From Ruditapes philippinarum (Eukaryota), in the NCBI RefSeq assembly GCF_026571515.1, contig NW_026861124.1, forward strand, positions 62,001 to 126,000: a DNA stretch of 64,000 nucleotides, written 5' to 3'. The notes beneath the pieces were generated by a model. That model made no database searches, was not told where the DNA came from, and was given only the letters and a program-made list of their open reading frames with translations. Of the stretch, positions 1-64,000 are shown piece after piece. Positions within the stretch are counted from its first letter, which is position 1. Every line of letters begins with the position of its first letter. The position numbers were made by a program, and so were the translations under genes.

Positions 1-632
1 AGACCTTTAAGTTAATCAGGCAGACGTTGACCTTCACTCAAAATTGACCTTGACCTTGAAGGTTAGATTATTGAAATTGTCTTATTTTTGCTGTAACTTG
101 TCATAACTTTGTTATTAATGAATAATGGATTGACTTCATATTAAAACACAACATTCTTAAGGATAAGATATGTATGTCAAACTCAAATTGACCTTGGCTC
201 TTTTATAACTTGACTTTGAAGGTTAGAATATTGAATTTTCACTGATTTGAGCTATTATTGACTGTAATTTAGAAATTAATGACTGGATTATCTTCATACT
301 TGGACAAAACAATTTTTTGGACAAGACCTAAATTTTAAATGTTGAACTCACCTTCACCTTAGGCTTTTAATGACTTAATTTGATTCTTTGACATTGAATT
401 TTTGTTAAACTGTCATGATTGGTTATTTATGTACACATTTGATTCATAATTGGACAAAACAAGACTTATTTTCAAACAAACAAATTGAATAATTTGATAT
501 GACTGTTGACCTTTAATTGACCTTGACCATCAAGGTCATAAGAAATTCTCTCTTTGCTTCTCTTACTTGCTATAACTTTGTTATATATATATATATATTA
601 TATGGATTTATATTCAATCAACACATTGAAAA

Positions 633-687
633 ACACATTTTCCTTTACTAATTAGTTTCATGCGCAAAACGCAATCTTCAGAAGTGT
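633..687 (-). ncRNA. Second copy of the hammerhead ribozyme (left arm)
   Basis: Reverse complement of the 3390-3445 motif: cctttactaattagtttcatgcgcaaaacgcaatcttcagaagtg. Confidence 0.75.
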
Positions 688-3389
688 AAATGGTAGTTCT
701 CAATAAAGGGACGTAACTATGAAGTGTAAATGGTGGTTTCTCAATAAAGGGGCGTAAAAACTATATTAATACTGTTCATTTTTTAAAGTTTGCTTAATAG
801 ATATTTCCTGGAATGTCTGCAGGTTGTTACAAGTTCGTTTTCTTTTGTTAAGTTTAGCGTTTTCTTGTTTGCAGATAATGTAGAATTTCTCCCATAGGCA
901 CAAGTTGCATCGGTCGGAGGCTGGGTTGTAGGGTGAGGCTTGTTTTAAGATATTCCATGTTATGTTAAAGTCGATGTTTTCTTCTTTTGAGTTCCCAGAT
1001 ATATTTACTTAATTCAGTGCTGTTTTTTAAGCTTAGGATTTCTAAATGATGCTTTGTGGTTTGTAAATCGGGTTTTAAGGTATTTTCTGTTAATCCTACA
1101 TAAGTTTGTTTAGGCTTGTCGTCGTTTGTTTCCACTGTAGCTCTATATACAACCGATTTTCACAAGCATCGTCTGACATGGGGCAATCTATTATTTTCCT
1201 ACAATTGCATGTTTTAGGCTGATTTTTTACTATTTCTTTGGAAAGAATAGCTTTGTTATGTCCGTCGATTATTATTGTTTTTTATATTGTTCATGCAACT
1301 ATAACTTAATTTGACTGTGTTTCTATTGAATATTTTGTGTAGCAAGTGTTCCTTGGGAAATTCTTCGTCTAGTATTTTCAGAAACGTTTTTCCAATGTTG
1401 GTTTCTACATTTTTTTACTATATGGTGGGTTATACCAGATTATATTTCTGCTTCTGTTTTTGCGATTCTTGGTACCGTTGTCAGTCTTTTTCTTCATTTG
1501 AGTATTTAAGTTGGTGTTTATATCCACTATTTGTAATAGACCTTTGGTAGATTGGTGTTGCTATGTCAAAAGATTCTTGGTCATATGATATTTCGCATAG
1601 ACGTTTGTTAATGCCTATGGGTATGTTCTTTGATGATATTCGGTGGGTGGTTCGATTCGGTATGCACATATAACGGTGTGTTGTTCGGTTTGTTGTATGG
1701 AACATGTTTGCCATTCTTCAGGTTGAGTGTTACGTCCAAAAAGTTCACGATTTTTTTTGTTGGATTCAATTGTAATCTTCAGGCCGTGTTAGAGAAAGAT
1801 AGAGCACAGGTCTTTTTTTAATGTTTTCAATTTCACGTGGTTTCGCATCAGATACACCTAGACCATCATCTCGATATAGCCCAAAGTTTTTTCCATGTTT
1901 CTGTGTTATTTCGTTAAGTAAATATAATCCAACTAACTCACAAGTTTCTGCTCCATCGAAGCTTCCCATAGTTACGTCAAATAGATTGGATGTCGCTTTC
2001 TTGCCCCATGGTTCACCTGACTTGTAAAGGCATGATTGTTTTGCATGTATAATGATTTGTCTTTCCTCAGAACTGATGTCGTGGTATATTGACGCGAAAT
2101 CGAGTGCATTATTTAGCAGTTCGGCTGAAATTGAAGGGTAGAAATCCGCTATGTCGAATGATTTCTTAACGAAATAACACAGAAACATGGAAAAAACTTT
2201 GGGCTATATCGAGATGATGGTCTAGGTGTATCTGATGCGAAACCACGTGAAATTGAAAACATTAAAAAAGACCTGTGCTCTATCTTTTCTAAACACGGCC
2301 TGAAGATTACAATTGAATCCAACAAAAAAATCGTGAACTTTTTGGACGTAACACTCAACCTGAAGAATGGCAAACATGTTCCATACAACAAACCGAACAA
2401 CACACCGTTATATGTGCATACCGAATCGAACCACCCACCGAATATCATCAAGAACATACCCATAGGCATTAACAAACGTCTATGCGAAATATCATGACCA
2501 AGAATCTTTTGACATAGCAACACCAATCTACCAAAGGTCTATTACAATAGTGGATATAAACACCAACTTAAATACTCAAATGAAGAAAAAGACTGACAAC
2601 GGTACCAAGAATCGCAAAAAACAGAAGCAGAAATATAATCTGGTTATAAACCCACCATATAGTAAAATGTAGAACCAACATTGGAAAACGTTTCTGAAAA
2701 TACTAGACGAAGAAAGAATTTCCCAAGGAACACTTGCTACACAAAATATTCAATAGAAACACAGTCAAATTAAAGTTATAGTTGCCCATGAACAATATAA
2801 AAAACATAATCGACGGACATAACAAAGCTATTCTTTCCAAAGAAATAGTAAAAAAATCAGCCTAAAACATGCAATTGTAGGAAATAATAGATTGCCCCAT
2901 GTCAGGCGATGCTTTTGGTGAAATCGTTGTATATAGAGCTACAGTGGAAACAAAACGACGACAAGCCTAAACAAACTTATGTAGGATTAACAGGAAAATA
3001 CCTTTAAAAACCCGATTTACAAACCACAAAGCATCATTTAGAAATCCTAAGCTTAAAAACAGCACTGAATTAAGTAAATATATCTGGGAACTCAAAGAAG
3101 AAAAAACTCGACTTTAACATAACATGGAATATCTTAAAACAAGCCTCACCCTACAACCCAGCCTCCGACCGATGCAACTTGTGCCTATGGGAGAAATTCT
3201 ACATTATCTGCAAACAAGAAAACGCTAAACTTAACAAAAGAAACGAACTTGTAACAACCTGCAGACATTCCAGGAAATATCTATTAAGCAACTTTAAAAA
3301 ATGAACAGTATTAATATAGTTACGCCCCTTTATTGAGAAACCACCATTTACACTTCATAGTTACGTCCCTTTATTGAGAACTACCATTT

Positions 3390-3445
3390 ACACTTCTGAA
3401 GATTGCGTTTTGCGCATGAAACTAATTAGTAAAGGAAAATGTGTT
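3390..3445 (+). ncRNA. Minimal type I hammerhead ribozyme in the Penelope pLTR
   Basis: ctt-CTGAAGA-t(tgcg ttttg cgca)t-GAAAC, palindromic ACTAATTAGT helix III, GTA cleavage triplet at 3429-3431, then aag pairing with ctt. Confidence 0.75.
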
Positions 3446-3541
3446 TTTCAATGTGTTGATTGAATATAAATCCATACATACAGCTCTGGGATACCATCGA
3501 GCACTCTGTCTAGGGTTTGTACTGACTTTTAGTGTTATTGG

Positions 3542-3596
<55 letters not shown>

Positions 3597-4449
3597 AATG
3601 GATTTAATTATTAAACTTCATATTAGGACACAACATCTTTTAGGTCAGGATCTTTATATATATAATTTAAACTCAAATTGACCTTGAAGTTCAAATTATT
3701 AGATTTTCCCTGTTTATAGTGACAATTGTCTGTAACTTGGTAATTAATCAATGTCATACTTGGACAGAAAAAGCTATTGGATAAGACCTTTGAAAAGGTT
3801 GAACTGACCTTGACCTTAAAATGAACATGACCATCAAGGTCAAATTATTAGATTTTTTAAGTTGTCATATTTTCATGAAAGTAAGGATCTGATTCATATA
3901 TGGACAAAACAACACTCGTGACCAAAGGACATGTTGAATAATTTAGATATGACCTTGACCTTTAAATGACATTGACTGTCAAGGTCAGATAATTAAATTT
4001 TGCTTATATTTACTTAACTATTAATTTGTCATTTGATTATTAGAAAATATACTCGGAATTGAATTTGATATTGATTTTTTTTGTGTGAACTTTAGCCAGA
4101 TATGCGTGAAAAGCATTGCAACGCTTTTCATTTTAGGCCATTTTGCACAATCAAAATTATCGTTCTAGATTTTCTGGATGAGGAAAATTAATGATCAGAA
4201 AATTTGCACACAAAATATTGGTCCAGACCTATATCGAATTGTACAAAAATCTTGAAAAAAATATTTCCAGGCCGCTCACACCAAATAACCTCTCAGTTGA
4301 TCAGTGGAGTCCCTTTAAACTGTTATAGTTTTTTGTCCTGAAGTCTGATTATTTAAAGACATATTTAGCTGATGTAATCATGTTTAATAGTTGATTGCAA
4401 TCTATAAAAATATGTCTTTAAATTTTTATATCTGATAAAAACATTTCAG

Positions 4450-4563
4450 TTTTACCCAGAGGACATGTGTGGTGATCATCACATTTACTGTACAAGTGAT
4501 CAATACACAGGATGTGTTTGCCGAATAAGAGTAGCTTCCGGAACACCGTGCGGGCATGCCAGG
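4450..4563 (+). CDS. Exon N1, ADAMTS/ADAM-type Cys-rich (disintegrin-like) segment
   Basis: tttcag|...|gtgcgt, 114 nt, phase 0-0; FYPEDMCGDHHIYCTSDQYTGCVCRIRVASGTPCGHAR. Confidence 0.75.
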
Positions 4564-7500
4564 GTGCGTAACTTTACTACAAACATTGCTATTCATGTAC
4601 ATGACATTTTCCTGATCGATTTTTCTCATTAGATCTANNNNNNNNNNNNNNNNNNNNNNNNNNNNNNNNNNNNNNNNNNNNNNNNNNNNNNNNNNNNNNN
4701 NNNNNNNNNNNNNNNNNNNNNNNNNNNNNNNNNNNNNNNNNNNNNNNNNNNNNNNNNNNNNNNNNGATTACTTGTACAAATTTATATTCTGCTAAGCAGT
4801 ATTGATTATTTTCAAACAGTTTTCTTCCATTAGATCAGGGAAACAATATATGTAAAGTTCTTTTCTATGTTTGCCTTACAAGTTGACAAGATTATTGCTA
4901 TTCTGGGTCCTACAGGCGCTTATTTAATTTTGAAGAAAATATGGAAATTACCAAAATATGACAAATTTTCATGAGCTTCAAGAATTTTAGTCGTTGTCAT
5001 AGTAACCATTTGTATTAAAATCAACTAAAAGCAGAAACATTAGATATTACATTAATACATTGATCTTTTTGTTACAGGTTTGCAGAAAGGGCCAATGCGT
5101 ATTTAATACAGGTAAATTTGTTTTAAATAAATAGAACTATTAAACTCACTTGATTAATTAACTTCGCTTTGAAATTTCTGCAGTACACTACCTTTTTATA
5201 TGGTCTAGATGGATTGTAGAATAGTAAATTATGAAGTCACGGTCAGATTACTAATAAAAGAAACAAATGTTAATTTTCTTCTTTTGTAACAATACATTTC
5301 TTATAGGGGAAAGTAATAATTGCCACATGTCAGAAAATGCTTTGATAGTCCATTTTATTTGATTGACCAGAAGACAAAGATTTTGGTTAATACTCCATCC
5401 CTGACCCTGTATCCCAGGTGCTGTCCCAGGGGTCGTGACCATGGTTTCAATTTACTGGTTCATTAAGATCACAGGTATCAAAATTTTACTTCTTGGATAA
5501 TTGCAGATGTTCCACTTGGTGAAAATTGTGAATGTCACTCACAGTGTATTAGTAATGCAGTATGTGACCCGGATACACTTGTCTGTGTTTGTAATGAATG
5601 TTACTACAACAACAGTGGCAATTGTACTGAAAGTAAGTACATCAATATGATTCATTAAATTTTGGTTGAATTTTATGTCAGCTTAACAAATGATTTCAGC
5701 CGCGTCATGACAAAACCAACATAATGGGTTTGCAACCAGCATGGATCCAGACCAGCCTGCACATCCTCGCAGTCTGATCAGGATCCATGCTGTTCGCCAT
5801 GAGTTTCTCTACTTGTTACCTCGACTTTTCGATAAGAATAAGTAGAGCTATTGTAGTCACCCGAGCGTCGGCCTCGGTGTCGGCGTCTGCATCAGCGTAA
5901 CCACTTATGTTAAAGTTTTTGTAATAGTTTAAATATTTTCAAAGTCCATTGACATATGGCTTTGAAACTTTGCACACTTGTTTACCATCATGACACCAAC
6001 CTGTAGACAGGAGGAGGTAACTCTTTCAAGCATTTGACAGAATTATGCCCCTTTTTCGACTTAGAATTTTTGTTAAAGTTTTTGAAAACTTATTTGTATA
6101 GATACCATGTAGATCAAAAATTCACATGGTATTTATTAATTAATTAATTAATTTATTTATTTCCTTTGGGTTTTAATAAATTAAATAAATGAATGAATAA
6201 GTGAATGAATGAATGAATGAATTTAAATGAATGAAAGAATATGATTAATTGATTGATGGATTGATTGATTGACATAATGAATGAATGAATTTCAGAATAT
6301 AAACCTTACGTTTGCTTCATTTTTCAGAAATCCCAAATGGTGGGGAATGTAGTGAAGATGTTGAGTGTAAAGATCCGAACGCATTATGTATAAACGGAAC
6401 ATGCCAGTGTAAACCATGCTATTATAACAACAATGGCGTATGTGTAAAACGTAAGTTAATATAACACAAATTTACTGATGTGGTTATTTGCATGAGATTT
6501 GATATATATATCACATTCTTATACTGTCACAGGAGACAGGGAAGCTCGACTAATAAAATACTGGACGCAATAAGGAAGACAAAACTATGAAAGAAAAATC
6601 AATATACTTCGTAAAGTAAAGCTAAAAATAATATAAAAACATTTTTGTTAAGCAGTTATAACTCGGTGTTCAGCAGTTATAACTCGGTGTTCCATTGAGT
6701 ACCTTATTATCCGTTTACTCATTCCCAAGCTTAAGGTCTGTAGCTTACCCGTTTTAATACTGCAACAGTATTGCCGCATCAGACGAAAGAAAAGATGTTA
6801 AAAAAGTGGCCTTTAAAGTTTTGGAAGCCAGAAATACTCATAAGCAACGGAAATTAAAATAAGCTTTGAGAAAATTGTTTTTGGTCTGGTCTTGTTATCT
6901 TCGAATAAATGCACTGAAAGTTTAGCTTTCTTTAAACATCTGTGAATTATTTTTCGTATGTACGTACAGAAAGCAATATAGGCGAACAGTGCAATTCAAC
7001 AGCCCAATGTAAAGGTGACCGAACTGCTTGTGACACAGAAAGCAATGTTTGCGTTTGTGAGACAGGCTACTTTATTGACGATGAAGCAAATTGCGTTCCA
7101 GGTATAGCTACAGTTCATTTATTTTTGTTTAGTCTAACATACATGTACAATTAACACTTCTGCGTACAGTCGTATCTCTTATTTGTAAAAAGTGTGATTT
7201 TTTTTTCTTGCTGAATTCAGTTAATTCACAAAAAAGAAGCAAGCTCTAACTGATAAGAAACCATGAATAAAATAATTTTTTTGCACCACTTCAACAAGGA
7301 AATTTCAAAACTGTTTATATTTGTATATAGTTGTACAGTGTAAATTAATTTATTTTTCAGTTGTATTTATTTCATCTTTTATTTTTTTTAGTGAACGGAA
7401 CAATCTGTGACCGGTGCATTCAGCAACCAGATTCATGTACACAAGATGGAACAACCTGTTCTGATAGAGGATTTTGTGAATGTTCTAACAACACAGTGGA

Positions 7501-10500
7501 ATTCAATGGAGAATGCTGTGAGTGTCAAAATTATTGATGTAAAACATTCATCTAGAGTGGAAAAATACAAAAAAAATCAAAGCCTCTTATAGTTCCAAGG
7601 GGGTGTGGGGGGTGTGGGGAGGACTGTGGTTGCAATTGACTTGTACATGTAAATTATAGAGTGCAAGCGGTAAGAACAATGTCTCAAATCCACCAGATTT
7701 ATAGGAAACTTGTAAAGGGAAATTTATTGGGACATTATTGTTGCACCCTTATTGTCAGAATCTTTTAATTTATGCCGCCTGAGAACAAATGAAGATAGGG
7801 TTGATAACATGTTATGTAAGTCATCCATAAGTAAGTTTTAATGTGTAATTGTTGAATTTGTAGATGGTACAAGAGTGGGTGAGAGTTGTACAACAGAGGT
7901 AGATACATGTACAGATTACTACGCAGAATGTAACGGAACTGTATGCGACTGCGTTGAAGGCTTCAGCTGGAATGGAACGATTTGTGGTAATGTTATTTAT
8001 AAGCATATAGCTTTGTATCAATTTGTACAGGCATAAAAATACTAATTAGATATTCTTTTATAATTCTATTTTTAAAATGCTTTTGGATATTTTTTTATAT
8101 TATGTTATACCCCCTGTGGTCCGTCCGGGCGAACGAGAGGACGCTTGTTGGGTACCTCCAACACACGAGAGGACACTTGTTGGGTAATTCTATTCATTCC
8201 ATCAGTATTGTTGGGTACTTATATTCTCTTGTTATGTACCTTTAAACAAAAGAAGTACCCAATAAATGACCATTCATAGGAACGTCCGTCCGTCTGTCTG
8301 TCCGTTAGCAATTTGGTTTCCGGAGCATAACTTAAGTTCCATTTGGCCCACAGTATTCAAACTTCATAGGATGATTGCCCATATTGGGTAGAAGACCCCT
8401 ATTGATTTTGGGGTCACAAGGTCAAAGGTCCAGGTCACTATTACCTTAAAACTGAAAATGGTTTCCGGAGCATAACTTAAGTTCCATTTGGCCCACAGTC
8501 TCCAAACTTCACAGCATAATTGTCCATATTGGTTAGAAGACCCCTATTGATTTGGGGTCACAAGGTCAAAGGTCAAGGTCACTATTACCTTAAAACTGAA
8601 AATGGTTTCCTGAGCATAACTTAAGTTCCATTTGGCCCACAGTATTCAAACTTCATAGGATGATTGTCCATATTGGGTAGAAGACCCCTATTGATTTTGG
8701 GGTCACAATGTGAAAGGTCAAGGTCACTATTACCTTAAAACTGAAAATGGTTTCCGGAGCATAGCTTAAGTTCCATTTGGCCAACAGTATTCAAACTTTA
8801 TAGGATGATTGTCCATATTGGGTAGAAGACCCCTATTGATTTTGGGGTCACAAGGTCAAAGGTCAAGGTCACTATTTCCTTAAAACTGAAAACAGTTTCC
8901 GCTAAATAACTTAAGTATTAATTAACCTACAGTTGTAAAATTTTATAGGATGGACAGCTATGTCCAATACATGACCCCTATGGTTTTTAGGGTCATAAGT
9001 TCAAAGGTCAGGGTCACAATGAGCTTTACACTGAAAGTTGTGGTTTCTTGATCATAACTTCAACTTGATGCTGGTGCTTTGAAAACAGCAACTGTATATA
9101 TATGAAGGTTTTCCAGCTATAAAGGAGGATTGCTTTTTGAAGGAGGTAATACTGCATTTAATTCCCATGTCTTACAAATGTTTCATCCTTACTAACAAAA
9201 TAAAAACACTTTTGGGCATATAATGCTCTGCCTAGCGGTGCTCTTGTTTTTCTTGTGAAAGCATATAGTTGTCAAGCTGCACTACTTTCTACTCTTCCAA
9301 TCAGGATCTGTCACCTTTTCGCCTAGTGCCTTCAAAACTAATCACCGATGCCAATTAGTCAAACTTAATACTTGTATAGTTTAGGTCAAGGCCATAGTGA
9401 TATTTTCTTCTTTTTTTCTCACAAACCATGAATTATGGCATGTCATGCATGTATGTTTACCAGACATTTTTTTTTAAACTATTAAACAGAGGGAAGACGA
9501 CATGGTCTCTCCAAAAAATATCTTCACATTGTCTCAGAGACTCTCTTTGACAAGTTTTAATGGTTGGTCTAAATCTAGTCTTTTTGAAATCTATTATTAA
9601 TAGAATAAAATTTAATAGTAACTGAAATTTCTCTTTAGTTTGATGTTTTTCATTGATATATGTCTCATAACCAGACTCATACATGTATTTGTGCATTATT
9701 TCTCACACAACCTTGTACTGAAATTAAATCATTGACTGTTTGTACCATAAAACTGGATATCTTCCTTTCACATAAACTTAAGTCCCTTTAAAACTCATTC
9801 AACCATTCACTGTTAAGAAACATTATATTTACGCAAATTTTCTTTTGAATCAGTTGGACGCACACTGTGTGACCCATGTGACACGTCCCCATCATCATGT
9901 GATGACGAACTTGTATGCAGCCCTGAAACGTATCGCTGTGAATGTCCTAGTGGCCATGTTCAAGTGGGCGATACCTGCTGTAAGATTTTCTTTGTATCGT
10001 TTAATTCTTCTATTTATATAGTTTTTGCTGATTAAAGCATTATTTTTATAATCTTGTTAAATTGAAGTAATGCTGATAAGTTCTAAATAATCAAATTAAA
10101 AAAAAACAGCAACCCATTGGTTTGTGTGTAGTAGTCATAACAGAAAAAATGTAGAAAAAAATTTATATAAACAAATGTAATAACATCTTTATTTTTAATT
10201 TTTTGTTTGTTTTTGTTATAATACAGTATAACCTCCGAGGAGGGGCCCCTTGTAGACCAATTACCTCTTTATATAAAAGCAATATTATTTCTTCACTAAG
10301 TAAACAATTTTACTATATTTTACTGTAGAGCAACACCTCTATGAGCAGCAACTAAAATATTTGTCTCCCAAAGGGTGTAGGTTTTACTGTTGTGTTTTGT
10401 AAATGAAAAATTTTGATTCTGGAATGTTTTTACTCTTAAATCAGTTTTTAGCGAGTTCCGATTTTCTCAACTTTCACTGAATATGTTAATTTGAAATATT

Positions 10501-13500
10501 TCATTGCAGGTGGCAGATTTGTAACTGAACCTTGCAGTGGTTATACTGTTGTGCTTTGTAAATGAGAAATTTTTTATTCTGTAACGTTTTTACTCTTAAA
10601 TCTTGTACAGTGAAAGTTGAGACAACCGGACATCGAAGGGAAAATCTTGGACTGATAAATCATCCAGTATTTAGAGAGTTACGATTTTCTCAACTTTCAC
10701 TATATATATTAATCTAAAATCTTTCATTGCAGATGGCAGATTTGTTACTGAACCTTGTACAATATCCCTCGATACCTGTGTCGATGACAACGCTGAATGT
10801 AACGGCACTGTGTGTGTCTGTATTGCTAACTTTGTTTGGAACGGATCAATTTGCGGTAAATTTTTTCATTGTTCATTTACTTCTAGATTATTTATAATAA
10901 GAAAAAAGATACTATTTCAAATGGGGTGTTTAATTTCTTAAATTTTAAGCAATCATAACCAACTTTAGGATTATTTCTATATTTTTGAAGAATAAGGAGA
11001 GCTATTGTAATCACCAAGGCATCTGGGTCGACATCACCATCACACTTAATTGGTTAAGTTTTTTGCGTGAAAGTTATTATCTCCAAAAATACTGAATTGA
11101 ATGGGTTGAAACTGCAAACTTTATTTGAGAGCATAATAGAAATTAAAGAAACAAGGTCATTTTTTTAAGGCCCATAACTCAAACTTGGATTTTAAAAGAA
11201 GTATAATTCTACATTATTCAGGCTCTAAAAGTGTTTTGCTATTAAGCACCATGCTGTCCTTCTGATTGCTCTTGTTGTCATTTATAGAAGTGTATATTAA
11301 TGTACTTAAAATTTGAGCCGATATATTTATTATCCATATTTGACCTTCGATGTACCAGTACCAACTCGGTCATATTGACAATTATATTGACTGGTTTACG
11401 TTAATATTAAGTTTTTCACATGTATACAATAAAGTTATGTTATAGTTGGAGACAGCCTGTGTGACCCCTGTGACCCTGCTATTACTACATGTGACTCTTC
11501 ACTAGTATGTAGTTCAGATACTTACAGATGTGAATGTCCCCCAGGATTTGTACAAATAGGAGATGCCTGCTGTAAGTACATTTGTGTACTTTCATTATAG
11601 AAATATTAGAATATGGTTCATCTCTTACTTATACACAATATTTTTCTGATAACATTGTAAAGATTTCACATTTTAGTGAATTTTCTGAACTTTTTTGTTG
11701 AATTTATCAATTGATATATTAGTTTACATATAATGAAAACAAACGTTATCATATTTGACTCGGACCTGTTTCTGCTATTGAGATTGCTATTTGACCTTTA
11801 CAACTATTGAGTTTAGATCATTTACTACTGTAAAATCAGTTTTGTTTTTTTTGAAGCATAATACATATGTTAACTGTGAAATATTATATAATTGAATACA
11901 GTACATTATACAATATAATATAATAAAAAATATAAATGAGCCACGTCACGACACGTCTGCGCAGTCTGATCTGGATCCATGCTGGTCGCAAACCCATTAT
12001 GTTGGTTTTGTCGTGACGTGACTCAAATGTTTGGTATACTTGTAAAGCATAATATCTGATACAGTTTGAAAATAATTCAAAATAAATACCTTAGTCATTT
12101 TCATTTGGGGGTGGGGAGTTCATGTGATCGTCTTATGTTAGTAAATGAACCGTTGGTATGTCCCCACAAAGTGGGAGCATATAGCGTTGCACTTGTCCGT
12201 CCGTCCATCCGTCCGTCCATCTGTACGTCCTGAAATCTTGTGAATGCAACTCCTCTTAAACTGGATGGCAGATTTTGCTTAAACTTTCAGGGATGAACAA
12301 CCTTAATGTGTAGATGGTAGTAAAGGAAGGAATTTTTGCAGCGACCAAATTTAACAGAATTATGGCCCTTTGTTGATTTTTAGCTCGACTATTCGAAGAA
12401 CATGAGAGCTATTGTAGTCGCCCCGGCGTCGGCGTCGGTGTCGGCGTCAGCGTCCGCGTCGGCGTCTGCGTTGGTTAAAGTTTTTTGTAAAGTCAAATAT
12501 CTCAATAATTACTTGAGATATTCAATTGAAACTTACAATACTTATTTATAGTAACAAGGTACATCAGATTGACAAGTTTGATAACTCTGCCTACAATATT
12601 GACAGAATTATGCCCCTTTTTAACTTAGAAATTTTGGTTAAAGTTTTTTGTAAAGTCAAATATCTCAATAATTACTTGAGATATTCAATTGAAACTTACA
12701 ATACTTATTTATAGTAACAAGGTACATCAGATTGACAAGTTTGATAACTCTGCCTACAATATTGACAGAATTATGCCCCTTTTTAACTTAGAAATTTTGG
12801 TTAAAGTTTTTTGTAAAGTCAAATATCTCAATTATTGCTTGAGATATTCAATTGAAACTTACAATACTTATTTAAAGTAACAAGGTACATCAGATTGACA
12901 AGTTGGATAACTCTGCCTACAATATTGACAGAATTATGCCCCTTTGGAACTTAGAAATTTTGGTTAAAGTTTTTTTGTAAAGTCAAATATCTCAATTATT
13001 GCTTGAGATATTCAATTGAAATTTAAAATACTTTTTTATAGTAACAATGTACATCACTTTGCAAAATTGCATAACTCTGCCTGCAAAATTTGAAGAATTA
13101 TTTGCCCCTTTGAAACTTAGAAATTTTGGTTAAAGGTTAAAGGTCTTCAAAGATATTTACTTGAAACTTTACACATGCACTTAGATTCATAATTGGAGGG
13201 TCATAATTGTATGTCACTAACCAAGTTCCATAACTCTATCTTGCATTTAGGCTGATTCATATCCCCTTTTCTACTTAGTCTCTTGGTTAATGTTTACATG
13301 CAAGTTTTACATATCTCAATAACTATTAAAGATATTTATCTAAAACTTCACATATGCATTTAGGGTCATAATTGTAGGTCACTGACAAAGATCCATAATT
13401 CTATCTTGCATTTAGGCTGATTTTTCTCCCCTTTTTCAACTTAGAAATTCATGGTAAAGTTTTGCTTGTAAGCTGTTATCTCAATTACTACTGAAGGGTT

Positions 13501-16500
13501 TGTGCCTTTTTTGGGACAATTTTATGCATTCATAATAATAAAGCAGTGATTTACTTGATAAAACATCTTAATTAGAAGCCTTTGTACCTTTATCAAGCAC
13601 TTAGAATAGTCGAGCGTGCTGTCCTACCGACAGCTCTTGTTTCAATATATACTGTGTAGAAATTTTGTGAACGCAACTCCTCTTAAACCGGATGGCAGAT
13701 TTTGCTTAAACTTCCAGGGATGAACAACCTTAATGTGTAGATGGTAGTAAAGGAAGGAATTTTTGCTGCGACCAAATTTACCAGAATTATGGCCCTTTGT
13801 TGATTTTTTCACTATATACCATATAGAAATTTTGTGAACGCAACTCTTAAACCGGATGGCAGATTTTAATAAAAAGTTCCACATAAAAATCTTACATACA
13901 GATATGCATGCTCTTGTTTACGAGCACATCTGCACAGTGGGGGCATCCGTGTCCTTTGGACACAGTTCTAGTTTAACTTCATCTATTGGCAAGGTCACAG
14001 TGACCTCTTGTCATATCACTGAGAAATAACATAGCTATTGACATGGCGCATAAGTACAATATTCAATTACAGATGGGACCGTTGTTGGTGAATCATGCAC
14101 AACTTTAATTGACACGTGTATTGATGACAATGCTGCATGTAATGGTACTGTGTGTGACTGTTTACCTAATTGGGTATGGAATGGATCTATATGTCGTAAG
14201 TTTTGAGAGTCTTGTCATTCCGTAATGATTTTGCTTAATATGGATATGTCACATGTCGTAAAAGACGCTGAAGCTTGTAAACATTTACAAGCCTTATGTT
14301 GAACAGTATTGCCTCTCCCTTTGATACCAGTGAAGAGCTTAGACAATTCTACATATGTGTCATTTATGACAAGACACTCTACAAGGATTGCTACAATGTA
14401 CCAGATTTAAGTGTTTAGATTAAGGGAAGTGTTGGTCTTGTAGTTATGGTGTTTGACTCTCAAACCAGGGATCATAGGCTTGAACCCTACAATAGCCACA
14501 ACTATGTTTCCTAATATTACACCAGTACTGGTAAGTTTTAGGAAAAGTAGCAGACTTGACAGGTGTTTAAAGATGCTTCAAGCCTGTATCCAAATAAAGT
14601 TAAAAATAAATGTGTTTGAACTTTAATGAATCTTTTTATGCTGCAAGAGACGTTTTCAGATTTACAGCAAGATAATATTTATACACAATAATATATTTTT
14701 GGCTTCTATTAACTCACTCTGAAGATGTTTTGTAAAAACTGAATTGTTACAAATATTAGTAATCTACATACATGTAAACCTGTACCGTAGGCCTAGTGGT
14801 TAAGGTGTCTGCCTTTAGATCAGGAGGCCCCACGGGGAGTGTTTATTTAAGGATAAATGTTCTTTTTTGGAATGGTTCTGAAATGGCCGCTACGTGAGCC
14901 GCGAGGTATTTGAAATGAGTAAGAGTTGAGAGGTATATGGTATGCAAGCGAAAAGTGTCTCTTAAGTCAGAAATGGTTGGCCCTTGCAGTAGGTGTGACA
15001 GTATAATAAACAAGACCTTTTTGTATATGTTAATTGTCAACCTAATATTTTTACAGTTGGACCAGATTTATGTGACCCGTGTGATACATCAACAACATCT
15101 TGTGACTCAGATCTTGTGTGTAACCCGACCACGTACAGATGTGAATGTCCGACTGACGAAGTACAATATGATGATGAATGCTGTAAGAACTTTTAATATC
15201 AGCTTGGTTACTAATGTTACTATCAGCCTTAGTATTTTTACAGTGAAACCCGTGTTTAAAGTCTCCTTTAAGTAAGTATTTTTGTGAGTGGCCTTTGTAA
15301 ACAGGTTTTATTGTATATGACTTATGATGAAGCAATCCTGCTCAATACTATACATGGATATAGTGATTTTTGAATAGAAGTTGCAAACAAAATGTTCCAA
15401 ATCCCATAAAAAGACCAAATTATATCAATTAGAAACAATCAATGCAAAAAACAAATAACTGATATGAGATATTTTGGACAATATATTTGTATAATTTGTA
15501 TAACAGAATATGCATTGGCATATTTTGTTATTTTGTATCTATCTAATTAAACTTTCTGAGAAAAATATTTAATTCTTTCAGACGGGACTCATGTTGGCGA
15601 TTCATGCACAACAAGTTTGAACACGTGTATTGATGATAACGCTGGATGTAACGGGACAATATGTGACTGTTTACCTGGGTTTTATTTCAACGGAACTATC
15701 TGCGGTAATTCATGTTTTTGTATTTTTACTGTTCCAAAAAATTCTTGTCTGTAAAAACTGTCGTCTGCTTAAAGTCAATTGTTCAAAATGGAAGGTCTGT
15801 AATGAAATATTAGATAATTTTGTTGATAATATTTAGTATTATACTTAACAGCAAATCACGAAAGAATTACATATGGATGTTGTCGACAAGTTTTAGACAC
15901 ATAATGCAATATTGATTTTATCAAGATTTAAAATATTTGTGGACAATGTACCAATTGTAGACCAATCCAATTTAATCTTAAGCCATTTTCTCAGAAAAAA
16001 ACAAAACAAAACTTAAGCCTGTAATAATACAGATTGGCATCTGACTCAACCACTTTCTTGAAGCCTTATAATGTGCGTATATTAATAATTTATATATCTG
16101 CACATTAAAGTGATATCTTTTTAAACAAGGAAATAATTAAAAAACATGATCTGCAACACATTATTGAACGAATTGTGCTGTCATGTTAAAACTTTACTTT
16201 TTATACAGTTGGTGAACAACTCTGCGATCCATGTGACCCTGCCTCTTCTACATGCTCGAACACGCTTGTTTGCAGTTCAGATAGGTACAGATGTGAATGT
16301 CCTACAGGCTTTGTACAGATTGGGGATTTGTGTTGTAAGTTTTGATAATTTATTGATAAACAGCCAGATACAGATCTGAGCGAGAGTGTGTCTATAAGCT
16401 TATAGCTACCCATACAATCAAACTAAAATAAATTTTGTATTAAGGCACATTATGCCTCAGAAACAAATCAATTTTTACTTCTTTAGAAAGGGCAACATTT

Positions 16501-19500
16501 TGATTTATGAGGGTTTTTAACCTTTCATGCCCTAGGGACAGCAATGTCTCCCTATTTTTTAGGCATTTGCCATTGGACTTTTGTCGTTTTTAATAAAAAT
16601 AATAAATTATAAAAATATAATTTTAAAATAATAAAAATCTAATAAATAATAATAATTTAAATAAAATGTTTACAGTGACCCCTTTGTGGGAGAAAAGGGA
16701 AAAAGGGATTATGAAGGGGTCACTGGGACAGTTCTATATAATTTTGGATATAATGACATAAATACCCAAAATTTTTTTTGAAAAGCAGGATAGTTCCATT
16801 TTAAGGGTTTAAATTAAAATTTTTGTATAATTTGGGTTAAAATTTAAACTCACCTAAAATTAGTATTTAAAAATTTTTATTATTAAAAAGTAATTTTATT
16901 GATAAATCTTTTGTAAAAAAAATGTTTAATTTCAAATTTTATAATGAGATTTTTTCTGTAGGACATTTAATTTTTTATAAACAAAAAAGTTTACTTTAAA
17001 GGAGTTTAATGGGATTAAAAAAAATTAGATACAAATTCCCCATTTTTTTTACAGATACGTTTCTTCCGGAAAAAGAAATTTAACAAACGAGGTTTTTAAA
17101 ATAACCACCCTTTTAAAAGGGTTTTCCCTTGTTTATTTTTATCGCCAAAAAACCCAGCAATTTGTGTATATGGGGTCTTTTAATTTTTTTATCGGGGAAA
17201 ATGATTAATTTGCGCCATTTTGTGTAAAATTTTAAAAAACAGCCCCAGTGTTAAGGGGTTTTCGCCAATTGGGCAATTTCAAATTTCGTAGATCAAAAGC
17301 GCGTTTGATTCGTCAAAACGCCCCCTGATAGCAAAGAGAAAGTTTAAATAGTGGGAAATCTTCTTGGCGGGGGTGTATTTTAATTTGTTGATGTTGACAC
17401 GCGTTCTTTAAATTTGCGGGTTAAAAAGGGAAATTTGGGTTTTAATTGAGAGGTAAACAAAATTTTTAAAAGAAAATAGCGGGTAAAAAGTATGACGGAA
17501 AATTTAAAACGGGCGAACAAATCGCTGTCCGAAGGCGGGCTTCTTCGCCAAATCGTCCCTAGCCAAACCATGCTCCCCTTTCAAAAGTCGCCCGCTCACG
17601 GTCAAATTTCCGGTTAAAGGGTGAATAAAACAAAGGTCGTTGTCGGAAAAAAAGGGTCGCTAATACAGACCATTTTTATAGTAAATACTGTTTGGCGCAC
17701 CTAACTTGGTCCCTTATGACCCGAAAGTCGTATTAAAGGGTCGCTAACAGTCTTTATTATACCCCAACAATAAATATTAATGGGAGATTTGAATTTAAAA
17801 TTAATTAATAAAATAGTATTTCTTTTGAAAAACCCGGCAAAAAGGTGATAATTTAAATTTCATAACCTCTTTGGAAACCGGGAAAGGTTAAGTAAAAGGT
17901 TTTTTGAGAAAGTTGATTTTCTTCTTACCGAAGAAAAATACCCGGGTGAATTTTTTAATTTTTGGGGCATCAAAATGGGAAAATGTAATTTTGGAATTTA
18001 GAAAATTTTTTCTTGGGTTTTTTTCAGTGGGAGAAATTTGGGAAAAGAAGGAAGTAAAAACCCTTGTTAGATCCCCGTTAGATTTTATTAAGGGAAAAAT
18101 TTTAAAAGGGACCCCTTTTGGGATGTATTGCAGGCTCTCTTGGAAAGGAAACTCATTTTTGGTTTAAAAAAATTTAGTTTAATCTTGTTGTACTTTTCAA
18201 ATTTGACTTATTAGTTAACCAAAAGGGTTTTTTTAAAGTCAACCTGTGTAGAGAACCCCCCCACCTGTATTTTGTTTACAAACCCGTTTTACAGTAAAAA
18301 CCCGTGCAGGAAAAAAACCCTGTATTTTGTTGAAACCAAAATGTAATTTTCGTAACACCTGTGTAGAACAACCACCCTTTGGGAGACTAAAGATTTTGGT
18401 TGTTACTGAGAGGTGTCTGCTCTAGAGAGGTTATATTTATTGTGAAGTGTAAATTTGGGAAAAAACATGGCACTGGTTGTTGTGAAGATGTGATTGTTCT
18501 ACAGAGGGTGGTTATACAGAGGTTTTACTGTATTACCATTTATTTAAACTGAGAGCAATAATTTTTGTCAAATGTAAAATCTTTTCCAGACATAACTCGT
18601 TTAAAGGTCTAATGAAAATAAACCCTATCTATTGGTTGGCATAGTAACATTAAGTATGTACATGTAACAAGGGACAGAATGTACTTACTATTTTTCGGAC
18701 AAAGTCAGTCTGTTATCAGTTTGATTTCCTGTAAAATTAATAAAGAAGGACTGACTATAAAAAGAATTATCACTTGTCATTTTGAAATTACAAACTGAAA
18801 TTGATGAATCTCATTGGTCATTCTAAAATAAAATGTAAAGGACAGTTCTAACTATTTAAGAAAATAGTTCTTACTACCATTCTGAAATAAAATTTTTTTG
18901 GATAGCTTATCATAAAAAGTAAAAATTAATGTTTTTTACTATAAAAAAAAAGTACAGGAAAATTTTTTCTTTAAAAATGAAAGTAAAGGGAAAGAGGAAA
19001 TTGTTCTTTTAGGTTAAAATTTGTAAAAAAGAATTTTAAAAAAAAATTTATGAAGTTTAACGGAAAACAAAATAAAACAAGGGCACCCAAATTTGAAAAA
19101 GTTCTTCTTGTAAAAAAACCCCTAAATTAAATTAAAATGCTTTTTAATTCAATTTTCAATTTTACAAAATGGAAAATTTTTTTTTTAAAAAGTTTCAAGA
19201 AGTCTTATTAGTCTTTTAAGGCAAGAAATTTCTAAAAATTTCTTTTTGTATTTAAAAATTAAAATAAAACTTTTGCATGTTAAAAAAAAGTTACCAAAAT
19301 TTGGCCCCGGGTTTTTTTTTAAAAGATACTTTTTGGGGTTTAAAACTGGTTTTCCGGTAAGCCTTTGTCAAATGGGTTTTTAAAGGGCAAAATTTTAAAA
19401 TTGTCCCCAGGTCCCTTTTGACATGAAACCCACCCTTTAAAGGGTTTCAGCCTTTTTTAAAATCTGTTCATGCATTTTTATCAGGAAATTGTACTTTTGT

Positions 19501-22500
19501 AATATGTTTTTGCTTGAAGATTTTTGGGAAAAATTTAAAAACACTTCCCCCACCAGTAATTTTAATTTTTTTTGATCGAACTTGACCCCTTTTTTTACAA
19601 AAAACTGATAGCTTTAAAAAAAACATTATTGAACAATTTATAAAAGATTGGAAAATTTTTTTTCTTTTAAAGAAAAATTTAATAGAAATATAAAATTTTT
19701 TTTCGCCGTCGGGGGGGGAATTTGTGGACCCCTGTGATCCCCTTTCCCATTTAACTTTTTTCAGGGTCTTTCTTGTAGTTCCCACTTAAGGGGTGAATGC
19801 CCTTTTGGTCAAAAAATGGGGACGCCCGTTAAAGTAAAATTTTAAAATTTTACATGTGAAAAAACCCCAGATAAATGTAAATTTTTCTTTTTTTTTTAAA
19901 CACCCCACAACCCCTATTTTTTTAAATTTTAGACAGGGGTTTTAGTAGTAACACTTTTCTTACCTGGGTTTTTCCCAATAAAATTAAATGAAAATATTTC
20001 CTATGGCACCCCCCAAATATTTAAAAAAAATTTAAGGAAAAAATTCCCCAGATTTTGTTCTGTTTCAAAAAAGTAAACAATTTTTATCAGAAAATTTAAA
20101 TTTTCTTTTGCAGCAAATTTGTTTCAGAAATATACAAATAAGATAGGTAAATATACAAATCAGATAGGGTACCTGATATGATAATGTCTTGAAATTTATC
20201 TGACTAATCTATTTATAGATGGAACACGTGTTGGTGAATCATGCACGACATCACTGAACACGTGTATAGATGACTATGCAGTGTGTAATGGCACAGTGTG
20301 TGATTGCAAGGAGACATATGTGTGGAATGGCACACACTGTAGTAAGTGAACATCAGCTTTGACATAAATTAACTTTTAGAAATAAGAATATACAGATAAA
20401 TTGCCAATATAAATTTTTTGTCAAAGCAATTTCTGTTATTGAGATGCGTAAAGTATTTGTTAGGCTAGATTTGTATGTTTTAATTATATAAAATGTATTT
20501 ATTTTTCCCTTTCCCGGGTTTAGTATACCTAAACTACAAAGTTTTTTATTTATTTTGAATTTTTAAAAAGGGAAATTTTTTAACCAAAACCCTTTTATTT
20601 GAAACAAAAATTTTAAATTAATTTTGTCGTTCCCTTTTCTAAAAATTTAAAAATTTTAATTTGCATTTAAAAAAAAAAAAAACAAAACACCCATAAAAAA
20701 TGCAACACTGACTATGGGAAAAATAAAATATACCCCAAAATTTCAAAATAAAACCTTTTAATTATGTTGTTATTATTTTGATTTTAAGTCAGCCACTAAG
20801 CGTTTTTTCGCTATATTTTTAGATGGACAGAATCTATGTGACCCATGTGATGCTCTCTTCCACCCTGCGACTTCAGTAGTCCCGTAACCCCCCATAAAAA
20901 CCCATGGTGAATGTCCCAAATGGGAGGTACAGATTTTGATGAATGCCCGTTTTTATTAAAATGTTGATTTGGGGTTTTTTAGTTTTAATAATGTTTCTTT
21001 ATCCTTTCAAAAGTTTCCCTTTTTTTTTAATTGGTTTTTAGTGTTTCATATTTTAATAAACATATAAATCATCATTTATATGATAATGATGTTGTGAAAA
21101 AGACATTGGCAATGAAAGATGATGATGACAACAAAAGCAATTATGACAATGATGATAATATTGATAAGATGATGATATTGATGATGATANNNNNNNNNNN
21201 NNNNNNNNNNNNNNNNNNNNNNNNNNNNNNNNNNNNNNNNNNNNNNNNNNNNNNNNNNNNNNNNNNNNNNNNNNNNNNNNNNNNNNNNNNNNNNNNNNNN
21301 NNNNNNNNNNNNNNNNNNNNNNNNNNNNNNNNNNNNNNNNNNNNNNNNNNNNNNNNNNNNNNNNNNNNNNNNNNNNNNNNNNNNNNNNNNNNNNNNNNNN
21401 NNNNNNNNNNNNNNNNNNNNNNNNNNNNNNNNNNNNNAATGATAATGACAACAATGTTAATGATGATGATGGTGGTGGCAAATATGATGATGATGCCAAA
21501 TATGATGATGATAATGATAACGTTGATGATGATGACGGCAAAGATGGCAATGATGATGACCTATGAATTCGATCAAGATCTATTTTGTTGACTGCTCACT
21601 TTAATTATTCTGATACAAAATTCCCATGACCTCATGACCTCAAAATGGACTGTTCCAACTGAAATCAAATTTGGGTGAGTCCATTTTGCATATGAAGCAG
21701 AACAAGGGGTGAACAAATTCTTGTCATCTTAGCCTTTACTCTTAGAGTATTGTTATAACTAATTTATCTGGTAAATTTTAAGATGGGAGACTGGTGACTG
21801 AAAGATGTACAACGGCCACTGACACCTGTATTGATGATAATGCAGAATGCAATGGCACAGTGTGTGATTGTGTTGATGGGTTCACTTTTAATGGATCAGT
21901 TTGTCGTAAGTTTTTTTTACATTTAATGGTTACTGAAATATGATGTTAATTAAGATGGGTATTAAATGAGTGTACTAAGTTTCAAATATATTTATTGTCC
22001 AAGTTCAGATTTATTGAACTTGTTGAATAAAATTGTATGAAACTTGCTTCATTTGATTAAATACAATTCAGCTTGTTCAATAAATTCTGTACAGGATATA
22101 TATGTATTTACTAATTCACATCACATACCCTGAATAATAAAGAAAAAAAGAGATATCAGTTTGAAATAGCTACACTTTTGGAAAAATACATGATTTGGCT
22201 CATTTGCATAGTATATCCACACCAATGCTGTAACGTTTTTACAAAGGTTTGATTATAAGGCTTTTTTGCATGTTGTTTTGACACTTTGAACATTTTCTGT
22301 GGATAGTATTTGCTTCAGGCACTGTTTTGCTCTTACTTTGTAGTTGGCACTGATTTATGTGACCCATGTGACCCGACAGCAAATACTTGCAACGTGGATC
22401 TAGTATGCAATAGTGACACATACAGATGTGAATGTCCCACAAACCAAGTGCAAATTGGAGATTCGTGCTGTAAGTTTTCATAAACTTTTTTATCACAAAT

Positions 22501-25500
22501 ACCTTCAGTGATTGAAAAAAAGAGGAAAAGATTAAAAAATATTGTAGGTGATACTTGAAACAATATCTATAACCTTTTAACTGCCAGTGTGGATAAGGAG
22601 ACTGTCTTTAGTAAAGATTCAGGGTGGTTTGTATATCTGTGTAGCGTGATCAGGCTCTGTTAAATGCCGTCCGCTTAATTCAACATTTTAATATTAAAAC
22701 CCCCCTCAATTTCAAATGTATAGGTCCAAATTCACAGCTAGGCAAGTCAATTTTACAAATTTGGGAAGTACAGGAAAGACTGTCTTAGTGACCCCCTGTA
22801 TAATAGCGACCATAGTTAGGTGCACCGAACAGTATTTACTATATAAATGGTCTGCATGTAGTGACTCCCTGTCTAGTCCGTACAACGACCATGATTTAGC
22901 GTCTCACGTTATGGGATAAAAAAAAAAAATAAGCCATGTAATCAAAATAAGAGGAAAATGGAGGCATTACAAAGTGTCAAATTTGGAAGCGCAAAGATTA
23001 ATTCATAGCCTGCTAGTGGCAACAAATTGGTCCAATGCAACCAGTGCAGATGAAGATCAGCTTGTACATTCACGCCGTCTGATTGTGGTCTGCACTGTTT
23101 CCTATTCGGTCAGGACTTATTTTCAAGTTTTCCCTAAACGGATGAATGTTTTGTCCAGAGTGAAATATGGAAAAGTCCCATTTAAATATTTAGTGTGGTA
23201 AGGTTTTAAGAGGATAGCGATATTTTATTTACTATTCTCACTTGTTGGCTTTATGCAGATATCATATTATCTTTTTACGGATTAACTGCAAATATATTGT
23301 GTTTACAAAAAAAAAAAAAAAAATGAAGACGGTTTGTTATTATTTAAGATGGAAGGCTAGTAGGCGAGGACTGTACAACAAGTTTGGACACATGTATTGA
23401 CGACAATGCCGTCTGCAACGGTACGATTTGCGATTGTGAAGAAGGCTTTCATTGGAACGGGACTCACTGTGGTAAACCCTTAAATAATACATTAATTATT
23501 TGGATTTAACTTACTACAGTGTTGGAGCAGAGTACCTCTAGATGCTTGCAGAAATCATGATCATAAAGTAGAAAAATATCCCTTTTTACGCTGATTTTTA
23601 CATTTTTCATTCATATGAAAATCTGTGTCAGCAGAATGATGAATTAGGCATCTGAAGTGCATTTCAGTGGTTAAAAAGGTGAGGTTTTAGCATTTGATCA
23701 ATCAAGGTCCAGTATATACCGGAATACAACATTTAGTCTGGTGCTCCAACACTTTTTTGTCTCACTCTAATTATTTAACTTTGATTTAAGAGAGGCTTGC
23801 ACTTAATTTGAACCTGAGTTTTTTTACATTCAACAGAAACTGTGAGCTAAATGAAAATTTTTTGACATTGAAGTTCAATTATTTATCCTAGTTATTGGAC
23901 ACCTAAGCATTTATTTATGTGATCATACTACGTCTGGCATTATATATAATCAATGGACAACTTTTGAGAAAGTTCTAAATGCTAAATCACTAACTTCAGA
24001 TTTGCCATGTTGCATTTTGTGTGTGCATAATTTATGTGGACCATTAGCCGAGTTGTCTTAGAATCACGTAAACATCATTACTGTTTGTTTGAAAAACTCT
24101 GAATTATTTTGTATAAGAAAGCTCTCTTCCTTAATGTATTAACGAAAAACTTATACATATAACAGGTGGTGAGAATTTATGTGACCCGTGTGACCCTTCA
24201 AGTTCATTTTGCGATGATCCACTTGTATGCAGCTCGGACACGTATAGATGTGAATGTCCACCTGGCTTTGTTCAGATCGGAGACAATTGCTGTAAGTATG
24301 ATTTTATATACTGTGCCAGTGAAATACAAGTAAAAAAATATTTGTAGTAGATGCTGACAGTAGCATATGAGTAACACTATTTTTGTACCAGATGCTGACA
24401 GTGAAATACAAGTAAAACTATTTTGTAAAAGATGCATATTTGTTTGATAAATTCTATAAGAAAGACTTCAGTTACTAGTACTGTTTAAGTTAATATTTCC
24501 GCCTGTTGTAAAGTTAGCGAATTTAAAATTTCGTCAATTCATGAAATTCGCCAGTATTTTTGCATGAGGCTAACTTAACTACTAATACAGTAATAAGTCA
24601 AAACATAATATAATCAGTTATATTATGCATCCTTTTGAGTCCATTTAAATTTGATTTATGTCTTCTGTTAATACCTATTTAATGGAGAACCCCCTTGTGC
24701 CTGAGGGGTTGCCTTAAATGTTTGAGACATAAGAATTGCAGCCACCTTTTATTCCTGCTTGATCATAACAACTAATTGGGTTTGAATAACAGGAGTCTTT
24801 GCATTTCTTAGCTCCAGCAGGTGAGGTGGTTTTGACCCCTTTTACATTATATAGTTAGATGACAAATTTTACACTTTTGAGCTGCGCCATGACAAAATCA
24901 ACGTAGTGCTTTGTGATCAGCATGGATCCAGACCAGCCTGCACATCCATGCAATCTGATCAGGATCCATGCTGTTCATTATCAGTTTCTCTTCTTGTAAA
25001 AGGGTTTGTAAGGGAACAGTATCGATCCTGATCAGACTGCACAGATGTGCAGGCTGGTCTGGATCCATGCTTGTTGCAAACGCACTATGCTGGTTTTGTC
25101 ATGGTGCTTCTCATTTATGCAATCTGACCTAATGCTAAACTGACAGGCTGCATTATGAATTTTTAACAACTTTATTACAAACCCTATAAAAGAAAGCAAT
25201 GGACCATTCCTAATTCAAAAGATAAGTCCATTGTACAAATTTATGAAGCTTAAGGTTGAAATGAAAATTATTATCAAAACCCCTTACATTAGTAATGGAG
25301 AGATCCAAATTCAAAACATAAGTCCATTCTACAAAATTCAGGTGGGTCAAGGTTGAAATGTCATAATTTGATGATTCTATAATTGCTTTTCATGTTTCTA
25401 CTCGTATAGACGGTACACGTGTTGGAGAATCTTGTTTGGCGTCACTTGACACGTGTATAGATGATAATGCGGGTTGTAACGGCACAGTCTGTGATTGTAA

Positions 25501-28500
25501 CGATGGTTATTTTTGGAATGGAACTATCTGTGGTAAGTACAATGTGATTTTCAATTGTTCATGTAGATTTACAGTCGGTAACTATTACATTTGGTAACAT
25601 TAAATTTTTTTACTTCAAACCACTCGCCCCTCACCACTGTAGGTTTGAATCCTACCAGGGACTTTGGAATCTGTTGGGTGAGGAAGCTTTCCAGTTTGCT
25701 TAAGAAGCTTCAGTGGTAACTCAGGCGCCCATTCATACCTGAAATAATGCATGGAAGGGCAACATGAGGCCTTTCCCCACAGTAAAGCTGGAAAGTCAGC
25801 ATTTGCACTTTACAGTGGTTTGCAACTTAAAACCCAATAAATGTGATAGTAAGAATATATTGTTAGCACTGCAATAATTTAATTAAAAATGATTTCTTTC
25901 AACTTGTTAAAAATTTTATGCTTTGTAAAGCAATTTTTTTAATAAAATTTGCATTTTTAAATCATTAGGAAATGTTTTTAACAATTATTATTTTCACATT
26001 AACAGTTGGAACATCAATATGTTCCCCTTGTGATTCGTCCAATCCATGTGATTCTGATCTGGAGTGTAACCCGAGCACTTACAGATGTGAATGTCCTGCT
26101 GATCGTGTCCAAATAGGGAACGAGTGCTGTAAGTAAAGATACTGTGAATTCACTTAATTTTGTTCACATGAATTTTCGTGGTTTTGCCACAAAGAAATTT
26201 TTATGGATACTTAAGTTTGTAGACTGTTTATTTTTCCAAAGATAAAATGTAAAACTGAATTTAGATGGAATAGTTATTTCAATAGATTTTTGGGTAATTT
26301 TATATATAGATTTATACATTTCTTGTGATTTTATTCAACTTCCTGTCTGCTTGCTTAGCACGATATATAGGGGGAGCATCAAATTTGTAATACAGTGGTT
26401 GTTGGTTTAAACATAGGGCAAGGCAAATGTTCTTTGTGGCAAATGATCTCGGACATTGAGTCCTAAATAGACATTTGTCCCTTACGGCTGATTCAGAATT
26501 AATGAGGGATAAGTAGTCAGTCACTTGTTGAGATACTGGTAATAACTGGTTAGTTGTCTAAGTTGTTCTGAGATGGACCTACTACTGAGATAGGACAAAA
26601 ATGTGTTAATTTCGTCATTCAAAATGAAATAAACAAACCAACAAATTATTTAAGTTTCAGGTACTTTAATCATCATCTGATAGGTTTAAGTTGGTCGTGC
26701 ATCCATGTAATTTTATTGAATATTTAACTCGAATTCAAACATTGTATCAATTAGTTATTGATCGTTATTTTTTCATATGATAGACGGAACCCGTGTGACA
26801 GAGCCATGCACAAGTGACGTCGATACGTGTATAGACTGTAACGCTGATTGTAACGGGACAGTGTGTGACTGTGTCACTGGGTACACTTGGAATGGATCAG
26901 TATGCTGTAAGTTTAATTTTGTGTACCATTTCAGGGATAATCCAGCTAATGAATTTTTGTATATTTATATGATGTAAATATTGCTATTCAGTCACTACAT
27001 ATTTTCAAATTTTCTTTAAAAAATTTGATATCCACTAAGTTTAAAATCACATAATCTTTCTTATTAGTTTTGAACATGTCTTCCTAATTGTAAAGACATT
27101 TGATGAAATAATATTGTTTACTGTTTTGAATCTTGATAGTATGAAGTCTGGAGGTCTGATGCAGTAATGTTTAATAATCAACACAACACTTCGGCCTAAG
27201 TTGTTGATTACAAATACAGTTCAACTTTGTTCGCTAGAACTCGGATCACTCGAATACCTCTCTTCGCTCGAACTCATCAACCCAGTCCCGGGAAAATTCC
27301 TATATAATATATATTGTTCTACCTCAGATGGCTAGGACACCGATCGATCGGACTCTCGAACCTGATTTCTGGTCCCTTCGGCAGAAATATAGTGAAAATC
27401 ACACCTTTTCGGTCGAACGCAAGAAGACAAGTCAGTATGTCGGAAATAAATGACAATCGGCGACACATGATTTTAACACCTCATGATCGTGACATAGGTG
27501 ATACAAAATAAGAGGTGTTATAAGCAATTCGTTTGTTATGATTATATTGTTGATTTGCCGTATATAGTAACGATAAAAAGAAAACGACTTGTGAAATAAG
27601 TGAAATATGCATGCCAATAAAGAATGACTTTTACCCGAACGGTTTTAATTACAACCGTGGTTCATGAAAAGTGAATCGTAACAGTGTTATCTATTTATAG
27701 AATGATACTTGTATGTGTGTTTATTTTAGTAAATGACTATAAATAGATGCTGCTGTAAATGTTTTAATAAATATGTCATTCATTTATTTTTTTTTAATTG
27801 AATTCATCCCATTATAAACATAAAAATATATTTTGAACATTGTTCAACAAGTTTGGTGTGATTGCCCAATCGAACTCAACCAATTACTATATGCATGAAT
27901 ATAGATTAACACAGTGTACCGTTGATACTATAAAACACAGGGATAATTATTCTGAATATGAAACATGTGAAATATTTGACAAACAGAATAATTGATGTAC
28001 TAACAAACAATTATATTGACACATTTATCATTCGACAGATGTAAGCTAGGAAAACCTTTAGGCATTTGATCAACGTAATAATAGTTCAACCTTGGTTGGC
28101 TCGAACTACCGATCTCTCAAACAAATTTTCACAGGCCCTCCGAGTTCGAGCGAACGAAGTTCGACTGTACATAAGTGATAGACATTTATATAACCAAATT
28201 TTATTATGTACAATCAAAGAATCAGATTAAATAGCATATAAAGATGTTGCTGGCAAAAATTTTTTATGAAAATTGAAAAAAAAGTGAAAGCCCCCATTTC
28301 CATATTCTTATGTTCACATACAGTAAATTTGTTGCAGTTCATGTCTCTGTTATTTGGAACACTTGAACTTTTTTATGAAAACTGAACAAAGACAGGTTCT
28401 CAAGCAAAATACTTAATGGTAATTCAAATGGGTTAAGCAGAAATGTTTTACATTCAGTACTGGCGTTATAAGAATTTTGCAAACATTTACCTTACAAATT

Positions 28501-31500
28501 AGATACTTTGGTATTTTATACTGTATAATCTTTCTCATTCTATTCTTTGTTTCTCATCTTTTCTTTAGCTTTTTACCTTTTATATAATATAGGGTCTGCA
28601 TTATTGCGTGCTATTTTCTGTTTGCAGTGGGGACTAACCTGTGTGACCCCTGTGACCTGGCGACGACCACATGTGATGATGACCTGATCTGTAATCCAAA
28701 CACATACACATGTGAATGTCCGACTGATCATGTACAAATAGGAGACTCCTGCTGTAAGTTTATATATTTGAAATTTTCAATTTGTAACTTTAAAAAATAA
28801 ATTTCTAGATATTTTGTCATTTAAGAATATAAACTGTCAATGTGACACAAAATGGGAAAGAAAATATGAGCTGTGTCATGACAAAACCAACATAATGGCT
28901 TTGCAACCAGCATGGATCCAGACCATCCTGCACATCTGTGTTCTAGAGTTGGTAAGCAAACAGCATGGATCCTGATCGGACTGCGCAGAGGCGCAGGCTG
29001 GTCTGGATCCATGCTGGTCGCAAACCCGCTATGTTGATTTTGTCGTGACGCGGCTCAAATAAAGAAATTTAATTTTTGTTCTCACAGATGGTACTCAGGT
29101 CACAGAATCATGTACAACTACGCTAGACACATGTACAAATGACTTCGCCGATTGTAATGGGACAGTTTGTGATTGTATAAGTGGATATTCATGGAATGGT
29201 AGCAGATGTGGTAAGAATTGTTATTAAGATTGCAGATTTTAGTCCCTATTTGAACATAAATCGTTATTTGTTTTTAGATATTTTTATACTGCATGGTAGT
29301 TTTGAAGTAACCGGTCTAAGTCTTTAGATTTGAAAAGACTATAAATGCATGATTTTCCATGATAACCATGCTTGATAGAATATTTGTGACAGTTTTAAAA
29401 GACCATTAAACTTTCAGAGACACTGCAGTGTGACAGTTTTAAAAGACACTTATTTCTTAGTACTGTGGTTGGTTCTAGGAATGGATTTGAGATTGTTTCA
29501 ATAAGCTTTAATACTCACTGCTTTCAGCACAATCAAACTAAAATAAAGTAGTTATAAACTAACGTGAATAATTGTATAATTTGCAAATTATATAACTGCG
29601 TATTTTGTTTTTCTTCATGTTGTAACAAATTTATATTACAGTTGGAGGAAACCTATGTGACCCCTGTGACCCTTTAACAGTGGCTTGTGATGATGGCCTT
29701 GAATGCAGTACCGGCACATATAGATGTGAATGTCCAGATGATGAAGTTCAGATTGGGGATAATTGCTGTGAGTATTTGTATAAAACATGTTCTATTATCT
29801 AATGGTTTGCAAATAAACTATAATATATATTGCAACAACATACGATATCACTAAGAAATGTTTCAACTGAATCATACAGACGTTTGATTTTTGAACAAAC
29901 ACTATGGTACGTTGAGCTGAGGGACGTTCCATTACTGTTTAGTGGTGGCGTTAACAGAAATACCCACTGACAGGGGTGAAGCAGTTAAAAGCTTTGACAA
30001 GTCAACAGTTCACTTCAACTTTGCGTTTGCACAGGATTTCAGAGGTTCAATTAAACAGTTGTAAATAAGGAATTTAAAGTATTTATATATGGCATAAGGT
30101 TAAAAATTATGTAAGTATTTCATGCATATCATTAGCACGGGAGAGGAAGTGTTACACGAAGGATGGAGTTCTTATGATAACTTGTTTGGAGTTCTTATGA
30201 TAACTGTCACGGAGTTCCTGGAAAACGTTACGGATTTCTGTGGAAAACTTTTCTATGTACTTGGAGAAAATGGTTATTTTTAACTTTAAATGGGGAGTTT
30301 GAGGTGCTTAATTAAACTTTGATAATTAAGCTTGCGCTACATATTGTATTATGTTTCAGAAAAAAATCTTTTAGTCCATATTATATTTGAAAATTAAATT
30401 CATATGCTACAAAAACAAAAAAGTGAAATAAATGAAAATATTAGTTATGTAATTTAGTTTTTATGAATATGGAAGAATAATAATCAAACATGGCTTCCAA
30501 CACAAACAGGAATTAGCTCTAGTGTAACTGTTAAAGGGAAACTCATTATTTGGGTGGGTGGTGGGGGGCTTACAAGGTTCTGCCAAGTTTCTCCTAAACA
30601 GTTCCCCTTGAGTAAGATATCTTATATTGTCTCTATCTGTAGCTGGAGTAAGATTCTTATTAGATGTTTATTAAGTTGACTAATATTTAATAACGTCAGT
30701 GTAGACGATGATGGACAAGAGACGTAAGTTTAATGATTAAACCTAATACTTAGCTTATGACATTCCTTTGATATATTTTAGATGGGACACATGTAGGTGA
30801 TGATTGTACGACTAGCTTGGACACTTGTATTGATGACCATGCTGAGTGTAATGGAACAGTCTGTGATTGTATAGAGGATTGGGTATGGAACGGAACTCAT
30901 TGTGGTAAGTCTGTTTCTGAATCTCATTGTGGTAAGTATGTGTCTGGAGTTCATTGTGGTAAGTCTATGTCTGAATCTCATTGTGGAACGTCTATGTCTG
31001 GATCTCATTGTGGTAAGTCTATGTATGGAGTTCATTGTGGTAAGTCTATGTCTGGATCTCAATGTGGTAAGTCTATGTCTGGATCTCATTGTGGTAAGTC
31101 TATGTCTGGATCTCATTGTGGTAAGTCCATGTCTGGATCTCATTGTGGTAAGTCTGTGTCTGGATCTCATTGTGGAACGTCTATGTCTGGATCTCATTGT
31201 GGTAAGTCTATGTCTGGATCTCATTGTTGTAAGTGTAAGTCTGGATCAAATTGTGGTAAATCTGTCTGAATCTCATAGTGGTAAGTCTGTGTCTAAATCA
31301 CATTATGGTCAGTCTATGTCTGGATCTCATTGTGGTTAAAGTCTGTGTCTGAATGTCAATCTGGTAAGTCTATTTCTGGATGTCAGTGTGGTAAGTCTAT
31401 GTCTGGATGTCAGTGTGGTAAGTCTGTGTTTGGATGTCATTGTGGTAAGTTTATGTCTAGATCTCATTGTGGTAAGTTTATGTCTAGATCTCATTGTGGT

Positions 31501-34500
31501 AAGTCTATGTCAGAATCTCAATGTGGTAAGTAGATGTCTGGATGTCATTGTGGTAAGTCTATGTATAAATCTCATTGTGGTAAGTCTGTGTCTGGATCTC
31601 ACTGCGGTATGTCTTTGTCTGGATCCCATTGTGGTAAGTCTATGTCTGGATCTCATTGTGGTAAGTCTATGTCTGGATCTTATTGTGGTATGTGTGTCTG
31701 GATGTCATTGTGGTAAGTCTAGTCTGGATTTCATTTGTGGTAAGTCTATGTCTGGATTTCATTGTGGTAAGTCTATGTCTGGATCTTATTGTGGTATGTG
31801 TGTCTGGATGTCATTGTGGTAAGTCTAGTCTGGATGTCATTGTGGTAAGTCTATGTCTGGATTTCATTGTGGTAAGTCTATGTCTTGATTTCATTGTGGT
31901 AAGTCAATATCCTGATATTATTGTGGTAAGTCTGTCTGGATCTCAATGTTGTAAGTCTATGTCAGGATCTCAATGTGGTAAACTTGACTGGATGTCAAAA
32001 AATCTGTAAAAGTAGGCCCAATGGAACTATTTACTAATGTGTTTGCTGACACAGATGTTCTTATATTTCTGGAAGGTTGCCCAGGTATGAAAAAAACGAA
32101 AGTAAGCTGCACAATTTGGAAAATATGGTTCCAGTTATGGTTAGGCAATAATTATAATGACTGTTAGCTCAAAAGTCTTTCCTTAATAGATAAAATAAAA
32201 CAACTAGAGCAAAAATTATGTTGGTTTGTTTCTTGAGTGATATTTTATTACATTAAAAAACTTTTGTGACGTTTGTTTACAGTTGGACCAAATTTATGTG
32301 ACCCATGCGATCCATTGACAGAATCATGTGATACTGGCCTTGTATGTAGTTCTACCACATATAGATGTGAATGTCCGTCTGGACAAGTGCAGATAGGTGA
32401 CAACTGCTGTAAGTTTATTTTAATCTATCTTTAGCAGAGGTAATTAAGATAGTATGTGAAAAGTAAAACAAACAACAGACATGATTTTATGATAGTAAGG
32501 TAACCCTAAAAGGGGTGAAAATGTACACTTACAGTAAAAAAAATGGTTATGCTCATTTTATAAATCAAATGATGTTATTATACAAATTCAGCTAAGAGCG
32601 TATTACTTCATGTATTTTGAATATTAGAATACTAAAGTTTCCTGTATAGATGTAGTCAATAAAAAAGCGTAAATATGAAAAACTCAAAATAGTACCAAGA
32701 ATATACATGTATATACAAGAGTTTGACTGTTTGGTTATGGATGCATGTAACAACCTATTTTGCCATTTCTGTGGTTTACTTACTGCAGTGATCTGGAGTG
32801 AAAACTACCAGCACCACCACTACAGATTGAGAGACGGACAAATCCATTTAAGATACAAATGTATTAAATTGGATAAGGGTAAATATATCCCTAAAGAGAA
32901 GTTTTTTGGCTTGTCTGTGTTATGAGAAAATATCAGTCAAATGGAATGAATAATGAAGTGCTGCTTTTTCCAAACACCCTGCTGTGTTGTCCTCATTTAT
33001 ATTTATGTCACTCCAGGTTGTTTCCCCTGGAACACACTCGTGCAAAATTATGTAAATGTCACGATCTCTTTTTGTTTTGTTATTATAGATGGTACACGTG
33101 TTGGAGAAAACTGCTTGTCGTCACATGACACGTGTATTGATGACAACGCGGGATGTAATGGCACGGTTTGTGTTTGTGATGACGATCATGTTTGGAATGG
33201 AACTATTTGTGGTAATATTAATAAAATCTTGACAGTCTTTGGGTTTTTCCCCCTTATTTTAGCATCAAAGGTAGATAACTGTGGCAATACACTCAACATA
33301 AGTTTGTGTAAATACATGTATATATTTGTTCAGACATAAAATCCTTGCATCTATGTAAAGTTTTGCAGCTGTTCAAAATAAAATACTTTTTAGCTCACCA
33401 GAGCCGAAGGCTCAGGGTGAGCTATTAGTATCAAAGGGGCATGCTGCGGCATCCATCGTCTGTTGTCATGCGTCAACAATCGTCTTCTTCTCTGAAACTA
33501 CTAAGCCGATTTACTTCAAATTTTGTCTGTATTATCCTTGTGACAGTCACACTTGAATTTTCTCATATCATTCCAATTGGCCCCTTTTAGGGGTCAGCAG
33601 AGCTAAAAATAGAAAAACCTTTAAACATCTTCTTCTACAGAACTAATGGATGGATGATCACCAAACTTTGTCTGTAGCATTCTTGGGTAGTCTTTTATCA
33701 AATTTGCTCATATTAATTTGATTGGGCCCTTTTAGGGGTCTCTAGGGCTAAAAATAGAAAAACCTTTAAACATCTTCTTCTACAGAACCAATGGATGAAT
33801 GATCACCAAACTTTGTCTGAAGCATTCTTGGGTAGTCTTTTATCAAGTTTGGTAATATGAATTTGATTGGCCCCTTTTAGGGGCTGCTAAAGCTAAAAAT
33901 AAAAAAACCTTTAAACGTCTATTTCTACAGAACTAATTAATGGATGATCACCAAACTTTGTCTGTAGCATTCTTATGAAGTCTTTTAACAAGTTTGCTAA
34001 TATTATTTTGATTGACCCCTTTTAGGGGTCTCTAGGGCTAAAAATAGAAAAACCTTTAAACATCTTCTCCTACAGAACTTATTGATGGATGATCACCAAA
34101 CTTTGTCTGTAGCATTCTTGGGTAGTGTTTAATCAAGTTTGCTCATATTAATTTGATTGGCACCTTTTAGGGGCCGCTAAAGCTAAAAATAGAAATACCT
34201 TTAAATGTCTATTTCTAGAGAACTTATTGATGGATGATCACCAAACTTTGTCTGTAGCATTCTTAGGTAGTCTTTTATCAAGTTTGCTAATATTATTTTG
34301 ATTGGCCCCTTTTAGGGGTCTCTAGGGCTAAAAATAGAAAAACCTTTAAACATCTTCTCCTACAGAACTAATTGATGGATGATCACCAAACTTTGTCTGT
34401 TGCATTCTCGGGAAGTGTTTTATCAAGTTTGCTCATATCAATTTGATTGGCCCCTTTAAGGGGCCGCAAAAGCTAAAAATAGAAAAACCTTTAAATGTCT

Positions 34501-37500
34501 ATTTCTAGAGAACTTATTGATGGATGATCACCAACTTTATCTGTAGCATTCTTATGAAGTCTTTTATCAAGTTTGCTTATATTATTTTGATTAGCCCCTT
34601 TTACGGGTCTCTATAGCTAAAAAAAGAAATACCTGTAAATGTCTATTTCTACAGAACTAATGGATGAATGATCACCAAACTTTGTCTTAAACATTGTTGG
34701 GTAGTCTTTTATCAAGTTTGCTCATTTTATTTTGATTGGCCCCTTTAAGGGGCCGCTTAAATTAAAAGTAGATATACATTTAAACATCTATTGCTACAGA
34801 ACTAATTGATGGTATTGCTACAGAACTAATTGATGGATGATTACCAAACTTTGTCTGTAGCATTATTGGGTAGTCTTTTATTAATTTTGCTCATATTAAT
34901 TTGATTAGCCCCTTTTAGGGGCCGCTAAAATTAAAAATAGAAATACGTTTAAACATCTTCTCCTACAGAACTAATTAATGGATGATCACCAAACTTTGTC
35001 TGTAGCATTCTTGGGTACTCTTTTATCAAGTTTGCTTATATTAATTTGATTGGCCCCTTTTAGGGGCCACTAAAGCTAAAAATAGAAAAAGCCTCCGAAT
35101 ATCATTTCCTACTGAAATAATTAATAGATGATCACCAAACTTAGTAGCATTCTAAGGTAGTCTTTTATCAAGATTGCTCATATTAATTTGATTAGCCCCG
35201 TTTAAGCTAAAGCTTAAATGCCTCAGGTCATGGCATTTCTTCAAATTATTGTTTAAACATATTCTATGCTCAAATTTAATAGAATATATTGACATTCCAA
35301 CACTGATAAGCAGTTGTTTCTGGTAAGCGACTCAGGGCCATCATGGCCCTCTTGTTTATCAAATTCTTGTGCATTAACTATGTAACATTACAAGTTCCGA
35401 CTGTTAGAGTTATCATCAAGATTTGTTAGATTTTCTTAAAGATTACATATAAACCTAATGAGCATGCGTGCCTGCTACCATATTATTGTTTTCTCAAATA
35501 ATGATGTCACATTGGAAAACATACATGTCACATGACAAAAATGTACAAAAAATAGATATCCAACAACTGTCTAGAGGGGAAGATGGACTTCAGTGTTATT
35601 ATAATACAACTCCATATTTACTGTTTCATAAGGGTCCGTCATACTAAATTTTGTATTGATGTTAAACTATGTTGGTATACATTTCAGTCGGTCCAAACCT
35701 GTGTTCAAACTGTGATCCTAATACCGATTCCTGTGACACCGGTCTTATATGTAACCCGGTTACATACAGATGTGAATGTCCAACTGGTCAAGTGCAATAT
35801 GATGATGATTGCTGTAAGTGTTTGATTATTTGTTACGGGGGTTTGACAGTGTCCGGGTATCTCATGTGTTGCTGTATAATGTTTATTTAATAATGCAATA
35901 TTAAAGGAACTCTACTGAGGTCCAAAAGCCTAAAAGCATTAACTTGATTTTCTTATAAAGATCAACTGTGGCACTATACAAAATATTTAAGAAAATCGTA
36001 TTTTTGTGATTTTTTAAACCAATTTGAGTGAAAAGCGTTTTTTTCAATTTTAAACATTTTTCACAATGGACACATTTCTAGTTTCTTATTTTATTCTACT
36101 CATCTAGAGTGTAAACCTTTAAAGTTTATATATTTGGAGTATAATTTTAATTGTAATATTCTTTCAGACGGGACTCATATTGGTGATTCATGCACGACAA
36201 GTTTGAACACGTGTATTGATGATAACGCTGGATGTAACGGGACAATATGTGACTGTTTACCTGGGTCTACTTTTAACGGAACATTTTGCGGTAATTCATA
36301 TTCTCTTTATTGTATCTCTCTTTATTGCATGCCGGGAAAATTGTTGACTGCTAAAAACAAATTTCTTTGTTAACAAAACAATGTTAGAGAACTTAAACTT
36401 CTTCATTTCAGACTTACAATGGCTCTTTATAAGGTAGTTAAATTCAATCATTGCATATTTTGTGTGTATATCAAGTCGTGTTTTTAGTAGCATTTTACTT
36501 GGATGTTGATGTCAATTGTTCAGTTTAGCTAGACGAACTGTTAAGACAGTTTTCTTAACATACAAATTTAGTGTACATGTATAGGCATCAAATAATTACG
36601 GAGATTGAAGAGTGTATGAATTTATCCAAAAGTTTGACATATGATATATATTATAATAATGCAAATAAATCTCTTAAAGTCTGATTGGCTTAAACACTTA
36701 TATACTATGCAATAGAAGGTCATGAAGTACTGAAGCACACACAAATTACTATGTATTTTTCTACATCATAGACGGTTAACTTTGTGTATTGTATGCATAA
36801 ATGTTCTTATTGTGTTCTGTTCTTTATGACACATTTCTTGATTGCAATGTCATCACTTCATTAAAGTAAATATAGTGAAAAGTTACAATGCTATGACAGC
36901 ATTATTCTTGAATTACTTTATATTGCGCAGCGTTAGTGTATCCATTCATTACATGCATCTTTTTCCGCACTTCTTTGAAAACAGTCTAAAGTTGCTGGGT
37001 TTTCTTATGAACTTGTCGTCATTAACAATTTGCCTTATTATAAGTTTGTAATACAAGTACTGATGGGACTTAGTTGTAAATATAGCCTTCCTGACATTAA
37101 TATAACCCTCGGCTTTCCTGACATAAATATAACCCTTGACTTTCCTGACATAAATATAACCCTCGGCTTTCCTGACATAAATATAACCCAGGCTTTCCTG
37201 ACATAAATAAAACCCTCGACTTTCCTGACATAAATATAACCCTCGACTTTCCTGACATAAATATAACCTTCGACTTTCCTGACATAAATATAACCCTTGA
37301 CTTTCCTGACATAAATATAACCCTCGACTTTCCTGACATAAATATAACCGGCAGGTGATATTTATCTCATTCAGGTTGTATTTTTGTCTTATATATTGAG
37401 TCAGCAACTCGTATAACTCATTATATATTCTATGAGGTTTATGGATTCATTCAATATAATTATTTACAATATGAATTTTACAGTGGGTACACAACTGTGT

Positions 37501-40500
37501 GAGCCATGTGATCCGAATGATTCAACATGTGAGCAGCCTCTTCAATGTAGCTCTGACACCTACAGATGTGAATGCCCGCCAGGTCATGTACAGTATGACG
37601 ATGAATGCTGTAAATATTCTCCTTTTTTTCCCTTTCTTTATACTGTATACATTATACTGATGATAAATGAAAAATGACTATGCCACCATATTAAAGAAAT
37701 TGGCCAATTGGCATCTTTAATGTAAAAATAGAGAAACCAAGCTGTGCATTGGGTGCATAATAATATTTGTCCCTTTTGTAACTACATGTATTGACAAGTT
37801 ACTGTTTATTTGACAGCTTAAAGAAATCATTTTGAGACTAAGCTGTCTCTCTAACCTAATGTTTCCTGTTGGCAACTAAAAAGACAGTCTGATATAAAAG
37901 TTATCTCCCTTGTTTACATTTGGCAGGTGGAAATCAGTTTGATAAAGAAATTGTCTCCCTTAGAATTATTACATTTGACAGCTGGTAATCAGATATATAC
38001 TGAACCAAAAAAGAAACTTTCGCAAAGTACATGTATGTGCCAGTTGTTCAAGGGTACCACTTAGATGTACACACTTATATACATGTAGTAGCTTGTAAAA
38101 CTCGTTTTGTTTGCAAAATCGGTCAGCTAATCCCCGTAGAAAAGCCTGATATGTTTATTCAACGTAAAAATCGAGTTTCAAAAGGATTGAAAAACTGTAC
38201 TAACATATCTACATTCAAACTTGGAGAATGTTTCTTTTTTGTTTCAGTATATAAGTTATATTCCTTGCAATTTTCATTGTAGATGGGAGATTTGTATCAG
38301 AGCCTTGCACGTCCTCTCTCAACACGTGTATTGATGATAACGCCATATGTAATGGTACTGTATGTACATGTCGTGACGGCTGGGTATACAATGGCACCAT
38401 TTGTGGTAAGCTAGCGTTCAAGATTTCTGTTACCAAAAGAGTAAAAGAGATTTATGTATATTTTTACAAGTAAAATGCAATATCTGTGGTCGGTTAGTGC
38501 TTACTACAAAGGTAAAATTGCTTGCTTTACACTGAACAATTTTTAAGCATGTGGCTTAAAAGGAACTCCAGTGAAATCCAAAAAACTTGAAACAAAAAAT
38601 TTGAATTTCTTACATAGATCAACTGGGGAACTTATAAAAGAAAGTAATGCAAAAAGATTTAAGAAATAGACCAAGAAATAAATTAAACATCATATTTTTG
38701 TGCTGTCTAAGCCTGATTTGAGTGAAAAACATTTCAACGCTTTTCTTTTTTTTCACAGTTAGAATAGTTATTCCCAAATATTGGAGTGAGTAAATGATCT
38801 GATATTTGCACACAAGTTACTGGTCCAAACCTACATAAAATGGAAAATTAGTTTCAAAAAATTATTTTCAGTCTTGCCTTGTGAAAATTTATCAGTGGAG
38901 TCAGTTTAACCTTTTCCCTTATATAGACGTCTTTTGACAGCTTTTTGCCCCCCCCCCCTTTTTGAGGCTTCAAACAGTGAAAAAAATGCCCTATTTAGGC
39001 CCCAAACACTGTTTTTCATTTGAGTAATGTGTAAAAAAAAGTGACCACTTTTTCGGCGCGGCCCCCGTCAAAATGGTGCATCAGGGGGTTGCCTTCTGTT
39101 TGGGGGGTTTGAAGGGGGGGTGGTAGTCCCCCTCATCGCCAAGAAAATTTTGGACGTGGCAGGCTAAAAATGGCCTCAGGTCGATCTTAGGGTAACTAGT
39201 AACAGACACTAAAAAGCCTTTAACTCTATCTTAATTCATTGAGAAGTTGCAGCACTTCGAAATCAGTTTTGATGGAAAAAAACAATGCAAAATAGTGATT
39301 TTTCGCAATTTTGAGACGTCCCCCAGTGACCATGGTAACAGAAAATTTACGATTGAGCATGCTGTTACAGAGGCTATGGTCCAGTCAACATTTGTGCCAA
39401 GTTTCATCAGTATTGAAGCATTTTCATAGTATATAGCAGTTTGAACTTGAAATAGGAGGCTTTTCAATGAAAACGGACGTTTTTCACAATATGCTCATGG
39501 GGTAAAAGGTTAAAAGCACATTATTCCCCAGCAATGAATAAATTTATTCATCTTTTAAAAGAACAAACATGAATTACATAATGTAAACATAATGGTTTTA
39601 GAGCATACAAGTAACTTTTTACCTGAAGAATGTAGCACTGAAAGTGAATTTATTTGTCATAATAGAAGCAAAATCTAAACAAAGTAGTATTTTGACTTCC
39701 CTACAAATTACTAAAATACTATAATTGTACTGTAGCCAGAAAACAAAAGAAGCAAAGGATGGTTCAGGTAATTGGCCAATGAGTAACTTTTTGGTAATGA
39801 TAACAGAAGACCAGAACTAAAACAGTAAAAGTCATTTGAAAAATAAAAATAAAACCATTTCTGGGCCATATTGGGCTTTTAGATGAGATCATACTAAGCA
39901 TGCCATGTTATAATTTTTACAATGATTAAAATTAAAAGTAATCCCCTTAAATCATAGACTTTTAGTTCAGTACTCTATTACCTTTTACTTGATATTTTTG
40001 GTTGAGAAAATATAACTTGTTTATACAGTCGGACCTGGACTATGTGACCCGTGTGATCCATTGACAGAATCTTGTGACTCCAGTCTGCAATGTAATCCAA
40101 ACACATACAGATGTGAGTGTCCAACAGGTCAAGTTCAAGTTGGCGATACATGTGGTAGGTATTTATACTATTCCTTTTGTGTGTGTCACGCCCATGACTG
40201 ACTGTTTAACTTTATTGACTTTAAACCAATTGCCTTTCACCACTGTGTGTGTGTGTTCTAAGTTTAATAAGTGTGCAGCCGGCCTTTCAGGCTCCGAAAG
40301 TATGGGCCCGGTCCACTGTGGGTTTGAATCCTCTAATATGAGGAACATATCCAGTGAGGTTAGGGAACTTAGGTTCCACTTGTGTGCCTTTTGGTACCTG
40401 AAATAAGGCATGGAGGAGCACCTGAGGTCTATCTGCACCATTTTAGATAGTAAGTCGCCATATTACTATAACAGTGCAAAAAAAAAAAATCTTAATGTGG

Positions 40501-43500
40501 AAATTATTTTTGTTTGTTTGTGTAGTATGCTTAAAGACACACTCTTAAATCCTTTCCTTGAACCAACCAGTACTAAGCAAGGAATGTAGATTCTAACTCA
40601 AAGAAACAATGGTTTGTGCCTGACAGGGTTTATACCCACCAGATTGCAATCCTTAGATTACTGGTCTAACATGTTTACCACTTGGCTGCTCCACCATGGT
40701 AATAGCTTTAACATTTCTTTGATGATGATGAATAAAAAACATCATACATGTAATTTCACAAGAATAAGAAAACATGACAATAAAACATGGCTTATTGTTT
40801 GTTTCAAGTTGGCACTCGTGTAACTGACTCGTGTACTACTGTGATTAACACGTGTATAGATGACTATGCGGAGTGTAATGGGACAGTTTGTAATTGTGTG
40901 GACGGTTTTGTATATAATGGATCAAGATGTTGTAAGTATGACTAGTTAACTCCTTTAACTTTAGCAATAATGACTGAAATGCTAGGCATAAGCAACTGTG
41001 GGAAAAAAAATCTGTTACAAATATTTCAGCAACTTTTGCACCTTTTCAGAAAATAAAGTGACAAACAAAAATTTGAAATCAAATTAGATGTATATTGGCT
41101 TAGGTTTGAGTTATCAATTCTTGAAAACCACCAAAAAGGACAAAAAATACCCTTTCAGCAAAGGGTATTTTTTGCCCTTTTTGGCAATTTTCAATAAGTT
41201 CCTTTACATGAAAAATATATAAAAATTACCTCATTACTTGACAGAGTATTTAGATGAGATAAATGTCATGATTATCCTATGAATAGTGATGATACAAATA
41301 TTCAGTATTAGTAATCATGTTGATTGTGTTCATTTCTAAGAACTCAAGTCTGTGGAGAAATGTAAAGATAGGTATTTTTTGTTTCAGTGGGCATGGAGTT
41401 GTGTGAACCATGTGACCCAGACACGGAGACGTGTGCCTCAAATCTTGTCTGTAGCAGTGACACCTACAGATGTGAATGTCCCTCCAATCTGGTGCAAGTC
41501 GGTGACCAATGTGGTAGGTGTTACAAGTACTCTATCATTCGTTGAGTCTATCATTTGAATTTAGTTTGATCACCCGTTCTTAATAAAATACATGAATTTA
41601 CTGAACGTCATTCTGATGAGAATTTCAGAACCAACATCCCATGTTATGATGTTTTTACACATTAAATGTTAAACAGCTCAGCTGTTGTCATGCCCCAACT
41701 TAGTTGTAAGGTGAGACATATAGATTTGGTTTTTTTTTCCATCCCTCACACGGTCACCCTGTCCTGACTGAAAAAAAAAGTGGAATGTGGTGGCATCCAT
41801 CTACTATAGACACATTTTCTAGTTTCTAAATGGAGATAATTTGTTTCTTAATATATGAGCCGCGTCACGACAAAACCAACATAATGGGTTTGCGACCAGC
41901 ATGGATCCAGACCAGTCTGCGCATCTGCGCAGTCTGATCAGGATCCATGTTGTTTGGTATCAGTTTCTCTACTTGTAATAGGGTTTGTAAGCGAACAGCA
42001 TGGATCCTGATCAGACTGCACGGATGCGCAGGCTTGTCTGGATCCATGCTGGTCTCAAACCCATTATGTTGGTTTTGTTGTGACGCGGCTCATATGCACT
42101 TATTATCCTTCATGAAATAATATGACTTACCATTCTTCTAGACATAGTGACCCAAAACAGTGTTGTGTGTTTTGTCTATAGTTACCCTTGCCACACCAAA
42201 AGCTTCAAAGTCATTTAGTCATTTTAGCTGAATTTTTGTCATGGTCTTGCCATGTTAATGCTGAATTTTTGTTATGGTTTTGCCACTTCAAATTTGAAAA
42301 TTAAGGGATTTCAATATCAATATACAAATATCGAGCTACCAACAGTATAGAGCGTAGTCAGTTTGCTGTATAGATATGGCCTGACTCTAAACTGGTGGCA
42401 AAGGCTAAGCACAACCAGGTCCATCATCAGATACCCTCGGCTTAACCATTCACATTTATCAGCCGTGGGATTTTTGGCCAATATCCAGTTGATAAAAGAT
42501 GTGTCAAAGACAGCTATATCATTGGTTGCCTTACAATTTAATGGGATGATTAAAACCCGTAAGAAAGCTTGTCCTATAGGACTTCCTGTATTGAAGACAA
42601 AATTGCGACAACCAATTTAAAAGTTTAATATGAAAATTGTGAATGATTTCCAGCAAAAAAAGCTTTAAAACTTTAGTTACTGAAAGTTTTTTAACCTTCA
42701 TTGTGAACAGTATTAATTTTGTGTTAAAGTGATTTCATTTTACGCACTTGTTGATTATATTGACGCAAATGAATTTATTTTACCACCGGCTTGATCAAGC
42801 CGGTTAAGTGTTAAAAGGTTTCCGCTGATTAACAAACAATATTATAGACAATCCTTATGAATTTTAGTTGGAACACGTGTTGGAGAAGAGTGTGTTACAG
42901 AAACTGACACGTGTATTGATGATAACGCTGAGTGTAATGACACAATATGTGACTGTGTGGATGGTTTCACCTGGACAGGACTACTTTGTGGTATATATTT
43001 GTTTGTCAACCAGCTCATACACAGGTCCAGGATATTTTCACCAGACGGTGTTGGGGTTGCAAATTTTTGACTTATTTTTAAGGGACAATACATATAACAA
43101 AGGGGAGTTGGCATTTTACTATGTTTTTTTATAGATGATGAGTAAAAATATTTCTGATTTTCACTAGCTTTTGCGTACATTATGCCAAAAAAACCAACAT
43201 AAGTTAAATCTAAATCATAAAGGGATTCCATATACTAGCCAAATTACATATGAAGACATGATCCCCTTACACTTTCCCCCCTCTTGATCCATGCTCGCTG
43301 CTTTAATTGTCCTGTGTTATGATATTTAAAAGACACTGTGTATGTTTGTTCTCAAAAATATTGTACCTATTTCTATGGAATATGTGATTAGCTCATTACT
43401 CACAAGTGAGAATCCTTAAACATTTTCAAGCGTGAAGTGAAGATATGAAAAATTTCTCACTGGGGTAAAATATTTTCAATATTTGTTAAGAGAAATTTTT

Positions 43501-46500
43501 TTTTTCTGTTATCATACACTGTATTCCATTGTTTTTCCATTTTCCCTTTTCACACATAATTTACATGATTTAATCAAAAATGGTAGCAAATGATGCTTAT
43601 GTTCATATATGTTTATCTTATCTTACAGCTGGTTCAATTATCAATGACCCATGCAGTCCTGAAAATCCGTGCTCAGGAGTGCTTGTTTGTAACGTAAACA
43701 CGTCCAAATGTGCATGCCCATCTAATCTAGTGCAAATTGGAGACCAGTGCTGTAAGTTTTAAATTTGTAACTTTTTTTTGTTGTAAATTATTGTTTAAAA
43801 AAATATCTTATGCAAAGAAAAGATGTTTGTTTACTGGTGTGGAAGTATCATTTTGATATGAAAGGTTGCGTAATTTTTGATAAATTTATCTTTGAATGCA
43901 TAATGTAAGATATCTAGGTCTTAAAAAAATTTGAGATACTCAAGACTATAGTGCTTGACTGAAATCGGAAATATTATCATTGTAAAAAGATGATTTTTAT
44001 GACTACAAACGAAACTCAATCTTTGTTTTAAAGATGGAACACTGATTGGTGAAACCTGCACTACCAGTCTGGACACGTGTATTGACGACTTTGCTGAATG
44101 TAATGGGACAGTTTGTGACTGTCAAGATGGTTATGAATATAACGGAACATTTTGTCGTAAGTATATACATGTACTGTTATAGTATGAGCCGCATCACGAC
44201 AAAACCAACGTAATGCGTTTGTGACCAGCACGGATCCAGACCAGCCTGCGCATCCACGCAGTCTGATCAGGATCCATGCTGTTCGCTATCAGTTTCTGTA
44301 CTTGTAAAAGAGTTGGTAAGCGAACAGCATGGATCCTGATCAGACTGGCAGTTTTCTTATCATTATAAGCTTTATAGTGTTGGGACTACTGTTAGGTCTT
44401 ATGACCTTAATGTAGATTTTTGTTAACATATTTTTGTCAGGACAGACCATTACAGCCATTGTAAAACTTTTAAAGTAAAAAGTAAAATAATTTTCTTGTA
44501 TATGTATTTTTTTAGTTGGGACTAACCTTTGCGACCCTTGTGATCCTTTGGCATCTACGTGTAGGTCCGATCTTGTATGTAGCTCTGACACCTACAGATG
44601 TGAATGTCCAGACGATGAAGTTCAAGTCGGAGACAATTGCTGTAAATCTTATTACTATTGTATTTTTTTCCTCTCCAAAAATTTATATGAAATTTTGATT
44701 TTGAGTTTGTTTAAGACATTTTTGATTTATGACGTACATAACATATAATTTTGATACATGTTTTTCCATCTTTTTTCTAAGTTTTTTTTTTAATATGAAC
44801 CTAATTATGTTTATATAGTAGTATTAAAACATAAATTATATAAGAATGGTGAACAGTCTTTGCAAAAACATAAACTAAATGTACATTTACGGGTAGTTAT
44901 GTTTTGTCAACTACAGTGCAACCTGTGTACAACAACCCCTCTGTAGAGCAATTACCTCTTTACAACAACCAGTATCATGTATTGCTAAAGTAATAATTCA
45001 CAGTATGTTTTACCTCTTCAAAAGTAACACCTCTCAAGAACAGCCAGAATCTTTGACTGTTTAAGAGAGTTGCTCTGCAGAGGTTTTAAAATCCTGTAAC
45101 TCAATCTTTTATGGTTTTATATCATAAACATAGTACACAAATGAAGATTTGTCAATATTTTAAGTTCCAAAAAGCATTATTTGTAAAGATAATTATTACC
45201 AAATTCACATTTCATGTTAATAAAGGGAGGTAATTAGAAATATATTTTCTTTAAAGTCTAACTAAATTTATTAATAAGAAATGTTTTAATGATTACATAT
45301 TATGTGGACAAATATTTGCAGTATATAATTTAAATATTCTTGGATTTTTTTTAATTGTTTGATAAGGATAATTTTATACATATATAAAATTTCACTAAAG
45401 TGTGGTAACAACCTTAATTACAACATACAGGGTCTTTAATGTATTGTTTTAGTAACAGTCTGCATTTATATCATTACAAGATATGGTCAATATTTCAGAT
45501 GGAACACACGTGGGTGACGACTGCACAACTTCTCCGGACACATGTATTGATGATCATGCTGCGTGTAATGGCACAGTGTGCGATTGTATCAGTTGTTACT
45601 CATGGAATGGCACCAGATGCCGTAATATTCTTGACATTTTCTGACATGATCAATATATTACAATGTATTAAAGGCACATTATGCTTCAGAAACAAATAAA
45701 TTTTTACTTCAAATTCAAACATGAATTTTATAATGTTAAAATAATGGTTGTAGAGAATGTTAGATGCTTGTTACCTGAAGAAAGTAGCATAAATGTGAAA
45801 TAATTTGTCACAAAAGTAGCAAAATGTAAACAAAGTAGTATTTTGACTTCCATACAAAATACCAATTTACCATAACTGTACTTGTTTTCTAAAAAGCAAC
45901 AGATGAAAGAGATGGTTCTGGTTAATCGGCCAATGAGTAACTTTTTGTATGCTGTAAAAGTACACCAAAATTAAAAAGTTTTTGAGAAATAAAACTAAAG
46001 GCATTTCTGAGGCATAATGGGTCTTTTACGTTTTTCTGTCGTAAAAAGAAAGGACAACATGTAATTGTATTCTATTATCCAAGTTTCATATATGTGGCTA
46101 GCTTATCAGCTTAACAGTTTTACATCTAGTCACTGGAATGTATCAGTTCTGTCAATCTGAGGTTGTTGGGAATCTTCCCTATGCTTATGCCAGCCCACAA
46201 AATTATTCCTTCCTCTGAAGAAACCATTTAAAAATTGGTGATTTCTGAAGCAATGCAGATTAGTTTTTGTGTCGCCTTGAAAAGGTGACATATAGGGATT
46301 ACTTTTGTCGTCGGCGGCGTCGTTGTCGGCGTCGCCTAAAGCTTGTCCGGAGCATAACTCAGTCACTTTAAGTTGGATTGACTTCAAACTTGGTATGCAT
46401 GCTTCTTCCAATAACACGAAGTGCAGTGCACAAGAACAAGTACTCTGCACTTCTTAATTTTTCAGTTATTGCCCTTTGTAAATTTTCATACTTTAATTTT

Positions 46501-49500
46501 GTCCGGACCATTTCTCTTCAACTATAAAAGCTATGGACTTCAAACTTCATACAATGATAGATCTCATTAAGAAGAAGTGCAGTGCACAAGAATCGGTACT
46601 CTGCACTCCCTAATTTTTTAGTTATTTCCCTTTGTTAATTTTCATACTTTATTTTTGTCCGGCCATTTCTACTAATGTATAAAAGCTATGGACTTGAAAC
46701 TTCATAGGATGATAGATCTCATTAAGAAGAAGTGCAGTGCACAAGAATCGGAACTCTGCACTTCCTAATTTTTGAGTTATTTCCCTTTGTTAATTTTCAT
46801 ACTTTATTTTTGTCCGGGCCATTTCTACTAATGTATAAAAGCTATGGACTTGAAACTTCATAGGATGATAGATCTCATTAAGAAGAAGTGCAGTGCACAA
46901 GAACAAGTACTCTGCATTTCTTATTTTTTGAGTTATTGCCCTTTGTTAATTTTCATACTTTATTTTTGTCCGGGCCATTTCTCCAAAAGTATAAAAGCTA
47001 TGGACTTGAAACTTCATAGGATGATAGATCTCATTAAGAAGAAGTGCAGTGCCCAAGAACCAGTACTCTGCATTTCTTATTTTTTGAGTTATTGCCCTTT
47101 GTTAATTTTCATACTTTATTTTTGTCCAGGTCATTTTTCCTCAAGTATGAAAGCTATACACATGAAACTTCATAGGATGATAAATCTCATTAAAAAAAAT
47201 TGCAGTGTACAAGGACCGGTACTCATTTCTTATTTTTGAGTTTTTACTCTTTATATATTTTCATACTTTATTTTTGTCCAGGCCATTTCTCATAAATTAT
47301 AAAATATATGGACTTGAAACTTCATAGAATGATAGATTTTATTGATAAGGAGTGCAGTGCATAGAAACTGCTGCTCTGCACTTATCATTTTTTGAGTTAT
47401 TGCCCTTTGTTAGTTTTCGTATTTCATTTTTGTCCTGGCCATTTCTCCTAAACTATATTGTTCACAAGGCGACACATCCGACTCGCGGAGTTCTAGTTTG
47501 CTTCAAGAAATTAGTAGTGTCCCTATTAGGACTAAAATGAAAAAAATATATCCCAATTTCACAGACCCTCTCCAGCTCACTAGACCCCACAAGATTGAAA
47601 AAATGCTGCAGTCACAGAACATACAAACGATAGATGTTTTAATCATTTTATCATTCAGGCAAATATTTTTAGCTTATTCACATTCAAATTTTTCAGATGG
47701 CCAGTTGCTATGTGACTCATGTGATCCGATGTCCTCTACGTGTGATTCCAGTCTCGTCTGCAATGCAAACACATACAGATGTGAATGTCCGACTGATGAA
47801 GTGCAGATTGGTGATGATTGTTGTAAGTGTAGTATTTTGTCATGATAATCATTGATAACAAGAAAATCAATTATAACAAAGTCATTGGTAACAAGAAAAT
47901 CATTGATACCAAGAAAATCATTGATCACAAGAAAATCAATTATAACAAAGTCTTGATAACAAGAAATCATTGATAACAAGAAAATCATTGATAACAAGAA
48001 AATCAGTAGTAACAAAATCATTGATTTCAAGAAAATCATTGATTTCAAGAAAATCATTGATAACAAGAAAATCATTGATAACAAGAAATCTTTGATAACA
48101 GGAACCTCATTGATAACAAAAACATCAGTGATAACAAGAAATCATTGATAACAAGAAACCATTGATAAACAAGAAAATCATTGATAACAAGAAATCATTG
48201 ATAACAAGAAAATCTTTGATAACAAGAAATCATTGATAACAATTAATCATTGATAACAAGAAAATCATTGATTATAAGAAAATCATTGATAACAAGAAAT
48301 CATTGATAACAAGAAAATCATTGATAACAAGAAATCATTGTCACCAAAAATCATTGAATGAAAACTACCTACCCAGTATTGGTTTTTTTCAGCGGTTACA
48401 ATTAGAAACTGCAAGGCTGTTAAAATTGTGAATGCAGTCACCTATGATTGGCTGTTTGAAAGGTCATGAGAAGGTGACCTCCTATTGGTGTCATTAGTTC
48501 CTAATACGTTGTTCATTTTTTTTGTATTTCATTCCATATGTACCGTCATGTTTATGTTGAAAATGTTTACTTTTTAATTGTTTTACCATATTTATGTAGA
48601 GAATTTGATATATTTTATTTTATGTGCATATAGATGGGACACATGTTGGGGACAGGTGTACTAATGTTGTCAACACGTGTATTGATGATTATGCGCTGTG
48701 TAATGGTACAATATGTGACTGTATGGCAGGAACTACATGGAATGGTTCAATATGTGGTAAGATATAATCATATAGATAGACAATATTTGTTTGAATATTT
48801 TGCATGTATTTGTTTGTTTATGTGTAAAAATCTTCAATTTATGAAGACAAAATTGAAAATCTGGAAAAGTTTTTATTGTCACCTTAGTGCAATAACTGGT
48901 TAACTCCTATTAAATTAAGAAAGACTTAACCTATTACTGCACTAAGATGACATGTTCCATTTACGATATGTCTGTGTTATAAGCCTTAACACTTATAGCA
49001 ATACAATGCAACCTGTGTCGAACAGCCCTCTATAAACCATCTATCTCTTTACAACAACAGTATCAATTCTTCTCTAAGTGAGAATAAACTATAAATTTAA
49101 TTGCTGTAGAACAACCAGTCTTAGCAACAAAGGGTTTGGCTCTGGAAGGCTTGTGCATGTATTGACCAATGCATATTTATTACAAATTTAATTTAATGTG
49201 AACATATTTATAAAAAATATTGCTATGCATCTTTTTTTTTATATTTTCAGTTGGAAGTGACCTTTGTGACCCCTGTGACAGTTCAGATTCTACATGTGCA
49301 CCAAATTTTGTTTGTGGTTCCTCGTCAAGATGTGAATGTCCCGATGATGAAGTGCAGATAGGGGACAAATGCTGTACGTGTTGTTTTTTCCCCATTATTT
49401 TTTGCTAAGTTAATGAAATATGGTCTTGCCCTTGGGTACCATGGTACTTAATATTTTTGTAAATTTATAACAATGAAATCCCCTAACTTTCATTAACTTA

Positions 49501-52500
49501 TTTTACTGGTATAAACTGTTAAATCTTTACTTCAAAAGAAAACATATCAATCAAAGTTAAAGTCAATGATCAAAGACAATAACATTAAGTTCAATCTGTC
49601 ACATTTATAGGTGACACTAGATATGCAAATTAGCACATATGAGCCGCGTCATGACAAAACCAACGTAATGCGTTGGAGACCAGCAAGGATCCAGACCAGC
49701 CTGCTCATCAATGCAGTCTGATCAGGATCCATGCTATTCGCTATCAGTTTCTCTACTTGTTATAGGGTTTGTAAGCGAACAGCATGGATCCTGATGATCA
49801 GACTGCGCAGATGCACATTCTGGTCTGGATCCATGCTGGTCGCAAACACATTATGTTGGTTTTCTCATGACGCGGCTCATATTCAGATTACGGCCATATC
49901 AGCAAGGATGCTGTACCCACAGGGTGTAGTGTTACTAATACAATGAAGTAGAAATAGTCAATTGATATATAAAGAAGGGGAGATGGCTTGCTGGTGTAGT
50001 TGTCTGCCTCTCAATTCAAACTCATGGTTTGAGCCTTGCATGGGTCATGTGACACCAGTATTGACTAGTTTAGTTTATACATTTTTTATTTTAGCTTGAT
50101 TGTGTTTGAAGCTTTAATCTATTGAAACACTCTTGAATCCGTTCCTTTAACCAACCAGTACTAAGCAATGAATGTAAAGTTTCTTGCTCAGGGAAACAAT
50201 GGCTTGCCCCTTACAGGGTTTGAACCCACGTGGTCAGCGATCCTAAGATTACTAGTCTGGCGTGTTAACCACTCAGCCACCCGAATAACCTTCAAACTTT
50301 AAACTTCACAAAAGATAAAGTACCATTTGTTTTCCTATTTTCAGATGGGACTCGTGTTACTGAGGCATGCACCACAACTCTAAACACTTGTGTTGACTGT
50401 TTTGCTGAATGTAATGGCACTGTCTGTGATTGCAAAGATGGCTATTATTGGAACGGCACTCGCTGCAGTAGGTGTTGAGTTCAATTTGAAATGTAGTAGT
50501 GCTTATATAATATGATGGAGTATTTAATCTACATTTTGACTTGCTTAGACATTATTTAGATTGTTTGTTTTGACAATGGTGCAATTTCATTAAAACATTT
50601 ATGACTAAGTGGAGCAATTCCATTTATTCCTTACATACATAGGGTCAGGGTTATAATTGGTCTGAAGACTTTACGTGTTCAATAAACGGATTCTAATTTT
50701 TTTATTTGACTATAGAAATGAGATTTCTTGATCAATTTTAGTCTCATAATTTGTAAGTCCAAGATAAAGTCTGTCATCTTTGTTTAAAACTTTGATGTAA
50801 ATATTTATATTCCATACCTGAAGTTTTTTTTTTTTAAAATAATGTAATATAATTATATCTATATGTACATGACATAGAAAATGACTTAATACTGTTACCT
50901 AGATGGCAAAAATTATTTATGACTAAGCATTCACGTTACATTACAAATGTCATTTTTGTCATTTACAACTATCATTTTTCAGATGGGGAGAATCTCTGTG
51001 ACCCCTGTGATCCTTCAGCTCCAACGTGCAGATCAGATTTAAGATGTAGCCCAACCACATACCGATGTGAATGTTTAACAAATGAAGTTCAAATCTCGGA
51101 TGTGTGTTGTAAGTTCTTTCATACATTATCAATGACTTTTTATACAAGACTTTGTTGAAATTTCATAATTTGTTTGTTTTTGACAAATCATTCTCATATT
51201 AATTACCCTTAAACTGTCTCAGGATCTGACCTTGGTCTGCACTGTTCCCTATTCAGACTGTACTTATTTGGAAACTTTTCCCAAAGAATTGATGGAGGTT
51301 TTTACGCTAGATTGAACGATGGATAAGCCTATTTACAATGGTAGTGGTTAAATGATAAAAAAATATTTTGTGATCAATTACCAAACTAATTTCTTTGAAG
51401 CAGACGCAGTTAGAAAAATTGTATTTGCATTTAAAAATAGATCGCAGAAAGCTATGCCCTGGTCATTTTACTAGACTGCAGTTTAAATTGTTACAAGATG
51501 GTTTATGATTATTTTCTGTATTACTGTATATTCTTTGACCAGACGGAACCCATGTCACAGAATCATGCACAACAACAACAGACACATGCACAGATGATTA
51601 TGCTGTCTGTAACGGTACTATTTGTAACTGTATAGAAGGGTTCTATTGGAATGGTTCATTATGCGGTAAGTTATTGTAGTCATAGAATATTATTTTGTTT
51701 CTACATATTCCGTTACTTGATTTTTTATATCATTTTAGTAATGGAGTAAAAAAGGATCACAATTAAACACAAACTTAACAGCATTATGTTTATCTTGTAC
51801 AGAATGTTAGAATTATTTTGCCCACGTAACTAGACAAGACAGAAATACATGATTATTATTAGTTTTACAGGTGGTATTGAGCCTAGATGTCAGAGTTAAG
51901 ATTATTTTATCCATGTATATTTTGATGACCCAGACCTTTTCATACCTATTATGGAGGTGAATAAATGGGGTTACTCAGTTACAATGGGGCCTCAAAAAAA
52001 TGTATATTTTTACAGTTGGAGAACAGTTGTGTGAGCCATGTGACCCATCTGATTCAACATGTGTCAGCCCACTGGTTTGTAGTTCAACTAACGACAGATG
52101 TGAATGTCCACCAGGTTTTGTACAGTACCAATCAGCGTGCTGTAAGTATTTACTTCCAAAACTTTAGAAACTTATCTTAGTTCAGTGTAGATTCGAATCA
52201 GTGAGTGGTTCCATAAATGGAACTTGCGTTGATGTGCTGTTTTCTTTCCTTAGATTTTAAATTTTAATAAATAAGCAATTTACAGTATTTATATTTTGCC
52301 CTTTATATAATAAAATATATTAATTTCACTGAATGAAGGTGGTGTCAGTGTATATCAGTTCTTGTCTATGATACTCAGAATTACCAACTTCTGCTCTTAA
52401 GCATTGTTGTTGCTTTGAATACATGTTTAAATATATTTAACAGATTAATTATATACATGTACCTGAATTTAAGCCTTTTTCTTGAAATACGGTCACTTTT

Positions 52501-55500
52501 ATCTGAAGAAACAAAAACATGATGGACAATTGTTTTTTGTGTTTCCCTCTCACAAAATTATGATATTGTATGTAACAATGATATAAGATGGTGTTTTATT
52601 TTCAAGATGGGAGAAATATTGGAGAGAGTTGTACGACCTTGCTCGATACATGTATAGATGATAATGCTGCGTGTAATGGTACAATCTGCAACTGTGTGGC
52701 CGGATTTTACTTCAATGGAACAATATGTGGTAAGGAGTCATAAGAATTGAATTTCCAATATTAAAGTATCTTTAACTATATGGGGAGTTGGGGGTGCATA
52801 GGATGGTTGCGCAGATTTTCATTTGTCCATTTGTCTGGCTAATGTCAGGCTGTCCCACTGACATGCCTTTTGTCTTTAGAGTGATGGGACAGTGGAATCC
52901 TCTATGAACACAGTTCTAGTTTTTGAAATATTTTTGTTATTTTGGTTTTTGTAATTATCTCCATTCCACAATTTTCTTGTCAAAAACTGTGCAAAGAATG
53001 AAATTTAAACATAAAATATTGATAGAAGTACGAGAAATTCAAAGTTTTGTAAATCATCTACCTAATTATAAATCCACATATATTTTTCTTCAGTGGGGAC
53101 ACAGTTATGTGACCAATGTGATTCTTCAGTAATAAGCTGTAGTGGTGACTTACAATGTAGTTCCGACACATACAGATGTGAGTGTCCGTCCGACGAGGTC
53201 CAGATAGGGGACGATTGTTGTAAGAACTGTTTTATATTCAGTTGATTTATATCGTAATATCTATTGATTTTCAGTTATTCATTCTTATTAGTTTTAGAAT
53301 TTTTTTGATAGGTTATATAACCCACTATAAACAGTTATAATCTTGTATAACCAAAGCCTTTGGGTTATATAGCAACCATTTATACAAAGATCATATACTG
53401 CAAAATCATTGTTATTCTTGGGGTGCTCATTTTTTTGGCTTTGACATTGATAGGTCAATCAGAATTTTAAAATCCAATGAAATTTCATTTTGTCTGTTAT
53501 AAGATAATTTCGCATCACATTATTTATTACATTTTACCTTTTGTGAAAATAGACAGACCACAAATTAAAGATCCCACAAAAATGTTCTTAATGACAAAGC
53601 CATGAAATTTCATGGCCACAAAAATTCAAAATTTTAAATGAGATCAAAGTAACTTGTAAAAAAATCCTTTTATGTGAAGTAAAGATAAAAGGTCAATTTT
53701 AAATGAATTTCTATTTTTAGATGGAACACATGTTGGTGATGATTGTACCACTAATACTGACACGTGTATAGATGACTATGCTGTATGTAATGGCACTGTG
53801 TGCAACTGTATGGCAGGATATTCATGGAATGGCACCAGATGCGGTAAGTTTTTAGGGAACACGCTTTCTATTACTTGGAAACCATATGCAGCTTTTCATG
53901 GAATGGCACAGAAGTGTCACATTGAAGGTTTTATGAAAACCACTGTATGAACACATCTGCGGATGATTCTCAATTAAAAATTTAACAAATTTCATTTTTA
54001 AATGTTGAATTCTGCTTAAGCCAGTGCTAGGGGGGCGTGGACGGTAGTTTGCACTTGACAGTACCATCCATGAACAGGCCCAATCAAACTGAGCCTGCGA
54101 CATTTCAATTTTGCCATTTTGAACTTTCTTTAGGGATTCTTATTTTCTCTATTTAATAATTTCACAGGGGGTTGGTGGCATATAGATTTGCCCTTGTCTG
54201 TTTGTGGCACTGTCACATCTGTAGACTGACAAAACAGTTGAATGTTAGGCACCTCTGTTATATTGAGTCATTTATAGTTATTTTATACATACATAAGAAA
54301 AAAATATGTAAGGTATATAGACATTTAAGAAAAATGATTAATGCAGTGTAATAATAATGCACATTTTCAATCACAAATTTTGCAATAACAAATGTGATAA
54401 ATTATGTAACTTACACTACTACATGTAAGTTTAAGACAGTTTGACACATAAACACATCATGATCATGTTTGTTTTAGCACTTTTTTTCCAGATATTCTTT
54501 TTATTGATCATTCAAAATCCAATTGGTAATAAATTCTAAATCTTCTTTGAAAATGAATTTTTAATTTGTGTTCTTTTTCTTTTGCAAAAGTGGGCTCCAA
54601 TCTATGTGATCCGTGCGACCCTGCATCATCTACGTGTGACTCCGACCTTCAATGTAGCACATGCACATACAGATGTGAATGTCCAGATGGCTTTGTTCAG
54701 AACTCTGATATTTGCTGTATGTATATATAATTATATTAATTTCCAACAGACAATAGTATGTCGGTCGCAATTTTCTGCCCACCGTTCAAAGTATCCACAA
54801 TGACAAAGTCGAAAGTGCAAAAATTGCTTGAGCTGTACTGTATTTTTATATTAATATGAAGTAAACTCCACTTATAATGGCAATCAGATGTCTGCCAAAT
54901 TTATGTTATTAGAGGGACAGTCATTAATGCTAAAAGCCGAATAGACTGCTTATTAACAACTTTGAAGGTTTTAAAGGAGAAAAATTGCACAACAGGCAGG
55001 AAAAACACATTGCTAAGTCTAAAATAATGCAAATACCACAATATCTAATATCTTTACATTCAAGTGGAGTGTAAACTTATGAAATAAAAAAGTCTGAGTC
55101 AGAATTGTGGAAATATAAATGTAGCTTCATTATAAGAGACATAGTTATAAATTGAGTGTACTACATCATCAATATCTGATGTGAATTTCTGATATGTAAA
55201 TAAAATCTCTAATTTGCCATATGTAATAAACACTAAAGAATGATGCAGCAGACGACACACAATACCACTGTTGACATTGCTCAATGACATAAATCACTTC
55301 CCTTTTTTTCTCTGAATATATTTGTATGTATGATAAATGCTGCTGAAGGAGGCCGCAAGCTATGCCATTCAAGTCAGCGATTTTTATTTCTGATACATGT
55401 ACATGTATGTCTATATATTTACTGTATGAATATAAAAACTGTTGAAAGAAAACTTGTGACTCTTGAAAATTGTAAGAAGTGTTATTGTAACTGATTATTT

Positions 55501-58500
55501 TATCCTTCTACGAAAAATTAGCTAAGGATATAGTTATTTTTGTTTTGAAATGCAGATGGTACACGTGTAACAGAAGGTTGTACAACCAGTCTTGATACTT
55601 GCATTGACGATAATGCTGGGTGCAATGGTACAGTGTGTGACTGTAACGATGGCTATTCCTGGAATGGAACTACATGTGGTAACCTATTATTTTATTAACT
55701 TGCATTTTACATGCAACTATTAAAAAACTTAACCTTTTGCTTTCTACTTTTTGTAGAGTACAGCTTGTGAACAAATTTAACAATTTTATAATGTTTAAAG
55801 CTACGTAACAGGTACGGAATAGTGATCATATATATGTGACATTAATTGATGCCTGATATATGAGAAAGTCACTTTGTTTTGTATGTAAACATTAGTAGTT
55901 TTGAAATAAAATTATATAAACCAGAAACATTGTATTGTACATATCTTTACGTAGTATTACCCTAGCTGATATTTACCTTATTTCTCAGTTGGGACCGATT
56001 TATGTGACCCATGTGACCCGTCGGCATCAACCTGTGCAGCGCCGTTAGTTTGTGGTTCTACAACAGAGGTCTGTGAATGCCCTTCAAATCTAGTACAGAT
56101 TGGAAATAATTGCTGTAAGTATCGCACTGTTTTCTTTATGTATCAATTTAAGATATTTTACATTTGATATTTTACATTCTCCTGATCAATAGAGAAATCA
56201 TTGGATTTGATATCCAAGGTTCGTTGGTTCAAAAATTCTCCATGACAGGGGAACTTATTAACTTTTAAGTCTCAGAAGTCATGTGCAGTTATTTTTATAG
56301 TCAGTCTCTTCCAGAGAAATTGGTAATTACTGGTTAGTTATCCAGGAATGTGACGAAACCAGCTCGATTGACCCAAAATTTGTCAAAGTCAGCATATAAA
56401 AACAAAAAAAAAATAAACAAAACATTACATAGAATGTGCCTTATTTACTTATGTAAATAACAACCTCCTTAGACTTACCCTTTCACTGCAATATGGACAG
56501 CTTTTGCCGTTTCTATAATAATTGTAATAATAATAATAAATTAATAATTATAATAAAAATAATAATAAATATAAAGAAAATTATACCATCGACAATAATT
56601 ATTATTATACTAGCGTATTTGGAAACATATATAATTATTATAATAGTAATAAGAAATAATAATAATAATATAGTAATTTCTTAGAAAACCCTCTGGCAAA
56701 ATGGTGATCAATAATACAATAACACTCTTACATTGTGCAATTAGAACAGACCTTAATTCCAGTGATATTGAAGCAATATGGATAGAAATGAAGCTTGTAA
56801 AACAAAAACCTTTTATTATAGGATATATCTATAGGCCCCCTTCATCACTTAATTCATGGATTGAAGAAATTGAAAAAGTATTAGAAACCTTATACATTGA
56901 AAACAAAGAAATTATTCTCTTTGGCGATTTTAACTACAATTTTATTAACTCTATTTCAATTAATTCAAAATGGAATAATACAATTAGTACATTCAATTTA
57001 AATCAACTTATAACACAACCTACTAGAGTCACACAAACATCCTCAACTATCATTGACCATCTCTACACAAATCAGCCTCAAAATATATGTGATATTAAGA
57101 TCCCAATTCTTTCAATAAGTGACCATTTCCCCATTGTTTTTACCCGTAAAACAAAGGAAAAAATTAAAAATGGCCCATTACATCTTACTATCAATTATAG
57201 ATATTTAAAGCAATTTAATGCAGAACATTTTTTAGCTGATCTAAGTAATCAACCATGGACATTGATTGATGTATTTACTGAACCAGATGATGCTCTTGAC
57301 ACATTTTATGACTTATTTTTAAAAGTTCTTGATTCACATGCACCATATAGACAAAAACGAGTAAAACACAAAAACCAGAATGAATGGTTCACAGATGAAA
57401 TAGCCAATGCAATTCATATGAGAGATTATGCAAAAAAGAAAAGAAAACAGAAGAATTCAAATACTGGAGATCACAAGTTAAAATACTATCACATCAATCA
57501 AAAAAAGACTTCTTTAATCAAGAAATAAATTCACAGAATAAAAATCCTAAAAAATTATGGAAGAACCTAAAAGCACTATCTGGCAAAACTCACAACTTCC
57601 AAACAAACTATATAAATGATGACAATGGAAATCCAGTCTCTGACCCAAAAGAAACTGCAGAAATATTCAATACTTTCTTTTCAAATGTATTTAAAAAAAT
57701 CAGGAAATATTTCAGCACTGAATAAAGCAAATGAATCTATTTTAAAAGAAATGTTAGAAGGTAAAGTTAACTTAGATGTTCCAGAATTTGTGATACCACC
57801 AATTGAACCGGATCATGTTAAAAAAAACATTAGACTCACTTGATGTCAAAAAGGCCACTGGGCTCGATGGAATCAGTGGTAGATTTCTAAAAACTGCATC
57901 TTCTGTAATATATAGACCTTTATCAACTATTATCAATTTAAGTATTCAAACAGGAAAGTTTCCTACCAAATTAAAACAATCAAAAGTTACACCCATTTTT
58001 AAAAAAAAGGACAAAATTCTGATAAAAATAATTACCGACCAATATCTGTACTTCCACTCATTTCTAAAATATTTGAAAAGCATGTATCTGATCATCTAAA
58101 ACAATTTCTAGAAACTCATAAGTTTATTTTTAAGGCCCAGTCAGGATTCAGAACCAAGCACTCTTGTGAAACAGCATTAACAAACATAGTTGACAATTGG
58201 ATAAATGCAATAAATAATGGAGAACTAGTTGGCACAATTTTTCTTGACCTAACCAAAGCATTTGACCTTGTAAACCATAAAATTCTTATTCAGAAACTGC
58301 ATTATTACCATTGTTCTTATCATACAATTAAATGGTTTTCATCATATCTTGCAAACAGAACACAGAAAGTCAGTGTATCAGGTAAACTGTCAGAATCTGC
58401 AGAAGTTATATCAGGTGTTCCCCAAGGATCTGTCCTTGGGCCCCTGCTTTTCATTATATACATCAATGATCTCCCACTTCATTTAGAGACCTCAGAAATA

Positions 58501-61500
58501 GACATGTTTGCAGATGACACCACACTTACAGCATCAGGACATTCACCACAAGAACTACATGATAAACTTCAAACCAACCTCAAACATGTAAACAAATGGT
58601 GCATACAAAATGCAATGGTCTTAAATACACAGAAAACAAAGGCAATGCACCTTACATCAAATAATACACAGCTTCATTTACCACCTTTACACCTTCAAGA
58701 TCAAATGATCCAATTTTCTGAAACCGAAAAGTTACTAGGTGTTTTTGTCGATAGTAAACTAAAATGGAAAATCCAAATAGAAATGATACTTAAAAAATGC
58801 AACTCTCAGTTATACCTACTTCTCAGAATCAAGCAATACCTAGACTTACATGCAAGAAAACTATTCTTTAACTCATACATCTTACCACACCTAGATTATT
58901 GCTGTACTATCTGGGGCAATTGCAGCAATGATCTGATCAATGAAATCATAAAATTCCAAAAAAGAGCAGCAAGAATAATTCTAGATAAAAGTTTCGATGC
59001 ACCCTCCAGTGATTTGTTTAAAGAACTAAATTGGATGAGATTTGATGACAGAATGATATACAAAAAAGCAATCATAATGTTTAAATCTATCAATGACCTA
59101 CCATATCCACAATACATGCAAAGTAAATTCCAATTTGTTTACCAAAAACATGAGCGCAACTTAAGATCTACAAATAGTTTCAGACCTAGCTGTTCCACGA
59201 CCTAAGAAAAAGAATTTTTCAGAAAATCCCTAGTATACTCTGGCCCTAAATTATGGAATAATATCCCTCTTAACATAAGAAAATCGAAAAACAGTTTCAG
59301 GAATTTCAAGCTTCATATCTATCCTGGCATTTTTCATCATTAAATTAATCATTTTTATAACAAAATTAGAATCTTATCATTTTGATGTACCAACTAAAAC
59401 ATATTTCCCACTTTGTTTAATTTGATATGTACTTCTTTGACATGTTTTATGCTATGAATGGACTGTAAATTATTAACATGTATTTCTTGTTCTGATAATT
59501 TCAATGTACATTGTACTACAATGTTGTTGCAATTATTTCTGTTATATTGTAGTTGTATATATTGTAAATTATGTTTTTTCTTAGAGGCCCACATGGAAGA
59601 TTGGGAAACCAAATGTGTAGCCTCGATAAATAAAGCCTTTACTTACTTACTTACTTACTTACACTCTGACAGCGAAAGGGTTAATATAGTTTCCAGGATG
59701 ATGTCTGTGATCTTAAAAAAAAAAAAAAATATTATGACCACCATAGCATGCATTGTTTTCTCTTTATTAGACTGCTAAATTCAGTAGTTTAAACCCCGCT
59801 TAAGAGAGATTCTACAAAAACATTTTCTTATCTATGCAAGTGATAGATAGCTGTCTGTTTAAAATGTTGAGTACATTTTATTTAAATTGTTGTTAAAGGA
59901 ATGAAATTTCTTTTCTTGTAGACCTTTTTCCATTCTTGTTGTTGTAAATGTTTGGTATGATATAAGAAATAGTACACATTTTGCTCAGGGCTATTGGCAT
60001 TATAATAACCTCCCAGACAGCTGCAAAAATATAACAGATCTTGCAATAAACAAATATAATTTTAAAAGAAAATTTTTATTTTACATCACTGGCTTTCCAT
60101 ACCTCATAAAGGTGTTGTAAAAGACTTTCAGCATTAGACATTGTTGTTTTTCATTTTTTTGTTAACTAACGAAGATTGTGAATTCTTTGCAGATGGAACA
60201 CTTGTCACGGAAAGTTGTACAACATCTACGGACACATGTATTGATGATTACGCTGCCTGTAACGGAACTATTTGCAACTGTATCGCCGGATATCATTGGA
60301 ATGGCTCTATATGTAGTAAGTTTGATATATAGAGAATAATGAATGTTTGTAGGTTCAATACTGAATTTATTGAATGAGTATACTGAGATGATTAACAAAT
60401 ATACATTACAGTACCGGGATATGTGTTTCCAGTATAGATGAGAAAATGTATAAATATGTTTTTTAATAATAAAAAAAATATTTGCAAGAATGAATGTAAT
60501 GGAAAAGAAACAATTTGATAAACTATCTGAAATTTATCATGTATAAGAATACAAGAAAATATACATGGATAAACATCCCTAATTATCATGGACTTATAGA
60601 CTTACTCTTGAATTAAGAATATTTTGGGGTTTTCTCAGCTAATCTGTAGGTACAAACAAACTTTTACAGTTACATGCAGCTTCGAAACTAAGCGGAACAG
60701 ATTGACAAATCTATTGTAACAGGTATAGCACTGTGAAGCTGTAACAATAAGTTTGACTGGGAAAACACACATTTGCCAAGTTCCATATAACATCTAGTTT
60801 ATAAGGAAAATATAAACACCTTGTAATGTATGATTAATGAAAAATGTGGTCATGATAATTTATAATTTTTCAGCTGGCGAAAACTTATGTGATCCTTGTG
60901 ACCCTTCAAATCCAACATGCGCGTCGGGTTCAGTTTGCAGCTCAAGTACGTACAGATGTACATGTCCGCCTGATCAAGTACAGATCGGGAATGATTGTTG
61001 TAAGTACTGAGTCAAAATGTGTAAGATAAAACAAAAATTATTATAATACCTCCTTCAGAAGACATTTATGTTATTAGTTTAAAAGATATTTACAGGTAAT
61101 ATGGCCCTATATTAACAGTTGTTTTCATATATAACCTGAGCTGCTAGGTGAAGGTTATATTGCAAACTGTCTATATATGGCCATATTAAACCTGCCAAGA
61201 ATCTGTATAACAAATTTATAATAGAGCAAACTTCCTTTTTAGAGGAAAAAATTAGATTTCTTCATCAATTGACAGCACAGCAGTGTATATAAAAGTATAT
61301 AATACTAAAAAAACAGAATAGGGATCAACAAGGCAAAGGCAGCATAATATAGAAATAATTCTAAGTATGTCAATCTTTAGACATTTAACTAGTACATTGA
61401 GATATGACTTCAAATTTTGTTCTCTGTCATACGATATGGTAATTTACTCAAAAGCATCAGCTGTGAGATATAATATTATTACCAATCATAGGGTCCTGTT

Positions 61501-63712
61501 CTTCAACTGCTTTGTAGGAATAAAAAATATATTGTATTATTCAAAGTCATATTGTACTTTTTCCTCCAGATGGTACAATGGTTGGTGATCCATGCACGAC
61601 ACCGGACACATGTATACAAGATAATGCAGGTTGTAACGGCACCATCTGCGACTGTCTTCCAGGATTTTCACATAATGGCACTGTGTGTGGTTAGTAGTGC
61701 TAATGAAATTAATAATGTTATTTGAAAAAGGTTTTGATTTTTGTATATGTGTGATACTGATATTGCAGTTTTTGCATGTTGGAATATAAGGGGCAATACT
61801 GACATACCAGAGAGGCTGGTCAACCTGTACAAAGTCATAATAGTAATAAATAATAATCAATGGTTGACTGCTAAACTGTTTTAAGTCCTTCTTTATATCA
61901 TATAAGTTACTGCAGTTTTGCGATCAACCCACCATAAAACCATGCAGTCTGACTTGTCTTGAAACAGTTGGGTGTTAAATTTTAGCTTTTGTTTTACTAA
62001 AATTCCTAACATCATCATATAAAACTATATCCGATGAAATATTTTATATAGACTTTATAAATGGTAAAAGTATATTAATCTTATGGTCAATTCTAGAGGG
62101 AGTTGTCACATAGGATGTGTATGTTATTTACCACACTTGAGTATTGTATGTAAACAGAATTAATTTTTCTGAACAAAATATTATGCTGCTATTTTAAAAT
62201 ATCATTAAGCAATGATTTTCACCTTGTGCATGCACCATTCACCCTGAAAAAGAAATATACAAACAATTATTTCTTTTCATACAGGTATTTTGGCATTATT
62301 CTTTTTCAAAATTTAGACAATAGTTTGCAAACTACAGGCAGCAGATATACAGCTTTATAAACGTTAACATGACCATGTACAGTTCTTAAGTCAAATTTGA
62401 TCAAGTTCCACATCAAAAGTGTGAAAATAATGATATATTGAAAGATCAAAATTGATAAATTGAAAGATCAAAAATGAGATATTGTAAAATCAAAAATGAG
62501 ATATTGAAAAAATCAAAAATGGTATATTGAAAGATCAAAACTCTTCATGCAATATTCTTGAATAAAGCAAAAACTTTTCATAAATTGCATATTAAATTTT
62601 TACCAATCAAAGGATTAGTGTTACCATTTCCTGTATATTGCTATACTGTATGAGGTTATATCATTCTGTTTCCAGTGTTCTTGAATAATTAATATTAACT
62701 TGACAATTAGATTGCATAAAAATGTATTAATTCTTGTTGCAAAGGAAAAAATTTCTGATTTTTATTTTCATTGTGACTTAAATCATTTCTGGGATGCCTT
62801 TGTGACGGTCACCTAATTTCCAGGACAGTCCTGGACGTCCAAGACATTATGGCATGCATGCATATTTATTGGAAAATTTAAGTAGCCTACAGTGTTGAAT
62901 TTGCAGTGTATAATAAAAAATACATTTTTTATCTTTTTAAGTTGGAACTGGGCTTTGTGACCCTTGTGATACATCAGTATTAAATTGTGAGGACCCCTTG
63001 GAGTGCAGTTCTACCACATACAGGTGTGAATGTCCCTCTGGTACAGTACAGATAGATGGCGCCTGCTGTAAGTACATTTTATTAGTGGGACAATTGTAGC
63101 AACCCAATGAATCAATTAGTATTCACTTTCGCTGAATGCATTGATGTGCGATTATAAATTTGCATGGTGATTGTGATTATAAGTTTGCGTGAATAAGTCT
63201 GCATGATTTTGTGAATGAATCGGTAAAAAAAATTTTGTTTACATACATTGTTTAGACAGTGATGATAATGAGTTACAGGACGGAATATTTCAATTTTACA
63301 GGCACATGTTAGAACACAAGTTATAATATAAGTTTATTGCCAATCTATTTTTAGGTCCCTAATAAAGTCAAAATAAATCTAAATTATTGAAAATCATGGT
63401 CAAACTATACTCAGTAAAAACCTTTTCACTTGGGAAATTGTGAATTTTTTTCTTACTCTATAAATCAAAACATAGGGTATATTTAAATAGTGTAACGTTT
63501 TGATTATATAATTTTTATTATTTTTAGAAAAATTTTGGGTATATTTTAGTAGTGTAATATTTCAATTATATCATTTTCATTATTTTTAGATGGAACACTT
63601 ATTGGGGAGACTTGTACAAGTAGTTACGATGTATGTATTGATGATAATGCTGGATGTAATGGGACAATATGCAACTGTTTGCCTGGGTATTTCTTTAACG
63701 GCACTATATGTG
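4450..63712 (+). CDS. Partial giant multi-exon gene: ADAMTS/ADAM-type Cys-rich module followed by at least 59 tandem EGF/EB-like Cys-rich repeats (about 2,500 aa in window; 5' and 3' ends outside window)
   Basis: 58 clean AG...GT exons with compatible phases plus 3 garbled exon remnants. Repeat exons are 120-132 nt, phase 1-1, with conserved Cys spacing and no stops. No start, signal peptide or terminal exon seen. Confidence 0.9.
4638..4765. other. Assembly gap
   Basis: Run of N. Confidence 0.99.
5078..5111 (+). CDS. Exon N2 (34 nt), completes the GTxCG...C..G.CV motif
   Basis: ttacag|...|gtaaat, phase 0-1; VCRKGQCVFNT; bridges N1 in frame to the phase-1 array. Confidence 0.72.
5507..5632 (+). 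CDS. Lead EGF/EB-like exon L1
   Basis: ttgcag|126 nt|gtaagt; DVPLGENCECHSQCISNAVCDPDTLVCVCNECYYNNSGNCTE. Confidence 0.85.
5698..5817. mobile_element. Half copy of palindromic TGAGCCGCG MITE, interrupted by a HINE
   Basis: agccgcgtcatgacaaaaccaac...ggatccagaccagcctgc matches the left half of the full copies. Confidence 0.8.
5818..6095 (+). mobile_element. Truncated Helentron-associated (HINE/DINE-like) element
   Basis: ctcgacttttcg...gagctattgtagtcac plus (GGCGTC)n and one core repeat; same family as 12382-13640. Confidence 0.7.
6328..6450 (+). CDS. Lead EGF/EB-like exon L2
   Basis: tttcag|123 nt|gtaagt; KIPNGGECSEDVECKDPNALCINGTCQCKPCYYNNNGVCVK. Confidence 0.85.
6970..7101 (+). CDS. Lead EGF/EB-like exon L3
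   Basis: gtacag|132 nt|gtatag; QSNIGEQCNSTAQCKGDRTACDTESNVCVCETGYFIDDEANCVP. Confidence 0.82.
7392..7517 (+). CDS. Repeat exon A1 (divergent)
   Basis: 126 nt; VNGTICDRCIQQPDSCTQDGTTCSDRGFCECSNNTVEFNGEC. Confidence 0.85.
7864..7986 (+). CDS. Repeat exon B1
   Basis: 123 nt; YGTRVGESCTTEVDTCTDYYAECNGTVCDCVEGFSWNGTIC. Confidence 0.88.
8106..9248 (+). mobile_element. HINE-like element with about 5 internal ~145-bp tandem repeats
   Basis: (CCGT/CTGT)n microsatellite; ggtttcc unit anchor at 8315, 8460, 8604, 8749; 3' end ...gctcttgttt. Confidence 0.75.
9854..9979 (+). CDS. Repeat exon A2
   Basis: 126 nt; VGRTLCDPCDTSPSSCDDELVCSPETYRCECPSGHVQVGDTC. Confidence 0.88.
10733..10855 (+). CDS. Repeat exon B2
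   Basis: 123 nt; YGRFVTEPCTISLDTCVDDNAECNGTVCVCIANFVWNGSIC. Confidence 0.88.
10975..11277 (+). mobile_element. Degenerate short HINE
   Basis: gaagaataaggagagctattgtaatcac start and gctgtccttctgattgctcttgtt end, as in the 12382 family. Confidence 0.55.
11446..11571 (+). CDS. Repeat exon A3
   Basis: 126 nt; VGDSLCDPCDPAITTCDSSLVCSSDTYRCECPPGFVQIGDAC. Confidence 0.88.
11937..12025. mobile_element. Internally deleted TGAGCCGCG MITE
   Basis: tgagccacgtcacgaca...tgtcgtgacgtgactca termini. Confidence 0.75.
12157..13974 (+). mobile_element. Outer HINE-like element containing a nested HINE
   Basis: Subterminal IR atgtccccac/gtgggggcat, (CCGT)n, internal repeats, 3' hairpin gtgtcc-ttt-ggacac followed by agttctagttt. 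Confidence 0.8.
12382..13640 (+). mobile_element. Inner HINE-like element with 163-bp tandem repeats
   Basis: Subterminal IR ctcgactattc/gaatagtcgag, (GGCGTC)n, about 4 near-identical 163-bp units plus degenerate ones, 3' hairpin gctgtc-ctacc-gacagc; inserted in a T run. Confidence 0.85.
14073..14195 (+). CDS. Repeat exon B3
   Basis: 123 nt; YGTVVGESCTTLIDTCIDDNAACNGTVCDCLPNWVWNGSIC. Confidence 0.88.
15057..15182 (+). CDS. Repeat exon A4
   Basis: 126 nt; LGPDLCDPCDTSTTSCDSDLVCNPTTYRCECPTDEVQYDDEC. Confidence 0.88.
15582..15704 (+). CDS. Repeat exon B4
   Basis: 123 nt; YGTHVGDSCTTSLNTCIDDNAGCNGTICDCLPGFYFNGTIC. Confidence 0.88.
16209..16334 (+). CDS. Repeat exon A5
   Basis: 126 nt; VGEQLCDPCDPASSTCSNTLVCSSDRYRCECPTGFVQIGDLC. 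Confidence 0.88.
18028..18161 (+). other. Garbled remnant of repeat exon B5 (probably assembly error)
   Basis: ttttcag-tgggagaaattt... resembles the B23 start (atgggagaaatattgg); ...tgtattgcaggctctcttggaaaggaaactcat resembles CIAGxxWNGTH; frame not intact. Confidence 0.55.
19709..19828 (+). other. Garbled remnant of repeat exon A6
   Basis: gacccctgtgatccc (DPCDP), tgtagttcc, gtgaatgccc (ECP) and ggggacgcc recognisable among indels. Confidence 0.65.
20219..20341 (+). CDS. Repeat exon B6
   Basis: 123 nt; xGTRVGESCTTSLNTCIDDYAVCNGTVCDCKETYVWNGTHC. Confidence 0.87.
20823..20947 (+). other. Garbled remnant of repeat exon A7
   Basis: ttttag|atggacagaatctatgtgacccatgtgat (GQNLCDPCD), then indels; gaatgtccc...gaggtacagatt...gatgaatgc. 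Confidence 0.75.
21073..21560. repeat. (GAT)n-type microsatellite spanning the N gap at 21190-21437
   Basis: gatgatgac/gataat repeats on both sides of the Ns. Confidence 0.9.
21783..21905 (+). CDS. Repeat exon B7
   Basis: 123 nt; xGRLVTERCTTATDTCIDDNAECNGTVCDCVDGFTFNGSVC. Confidence 0.87.
22344..22469 (+). CDS. Repeat exon A8
   Basis: 126 nt; LGTDLCDPCDPTANTCNVDLVCNSDTYRCECPTNQVQIGDSC. Confidence 0.88.
23349..23471 (+). CDS. Repeat exon B8
   Basis: 123 nt; YGRLVGEDCTTSLDTCIDDNAVCNGTICDCEEGFHWNGTHC. Confidence 0.88.
24166..24291 (+). CDS. Repeat exon A9
   Basis: 126 nt; GGENLCDPCDPSSSFCDDPLVCSSDTYRCECPPGFVQIGDNC. Confidence 0.88.
24878..25113. mobile_element. Palindromic TGAGCCGCG-family MITE, diverged full copy
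   Basis: ~100-bp TIRs containing cagcatggatccagaccagcctgc. Confidence 0.85.
25410..25532 (+). CDS. Repeat exon B9
   Basis: 123 nt; YGTRVGESCLASLDTCIDDNAGCNGTVCDCNDGYFWNGTIC. Confidence 0.88.
26006..26128 (+). CDS. Repeat exon A10
   Basis: 123 nt (one codon shorter); VGTSICSPCDSSNPCDSDLECNPSTYRCECPADRVQIGNEC. Confidence 0.88.
26784..26906 (+). CDS. Repeat exon B10
   Basis: 123 nt; YGTRVTEPCTSDVDTCIDCNADCNGTVCDCVTGYTWNGSVC. Confidence 0.88.
27217..28167. mobile_element. Non-autonomous pogo/Tc1-mariner-like element
   Basis: TIRs CAGTTCAACTTTGTTCGCTAGAACTCGGA / TCCGAGTTCGAGCGAACGAAGTTCGACTG with TA on both sides; no transposase ORF. Confidence 0.8.
28628..28753 (+). CDS. Repeat exon A11
   Basis: 126 nt; LGTNLCDPCDLATTTCDDDLICNPNTYTCECPTDHVQIGDSC. 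Confidence 0.88.
28867..29057. mobile_element. TGAGCCGCG MITE, internally deleted
   Basis: tgagctgtgtcatgacaaaacc...ttttgtcgtgacgcggctca. Confidence 0.85.
29088..29210 (+). CDS. Repeat exon B11
   Basis: 123 nt; YGTQVTESCTTTLDTCTNDFADCNGTVCDCISGYSWNGSRC. Confidence 0.88.
29642..29767 (+). CDS. Repeat exon A12
   Basis: 126 nt; VGGNLCDPCDPLTVACDDGLECSTGTYRCECPDDEVQIGDNC. Confidence 0.88.
30782..30904 (+). CDS. Repeat exon B12 (3' end could extend into the donor minisatellite)
   Basis: 123 nt; YGTHVGDDCTTSLDTCIDDHAECNGTVCDCIEDWVWNGTHC. Confidence 0.85.
30890..31985 (+). repeat. 27-bp minisatellite (~40 units) derived from the B12 exon/intron junction
   Basis: Consensus TCTGGATCTCATTGTG|GTAAGTCTATG; begins with the exon end ggaactcattgtg|gtaagtct. 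Confidence 0.95.
32283..32408 (+). CDS. Repeat exon A13
   Basis: 126 nt; VGPNLCDPCDPLTESCDTGLVCSSTTYRCECPSGQVQIGDNC. Confidence 0.88.
33089..33211 (+). CDS. Repeat exon B13
   Basis: 123 nt; YGTRVGENCLSSHDTCIDDNAGCNGTVCVCDDDHVWNGTIC. Confidence 0.88.
33391..35357 (+). mobile_element. HINE-like element with about 11-12 internal ~145-bp repeats
   Basis: 5' agctcaccagag...ggtgagct, 3' ctggtaagc, hairpin agggcca-tca-tggccct followed by cttgttt; two alternating unit variants. Confidence 0.85.
35688..35813 (+). CDS. Repeat exon A14
   Basis: 126 nt; VGPNLCSNCDPNTDSCDTGLICNPVTYRCECPTGQVQYDDDC. Confidence 0.88.
36168..36290 (+). CDS. Repeat exon B14
   Basis: 123 nt; YGTHIGDSCTTSLNTCIDDNAGCNGTICDCLPGSTFNGTFC. 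Confidence 0.88.
37086..37349. repeat. 27-bp minisatellite, about 10 units
   Basis: ctttcctgacataaatataaccctcga repeats. Confidence 0.95.
37484..37609 (+). CDS. Repeat exon A15
   Basis: 126 nt; VGTQLCEPCDPNDSTCEQPLQCSSDTYRCECPPGHVQYDDEC. Confidence 0.88.
38283..38405 (+). CDS. Repeat exon B15
   Basis: 123 nt; YGRFVSEPCTSSLNTCIDDNAICNGTVCTCRDGWVYNGTIC. Confidence 0.88.
38556..38909. mobile_element. TTAA-flanked non-autonomous element (Kolobok-like); related ends near 4300 and 35902
   Basis: ttaaaaggaactccagtga ... tcagtggagtcagtttaa. Confidence 0.5.
38906..39513. mobile_element. TTAA-flanked non-autonomous element (piggyBac-like ends)
   Basis: ttaaccttttccc ... ggggtaaaaggttaa. Confidence 0.5.
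40029..40154 (+). CDS. Repeat exon A16
   Basis: 126 nt; VGPGLCDPCDPLTESCDSSLQCNPNTYRCECPTGQVQVGDTC. Confidence 0.88.
40520..40695 (-). mobile_element. tRNA-derived SINE fragment
   Basis: Homologous to 50130-50281 (aaccaaccagtactaagcaa...aaacaatgg...acagggttt). Confidence 0.55.
40809..40931 (+). CDS. Repeat exon B16
   Basis: 123 nt; VGTRVTDSCTTVINTCIDDYAECNGTVCNCVDGFVYNGSRC. Confidence 0.87.
41388..41513 (+). CDS. Repeat exon A17
   Basis: 126 nt; LGMELCEPCDPDTETCASNLVCSSDTYRCECPSNLVQVGDQC. Confidence 0.88.
41856..42092. mobile_element. Palindromic TGAGCCGCG MITE, full copy, TA TSD
   Basis: TA-TGAGCCGCGTCACGACAAAACC...GGTTTTGTTGTGACGCGGCTCA-TA. Confidence 0.9.
42868..42990 (+). CDS. Repeat exon B17
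   Basis: 123 nt; VGTRVGEECVTETDTCIDDNAECNDTICDCVDGFTWTGLLC. Confidence 0.85.
43629..43751 (+). CDS. Repeat exon A18 (divergent, 6 Cys)
   Basis: 123 nt; AGSIINDPCSPENPCSGVLVCNVNTSKCACPSNLVQIGDQC. Confidence 0.87.
44034..44156 (+). CDS. Repeat exon B18
   Basis: 123 nt; YGTLIGETCTTSLDTCIDDFAECNGTVCDCQDGYEYNGTFC. Confidence 0.88.
44185..44347. mobile_element. TGAGCCGCG MITE, 3'-truncated
   Basis: Left TIR, core and start of the right TIR. Confidence 0.8.
44516..44641 (+). CDS. Repeat exon A19
   Basis: 126 nt; LGTNLCDPCDPLASTCRSDLVCSSDTYRCECPDDEVQVGDNC. Confidence 0.88.
45499..45621 (+). CDS. Repeat exon B19
   Basis: 123 nt; YGTHVGDDCTTSPDTCIDDHAACNGTVCDCISCYSWNGTRC. Confidence 0.86.
45668..46028. 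mobile_element. TTAA-flanked non-autonomous element (Kolobok-like); paralogues near 16440 and 39510-39880
   Basis: ttaaaggcacattatgcttcagaaa ... tttctgaggcataatgggtctttta; shared internal gtagtattttgacttcc and ggccaatgagtaactttt. Confidence 0.6.
46267..47499 (+). mobile_element. HINE-like element with about 7 internal 156-bp repeats
   Basis: Subterminal IR tgtgtcgccttg/caaggcgacaca, (GGCGTC)-like microsatellite, hairpin tccg...cgga followed by gttctagttt. Confidence 0.85.
47697..47822 (+). CDS. Repeat exon A20
   Basis: 126 nt; HGQLLCDSCDPMSSTCDSSLVCNANTYRCECPTDEVQIGDDC. Confidence 0.88.
47848..48357. repeat. 18-19-bp minisatellite, about 27 units
   Basis: aatcattgataacaagaa(a) repeats. Confidence 0.95.
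48634..48756 (+). CDS. Repeat exon B20
   Basis: 123 nt; YGTHVGDRCTNVVNTCIDDYALCNGTICDCMAGTTWNGSIC. Confidence 0.88.
49251..49373 (+). CDS. Repeat exon A21
   Basis: 123 nt; VGSDLCDPCDSSDSTCAPNFVCGSSSRCECPDDEVQIGDKC. Confidence 0.88.
49640..49879. mobile_element. Palindromic TGAGCCGCG MITE, full copy, TA TSD
   Basis: TA-TGAGCCGCGTCATGAC...CATGACGCGGCTCA-TA. Confidence 0.9.
50085..50281 (-). mobile_element. tRNA-derived SINE
   Basis: Minus strand GGTGGCTGAGTGGTTAA (A box), GGGTTCAAACCC (B box), then a CORE-like ccctgagcaagaaacttta segment. Confidence 0.65.
50345..50467 (+). CDS. Repeat exon B21
   Basis: 123 nt; YGTRVTEACTTTLNTCVDCFAECNGTVCDCKDGYYWNGTRC. Confidence 0.87.
50983..51108 (+). CDS. 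Repeat exon A22
   Basis: 126 nt; NGENLCDPCDPSAPTCRSDLRCSPTTYRCECLTNEVQISDVC. Confidence 0.88.
51543..51665 (+). CDS. Repeat exon B22
   Basis: 123 nt; YGTHVTESCTTTTDTCTDDYAVCNGTICNCIEGFYWNGSLC. Confidence 0.88.
52016..52141 (+). CDS. Repeat exon A23
   Basis: 126 nt; VGEQLCEPCDPSDSTCVSPLVCSSTNDRCECPPGFVQYQSAC. Confidence 0.88.
52607..52729 (+). CDS. Repeat exon B23
   Basis: 123 nt; YGRNIGESCTTLLDTCIDDNAACNGTICNCVAGFYFNGTIC. Confidence 0.88.
53094..53219 (+). CDS. Repeat exon A24
   Basis: 126 nt; VGTQLCDQCDSSVISCSGDLQCSSDTYRCECPSDEVQIGDDC. Confidence 0.88.
53721..53843 (+). CDS. Repeat exon B24
   Basis: 123 nt; YGTHVGDDCTTNTDTCIDDYAVCNGTVCNCMAGYSWNGTRC. Confidence 0.88.
54591..54716 (+). 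CDS. Repeat exon A25
   Basis: 126 nt; VGSNLCDPCDPASSTCDSDLQCSTCTYRCECPDGFVQNSDIC. Confidence 0.87.
55556..55678 (+). CDS. Repeat exon B25
   Basis: 123 nt; YGTRVTEGCTTSLDTCIDDNAGCNGTVCDCNDGYSWNGTTC. Confidence 0.88.
55989..56114 (+). CDS. Repeat exon A26
   Basis: 126 nt; VGTDLCDPCDPSASTCAAPLVCGSTTEVCECPSNLVQIGNNC. Confidence 0.88.
56729..59660 (+). mobile_element. 5'-truncated, frameshifted non-LTR retrotransposon (CR1/L2-group LINE) ORF2: APE endonuclease + RT
   Basis: GYIYRPP, GDFN, IIDH, SDH (EN); LDLTKAFDLV, GVPQGSVLGPLLF, MFADDT (RT); AATAAA at 59629 followed by a (TTAC)n tail; candidate TSD ACACTCT at 56722 and 59661. Confidence 0.92.
60193..60315 (+). CDS. Repeat exon B26
   Basis: 123 nt; YGTLVTESCTTSTDTCIDDYAACNGTICNCIAGYHWNGSIC. 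Confidence 0.88.
60874..60999 (+). CDS. Repeat exon A27
   Basis: 126 nt; TGENLCDPCDPSNPTCASGSVCSSSTYRCTCPPDQVQIGNDC. Confidence 0.88.
61570..61689 (+). CDS. Repeat exon B27
   Basis: 120 nt; YGTMVGDPCTTPDTCIQDNAGCNGTICDCLPGFSHNGTVC. Confidence 0.87.
62430..62542. repeat. ~22-bp minisatellite, about 5 units
   Basis: gatatattgaaagatcaaaaat variants. Confidence 0.8.
62942..63067 (+). CDS. Repeat exon A28
   Basis: 126 nt; VGTGLCDPCDTSVLNCEDPLECSSTTYRCECPSGTVQIDGAC. Confidence 0.88.
63590..63712 (+). CDS. Repeat exon B28 (gene continues beyond window)
   Basis: 123 nt; YGTLIGETCTSSYDVCIDDNAGCNGTICNCLPGYFFNGTIC, donor gttagt. Confidence 0.87.
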
Positions 63713-64000
63713 GTTAGTATAATACAATGTTTAATCTGTTTTCCAAGTCCTTGATGCCAGTTGATGGTATATGTTTTTATCATTTATCACAGAAGGAATA
63801 TTTCTATGCTCCATTACTACAACAGACTTTTCATAAATGTGAATAAGTATGCAAAACAAGTTTTCACCCCACTCAAAGGTCTGGGTCACACTTGTGGGTT
63901 AGCGCAAAACCCGTGTCCAGAGCTTAACTTGTACATGCATGGAGGAATTGTAATATATCTTGAGTGCAAATATTCTCCATAGTTGTTCTCCATGTTGAGT

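What the first reader, a model, noticed from the sequence alone, without database searches (positions are those of the whole stretch)
4450..5111. ADAMTS/ADAM-type Cys-rich module heads the repeat array: candidate protease on a giant stalk
Seen: two exons missed by the ORF track splice in frame to FYPEDMCGDHHIYCTSDQYTGCVCRIRVASGTPCGHAR|VCRKGQCVFNT and switch from phase 0 to phase 1, feeding directly into the array. Known: the ending C...C...GTxCGxxxxCxxGxCV is typical of the disintegrin-like/Cys-rich module after the M12B (reprolysin) domain in ADAMTS and MIG-17-like proteins, where a thrombospondin-1 repeat usually follows in ADAMTS. Inference: here it is followed by at least 59 EGF/EB-like repeats, an architecture I do not recognise. 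A prodomain and HExxHxxGxxH domain are predicted upstream of the window.
Basis: partly seen in the sequence, partly recalled or inferred. Interest (0 to 1): 0.8.

Follow-up and report, generated by a model that had tools for sequence, protein, structure and literature searches.

The report
Dead ADAMTS-like head on EB stalk
In the Manila clam, two small exons complete an ADAMTS-type disintegrin-like domain that joins a protease-like head, which has lost its zinc-binding active site, to a stalk of more than 60 cysteine-rich EB repeats, so this is an unusual non-enzymatic relative of ADAMTS proteases rather than a protease.

Summary
Exons N1 (4450-4563) and N2 (5078-5111) have AG/GT borders. An RNA-derived contig shows them spliced N1-N2-L1, with about 600 nt of further exons upstream. 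A paralog on another contig and a Mactra homolog conserve them. The assembly gap (4638-4765) lies in the N1-N2 intron and hides no exon.

With the exon just upstream of the window, N1 and N2 form a complete ADAMTS_CR_2 (disintegrin-like) domain: Pfam E=1.7e-11 on the public model XP_060553466.1, and the fold model matches ADAMTS-1/-4/-5/-13. Nine further exons in consistent phase lie 3-26 kb upstream of the window. They encode an M12B-type propeptide, a furin site and a divergent reprolysin-like domain.

The "candidate protease" inference fails. Where HExxHxxGxxHD should be, this gene reads HGLLRFLGAKRD and the paralog reads HLLLHSLEGYND. The Mactra model has no such motif.

No thrombospondin repeat follows. 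The domain runs straight into 66 alternating EB-type exons that reach the contig end.

Best reading: a secreted, furin-processed ADAMTS-related pseudoprotease head on a giant EB stalk. It is known so far only from heterodont clams, and RefSeq labels it "notch-like".

The parts
4450..4563 (+). Exon N1, phase 0 to 0, 38 codons. It is the middle part of the ADAMTS_CR_2 (disintegrin-like) domain, ending ...SGTPCGHAR.
   Evidence: AG/GT borders. RNA contigs start exactly at 4450 and carry 597-673 nt of upstream exons. Paralog 50% identical and Mactra 54% identical. hhalign against true ADAMTS-like proteins gives P=0.0025, collinear with the preceding exon. Lies within the Pfam ADAMTS_CR_2 hit on public model P0001, residues 150-224.
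4638..4765 (.). Assembly gap (N run) inside the N1-N2 intron.
   Evidence: The spliced RNA contig goes from N1 straight to N2, and the paralog's equivalent intron is 190 bp with no exon. The gap does not touch the coding sequence. It was not filled.
5078..5111 (+). Exon N2, 34 nt (11 codons plus 1 base), VCRKGQCVFNT. It is the last part of ADAMTS_CR_2 and shifts the gene into phase 1 for the repeat array.
   Evidence: AG/GT borders. Present as the 29 letters between the two laid pieces of X6 contig record 6, with two synonymous differences. The same micro-exon is in the paralog (ICLKGKCTPKP). Aligns to ...C-x-x-G-Q-C-V of a true ADAMTS-like protein.
5507..5632 (+). Exon L1, the first EB module, entered in phase 1.
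   Evidence: Pfam EB E=0.0015. RNA contigs join N2 to L1 at 5504/5507 and L1 to L2 at 5632 to 6328.
6328..6450 (+). Exon L2, the second EB module.
   Evidence: Pfam EB E=1.9e-6, over the cut-off. RNA contigs X1 record 3 and X6 record 7.
6970..7099 (+). Exon L3, the third EB-like module.
   Evidence: RNA contig X6 record 7 joins 6450 to 6970. Present in public model P0001.
7390..64000 (+). Array of alternating A-type (DGT.VGE.CT...C.DDNA.CNGT.C.C) and B-type (LCDPCDP...C...YRCECP...CC) Cys-rich exons. It continues to the contig end, 8.3 kb beyond the window.
   Evidence: 66 exons counted, 32 A, 30 B and 4 EB-like. Junctions 7099 to 7390, and 7517 to 7864-7986, are seen in RNA contigs. Pfam EB in 11 stretches of P0001.
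601..3476 (.). Near-perfect 2.9-kb palindrome (arms about 1.4 kb) inserted in the 5.2-kb intron between the upstream exon e9 and N1. It is not part of the protein.
   Evidence: Inverted-repeat pairs 97-100% complementary. No Pfam hit on its ORFs.

Best explanation
N1 and N2 are real, expressed coding exons of a very large gene of the Manila clam (Ruditapes philippinarum; contig 134,324 bp; partial RefSeq model XP_060553466.1). Together with exon e9, 756-921 bp upstream of the window, they encode one complete ADAMTS-type disintegrin-like domain (Pfam ADAMTS_CR_2).

Upstream of that, spread over 25 kb, lie exons for an M12B-type propeptide, a conserved furin site (RIRR) and a strongly diverged reprolysin-like domain. 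That domain keeps the Met-turn region and the C-terminal helix. It has lost the catalytic Glu and two of the three zinc-binding His. Downstream, the disintegrin-like domain is spliced directly, with no thrombospondin repeat, to three EB modules and then more than 60 alternating EB-type modules.

Inferred mechanism:
- The protein is secreted and the prodomain is removed by a furin-type convertase.
- The mature protein displays a non-catalytic metalloprotease-like plus disintegrin-like head at the tip of a long, disulfide-rich rod.
- The head acts as a binding module for a ligand, substrate or inhibitor, as in the inactive ADAMs, not as an enzyme.

Shown: exon structure, splicing, domain identity of the disintegrin-like module, and loss of the zinc motif. 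Inferred: secretion, furin processing and a binding role.
For: Splicing: a spliced RNA contig covers [597 nt upstream]-N1-N2-L1.

Exon model: all 13 head exons have AG/GT borders and mutually consistent phases.

Conservation:
- The exons are collinear with a paralog on C11357.
- They are collinear with Mactra KAL4231509.1, which carries a signal peptide and an RYRR site.

Exon-by-exon Pfam:
- Pep_M12B_propep: E=0.0016 here, 0.027 in the paralog, 0.16 in Mactra.
- Reprolysin_2, C-terminal positions 150-193 of 195: E=0.03.
- ADAMTS_CR_2, positions 1-26: E=1.2e-4 here, 4e-4 in the paralog.

Disintegrin-like domain:
- ADAMTS_CR_2 is full length on the head of the public model, E=1.7e-11, 44.8 bits against a cut-off of 27.3.
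- BLASTP against a true ADAMTS-like protein gives 34% identity over the whole domain, E=8e-8.
- hhalign per exon places eC6, e9 and N1 on consecutive template columns 444-501, 489-550 and 549-581, with P=0.007, 2.5e-6 and 0.0025.
- The AlphaFold model of the disintegrin-like part has pLDDT 79-91.
- Top Foldseek PDB hits are ADAMTS-1, -13, -4 and -5 and P-III snake venom metalloproteinases. ADAMTS13 matches at 2.8 A over 81 columns with 31% identity.

Zinc motif:
- Exon eC5 ends ..IAHGLLR plus TT, and eC6 starts with T then LGAKRD.
- The public model reads the same.
- hhalign puts LGAKRD on LGxxHD.
- The paralog is degenerate at the same place.

For the Mactra catalytic-like region, all ESM-Atlas neighbours are Reprolysin, ADAM or ADAMTS clusters (a lead only).
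Against: - The N-terminal two thirds of the catalytic-like domain (exons eC1-eC5) give no significant hit by Pfam, hhalign or pairwise alignment. Calling it M12B rests on its position, the flanking domains, the motif alignment by eye and the Atlas lead.
- The e9-to-N1 junction was not seen directly in reads. It rests on phase, the public model, conservation, and the length of sequence upstream of N1 in the RNA contigs.
- The RNA runs that gave the contigs are only guessed to be RNA, although intron-less joins argue for cDNA.
- One propeptide exon and the signal-peptide exon were not found in this gene.
- The fold model used true ADAMTS sequences in its alignment, so that test is partly circular.
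- Nothing was tested for function, localisation or processing.
- The 3' end of the gene lies beyond the contig.
Confidence: 0.75

Rival explanations
1. It is an active ADAMTS-like metalloprotease on a stalk. The zinc site would be supplied by an unannotated alternative exon or by a non-canonical ligand set.
For: The propeptide, furin site, Met-turn (YLM/FLM) and disintegrin-like exosite domain are all retained. The first His and the Gly and Asp of the motif are kept in this gene.
Against: Both paralogs lack the catalytic Glu, and each lacks one or two zinc-binding His, at an exon junction conserved in position and phase. The public model reads the same. The Mactra model has no HExxH at all. 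No HExxH-bearing open frame was found anywhere in the 62 kb upstream. No metzincin is known to work without HExxH (established knowledge).
Confidence: 0.05
2. The head is a decaying relic. An ADAMTS-like gene fused to, or was read through into, an EB-array gene. The head exons are still spliced in but have no function of their own; they only provide a signal peptide and secretion.
For: The catalytic-like domain is very divergent. The Mactra model lacks the equivalents of exons eC3-eC5. Introns are long and hold transposon-like insertions.
Against: All 13 exons keep open frames, splice sites and phases in two paralogs that are only 40-59% identical, which means long independent maintenance. The furin site, all Cys of the disintegrin-like domain and the extra ninth Cys are conserved as far as Mactra. 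Variants seen in N1 and N2 are all synonymous.
Confidence: 0.12
3. N1 and N2 are not ADAMTS-related but just another EB/EGF-like Cys-rich unit at the start of the array. The GTxCG...CxxGxCV motif would be a chance resemblance.
For: N1 alone gives no ADAM or ADAMTS Pfam hit; the best is ragweed allergen at E=0.24. ADAM_CR finds nothing on this contig. A whole-protein Pfam scan of P0001 lists only EB.
Against: With the preceding exon, the domain matches ADAMTS_CR_2 end to end at E=1.7e-11. BLASTP and hhalign against true ADAMTS-like proteins run through N1 and N2. Foldseek returns ADAMTS disintegrin-like domains.
Confidence: 0.03
4. The link is an artefact: two neighbouring genes (an ADAMTS-like pseudogene and an EB-array gene) wrongly joined by a gene predictor or by a misassembly at the gap or palindrome.
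For: There is an assembly gap in the N1-N2 intron and a 2.9-kb perfect palindrome in the e9-N1 intron. The RefSeq model is partial.
Against: An RNA contig crosses N1-N2-L1 and extends about 600 nt upstream. The same head-plus-array order occurs on an independent contig without these gaps. It also occurs in Mactra on a 46-Mb scaffold.
Confidence: 0.05

Closest known systems
TSR-less ADAMTS relatives: C. elegans MIG-17 and arthropod 'ADAMTS like' proteins (e.g. XP_072948350.1)
   Same: Propeptide, then reprolysin-type domain, then ADAMTS_CR_2 disintegrin-like domain, with no thrombospondin repeat. These are the best sequence matches to the module.
   Different: Those proteins keep HELGHxxGxxHD and end soon after the disintegrin-like domain; by my recollection MIG-17 carries a PLAC domain there. 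This clam protein has a degenerate zinc site and continues into more than 60 EB modules.
Canonical ADAMTS proteases (ADAMTS-1, -4, -5, -13)
   Same: The fold of the disintegrin-like domain and its position directly after the catalytic domain. They are the top structural matches.
   Different: ADAMTS proteins have a central TSR, a Cys-rich domain and a spacer after this domain, and an intact zinc site. Here there is no TSR motif on the contig and the active site is dead.
Catalytically inactive ADAMs (ADAM11, ADAM22, ADAM23)
   Same: M12B proteins that lost the zinc motif yet are conserved. By established knowledge they act as non-proteolytic receptors or binding proteins (LGI1-ADAM22), and in them the Cys-rich region is followed by an EGF-like domain. 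ADAM22 structures appear among the weaker fold hits.
   Different: Those are type I membrane ADAMs with a true Disintegrin plus ADAM_CR pair. Pfam ADAM_CR finds nothing on this contig. They have one EGF module, not a giant EB array.
ADAMTS-like proteins (ADAMTSL, papilin)
   Same: Non-enzymatic members of the ADAMTS superfamily that act in the extracellular matrix (established knowledge).
   Different: ADAMTSL proteins lack the propeptide, catalytic and disintegrin-like parts and keep the TSR and spacer ancillary region. The clam protein is the converse: it keeps the head and replaces the ancillary region.
EB-module repeat proteins of nematodes and molluscs, commonly auto-named 'notch-like' or 'MEGF-like'
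   Same: Long arrays of single-exon, phase-1 EB modules (Pfam PF01683). RefSeq names this gene 'neurogenic locus notch homolog protein 1-like'.
   Different: In my searches I found no described EB-array protein with an M12B/ADAMTS head. A paper search for 'ADAMTS' together with 'EB module' found nothing.

Membership tests
ADAMTS_CR_2 / ADAMTS disintegrin-like domain (Pfam PF17771) | Profile match over the curated cut-off across the full domain | tested here: met
   44.8 bits against a cut-off of 27.3, E=1.7e-11, profile 1-69/69 on residues 150-224 of the head of public model P0001. The first exon alone scores 22.8 bits, and the paralog's 21.2 bits. N1 alone gives no hit.
ADAMTS_CR_2 / ADAMTS disintegrin-like domain (Pfam PF17771) | Eight conserved Cys and the LPG...QC...G..CG....C..G.C pattern | tested here: met
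   BLASTP alignment to XP_072948350.1 matches all eight Cys. The clam family has one extra Cys (the CVC in N1), conserved in the paralog and in Mactra.
ADAMTS_CR_2 / ADAMTS disintegrin-like domain (Pfam PF17771) | Fold like solved ADAMTS disintegrin-like domains | tested here: met
   This part of the AlphaFold model has pLDDT 79-91. Foldseek top hits are ADAMTS-1, -13, -4 and -5; 3ghn matches at 2.8 A over 81 columns with 31% identity. Caveat: true ADAMTS sequences were in the input alignment.
M12B (reprolysin/adamalysin) metalloprotease, active enzyme | Zinc-binding consensus HExxHxxGxxHD | tested here: not met
   This gene reads HGLLRFLGAKRD across the eC5/eC6 junction. The paralog reads HLLLHSLEGYND. 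There is none in Mactra, and no HExxHxxGxxH open frame in the 62 kb upstream.
M12B (reprolysin/adamalysin) metalloprotease, active enzyme | Met-turn and C-terminal helix of the catalytic domain | tested here: met
   hhalign of exon eC6 aligns C...YLM...W.LS.CT to C...g.iM...f.wS.CS, P=0.007. Pfam Reprolysin_2 positions 150-193 of 195, E=0.03. A BLASTP alignment segment covers the domain end.
M12B (reprolysin/adamalysin) metalloprotease, active enzyme | Profile match to the whole catalytic domain | tested here: inconclusive
   No Reprolysin family hit on exons eC1-eC5 or on residues 1-149 of P0001. hhalign and Smith-Waterman are not significant. Six of twelve best local alignments of eC5 nevertheless fall on the active-site segment. 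Atlas neighbours are all Reprolysin.
M12B propeptide (Pfam PF01562) | Profile match and a furin site before the catalytic domain | tested here: inconclusive
   Below cut-off but repeated at homologous exons: E=0.0016 here, 0.027 in the paralog, 0.16 in Mactra. RIRR, RTRR and RYRR are conserved directly before the catalytic-like domain. No classical cysteine-switch motif was seen.
ADAMTS family in the strict sense | At least one thrombospondin type 1 repeat after the disintegrin-like domain | tested here: not met
   N2 is spliced directly to an EB module. No WxxWxxW or CSxTCGxG motif occurs in any + frame from the window to the contig end. Pfam on P0001 and P0007 shows EB only. The 3' end of the gene is beyond the contig, so a distal TSR cannot be excluded.
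ADAM family | Disintegrin (PF00200) plus ADAM_CR (PF08516) after the catalytic domain | tested here: not met
   A genome-wide ADAM_CR scan hits two other contigs, not C9611 or C11357. Pfam on the head gives ADAMTS_CR_2 and Adt-1-like only. PF00200 was not searched separately.
EB module (Pfam PF01683) | Profile match over cut-off for the modules after N2 | tested here: met
   L2 scores 28.3 bits against a cut-off of 24.3, and L1 scores 19 bits. P0001 scores 76.4 bits in 11 stretches.

The most novel reading that the evidence does not exclude
Heterodont clams carry a small, conserved family: at least two paralogs in Ruditapes, at least one gene in Mactra, and fragments in other samples. Its members are giant secreted ADAMTS-derived pseudoproteases. 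A furin-processed but zinc-less metalloprotease-like plus disintegrin-like head is held at the tip of a stalk of more than 60 EB modules. The head would work as a non-proteolytic recognition, adhesion or protease/inhibitor-decoy device. This domain architecture has not been described for the M12B clan.
Probability: 0.5. Interest if true: 0.65.

Novelty: new variant of a known kind. Interest (0 to 1): 0.55.

Why it matters
- It adds a new architecture to the ADAMTS/M12B superfamily. The head is kept and inactivated while the usual TSR/spacer ancillary region is replaced by a huge EB array. This is the converse of the ADAMTSL proteins.
- It gives a natural case for asking what a metalloprotease-like plus disintegrin-like head does when it cannot cut.
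- It corrects public annotation. XP_060553466.1 is named 'notch homolog 1-like, partial' and starts inside the catalytic-like domain.
- Whole-protein Pfam scans hide the ADAMTS_CR_2 domain behind the Cys-rich repeats (against 44). Similar heads may therefore be overlooked in other 'EGF/EB repeat' giants of molluscs.

Tried and rejected
- Pfam on N1 alone gave nothing relevant.
- A genome scan with ADAM_CR found no hit on this contig.
- Regex for HExxHxxGxxH and for Cys-rich frames in the 62 kb upstream found nothing. This first suggested that there was no protease. The exons only emerged from the paralog-against-paralog tblastn.
- Whole-protein Pfam on P0001 and P0007 listed only EB. I take this to be masking by the repeat-rich composition, because the head alone scores well.
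- phmmer of Mactra P0007 against PDB sequences found nothing.
- A word search with the Mactra head found only itself.
- Smith-Waterman with shuffles on the catalytic-like part and on exon eC5 was not significant.
- hhalign of exons eP1-eC5 was not significant.
- A sensitive tblastn for the missing propeptide exon and the signal-peptide exon in this gene did not find them. The same run did reveal exon eC3b.
- Pfam on the ORFs of the intronic palindrome gave no hit.
- Paper searches ('ADAMTS' with 'EB module'; with 'bivalve' and 'catalytically inactive'; with 'pseudoprotease'; with 'molluscs') found nothing on such a protein.
Searches of my own model were exon by exon. The only joined sequence used was an unbroken part (residues 1-227) of the public RefSeq protein that one search returned, typed unchanged.
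- The assembly gap was not filled or looked up.
Full report
SOURCE. The window is G000:C9611:62001-126000 (+) of a 1.4-Gb, 15,874-contig assembly. A public protein encoded on a contig of the same length (134,324 bp) is XP_060553466.1 of Ruditapes philippinarum, the Manila clam.

OBSERVATION.
- N1 (4450-4563) is flanked by AG and GTGCGT and reads in phase 0 as a 38-residue Cys-rich peptide.
- N2 (5078-5111) is flanked by AG and GTAAAT and gives 11 codons plus one base.
- L1 (5507-5632) starts with two bases that complete that codon. From here every array exon is in phase 1.
- The assembly gap 4638-4765 lies in the N1-N2 intron. I did not fill it.

RNA evidence comes from my single read-laying run (771 letters).
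- A Logan contig of run X6 (record 6, 811 nt) aligns to 4450-4565, has 29 further letters, then aligns to 5504-5572.
- Those letters, plus the shared GT and CAG, are N2 with two synonymous changes. N1-N2-L1 are therefore contiguous in a spliced molecule, and the gap hides no exon.
- The contig carries 597 nt, and X1 record 1 carries 673 nt, upstream of 4450. N1 is therefore an internal exon.
- Other contigs join L1 to 6328-6450, then 6970-7099, 7390-7517 and 7864-7986.
- These runs are only guessed to be RNA. The intron-less joins argue for cDNA. The raw RNA-seq runs gave depth of only about 1-2 here.

The exons are not a chance open frame.
- A six-frame search of the genome finds one other copy of N1, on C11357 (50% identity).
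- That copy has the same N1|N2 boundary, a 190-bp gap-free intron and the same micro-exon.
- The same array of EB, A-type and B-type exons follows it.

UPSTREAM OF THE WINDOW. I fetched the 62 kb of contig before the window. Simple motif scans found nothing. A tblastn of all + frames against the paralog's upstream region gave a collinear series of conserved blocks. One more block came from a sensitive rerun.

With splice sites checked, all exons have AG/GT borders and compatible phases. Contig coordinates (window coordinate = contig minus 62,000):

| Exon | Contig coordinates |
|---|---|
| eP1 | 36373-36593 |
| eP2 | 37730-37807 |
| eC1 | 39960-40053 |
| eC2 | 40615-40693 |
| eC3 | 41358-41462 |
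| eC3b | 52628-52767 |
| eC4 | 54009-54058 |
| eC5 | 57156-57267 |
| eC6 | 59355-59513 |
| e9 | 61079-61244 |
| N1 | 66450-66563 |
| N2 | 67078-67111 |
| L1 | 67507-67632 |

- A phase mismatch between eP2 and eC1 implies one more propeptide exon. The paralog has it at C11357:13342-13512, but I did not find it in this gene.
- I did not find the signal-peptide exon either.
- The 5.2-kb intron between e9 and N1 holds a 2.9-kb near-perfect palindrome at window 601-3476.

WHAT THE EXONS ENCODE.
- Pfam gave Pep_M12B_propep on eP1 (E=0.0016).
- It gave the C-terminal end of Reprolysin_2 on eC6 (E=0.03, positions 150-193 of 195).
- It gave positions 1-26 of ADAMTS_CR_2 on e9 (E=1.2e-4).
- The paralog's exons repeat the first and third hits.

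A profile of the two e9 peptides was searched against 1.84 billion proteins and found only 13 hits. The informative ones:
- The RefSeq model of this very gene (P0001, 769 aa, named 'neurogenic locus notch homolog protein 1-like, partial').
- A Mactra antiquata protein (P0007 = KAL4231509.1, 861 aa).
- A true butterfly ADAMTS-like protein (P0004).
- Short single-exon fragments.

P0001 independently joins eC4-eC5-eC6-e9-N1-N2-L1-L2... exactly as my phases require. Its start codon lies inside exon eC3b, so the model is truncated at the 5' end.

Whole-protein Pfam scans of P0001 list only EB. An unbroken part of that stored protein (residues 1-227, the head) gives ADAMTS_CR_2 at 44.8 bits (cut-off 27.3), E=1.7e-11, profile 1-69/69 on residues 150-224. 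The domain therefore begins in e9 and ends in N2, and N1 and N2 supply about its last two thirds.

Independent checks of this domain:
- BLASTP of P0001 against P0004 aligns the whole domain (34% identity, E=8e-8), ending ...GTPCGHARVCRKGQCV over ...GSSCGQGKYCIAGQCV.
- hhalign of each exon pair against six true ADAMTS-like proteins puts eC6, e9 and N1 on consecutive template columns 444-501, 489-550 and 549-581, with P=0.007, 2.5e-6 and 0.0025.
- An AlphaFold model of the head is confident only in this domain (pLDDT 79-91).
- Its best PDB matches are ADAMTS-1, ADAMTS-13, ADAMTS-4, ADAMTS-5 and P-III snake venom metalloproteinases.
- Caveat: true ADAMTS sequences were in the alignment given to AlphaFold.

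THE PROTEASE QUESTION.
- Exon eC5 ends ...GVSIQIAHGLLR plus TT. Exon eC6 starts with T and then reads LGAKRDKDNSC...YLM. The public model reads the same.
- True relatives read ...GFSGIIVAAHELGHLLGxxHDG...C...IM at this place. hhalign places LGAKRD on LGxxHD.
- Against H-E-x-x-H-x-x-G-x-x-H-D, the clam gene has H-G-L-L-R-F-L-G-A-K-R-D. The catalytic Glu is Gly, and the second and third zinc-binding His are Arg.
- The paralog, with the exon junction at the same place and phase, has H-L-L-L-H-S-L-E-G-Y-N-D.
- The Mactra model has no such motif and lacks the equivalents of eC3-eC5. This may partly be a gene-model defect.
- The Met-turn and the C-terminal helix are kept, as is a furin site directly before the domain (RIRR, RTRR, RYRR).
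- The N-terminal part of the domain (eC1-eC5) is too diverged for a significant sequence match.
- Six of twelve best local alignments of eC5 fall on the active-site segment of true enzymes.
- All ESM-Atlas neighbours of Mactra residues 200-455, by features and by structure, are Reprolysin, ADAM or ADAMTS clusters (a lead only).

I conclude, at about 85%, that this is an M12B-derived domain that cannot bind the catalytic zinc. It is a pseudoprotease.

DOWNSTREAM.
- N2 is followed with no thrombospondin repeat by three EB modules. Then come alternating A-type and B-type six-to-eight-Cys exons.
- I count 66 such exons up to the contig end, where the array is still running.
- No TSR-like motif occurs in any + frame.
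- Only two copies of the head exist in this genome.
- Fragments P0002 and P0003 look like orthologs of the two paralogs in another sample, so the duplication is probably older than the species.

HOW IT PROBABLY WORKS (inference). The protein is secreted; a signal peptide is seen in Mactra. It is processed at the furin site. The mature protein carries a non-catalytic metalloprotease-like plus disintegrin-like head on a long disulfide-rich rod. The head would bind something, whether a ligand, a former substrate or an inhibitor, as the inactive ADAMs 11, 22 and 23 do. The N1/N2 module is the structural joint between head and stalk. An extra ninth Cys (the CVC in N1) is conserved in all three proteins and may pair outside the domain.

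COMPARISON AND NOVELTY.
- The closest relatives by sequence are the TSR-less ADAMTS-like proteins (MIG-17 type, arthropod 'ADAMTS like'), but those are active and short.
- By logic it resembles the inactive ADAMs.
- It is the converse of ADAMTSL and papilin.
- It fails two defining features of ADAMTS enzymes, the zinc motif and the TSR. It should therefore be called ADAMTS-related, not an ADAMTS.
- I found no paper describing an M12B head on an EB array.
- The gene is in RefSeq, but truncated and named after Notch.
- I rate it a new variant of a known kind, of moderate interest.

RIVALS.
- Active protease, 5%. This is contradicted by both paralogs and by the lack of any HExxH frame.
- Functionless relic head, 12%. 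This is argued against by intact frames, splice sites, Cys pattern and furin site across paralogs only 40-59% identical, and across to Mactra.
- Chance Cys motif, 3%.
- Artefactual fusion, 5%. This is contradicted by the RNA contig and by two independent loci.

EARLIER SCAN NOTES. One note (s1-810603) concerns a 27-bp minisatellite at 30890-31985 in the same array. I saw the corresponding open frame running on from an A-type exon but did not pursue it. A word search of the scan's notes found nothing on ADAMTS.

Noticed in passing
window 601-3476: A 2.9-kb near-perfect palindrome: arms about 1.4 kb, 97-100% complementary, centre near 2040. It sits in the intron between upstream exon e9 and N1. 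Its ORFs give no Pfam hit. It could be a foldback or head-to-head transposon insertion, or an assembly artefact.
   Followed up: partly
window 4046-4320: An interspersed repeat just upstream of N1, 70-77% identical to very many places in the genome (1,947 first-look candidates, 40 scored). Probably a SINE- or MITE-like element.
   Followed up: no
window 5690-6100 and 6520-6610: Intronic repeats between L1 and L2, and after L2, attract thousands of RNA reads and contigs from elsewhere in the genome, with many strand-switch joints. The first belongs to a very common element that translates as ...DQHGSRPACASAQSDQDPCC... on many contigs.
   Followed up: no
public model XP_060553466.1 (P0001), contig 52,7xx: The RefSeq model of this gene starts at an internal ATG inside catalytic-like exon eC3b, skips most array exons, and is named 'neurogenic locus notch homolog protein 1-like, partial'. 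Whole-protein Pfam scans show only EB, although the head alone scores 44.8 bits for ADAMTS_CR_2.
   Followed up: yes
window 30772-31985: An A-type exon's open frame runs on into a long run of 9-residue units (…SGSHCGKSM…).
   Followed up: no
window 21190-21437: A second assembly gap (248 N) inside the array. The A/B alternation has two A-type exons in a row around it (20185-20346 and 21782-21940), so a B-type exon may lie in the unread stretch. It was not filled.
   Followed up: no
G000:C11357:11242-43800: A paralogous gene with the same head (propeptide, furin site, degenerate zinc motif HLLLHSLEGYND, disintegrin-like domain) and the same EB and A/B array. It has much shorter introns and no gaps, so it is a better template for modelling the family.
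   Followed up: partly
N1, window 4513-4521 (the CVC in the peptide): The disintegrin-like domain has nine Cys rather than the canonical eight. The extra one is conserved in the paralog and in Mactra, which suggests a disulfide to another domain or an intermolecular link.
   Followed up: no

Follow-up and report, generated by a model that had tools for sequence, protein, structure and literature searches.

What kind of gene distributes small cysteine-rich exons of two alternating types over most of a 64,000-nucleotide stretch of the Ruditapes philippinarum genome (hereafter the window)? The best reading is a Dumpy-like, acidic secreted structural glycoprotein with a pseudoprotease head, an EB/EGF stalk, a putative VWA tail and possible cross-links through spare cysteines.

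Gene identity and general features of the window

The first ten exons of the window are identical over 383/383 residues to the R. philippinarum RefSeq model XP_060553466.1, the match beginning at residue 180 of that protein (exon 4450-4563). The gene begins upstream of 5507, where a first-pass annotation had placed the start of the array, and also upstream of the window. Clean exons from 4450 to 63712 contribute about 2,371 codons, and the earlier proposals of an extracellular protein and of a single reading frame of at least 2,400 aa extending beyond the window are both supported. The features are as follows.

4450..4563, + strand: disintegrin-like exon (Pfam ADAMTS_CR_2, 40 bits, cut-off 27.3), 114 nt, phase 0-0, identical to XP_060553466.1
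5078..5111, + strand: last disintegrin-like exon, 34 nt, phase 0-1
5507..5632, + strand: lead EB-like module 1, 8 Cys
6328..6450, + strand: lead EB module 2, 7 Cys, Pfam EB 30.1 bits (above cut-off)
6970..7101, + strand: lead EB module 3, 6 Cys, Pfam EB 24.8 bits (above cut-off)
7392..7517, + strand: first A-type module, divergent, 7 Cys, at the same position in Mercenaria models
within 7864..63712, + strand: 27 B exons from the profile search (6 Cys, two N-x-S/T sequons)
B exons 1-9, + strand: 7864-7986, 10733-10855, 14073-14195, 15582-15704, 20219-20341, 21783-21905, 23349-23471, 25410-25532, 26784-26906
B exons 10-18, + strand: 29088-29210, 30782-30904, 33089-33211, 36168-36290, 38283-38405, 40809-40931, 42868-42990, 44034-44156, 45499-45621
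B exons 19-27, + strand: 48634-48756, 50345-50467, 51543-51665, 52607-52729, 53721-53843, 55556-55678, 60193-60315, 61570-61689, 63590-63712
within 9854..63067, + strand: 25 clean A exons from the profile search (7 Cys, the spare one at position 5)
clean A exons 1-9, + strand: 9854-9979, 11446-11571, 15057-15182, 16209-16334, 22344-22469, 24166-24291, 26006-26128, 28628-28753, 29642-29767
clean A exons 10-17, + strand: 32283-32408, 35688-35813, 37484-37609, 40029-40154, 41388-41513, 43629-43751, 44516-44641, 47697-47822
clean A exons 18-25, + strand: 49251-49373, 50983-51108, 52016-52141, 53094-53219, 54591-54716, 55989-56114, 60874-60999, 62942-63067
19713..19828 (profile-match coordinates), + strand: garbled A copy, frameshifted, in low-quality sequence, 22.4 bits
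20816..20945 (profile-match coordinates), + strand: garbled A copy, frameshifted, in low-quality sequence, 37.7 bits
16335..19712, no strand: homopolymer-inflated stretch in which the expected B exon is not findable, the sole break in alternation

RefSeq already carries the protein in pieces, under names (matrilin-2-like, mua-3-like, fibropellin-1-like, notch-like, ced-1-like) that reflect generic domain matches. These misnamed fragments had been overlooked. So had the disintegrin-like exon at 4450-4563 and the pseudoprotease head, the two sequons of B and the odd cysteine of A, and the probable VWA tail. The matches obtained in our searches are automatic models only, none of them a characterised protein, and the literature searched contained no study of this protein. 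Notch combines a calcium-binding EGF array with LNR, a transmembrane segment and ankyrin repeats; the models contain no LNR, ankyrin or transmembrane part and start with an M12B domain, and the notch-like name is rejected, as is a prokaryotic or viral origin. A keyword look at two Mercenaria fluid proteome supplements returned nothing attributable to this gene: their sole “EB module” protein, a plasma protein of 146 aa, could not be linked to it. The window is best explained as the middle of a single venerid gene, the product of which would be a very long secreted structural glycoprotein, probably more than 3,500 aa in full; taken as a whole, with head, tail and cross-links, this account has an even chance of being right.

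Integrity and alternation of the array

A nucleotide profile search (>20 bits) recovered 27 A and 27 B copies, every one on the + strand. The description of the clean exons as free of stops and frameshifts is borne out, 52 of the 54 being bounded by AG..GT, in phase 1-1 and 120-126 nt long with whole-codon length changes; the exon picker demanded stop-free exons, so that “no stop” is partly by construction and the informative part is that just 2/54 fail. AG and GT are present in 52/52 clean exons, with GTAAGT in 26. The three lead modules described earlier were found, plus the A-like exon at 7392. The cysteine spacings are as first written, but the stated cysteine count does not hold in every module (A43629 has six, A54591 eight and three B modules seven).

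The modules form 53 runs in 54, and by our own arithmetic only 54 of 1.9e15 orderings are as alternating, so the alternation is not due to chance. Tandem duplication of an AB unit would nevertheless yield it without any selection for alternation, and no higher-order period was detected among the modules (lags 1-3, permutation p 0.13-0.86). The alternation is not without exception, as had been claimed, since no convincing B separates A16209 from the next module, A~19713, and the announced 28 pairs are 28 A modules (7392 included) for 27 B. This break lies at 16-21 kb, where homopolymer bases number 144 per kb (50 +/- 22 elsewhere), in a stretch that adjoins the N gap at 21190-21437, one of two in the window; a homopolymer-compressed search of this stretch for the missing B gave a best match at E 0.018, among noise. 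Given the homopolymer excess and the adjoining gap, the frameshifts of the copies at ~19713 and ~20816 most likely stem from sequence of raw-read quality and not from decay.

The 59 introns (282-4078 nt, median 638) are mostly dissimilar, as first noted, their common pieces spanning only 28-377 nt and corresponding mostly to one palindromic MITE-like element in 7 introns. All junction types (AA, AB, BA and BB) are in frame without a stop. Module order, as known from gene models, is ABAAABABAAAAAAB... in Mercenaria and AAAABA in Mactra.

Selection and repeat evolution

The earlier proposal of purifying selection on an 83-aa AB unit stands as regards the selection (mean pN 0.27 and 0.24 versus pS 0.78 and 0.76), pN exceeding pS in 0/231 A pairs and 0/325 B pairs; the obligate character of the AB unit is weakened by the A-only runs of the Mercenaria and Mactra models. 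Synonymous sites are near saturation across the array copies, with four-fold site differences of 0.70 and 0.65 for a saturation expectation of 0.72.

Window A modules share 59% identity among themselves, 57% with XP_060560578.1 and 42% with two homogenised paralogues. The family offers a clean contrast in repeat evolution between this array, old and unhomogenised (~60% identity, silent sites saturated), and paralogues in which the same modules are homogenised at 84-98%. Module trees rested on 40-41 columns, were mostly unresolved (the B tree being a quick one) and were used just for the homogenised clades.

Module chemistry and predicted fold

The assignment of the modules to the EB/EGF-like type is confirmed: Pfam EB was listed in 11/11 tested, two of them above cut-off alone, whole models score 43-76 bits (cut-off 24.3), and the best Atlas match of the AB region is an EB cluster (0.87). 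A spare seventh cysteine occurs in 24/25 clean window A modules, 18/20 in Mercenaria and 5/5 in Mactra. N-glycosylation sequons are concentrated in B (53 in 27 B, two per module, versus 2 in 25 A), and the array is strongly acidic, with 335 D+E for 54 K+R in 2,101 residues, a net charge of about -13 per 100 residues. Positions A-D9, A-Q36 and B-D17 show little or no variation. Position B18, usually Asp, is Cys in 10/10 B modules of XP_060567783.1, 4/7 of XP_060551066.1 and 2/27 in the window, and the gain in these two paralogues suggests that the spare A cysteine faces B18 within the chain. In both, the last Cys18 B sits after a Cys5 A and before an A without Cys5, an arrangement that probably reflects one shared event.

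An AlphaFold2 model of XP_060553466.1 (9 sequences) presents the repeats as beta-hairpin modules (pLDDT ~57-79) and the head below 50; its pTM is 0.24 and it therefore gives no support to a rod shape. EGF disulfides follow the pattern 1-3, 2-4, 5-6, with which the predicted hairpins of the repeats appear compatible. Foldseek on this model was uninformative, with three matches at E <=0.001 and TM <=0.15 (NELL EGF arrays and generic elongated repeats), and a two-copy complex prediction of residues 396-646, in which the alignment was unused, scored 0.00 with no contacts and is evidence neither way.

A probable pseudoprotease head

An M12B domain is present in XP_060553466.1 and its Mercenaria orthologue, its exons lying upstream of the window, and is preceded by a prodomain with a furin-type site; N-termini are hydrophobic in the Mactra head and in the VWA-headed paralogue. 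A 4-head profile matched ADAMTS-5 (2rjq) at E 8.5e-10 over the catalytic and disintegrin-like parts, ADAMTS accounting for 12/14 among the PDB matches listed. In the Atlas the head reaches 0.96 to Reprolysin/ADAMTS_CR_2 clusters, and Pfam ADAMTS_CR_2, partly encoded by window 4450-5111, is found in 4/4 heads (best E 1.7e-11), with Pfam Reprolysin unmatched in every head. No TSP1 follows the disintegrin-like domain at E 0.1 in the full models, the EB modules coming directly.

The reference zinc motif is HEXXHXXGXX(H/D) (PMC4349717). It was read in the Mercenaria and Ruditapes models, the Mactra model being without that stretch, and the alignment gives AHEIGHLLGLSHD for ADAMTS-5, AHALLRTIGARDD for Mercenaria and AHGLLRFLGAKRD for Ruditapes. 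Glu is replaced by Ala or Gly, the second His by Arg and the third by Asp or Arg; Asp is permitted at the third zinc position; both models nonetheless lack Glu and the second His. An active protease is rejected on the loss of these two residues, and, judged from sequence, the M12B domain is very probably a pseudoprotease that would be unable to cut.

Further head relatives were limited to two proteins per search, all members of this gene family, and the Mercenaria contig with the head model carries another that is head-like. A phmmer search of the whole Mercenaria protein against PDB gave 0 matches, and the AlphaFold2 model of the mature head (4 sequences) had a pLDDT of 36.7, too low for use. 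The literature searched described no ADAMTS-type pseudoprotease borne on a giant repeat stalk.

A putative VWA tail

This gene's own end lies outside the window, but in the related arrays whose C-terminus is known, the last domain is a Pfam VWA (4/4), bearing D-x-S-x-S and TDG motifs and, in all four, a MIDAS; from these we infer its link to the present gene. The 3' end would comprise terminal EB modules, a cysteine-rich linker and the VWA domain; a C-terminal hydrophobic stretch is absent in 7/7 models. The Mercenaria head and tail models each lie on a contig of length 86,514,381. No single database model unites an M12B head with a VWA tail and XP_060551066.1 is a VWA-headed paralogue, so that the pairing is by similarity alone. 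The last four modules of the Mercenaria tail are 64% identical to XP_060560578.1 versus 49-51% to homogenised paralogues, and its VWA part is 42% identical to the former versus 56% to a homogenised paralogue; no window module is more than 80% identical to XP_060560578.1. The A modules of the window are closer to this candidate tail model (57%) than to the two homogenised paralogues (42%). On these comparisons, one gene probably carries both head and tail.

Proposed mechanism and alternatives

The protein would comprise a signal peptide, a prodomain with a furin-type site, a dead M12B domain, a disintegrin-like domain, 3-4 EB modules and at least 55 A/B modules, ahead of the putative tail. The head, unable to cut as judged from its residues, may persist as a binding module. 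The six cysteines would fold each module into a small beta-hairpin unit, as the model supports, and the chain could form an extended stalk of about 140 nm for 55 modules, a length of 2.5 nm per module being taken. Glycans and charge would make this stalk hydrated, calcium-binding and protease-resistant. The unpartnered A cysteine could then form inter-chain disulfides about every 83 residues, producing a ladder or mesh that the VWA end may attach to other matrix proteins via its MIDAS site. Such cross-linking through spare A cysteines has as much for it as against it; a structural matrix role of the protein is likely. We further infer that the most likely product is a fibre or gel outside the cells, covering an epithelium as mucus, attachment material or mantle matrix.

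Alternatively, the spare cysteine may act within the chain: A-Cys5 would pack against B18 and, together with conserved acidic residues, bind a metal, or else form a disulfide in those modules that have Cys at B18. Each AB pair would then behave as one rigid super-module, and the protein would be a spacer rod, either monomeric or assembled through non-covalent contacts. This tentative alternative draws on the Cys18 counts, on the flanking of the last Cys18 B in both paralogues and on the near invariance of A-D9, A-Q36 and B-D17, and would account for an alternation persisting to synonymous saturation. Against it, the A-only runs of the Mercenaria and Mactra models retain Cys5 although they offer no following B, and the disulfide form is impossible in 25/27 window B modules, which are without Cys18. 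A combined and rather unlikely possibility is that of clam-specific “thiol-ladder” giants, with a non-cutting ADAMTS capture head, one thiol and two glycans per 83 residues, a VWA foot and an Asp/Cys switch at B18 that caps the thiol intrachain and tunes cross-links. Capping by Cys18 would there concern every B of one paralogue, 4/7 of another and 2/27 in the window. If true, the result would be a marine gel or fibre programmed genetically and set by redox state, with stiffness graded among the paralogues.

Venerid shells are aragonite, and a shell-matrix or extrapallial scaffold binding calcium and organising mineral, compatible with either cysteine model, is an improbable alternative. It fits the net negative charge, the place of VWA in the bivalve shell “basic tool kit” and the reprolysin domains of oyster and scallop shell proteomes (PMC5854119), as well as the raised VWA and EGF genes in Mercenaria extrapallial fluid (PMC8902148). 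However, the all-aragonite shell of Mya truncata is without EGF domains (PMC5854119), none of the models has a chitin-binding domain, and the 146-aa fluid protein has no link to the gene.

It is more doubtful that the phase 1-1 exons form a combinatorial cassette or a cluster of shorter genes, giving many isoforms or alleles that vary in length and content, as in diversified recognition or gamete-surface proteins. All junction types are usable, B is skipped in homologue models, Mercenaria has its second head-like model, and XP_060553466.1, as known from its gene model, fits the window for four array modules and then parts company, 4/5 of the following modules having no close window match (best 72-75%). 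However, no second head or tail exon occurs across the 64 kb, splice sites are canonical throughout and modules keep a stable position in some matches (one 98% identical to A47697). There is also no sign of diversifying selection, since pN is never above pS in pairs and is about equal to or below it at variable positions.

Finally, an assembly artefact or decayed satellite, to which the low-quality 16-21 kb sequence and the N gaps might point, is refuted by purifying selection, by saturated silent sites in modules ~60% identical in protein (which are not collapsed or duplicated reads) and by the 383/383 identity to an independent RefSeq model, with 52/54 modules intact and orthologues in two more genera.

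Significance

Under the preferred reading of a secreted matrix glycoprotein, scattered RefSeq fragments in farmed clams become one family with testable parts. The periodic spare cysteine and its natural capping variant offer an experimental route to marine matrix cross-linking, with a possible use in biomaterials. No new biochemistry is revealed yet, giant EGF-repeat matrix proteins being a known class.

Comparison with known systems

The prodomain with a furin-type site, the M12B and the disintegrin-like domains are shared with ADAMTS and ADAMTS-like reprolysins, from which the clam protein differs by a zinc motif destroyed in both readable species and by an EB array in place of TSP1 or spacer. 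Its modules match those of EB-module proteins (Pfam PF01683, automatically named “PQN-25-like”) but are of two diverged alternating types, A conserving an odd cysteine and B bearing its sequons in pairs. Matrilins and C. elegans MUA-3 are matrix or adhesive proteins combining VWA and EGF domains, the same domain vocabulary as the clam family.

In teneurins, odd-cysteine EGF repeats dimerise covalently (PMC4956664), a precedent for inter-chain cross-linking that is not claimed as homology: those are membrane receptors in which 2/8 repeats miss one cysteine, whereas the clam array has one extra in every second module. Scallop byssal proteins such as Sbp9 contain 1-49 EGF-like domains, and others VWA with DxSxS and TDG; their EGFs have six cysteines and Calx-beta inserts, and no pseudoprotease head appears among those described in PMC9168380.

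The closest parallel is Dumpy of Drosophila, presented in PMC2930355 as a giant secreted matrix protein of hundreds of alternating small EGF-DPY-EGF cysteine modules, which cross-links through a terminal domain, evolves in concert over part of its length and is alternatively spliced. In the Atlas, Dumpy clusters resemble the AB region weakly (0.82-0.83, a lead only). No Dumpy_DPY Pfam match was obtained in modules or models, the clam modules being of 41-42 aa versus 21 aa for DPY (PMC2930355), and no model has a DPY, ZP or transmembrane part, the related arrays ending in VWA rather than in a Dumpy-type ZP and transmembrane end. Both are giant secreted matrix proteins of alternating small cysteine modules, but in the clam both modules are EB/EGF-like, each is encoded by one exon, and the array follows a pseudoprotease head and probably precedes a VWA tail, an architecture that is new, but within a known kind.

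Gene identity and the pseudoprotease head

Ten exons at the 5' side of the window correspond to the RefSeq model XP_060553466.1 of Ruditapes philippinarum over 383/383 residues, which identifies both the species and the gene. The first-pass annotation had set its start at 5507, but two further coding exons lie upstream of this position.

Exons located 5' of the 54 array copies
4450-4563, forward strand: upstream coding exon
5078-5111, forward strand: upstream coding exon
5507, forward strand: exon preceding the array
6328, forward strand: exon preceding the array
6970, forward strand: exon preceding the array
7392, forward strand: A-like exon preceding the array

Searching with the alignment of the A modules among proteins of 73-2000 aa (7,191 candidates, proteins above 2,000 aa being outside this scope) gave 18 matches, the five long ones being Ruditapes and Mercenaria RefSeq models. 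The RefSeq names of the fragments are generic.

XP_060553466.1 and Mercenaria XP_053406285.1 continue upstream into an ADAMTS-like domain, the head. Its profile matches ADAMTS-5 (E 8.5e-10) across the catalytic and disintegrin-like parts, the Atlas collection of protein clusters scores it 0.96 to reprolysin clusters, and Pfam ADAMTS_CR_2 is found in 4/4 heads, with no match to Pfam Reprolysin in them. The metzincin zinc consensus is HEXXHXXGXX(H/D) (PMC4349717). The ADAMTS-5 motif AHEIGHLLGLSHD aligns with AHALLRTIGARDD and AHGLLRFLGAKRD in the Mercenaria and Ruditapes head models, neither of which retains the catalytic Glu or the second His, the third His being replaced by Asp or Arg; judged from these residues, the head is a predicted pseudoprotease. 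The Mactra model KAL4231509.1 misses the stretch of the zinc motif and is thus silent on it. It displays a hydrophobic N-terminus and furin-type sites.

Organization of the module array

Nucleotide profiles run against both strands retrieved 27 A and 27 B copies scoring more than 20 bits, every one of them on the forward strand, 52 of the 54 being stop-free exons with canonical AG..GT borders in phase 1-1. The order is BABABABAaBaB(AB)n, with 53 runs in 54 modules, so that the alternation announced previously largely holds, but not as 28 strict pairs: there are 27 B, one A-A step and two frameshifted copies (about 19713 and about 20816). The A-A step and both frameshifts fall inside 16-21 kb, a region adjoining an N gap and containing 144 homopolymer bases per kb vs 50 +/- 22 elsewhere (maximum 108). 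This region is probably of poor sequence quality and hides a B copy, though none was found there. The introns have only short interspersed repeats in common.

The claim that selection acts on an AB unit is weakened by the A runs of the Mercenaria (ABAAABABAAAAAABABAB..., including four near-identical consecutive A) and Mactra (AAAABA) orders, which come from gene models where B exons may have been skipped; AB is not clearly an obligate unit. Beyond A11446 (A exon starting at 11446), XP_060553466.1 has five more modules, one of which matches B15582 (39/40), the other four matching nothing in the window above 75%. This divergence may come from another haplotype, from an assembly that jumps to modules outside the window, or from exon skipping.

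Selection and age of the array

Pairwise pN/pS was calculated on 22/25 clean A exons (126 nt) and 26/27 B exons (123 nt). Mean pS is 0.78 (A) and 0.76 (B) and mean pN 0.27 and 0.24, pN exceeding pS in 0/231 A pairs and 0/325 B pairs (pairs not being independent), which bears out the purifying selection proposed earlier. Differences at four-fold sites reach 0.70 (A) and 0.65 (B), compared with 0.72 expected at saturation, B15582/B36168 is the only recent pair (92% identical DNA), and module similarity is independent of distance along the array. These observations, together with pN/pS, indicate an old, translated array that has not been homogenised, whereas paralogue arrays are homogenised (84-98% within).

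Module anatomy

Module A has seven cysteines, six aligned to the EB/EGF core and a spare one at position 5, present in 24/25 clean window copies, 18/20 in Mercenaria and 5/5 in Mactra, and absent from the last A in 4/4 tail-bearing arrays. Module B has six cysteines and two sequons (53 in 27 B vs 2 in 25 A). The 2,101 array residues include 335 acidic vs 54 basic ones. AlphaFold2 predicts beta-hairpin units (pLDDT about 57-79) and leaves the overall shape unfixed (pTM 0.24).

C-terminal end and related arrays

The B profile gave 42 matches at E 0.001 among 1.84 billion representatives. All four known arrays with a C-terminus (XP_060560578.1, XP_060567783.1 and XP_060551066.1 of Ruditapes, XP_045156813.2 of Mercenaria) close with EB modules, then a linker containing 16-17 cysteines, then a VWA domain that carries the motifs D-x-S-x-S and TDG; a hydrophobic C-terminus is absent from all of them. 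Window A modules share 57% identity with those of XP_060560578.1, 59% among themselves and 42% with the two other Ruditapes paralogues, and the Mercenaria head and tail models are each on a contig of equal length. From these observations, the window gene probably ends in a VWA domain as XP_060560578.1 does, although no single model covers head and tail, the head of one paralogue is a VWA domain instead, and the tails give a mixed picture of relationships.

The family extends over Veneridae and Mactridae, and Mya arenaria has a related array of three modules; the Dreissena and chiton matches are generic EB-rich proteins. The Mya array (WAR03901.1) is homogenised, with modules A, B and B', and the sixth cysteine is apparently missing in both B types, as a real variant or through a gene-model error at the donor site. 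One paralogue, whose homogenised BA array is flanked on each side by VWA, has two RefSeq isoforms, XP_060551066.1 and XP_060551065.1, and a single BA unit is the exact difference between them.

Repeats and mobile elements

A 27-bp minisatellite (30892-31981, 40.6 copies) derives from B exon 30782-30904's 3' end and its splice donor. GGTAAGT occurs 30 times in the minisatellite, 21 of these sharing the phase of the true donor, and the repeat frame is open to 31269 with Gly-Lys-Ser-Met-Ser-Gly-Ser-His-Cys-like repeats; it could act as a decoy-donor array allowing insertion of a Cys/His peptide. At 10507-10536, some 230 nt upstream of the B exon 10733, the acceptor and initial codons of this exon are partly duplicated, giving a possible decoy acceptor.

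An upstream intron carries a 2.9-kb near-perfect palindrome (601-3476) built from a broken element that resembles a reverse transcriptase and, by eye, Penelope, and in which 110 aa tested did not match Pfam RT; it is either a natural inverted pair or a fold-back artefact. The longest intron harbors a frameshifted LINE (56677-59205, forward, gene-sense strand) that has an endonuclease and a reverse transcriptase, the latter matching Pfam RVT_1 (E 8.8e-35). One palindromic element resembling a MITE, at most about 250 bp long, recurs in seven introns (those starting at 5633, 11572, 24292, 28754, 41514, 44157, 49374), and intronic satellites of 145-163 bp occur at 8314, 12471, 33576 and 46418.

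Proposed function and comparison with known systems

We give about even chances to a secreted structural glycoprotein, in which the head would bind without cutting, a long, acidic, glycosylated and possibly rod-shaped stalk would be joined to neighboring chains by A-Cys5 disulfides, and a VWA foot would complete a gel or fibre on the surface of an epithelium. The main rival, that A-Cys5 is used inside its own chain against position 18 of B, is distinctly less probable; Cys is found at B18 in 10/10 modules of XP_060567783.1, 4/7 of XP_060551066.1 and 2/27 in the window. Both window Cys18 B follow an A one codon short (A and B together at 26006-26906 and at 49251-50467; only three such A exist), through shared ancestry or covariation. 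A shell-matrix role, in venerids an aragonite shell, seems unlikely. Combinatorial isoforms or several genes are more doubtful still, even if every junction type (AA, AB, BA, BB) is in frame and stop-free.

The gene is real, functional and uncharacterised. The six family accessions are unmentioned in the open-access library searched, and no title or opening of an abstract was found there with this architecture; clam proteome tables elsewhere may list the protein under different identifiers. What raises it above routine is its pseudoprotease head, together with a spare cysteine that recurs periodically and has a natural capping variant; this interest is lessened by a strict alternation that is incomplete in the window and unkept in orthologue models.

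Its architecture is new within a class already known, that of giant EGF-repeat matrix proteins. Drosophila Dumpy (PMC2930355) is likewise a giant matrix protein with alternating modules, but the models of the clam gene have no DPY, ZP or transmembrane part and it is not a Dumpy member. ADAMTS-like reprolysins account for part of its ancestry, though it does not belong among these enzymes, and teneurin (PMC4956664) offers a precedent for cross-links by odd-cysteine EGF modules.

What the first reader, a model, noticed from the sequence alone, without database searches (positions are those of the whole stretch)
30890..31985. A splice donor amplified ~40-fold: 27-bp minisatellite giving a ladder of in-frame 5' splice sites
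Seen: the repeat unit is the B12 exon/intron junction itself (GGAxCTCATTGTG|GTAAGTCT...). It is 27 bp, or 9 codons, so the exon frame reads on as (GKSMSGSHC)n for 13 units to TGA at 31267-31269. Within that stretch I count 10 more GTAAGT donors and one GTAAAT, all in phase 1 with exonic context like the native site; two units have lost the GT. Many further donors lie beyond the stop. Inference: donor choice could insert 0-13 His/Cys/Ser/Lys-rich 9-mers, a basic and potentially metal-binding or cross-linking linker in an acidic rod. Distal donors would give a truncated or NMD product, so the array could act as a splicing rheostat whose setting varies with VNTR allele. It is also a dense U1 snRNP binding array. 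It may instead be neutral slippage.
Basis: partly seen in the sequence, partly recalled or inferred. Interest (0 to 1): 0.8.

Follow-up and report, generated by a model that had tools for sequence, protein, structure and literature searches.

The report
Splice-donor minisatellite in a clam intron
A 27-bp tandem repeat copied from one exon-intron junction has filled an intron of a giant Manila clam EB/EGF-repeat gene with about 36 look-alike splice donors, but this is a known kind of repeat ("mirage", or F7-type VNTR) and nothing found here shows the extra donors are used.

Summary
A 27-bp, ~40-copy array lies at 30892-31981. Its unit is the last 13 nt of exon B12 plus the first 14 nt of the intron, and it occurs nowhere else in the 1.4-Gb genome (Ruditapes philippinarum). 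Thirteen units stay in the exon frame up to the TGA at 31267. Eleven more in-register in-phase donors lie before that stop, and 33 GTAAGT lie in the whole array.

The functional reading found no support:
- Variants in the 13 in-frame units have pN/pS of about 1.1, against 0.27 for the gene's real B exons.
- The donor motif varies as much as the rest of the unit.
- Three of six frames are open through the array.
- Distal units carry frame-shifting indels, and blocks of units are recent copies.
- Each unit would add one unpaired Cys to a disulfide-rich rod.

The kind is already described. In human F7 only the first donor is used. IFI6 and CBS use the first donor plus the next two. Amphioxus "mirage" repeats leave splicing undisturbed. 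This scan noted two other junction minisatellites in the same genome (s1-808180, s1-803824).

RNA evidence could not be obtained: the gene is silent in the two true RNA runs laid.

Verdict: most likely a neutral intron-inflating minisatellite, and a new member of a known kind.

The parts
30782..30904 (+). Exon B12, an EB/EGF-like module of 123 nt, phase 1 at both ends. Its last 13 nt are the exonic part of the first repeat unit.
   Evidence: AG acceptor at 30780-30781 and GTG|GTAAGT donor. It aligns with 25 paralogous B exons that share invariant Cys and NG[TS]xC. All 26 B exons give weak Pfam EB hits.
30892..31981 (+). 27-bp minisatellite of 40.6 copies. Each unit is 13 nt of exon end plus 14 nt of intron start. 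It carries 33 GTAAGT, 4 GTATGT and 1 GTAAAT.
   Evidence: TRF, pattern search against shuffles, unique in the genome, donor list, weight-matrix scores, unit-by-unit alignment.
30905..31266 (+). Proximal block of 13 indel-free units that continue the exon frame, about (GKSMSGSHC)13. Units 5-11 are nearly identical to each other.
   Evidence: ORF 30772-31266. Units 0-12 are all 27 nt. Mean pairwise difference is 1.4 of 27 for units 5-11 against 4.5 for units 13-39. pN/pS about 1.1.
31267..31269 (+). First in-frame stop (TGA). It is created by a 2-nt deletion in unit 13 (31255-31279, 25 nt).
31660..31870 (+). Higher-order duplication: units 28-31 are repeated as units 32-35, with lag-4 identity.
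   Evidence: Distance matrix: 28=32, 29=33, 31=35. Elsewhere in the array, 3=10, 6=7=11=27 and 20=21.
31982..32282 (+). Non-repetitive remainder of the intron (301 nt), ending in a polypyrimidine tract and the AG acceptor.
   Evidence: Sequence. It is single-copy in the assembly.
32283..32408 (+). Exon A13 (126 nt, phase 1 at both ends), the acceptor exon for the B12 donor.
   Evidence: The junction codon G+TT gives Val, as in RefSeq-modelled B-to-A junctions of the same gene (C-V-G in P0002).

Best explanation
This is a junction-spanning ("mirage", F7-IVS7-type) minisatellite. A 27-bp segment straddling the B12 exon/intron boundary was duplicated. It then expanded by slippage and unequal exchange into about 40 units, which took the intron from about 300 nt to 1378 nt.

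I infer that the array evolves neutrally and is removed as intron. Productive mRNA is made from the first, authentic donor at 30904/30905, spliced to 32283. That donor is the first one met downstream of the B12 acceptor, and it gives the 123-nt exon size that every B exon of this gene has (exon definition, or 5'-to-3' scanning). Any use of the next one or two pseudo-donors would be minor noise.

Shown here: the anatomy, uniqueness in the genome, equal strength of the donors, absence of coding or motif constraint, and the mode of expansion. Inferred: which donor is actually used.
For: - Anatomy and uniqueness.
- Mode of growth: identical units and blocks at lags 1, 4 and 7, and a young homogeneous core in units 5-11.
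- No coding constraint: variants in the 13 in-frame units give S = 4.5 and N = 18.5, so pN/pS is about 1.1-1.2. An omega of 0.3 or less is rejected at p < 0.01. The same count on the gene's 25 real B exons gives 0.27.
- No constraint on the donor: the 9 donor positions carry 14 distinct variant types and the other 18 positions carry 35. Eight of 41 units have lost GTAAGT.
- Units 13-40 carry about 8 frame-shifting indels.
- Three of six frames are open through the array, so the exon-frame ORF is not special.
- The roughly 30 exons downstream in the window keep open frames, splice sites and invariant Cys. Productive splicing across this intron has therefore been maintained while the units diverged by about 15%.
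- Tandem arrays are common in this gene's introns. The long B-to-A introns are the ones that hold arrays, and the median intron is about 560 nt.
- Precedents: in human F7 IVS7 only the most upstream of 5-9 identical donors is used; LMNB2 and PDGFA use only the authentic donor (PMC1557585). Amphioxus mirages do not disturb regular splicing (PMC3087553).
- No protein holding such 9-mers next to an EB module was found among 1.84 billion representatives or in the word searches.
Against: - There is no RNA evidence at all for this junction. The two true RNA-seq runs have zero depth on every exon of 28500-33500. The two other runs behave like genomic or Hi-C DNA.
- The pseudo-donors are as strong as the native one, and no RNA structure masks them (z = +1.4).
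- In IFI6 (12-nt unit) and CBS (31-nt unit) the two proximal pseudo-sites are used constitutively, and 27 nt falls in that short-unit range.
- The first 13 units have no indel, while the later units have about 0.3 per unit (roughly p = 0.02). Recent homogenisation explains this equally well.
- The splicing rules come from mammals, not molluscs.
Confidence: 0.7

Rival explanations
1. IFI6/CBS-type partial ladder. The authentic donor dominates, but the one to three nearest pseudo-donors (+27, +54, perhaps +108) are used constitutively at a measurable level. This would give in-frame 9- or 18-residue inserts (GKSVSESHC, GKYVSGVHC) between modules B12 and A13, without any selected function.
For: - The pseudo-donors are identical in strength and phase to the native one.
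- The unit is short (27 nt), as in IFI6 (12 nt) and CBS (31 nt), where the two proximal pseudo-sites are used (PMC1557585).
- No masking structure was found.
Against: - In F7 (37-nt unit) pseudo-sites of equal or even higher strength are never used.
- Each insert adds one unpaired Cys to an all-disulfide EB/EGF rod.
- pN/pS is about 1, even in units 0-2.
- No RNA data exist either way.
Confidence: 0.22
2. The array is a selected device in which VNTR length sets donor choice. It would produce 0-13 basic His/Cys inserts, or divert transcripts to stop-containing NMD isoforms (a rheostat), or act as a U1 snRNP binding array that controls processing of the giant pre-mRNA.
For: - 36 strong U1-type sites lie within 1.1 kb.
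- 13 units are in frame and indel-free.
- The array is unique in the genome.
Against: - There is no constraint on the peptide or on the donor motif.
- Frames are broken distally.
- The expansion pattern is typical of neutral minisatellite turnover.
- Other, non-junction arrays inflate neighbouring introns of the same gene.
- The same genome holds other junction minisatellites, according to earlier scan notes. I did not check those loci.
- No homologous repeat peptide was found.
Confidence: 0.04
3. Assembly artefact. The array, or much of its length, was generated or inflated by the assembler.
For: - No haplotig or second assembly was available for comparison.
- Short-read depth over the array is patchy.
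Against: - The units differ from each other in a structured way, with variants, indels and higher-order copies, unlike a collapsed or stuttered repeat.
- The array lies in continuous sequence, far from the window's N runs at 4638-4765 and 21190-21437.
- Independent reads of X21 and X22 lay on parts of it at 90% likeness or more. The patchiness fits libraries cut at GATC, a site that most units contain.
Confidence: 0.03
4. The repeat is real coding sequence. B12 would be a long exon that encodes (GKSMSGSHC)n and is spliced from a distal donor.
For: An open frame of 165 codons runs through exon B12 and the first 13 units.
Against: - pN/pS is about 1.1, against 0.27 for real exons.
- Two of the three + frames and one minus frame are equally open.
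- All 25 paralogous B exons end at the same C-G|GT position.
- No related protein was found.
Confidence: 0.01

Closest known systems
Human F7 intron 7 VNTR (Borensztajn et al. 2006, PMC1557585)
   Same: In both, the first monomer of the minisatellite spans the exon-intron boundary, so the authentic donor is followed by identical, functional pseudo-donors. Both arrays are intronic.
   Different: - F7 has a 37-bp unit (4 nt exon plus 33 nt intron) in 5-9 copies, and a weak donor (TGG/gtgggt). Its unit is not a multiple of 3.
- Here the unit is 27 bp (13 + 14) in about 40 copies, with a strong GTAAGT donor, and it is in frame.
- For F7 it was shown by experiment that only the first site is used. 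Here donor use is unknown.
Human IFI6 (6-16) exon 2/intron 2 minisatellite (Turri et al. 1995) and CBS intron 13 31-bp VNTR, as summarised in PMC1557585
   Same: Both reiterate the splice donor many times (25 pseudo-sites in 6-16, 15-20 repeats in CBS). The units are short. For 6-16 the inserts are in frame; that detail is from my memory of Turri et al., a paper the library does not hold.
   Different: In those genes transcripts from the two proximal pseudo-sites were demonstrated. Here no transcript data exist. Those are mammalian genes, and this one is a bivalve gene.
"Mirage" minisatellites of amphioxus (Adh3, globins BflGb6 and BflGb9; PMC3087553)
   Same: Both are tandem duplications of an exon/intron boundary in an invertebrate. 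The units keep AG/GT signals, and turnover shows concerted evolution. Regular splicing is reported as undisturbed.
   Different: - The amphioxus units are 10-160 bp with few copies (3-6 in the globins), and some are of the acceptor type.
- This array is of the donor type with about 40 copies.
- Length polymorphism was shown in amphioxus and could not be tested here.
Earlier scan notes on the same clam genome (s1-808180 in an aminopeptidase intron, s1-803824 in SURF2 intron 2)
   Same: Both are junction-derived minisatellites of tens of copies in introns of Ruditapes philippinarum genes.
   Different: Both are acceptor-side arrays, and this one is donor-side. I did not re-examine those loci.

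Membership tests
Junction-spanning ("mirage" / F7-IVS7-type) minisatellite | Head-to-tail tandem array with units in the minisatellite range (about 10-100 bp) | tested here: met
   Period 27, 40.6 copies, 84% matches.
Junction-spanning ("mirage" / F7-IVS7-type) minisatellite | The first monomer spans an authentic exon-intron boundary | tested here: met
   The array starts at 30892, 13 nt inside exon B12. The position of the exon end is fixed by 25 paralogous exons that all end at C-G|GT.
Junction-spanning ("mirage" / F7-IVS7-type) minisatellite | The splice-site consensus is reiterated in the intron | tested here: met
   32 further GTAAGT, 4 GTATGT and 1 GTAAAT. 36 sites lie within the score range of the gene's real donors.
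Junction-spanning ("mirage" / F7-IVS7-type) minisatellite | Length polymorphism between alleles (VNTR) | not testable with these tools
The short-read depth is uninformative.
Junction-spanning ("mirage" / F7-IVS7-type) minisatellite | The authentic site is used and regular splicing is preserved | tested here: inconclusive
   The gene is silent in RNA runs X23 and X24. There is only indirect support: about 30 downstream exons are intact.
Multi-donor minisatellite with used pseudo-sites (IFI6 6-16 / CBS type) | Transcripts spliced from pseudo-donors are detected | tested here: inconclusive
   No RNA coverage of the locus. No protein fragment containing B12 was found.
Multi-donor minisatellite with used pseudo-sites (IFI6 6-16 / CBS type) | The unit length keeps the reading frame, so that pseudo-donor use gives in-frame inserts | tested here: met
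   27 nt is 9 codons. Donors at n = 1, 2, 4-9 and 11-13 are in phase and lie before the first stop.
EB-module (PF01683) repeat protein (the host gene) | Pfam EB match above the gathering score | tested here: met
   The RefSeq partial model of this gene (P0002 = XP_060553466.1) scores 76.4 bits against a cut-off of 24.3. Single exons score below the cut-off: 26 of 26 B exons match weakly, with a best E-value of 9.5e-6.

The most novel reading that the evidence does not exclude
In some tissue or stage that expresses this giant EB-repeat gene, several of the in-phase pseudo-donors would really be used. A 27-nt ladder of isoforms would then carry basic His/Cys 9-mers. Use of distal donors would feed NMD. 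The number of units in an individual's allele would set the isoform mix or the gene's output, making a heritable splicing rheostat built from a VNTR.
Probability: 0.05. Interest if true: 0.6.

Novelty: new member of a known kind. Interest (0 to 1): 0.25.

Why it matters
If the extra donors are silent, as I expect, the locus is one more and unusually large example of a junction-derived minisatellite: about 36 donors of full strength, all in one intron. It adds to a hint that such repeats recur in the Manila clam genome.

Its practical value would be as a natural test of 5' splice-site choice outside mammals. The cell is offered dozens of identical strong donors at 27-nt steps, eleven of them in frame. 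Which ones it takes would show whether first-come "scanning" or exon definition holds in molluscs.

It is also a trap for gene prediction and for short-read assembly. If pseudo-donors were used in proportion to allele length, it would be a rare heritable splicing dial, but no evidence here points that way.

Tried and rejected
1. RNA evidence. The look-up of sequencing runs listed 20 small runs that hold only a high-copy, roughly 250-bp element at 30136-30382, plus four raw-read runs of the species. Read laying showed X23 and X24 with zero depth on all five exons laid. X21 and X22 are labelled RNA-seq but gave even depth of about 1-5x on introns and exons on both strands, and loose ends starting with GATC. 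I read them as genomic or Hi-C-like DNA. No joint across the array was among the 15 listed, and 617 were not shown. Both tools are now at their caps.

2. I first read the zero depth at 31172-31505 and 31673-32006 in X21 and X22 as a shorter allele. I rejected that. Coverage is patchy in unique flanks too, and GATC-cut libraries would pile up on the GATC-bearing units.

3. Protein routes to transcripts or alleles:
- The word search with B12 plus 13 units and with B12 plus 2 units found nothing.
- The full HMMER search found only family members and unrelated low-complexity proteins. None holds the 9-mer.

4. Annotation route. The RefSeq model on this contig (XP_060553466.1) jumps from window 10854 to the contig end and skips B12 and A13.

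6. The haplotig search in the assembly found only paralogous exons at 70-83% identity.

7. Masking RNA structure: none, z = +1.4. Rfam: no match.

Full report
**What is there**

The window is part of a 134-kb contig (G000:C9611:62001-126000) of a 1.4-Gb assembly. A protein match identifies the organism as the Manila clam, Ruditapes philippinarum. The match is XP_060553466.1, "neurogenic locus notch homolog protein 1-like, partial", carried on a contig of exactly 134,324 bp.

The + strand carries a giant gene made of more than 50 alternating exons of two types, each with six to seven cysteines:
- A exons are 126 nt.
- B exons are 123 nt.
- All are phase 1 at both ends, with AG acceptors and GT donors.
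- All 26 B exons hit the Pfam EB module weakly. The RefSeq partial model scores 76 bits against a cut-off of 24.

Exon B12 is 30782-30904 and exon A13 is 32283-32408. The intron between them is 1378 nt.

**The observation**

- Tandem Repeats Finder reports one array at 30892-31981: period 27, 40.6 copies, 84% matches.
- The consensus matches 26 times in the window with up to 3 mismatches, against none in shuffles. It matches nowhere else in the genome.
- The unit is the last 13 nt of B12 plus the first 14 nt of the intron. The first unit is therefore the real junction.
- The exon frame runs on for 13 indel-free units. A 2-nt deletion in unit 13 then brings a TGA into frame at 31267-31269.
- Before the stop there are ten in-register GTAAGT donors, one GTAAAT, and two units that lost the GT. 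There is also one off-register in-phase GTAAGT at 31235.
- The whole array holds 33 GTAAGT, 4 GTATGT and 1 GTAAAT.
- On a weight matrix made from the 49 other donors of this gene, the copies score the same as the native site (14.2; gene mean 12.6, sd 2.7).

**Is the array under selection?**

I ran four sequence tests.

1. *Coding constraint.* Against the unit consensus, the 13 in-frame units carry 4.5 synonymous and 18.5 non-synonymous differences over 6 and 21 sites. That gives pN/pS of about 1.1-1.2, and an omega of 0.3 or less is rejected at p < 0.01. The same count on the 25 real B exons of equal length gives 0.27.
2. *Donor constraint.* The nine donor positions carry 14 distinct variant types and the other 18 positions carry 35, so the rate per position is similar. 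Eight of 41 units no longer have GTAAGT.
3. *The open frame.* Two of the three + frames and one minus frame are open through the array. The unit simply lacks stops in those frames.
4. *Mode of growth.* There are identical units and blocks at lags 1, 4 and 7 (3=10; 6=7=11=27; 20=21; 28-31 = 32-35). There is a young, nearly uniform core in units 5-11. The distal units are older and carry indels. This is ordinary minisatellite turnover.

The absence of indels in the first 13 units (about p = 0.02 at the distal rate) is explained as well by recent homogenisation as by selection.

Two further points:
- Each unit would add exactly one Cys between two modules whose cysteines are otherwise invariant. 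I infer this would leave a free thiol in a disulfide-rich extracellular rod.
- RNA folding shows no structure that could hide the copies (z = +1.4).

**Context in the gene**

Tandem arrays are frequent in this gene's introns: 145-bp, 156-bp, 163-bp, 27-bp, 22-bp and 18-bp arrays were found. The long B-to-A introns are the ones that hold such arrays, and introns without arrays are about 310-860 nt. Without its array the B12 intron would be about 300 nt. The two other arrays I read do not include a junction.

All of the roughly 30 exons downstream in the window keep their frames, splice sites and invariant residues. I infer that productive splicing across this intron has been maintained during the time the units diverged by about 15%.

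**Transcript evidence**

None could be obtained.

- The run search returned 20 small runs that hold only a high-copy, roughly 250-bp element at 30136-30382, and four raw-read runs.
- Laid on 28500-33500, the two DNBSEQ RNA runs have zero depth on all five exons, so the gene is silent in those samples.
- The two Illumina runs labelled RNA-seq have even depth of about 1-5x on introns and exons on both strands, and loose ends that begin with GATC. I read them as genomic (Hi-C-like) DNA. They show that reads matching the array exist, and nothing more.
- No splice joint over the array was among the joints listed, but 617 joints were not shown.
- Word searches with B12 plus 13 units and with B12 plus 2 units found nothing.
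- The exhaustive HMMER search found only paralogous EB-repeat proteins, genomic single-exon ORFs and unrelated low-complexity proteins. None has the 9-mer.
- The RefSeq model on this contig joins the exon at window 10735-10854 directly to exons at C9611:129207-134067. It skips about 48 exons, B12 and A13 among them, so the annotation says nothing about this donor.

**What is known**

This architecture has been described. Borensztajn et al. (PMC1557585) studied the 37-bp VNTR of human F7 intron 7, whose first monomer spans the exon 7 boundary. Their findings:
- All pseudo-sites are functional, yet only the most upstream one is used.
- The same held when pseudo-sites were improved to a consensus value of 91.
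- Only perfect-consensus copies competed with the first site.

They list further cases. IFI6 (6-16) has 25 pseudo-sites, and CBS has 15-20 repeats of a 31-bp VNTR; in both, the authentic site plus the two nearest pseudo-sites are used. In LMNB2 and PDGFA only the authentic site is used.

In amphioxus such repeats are called "mirages" and are reported not to interfere with regular splicing (PMC3087553).

Earlier notes of this scan report two acceptor-side junction minisatellites in the same clam genome (s1-808180, s1-803824). I did not re-examine them. They gave me the "mirage" lead, which I checked in the paper.

**Verdict**

| Reading | Probability |
|---|---|
| Neutral, intron-inflating, junction-derived minisatellite, with the authentic first donor used | about 0.7 |
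| Measurable but unselected use of the next one to three donors, as in IFI6 and CBS | about 0.2 |
| A selected ladder, rheostat or U1 array | about 0.04 |
| Assembly artefact | about 0.03 |

The locus is a new, large, donor-side member of a known kind, in a bivalve. Its main value is as a natural experiment on 5' splice-site choice.

Noticed in passing
window 4447-10854, then G000:C9611:129207-134067 (L019:3207-8067): The RefSeq partial model XP_060553466.1 (P0002, 769 aa) joins the head of the gene and its first exons directly to five exons at the end of the contig. It treats about 48 well-formed A/B exons (roughly window 11400-64000) as one intron of about 56 kb. This is either a mis-model caused by the repetitive exons or a real exon-skipping isoform.
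   Followed up: partly
window 28864-29061: A palindromic, MITE-like element draws huge read depth: about 11,000-13,000x in X21 and X22, and about 350-670x in the true RNA runs X23 and X24. It has many "opposite strands" joints. So it is a very high-copy inverted-repeat element that is also present in RNA.
   Followed up: no
runs X21 and X22 laid on window 28500-33500: These runs are labelled TRANSCRIPTOMIC RNA-Seq but behave like genomic proximity-ligation (Hi-C-like) DNA. Depth is even and low on introns and exons on both strands, and thousands of loose ends begin with GATC.
   Followed up: partly
window 30136-30382: A SINE/MITE-like element of about 250 bp has more than 4,000 first-look candidates in the genome, at 91-95% identity. 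It explains why 20 small public runs "hold" 7% of the stretch.
   Followed up: partly
window 8314-9036, 12471-13135, 33576-35204, 37088-37349, 46418-47457, 47847-48357, 62429-62540: Seven other tandem arrays (units of 145, 163, 145/290, 27, 156, 18 and 22 bp) lie in introns of the same gene. The 18-bp array starts only 25 nt after an A-exon donor but does not include it. The 27-bp array at 37088 is unrelated in sequence to the finding.
   Followed up: partly
G000:C11357 (about 28-61 kb) and G000:C5858 (about 96-202 kb): Paralogous arrays of A/B exons lie on two other contigs, at 70-83% DNA identity. A representative relative (P0001, 1125 aa) ends in a VWA domain, which suggests the family architecture is a head, then (B-A)n, then VWA.
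   Followed up: partly
window 33091-33336 compared with protein P0136: A 105-aa database ORF matches exon B13 plus its intron read-through, with a few substitutions and an indel in the intron part. It is probably an allelic or congeneric genomic copy, so other assemblies of this locus exist in public data.
   Followed up: no
window 4447-7516 (head of the gene; residues 1-396 of P0002): A Pfam scan of the RefSeq model at E-values up to 0.001 finds only EB modules. No ADAM or disintegrin-type domain appears in the head that another first-stage note (s1-810601) proposed as protease-related.
   Followed up: partly
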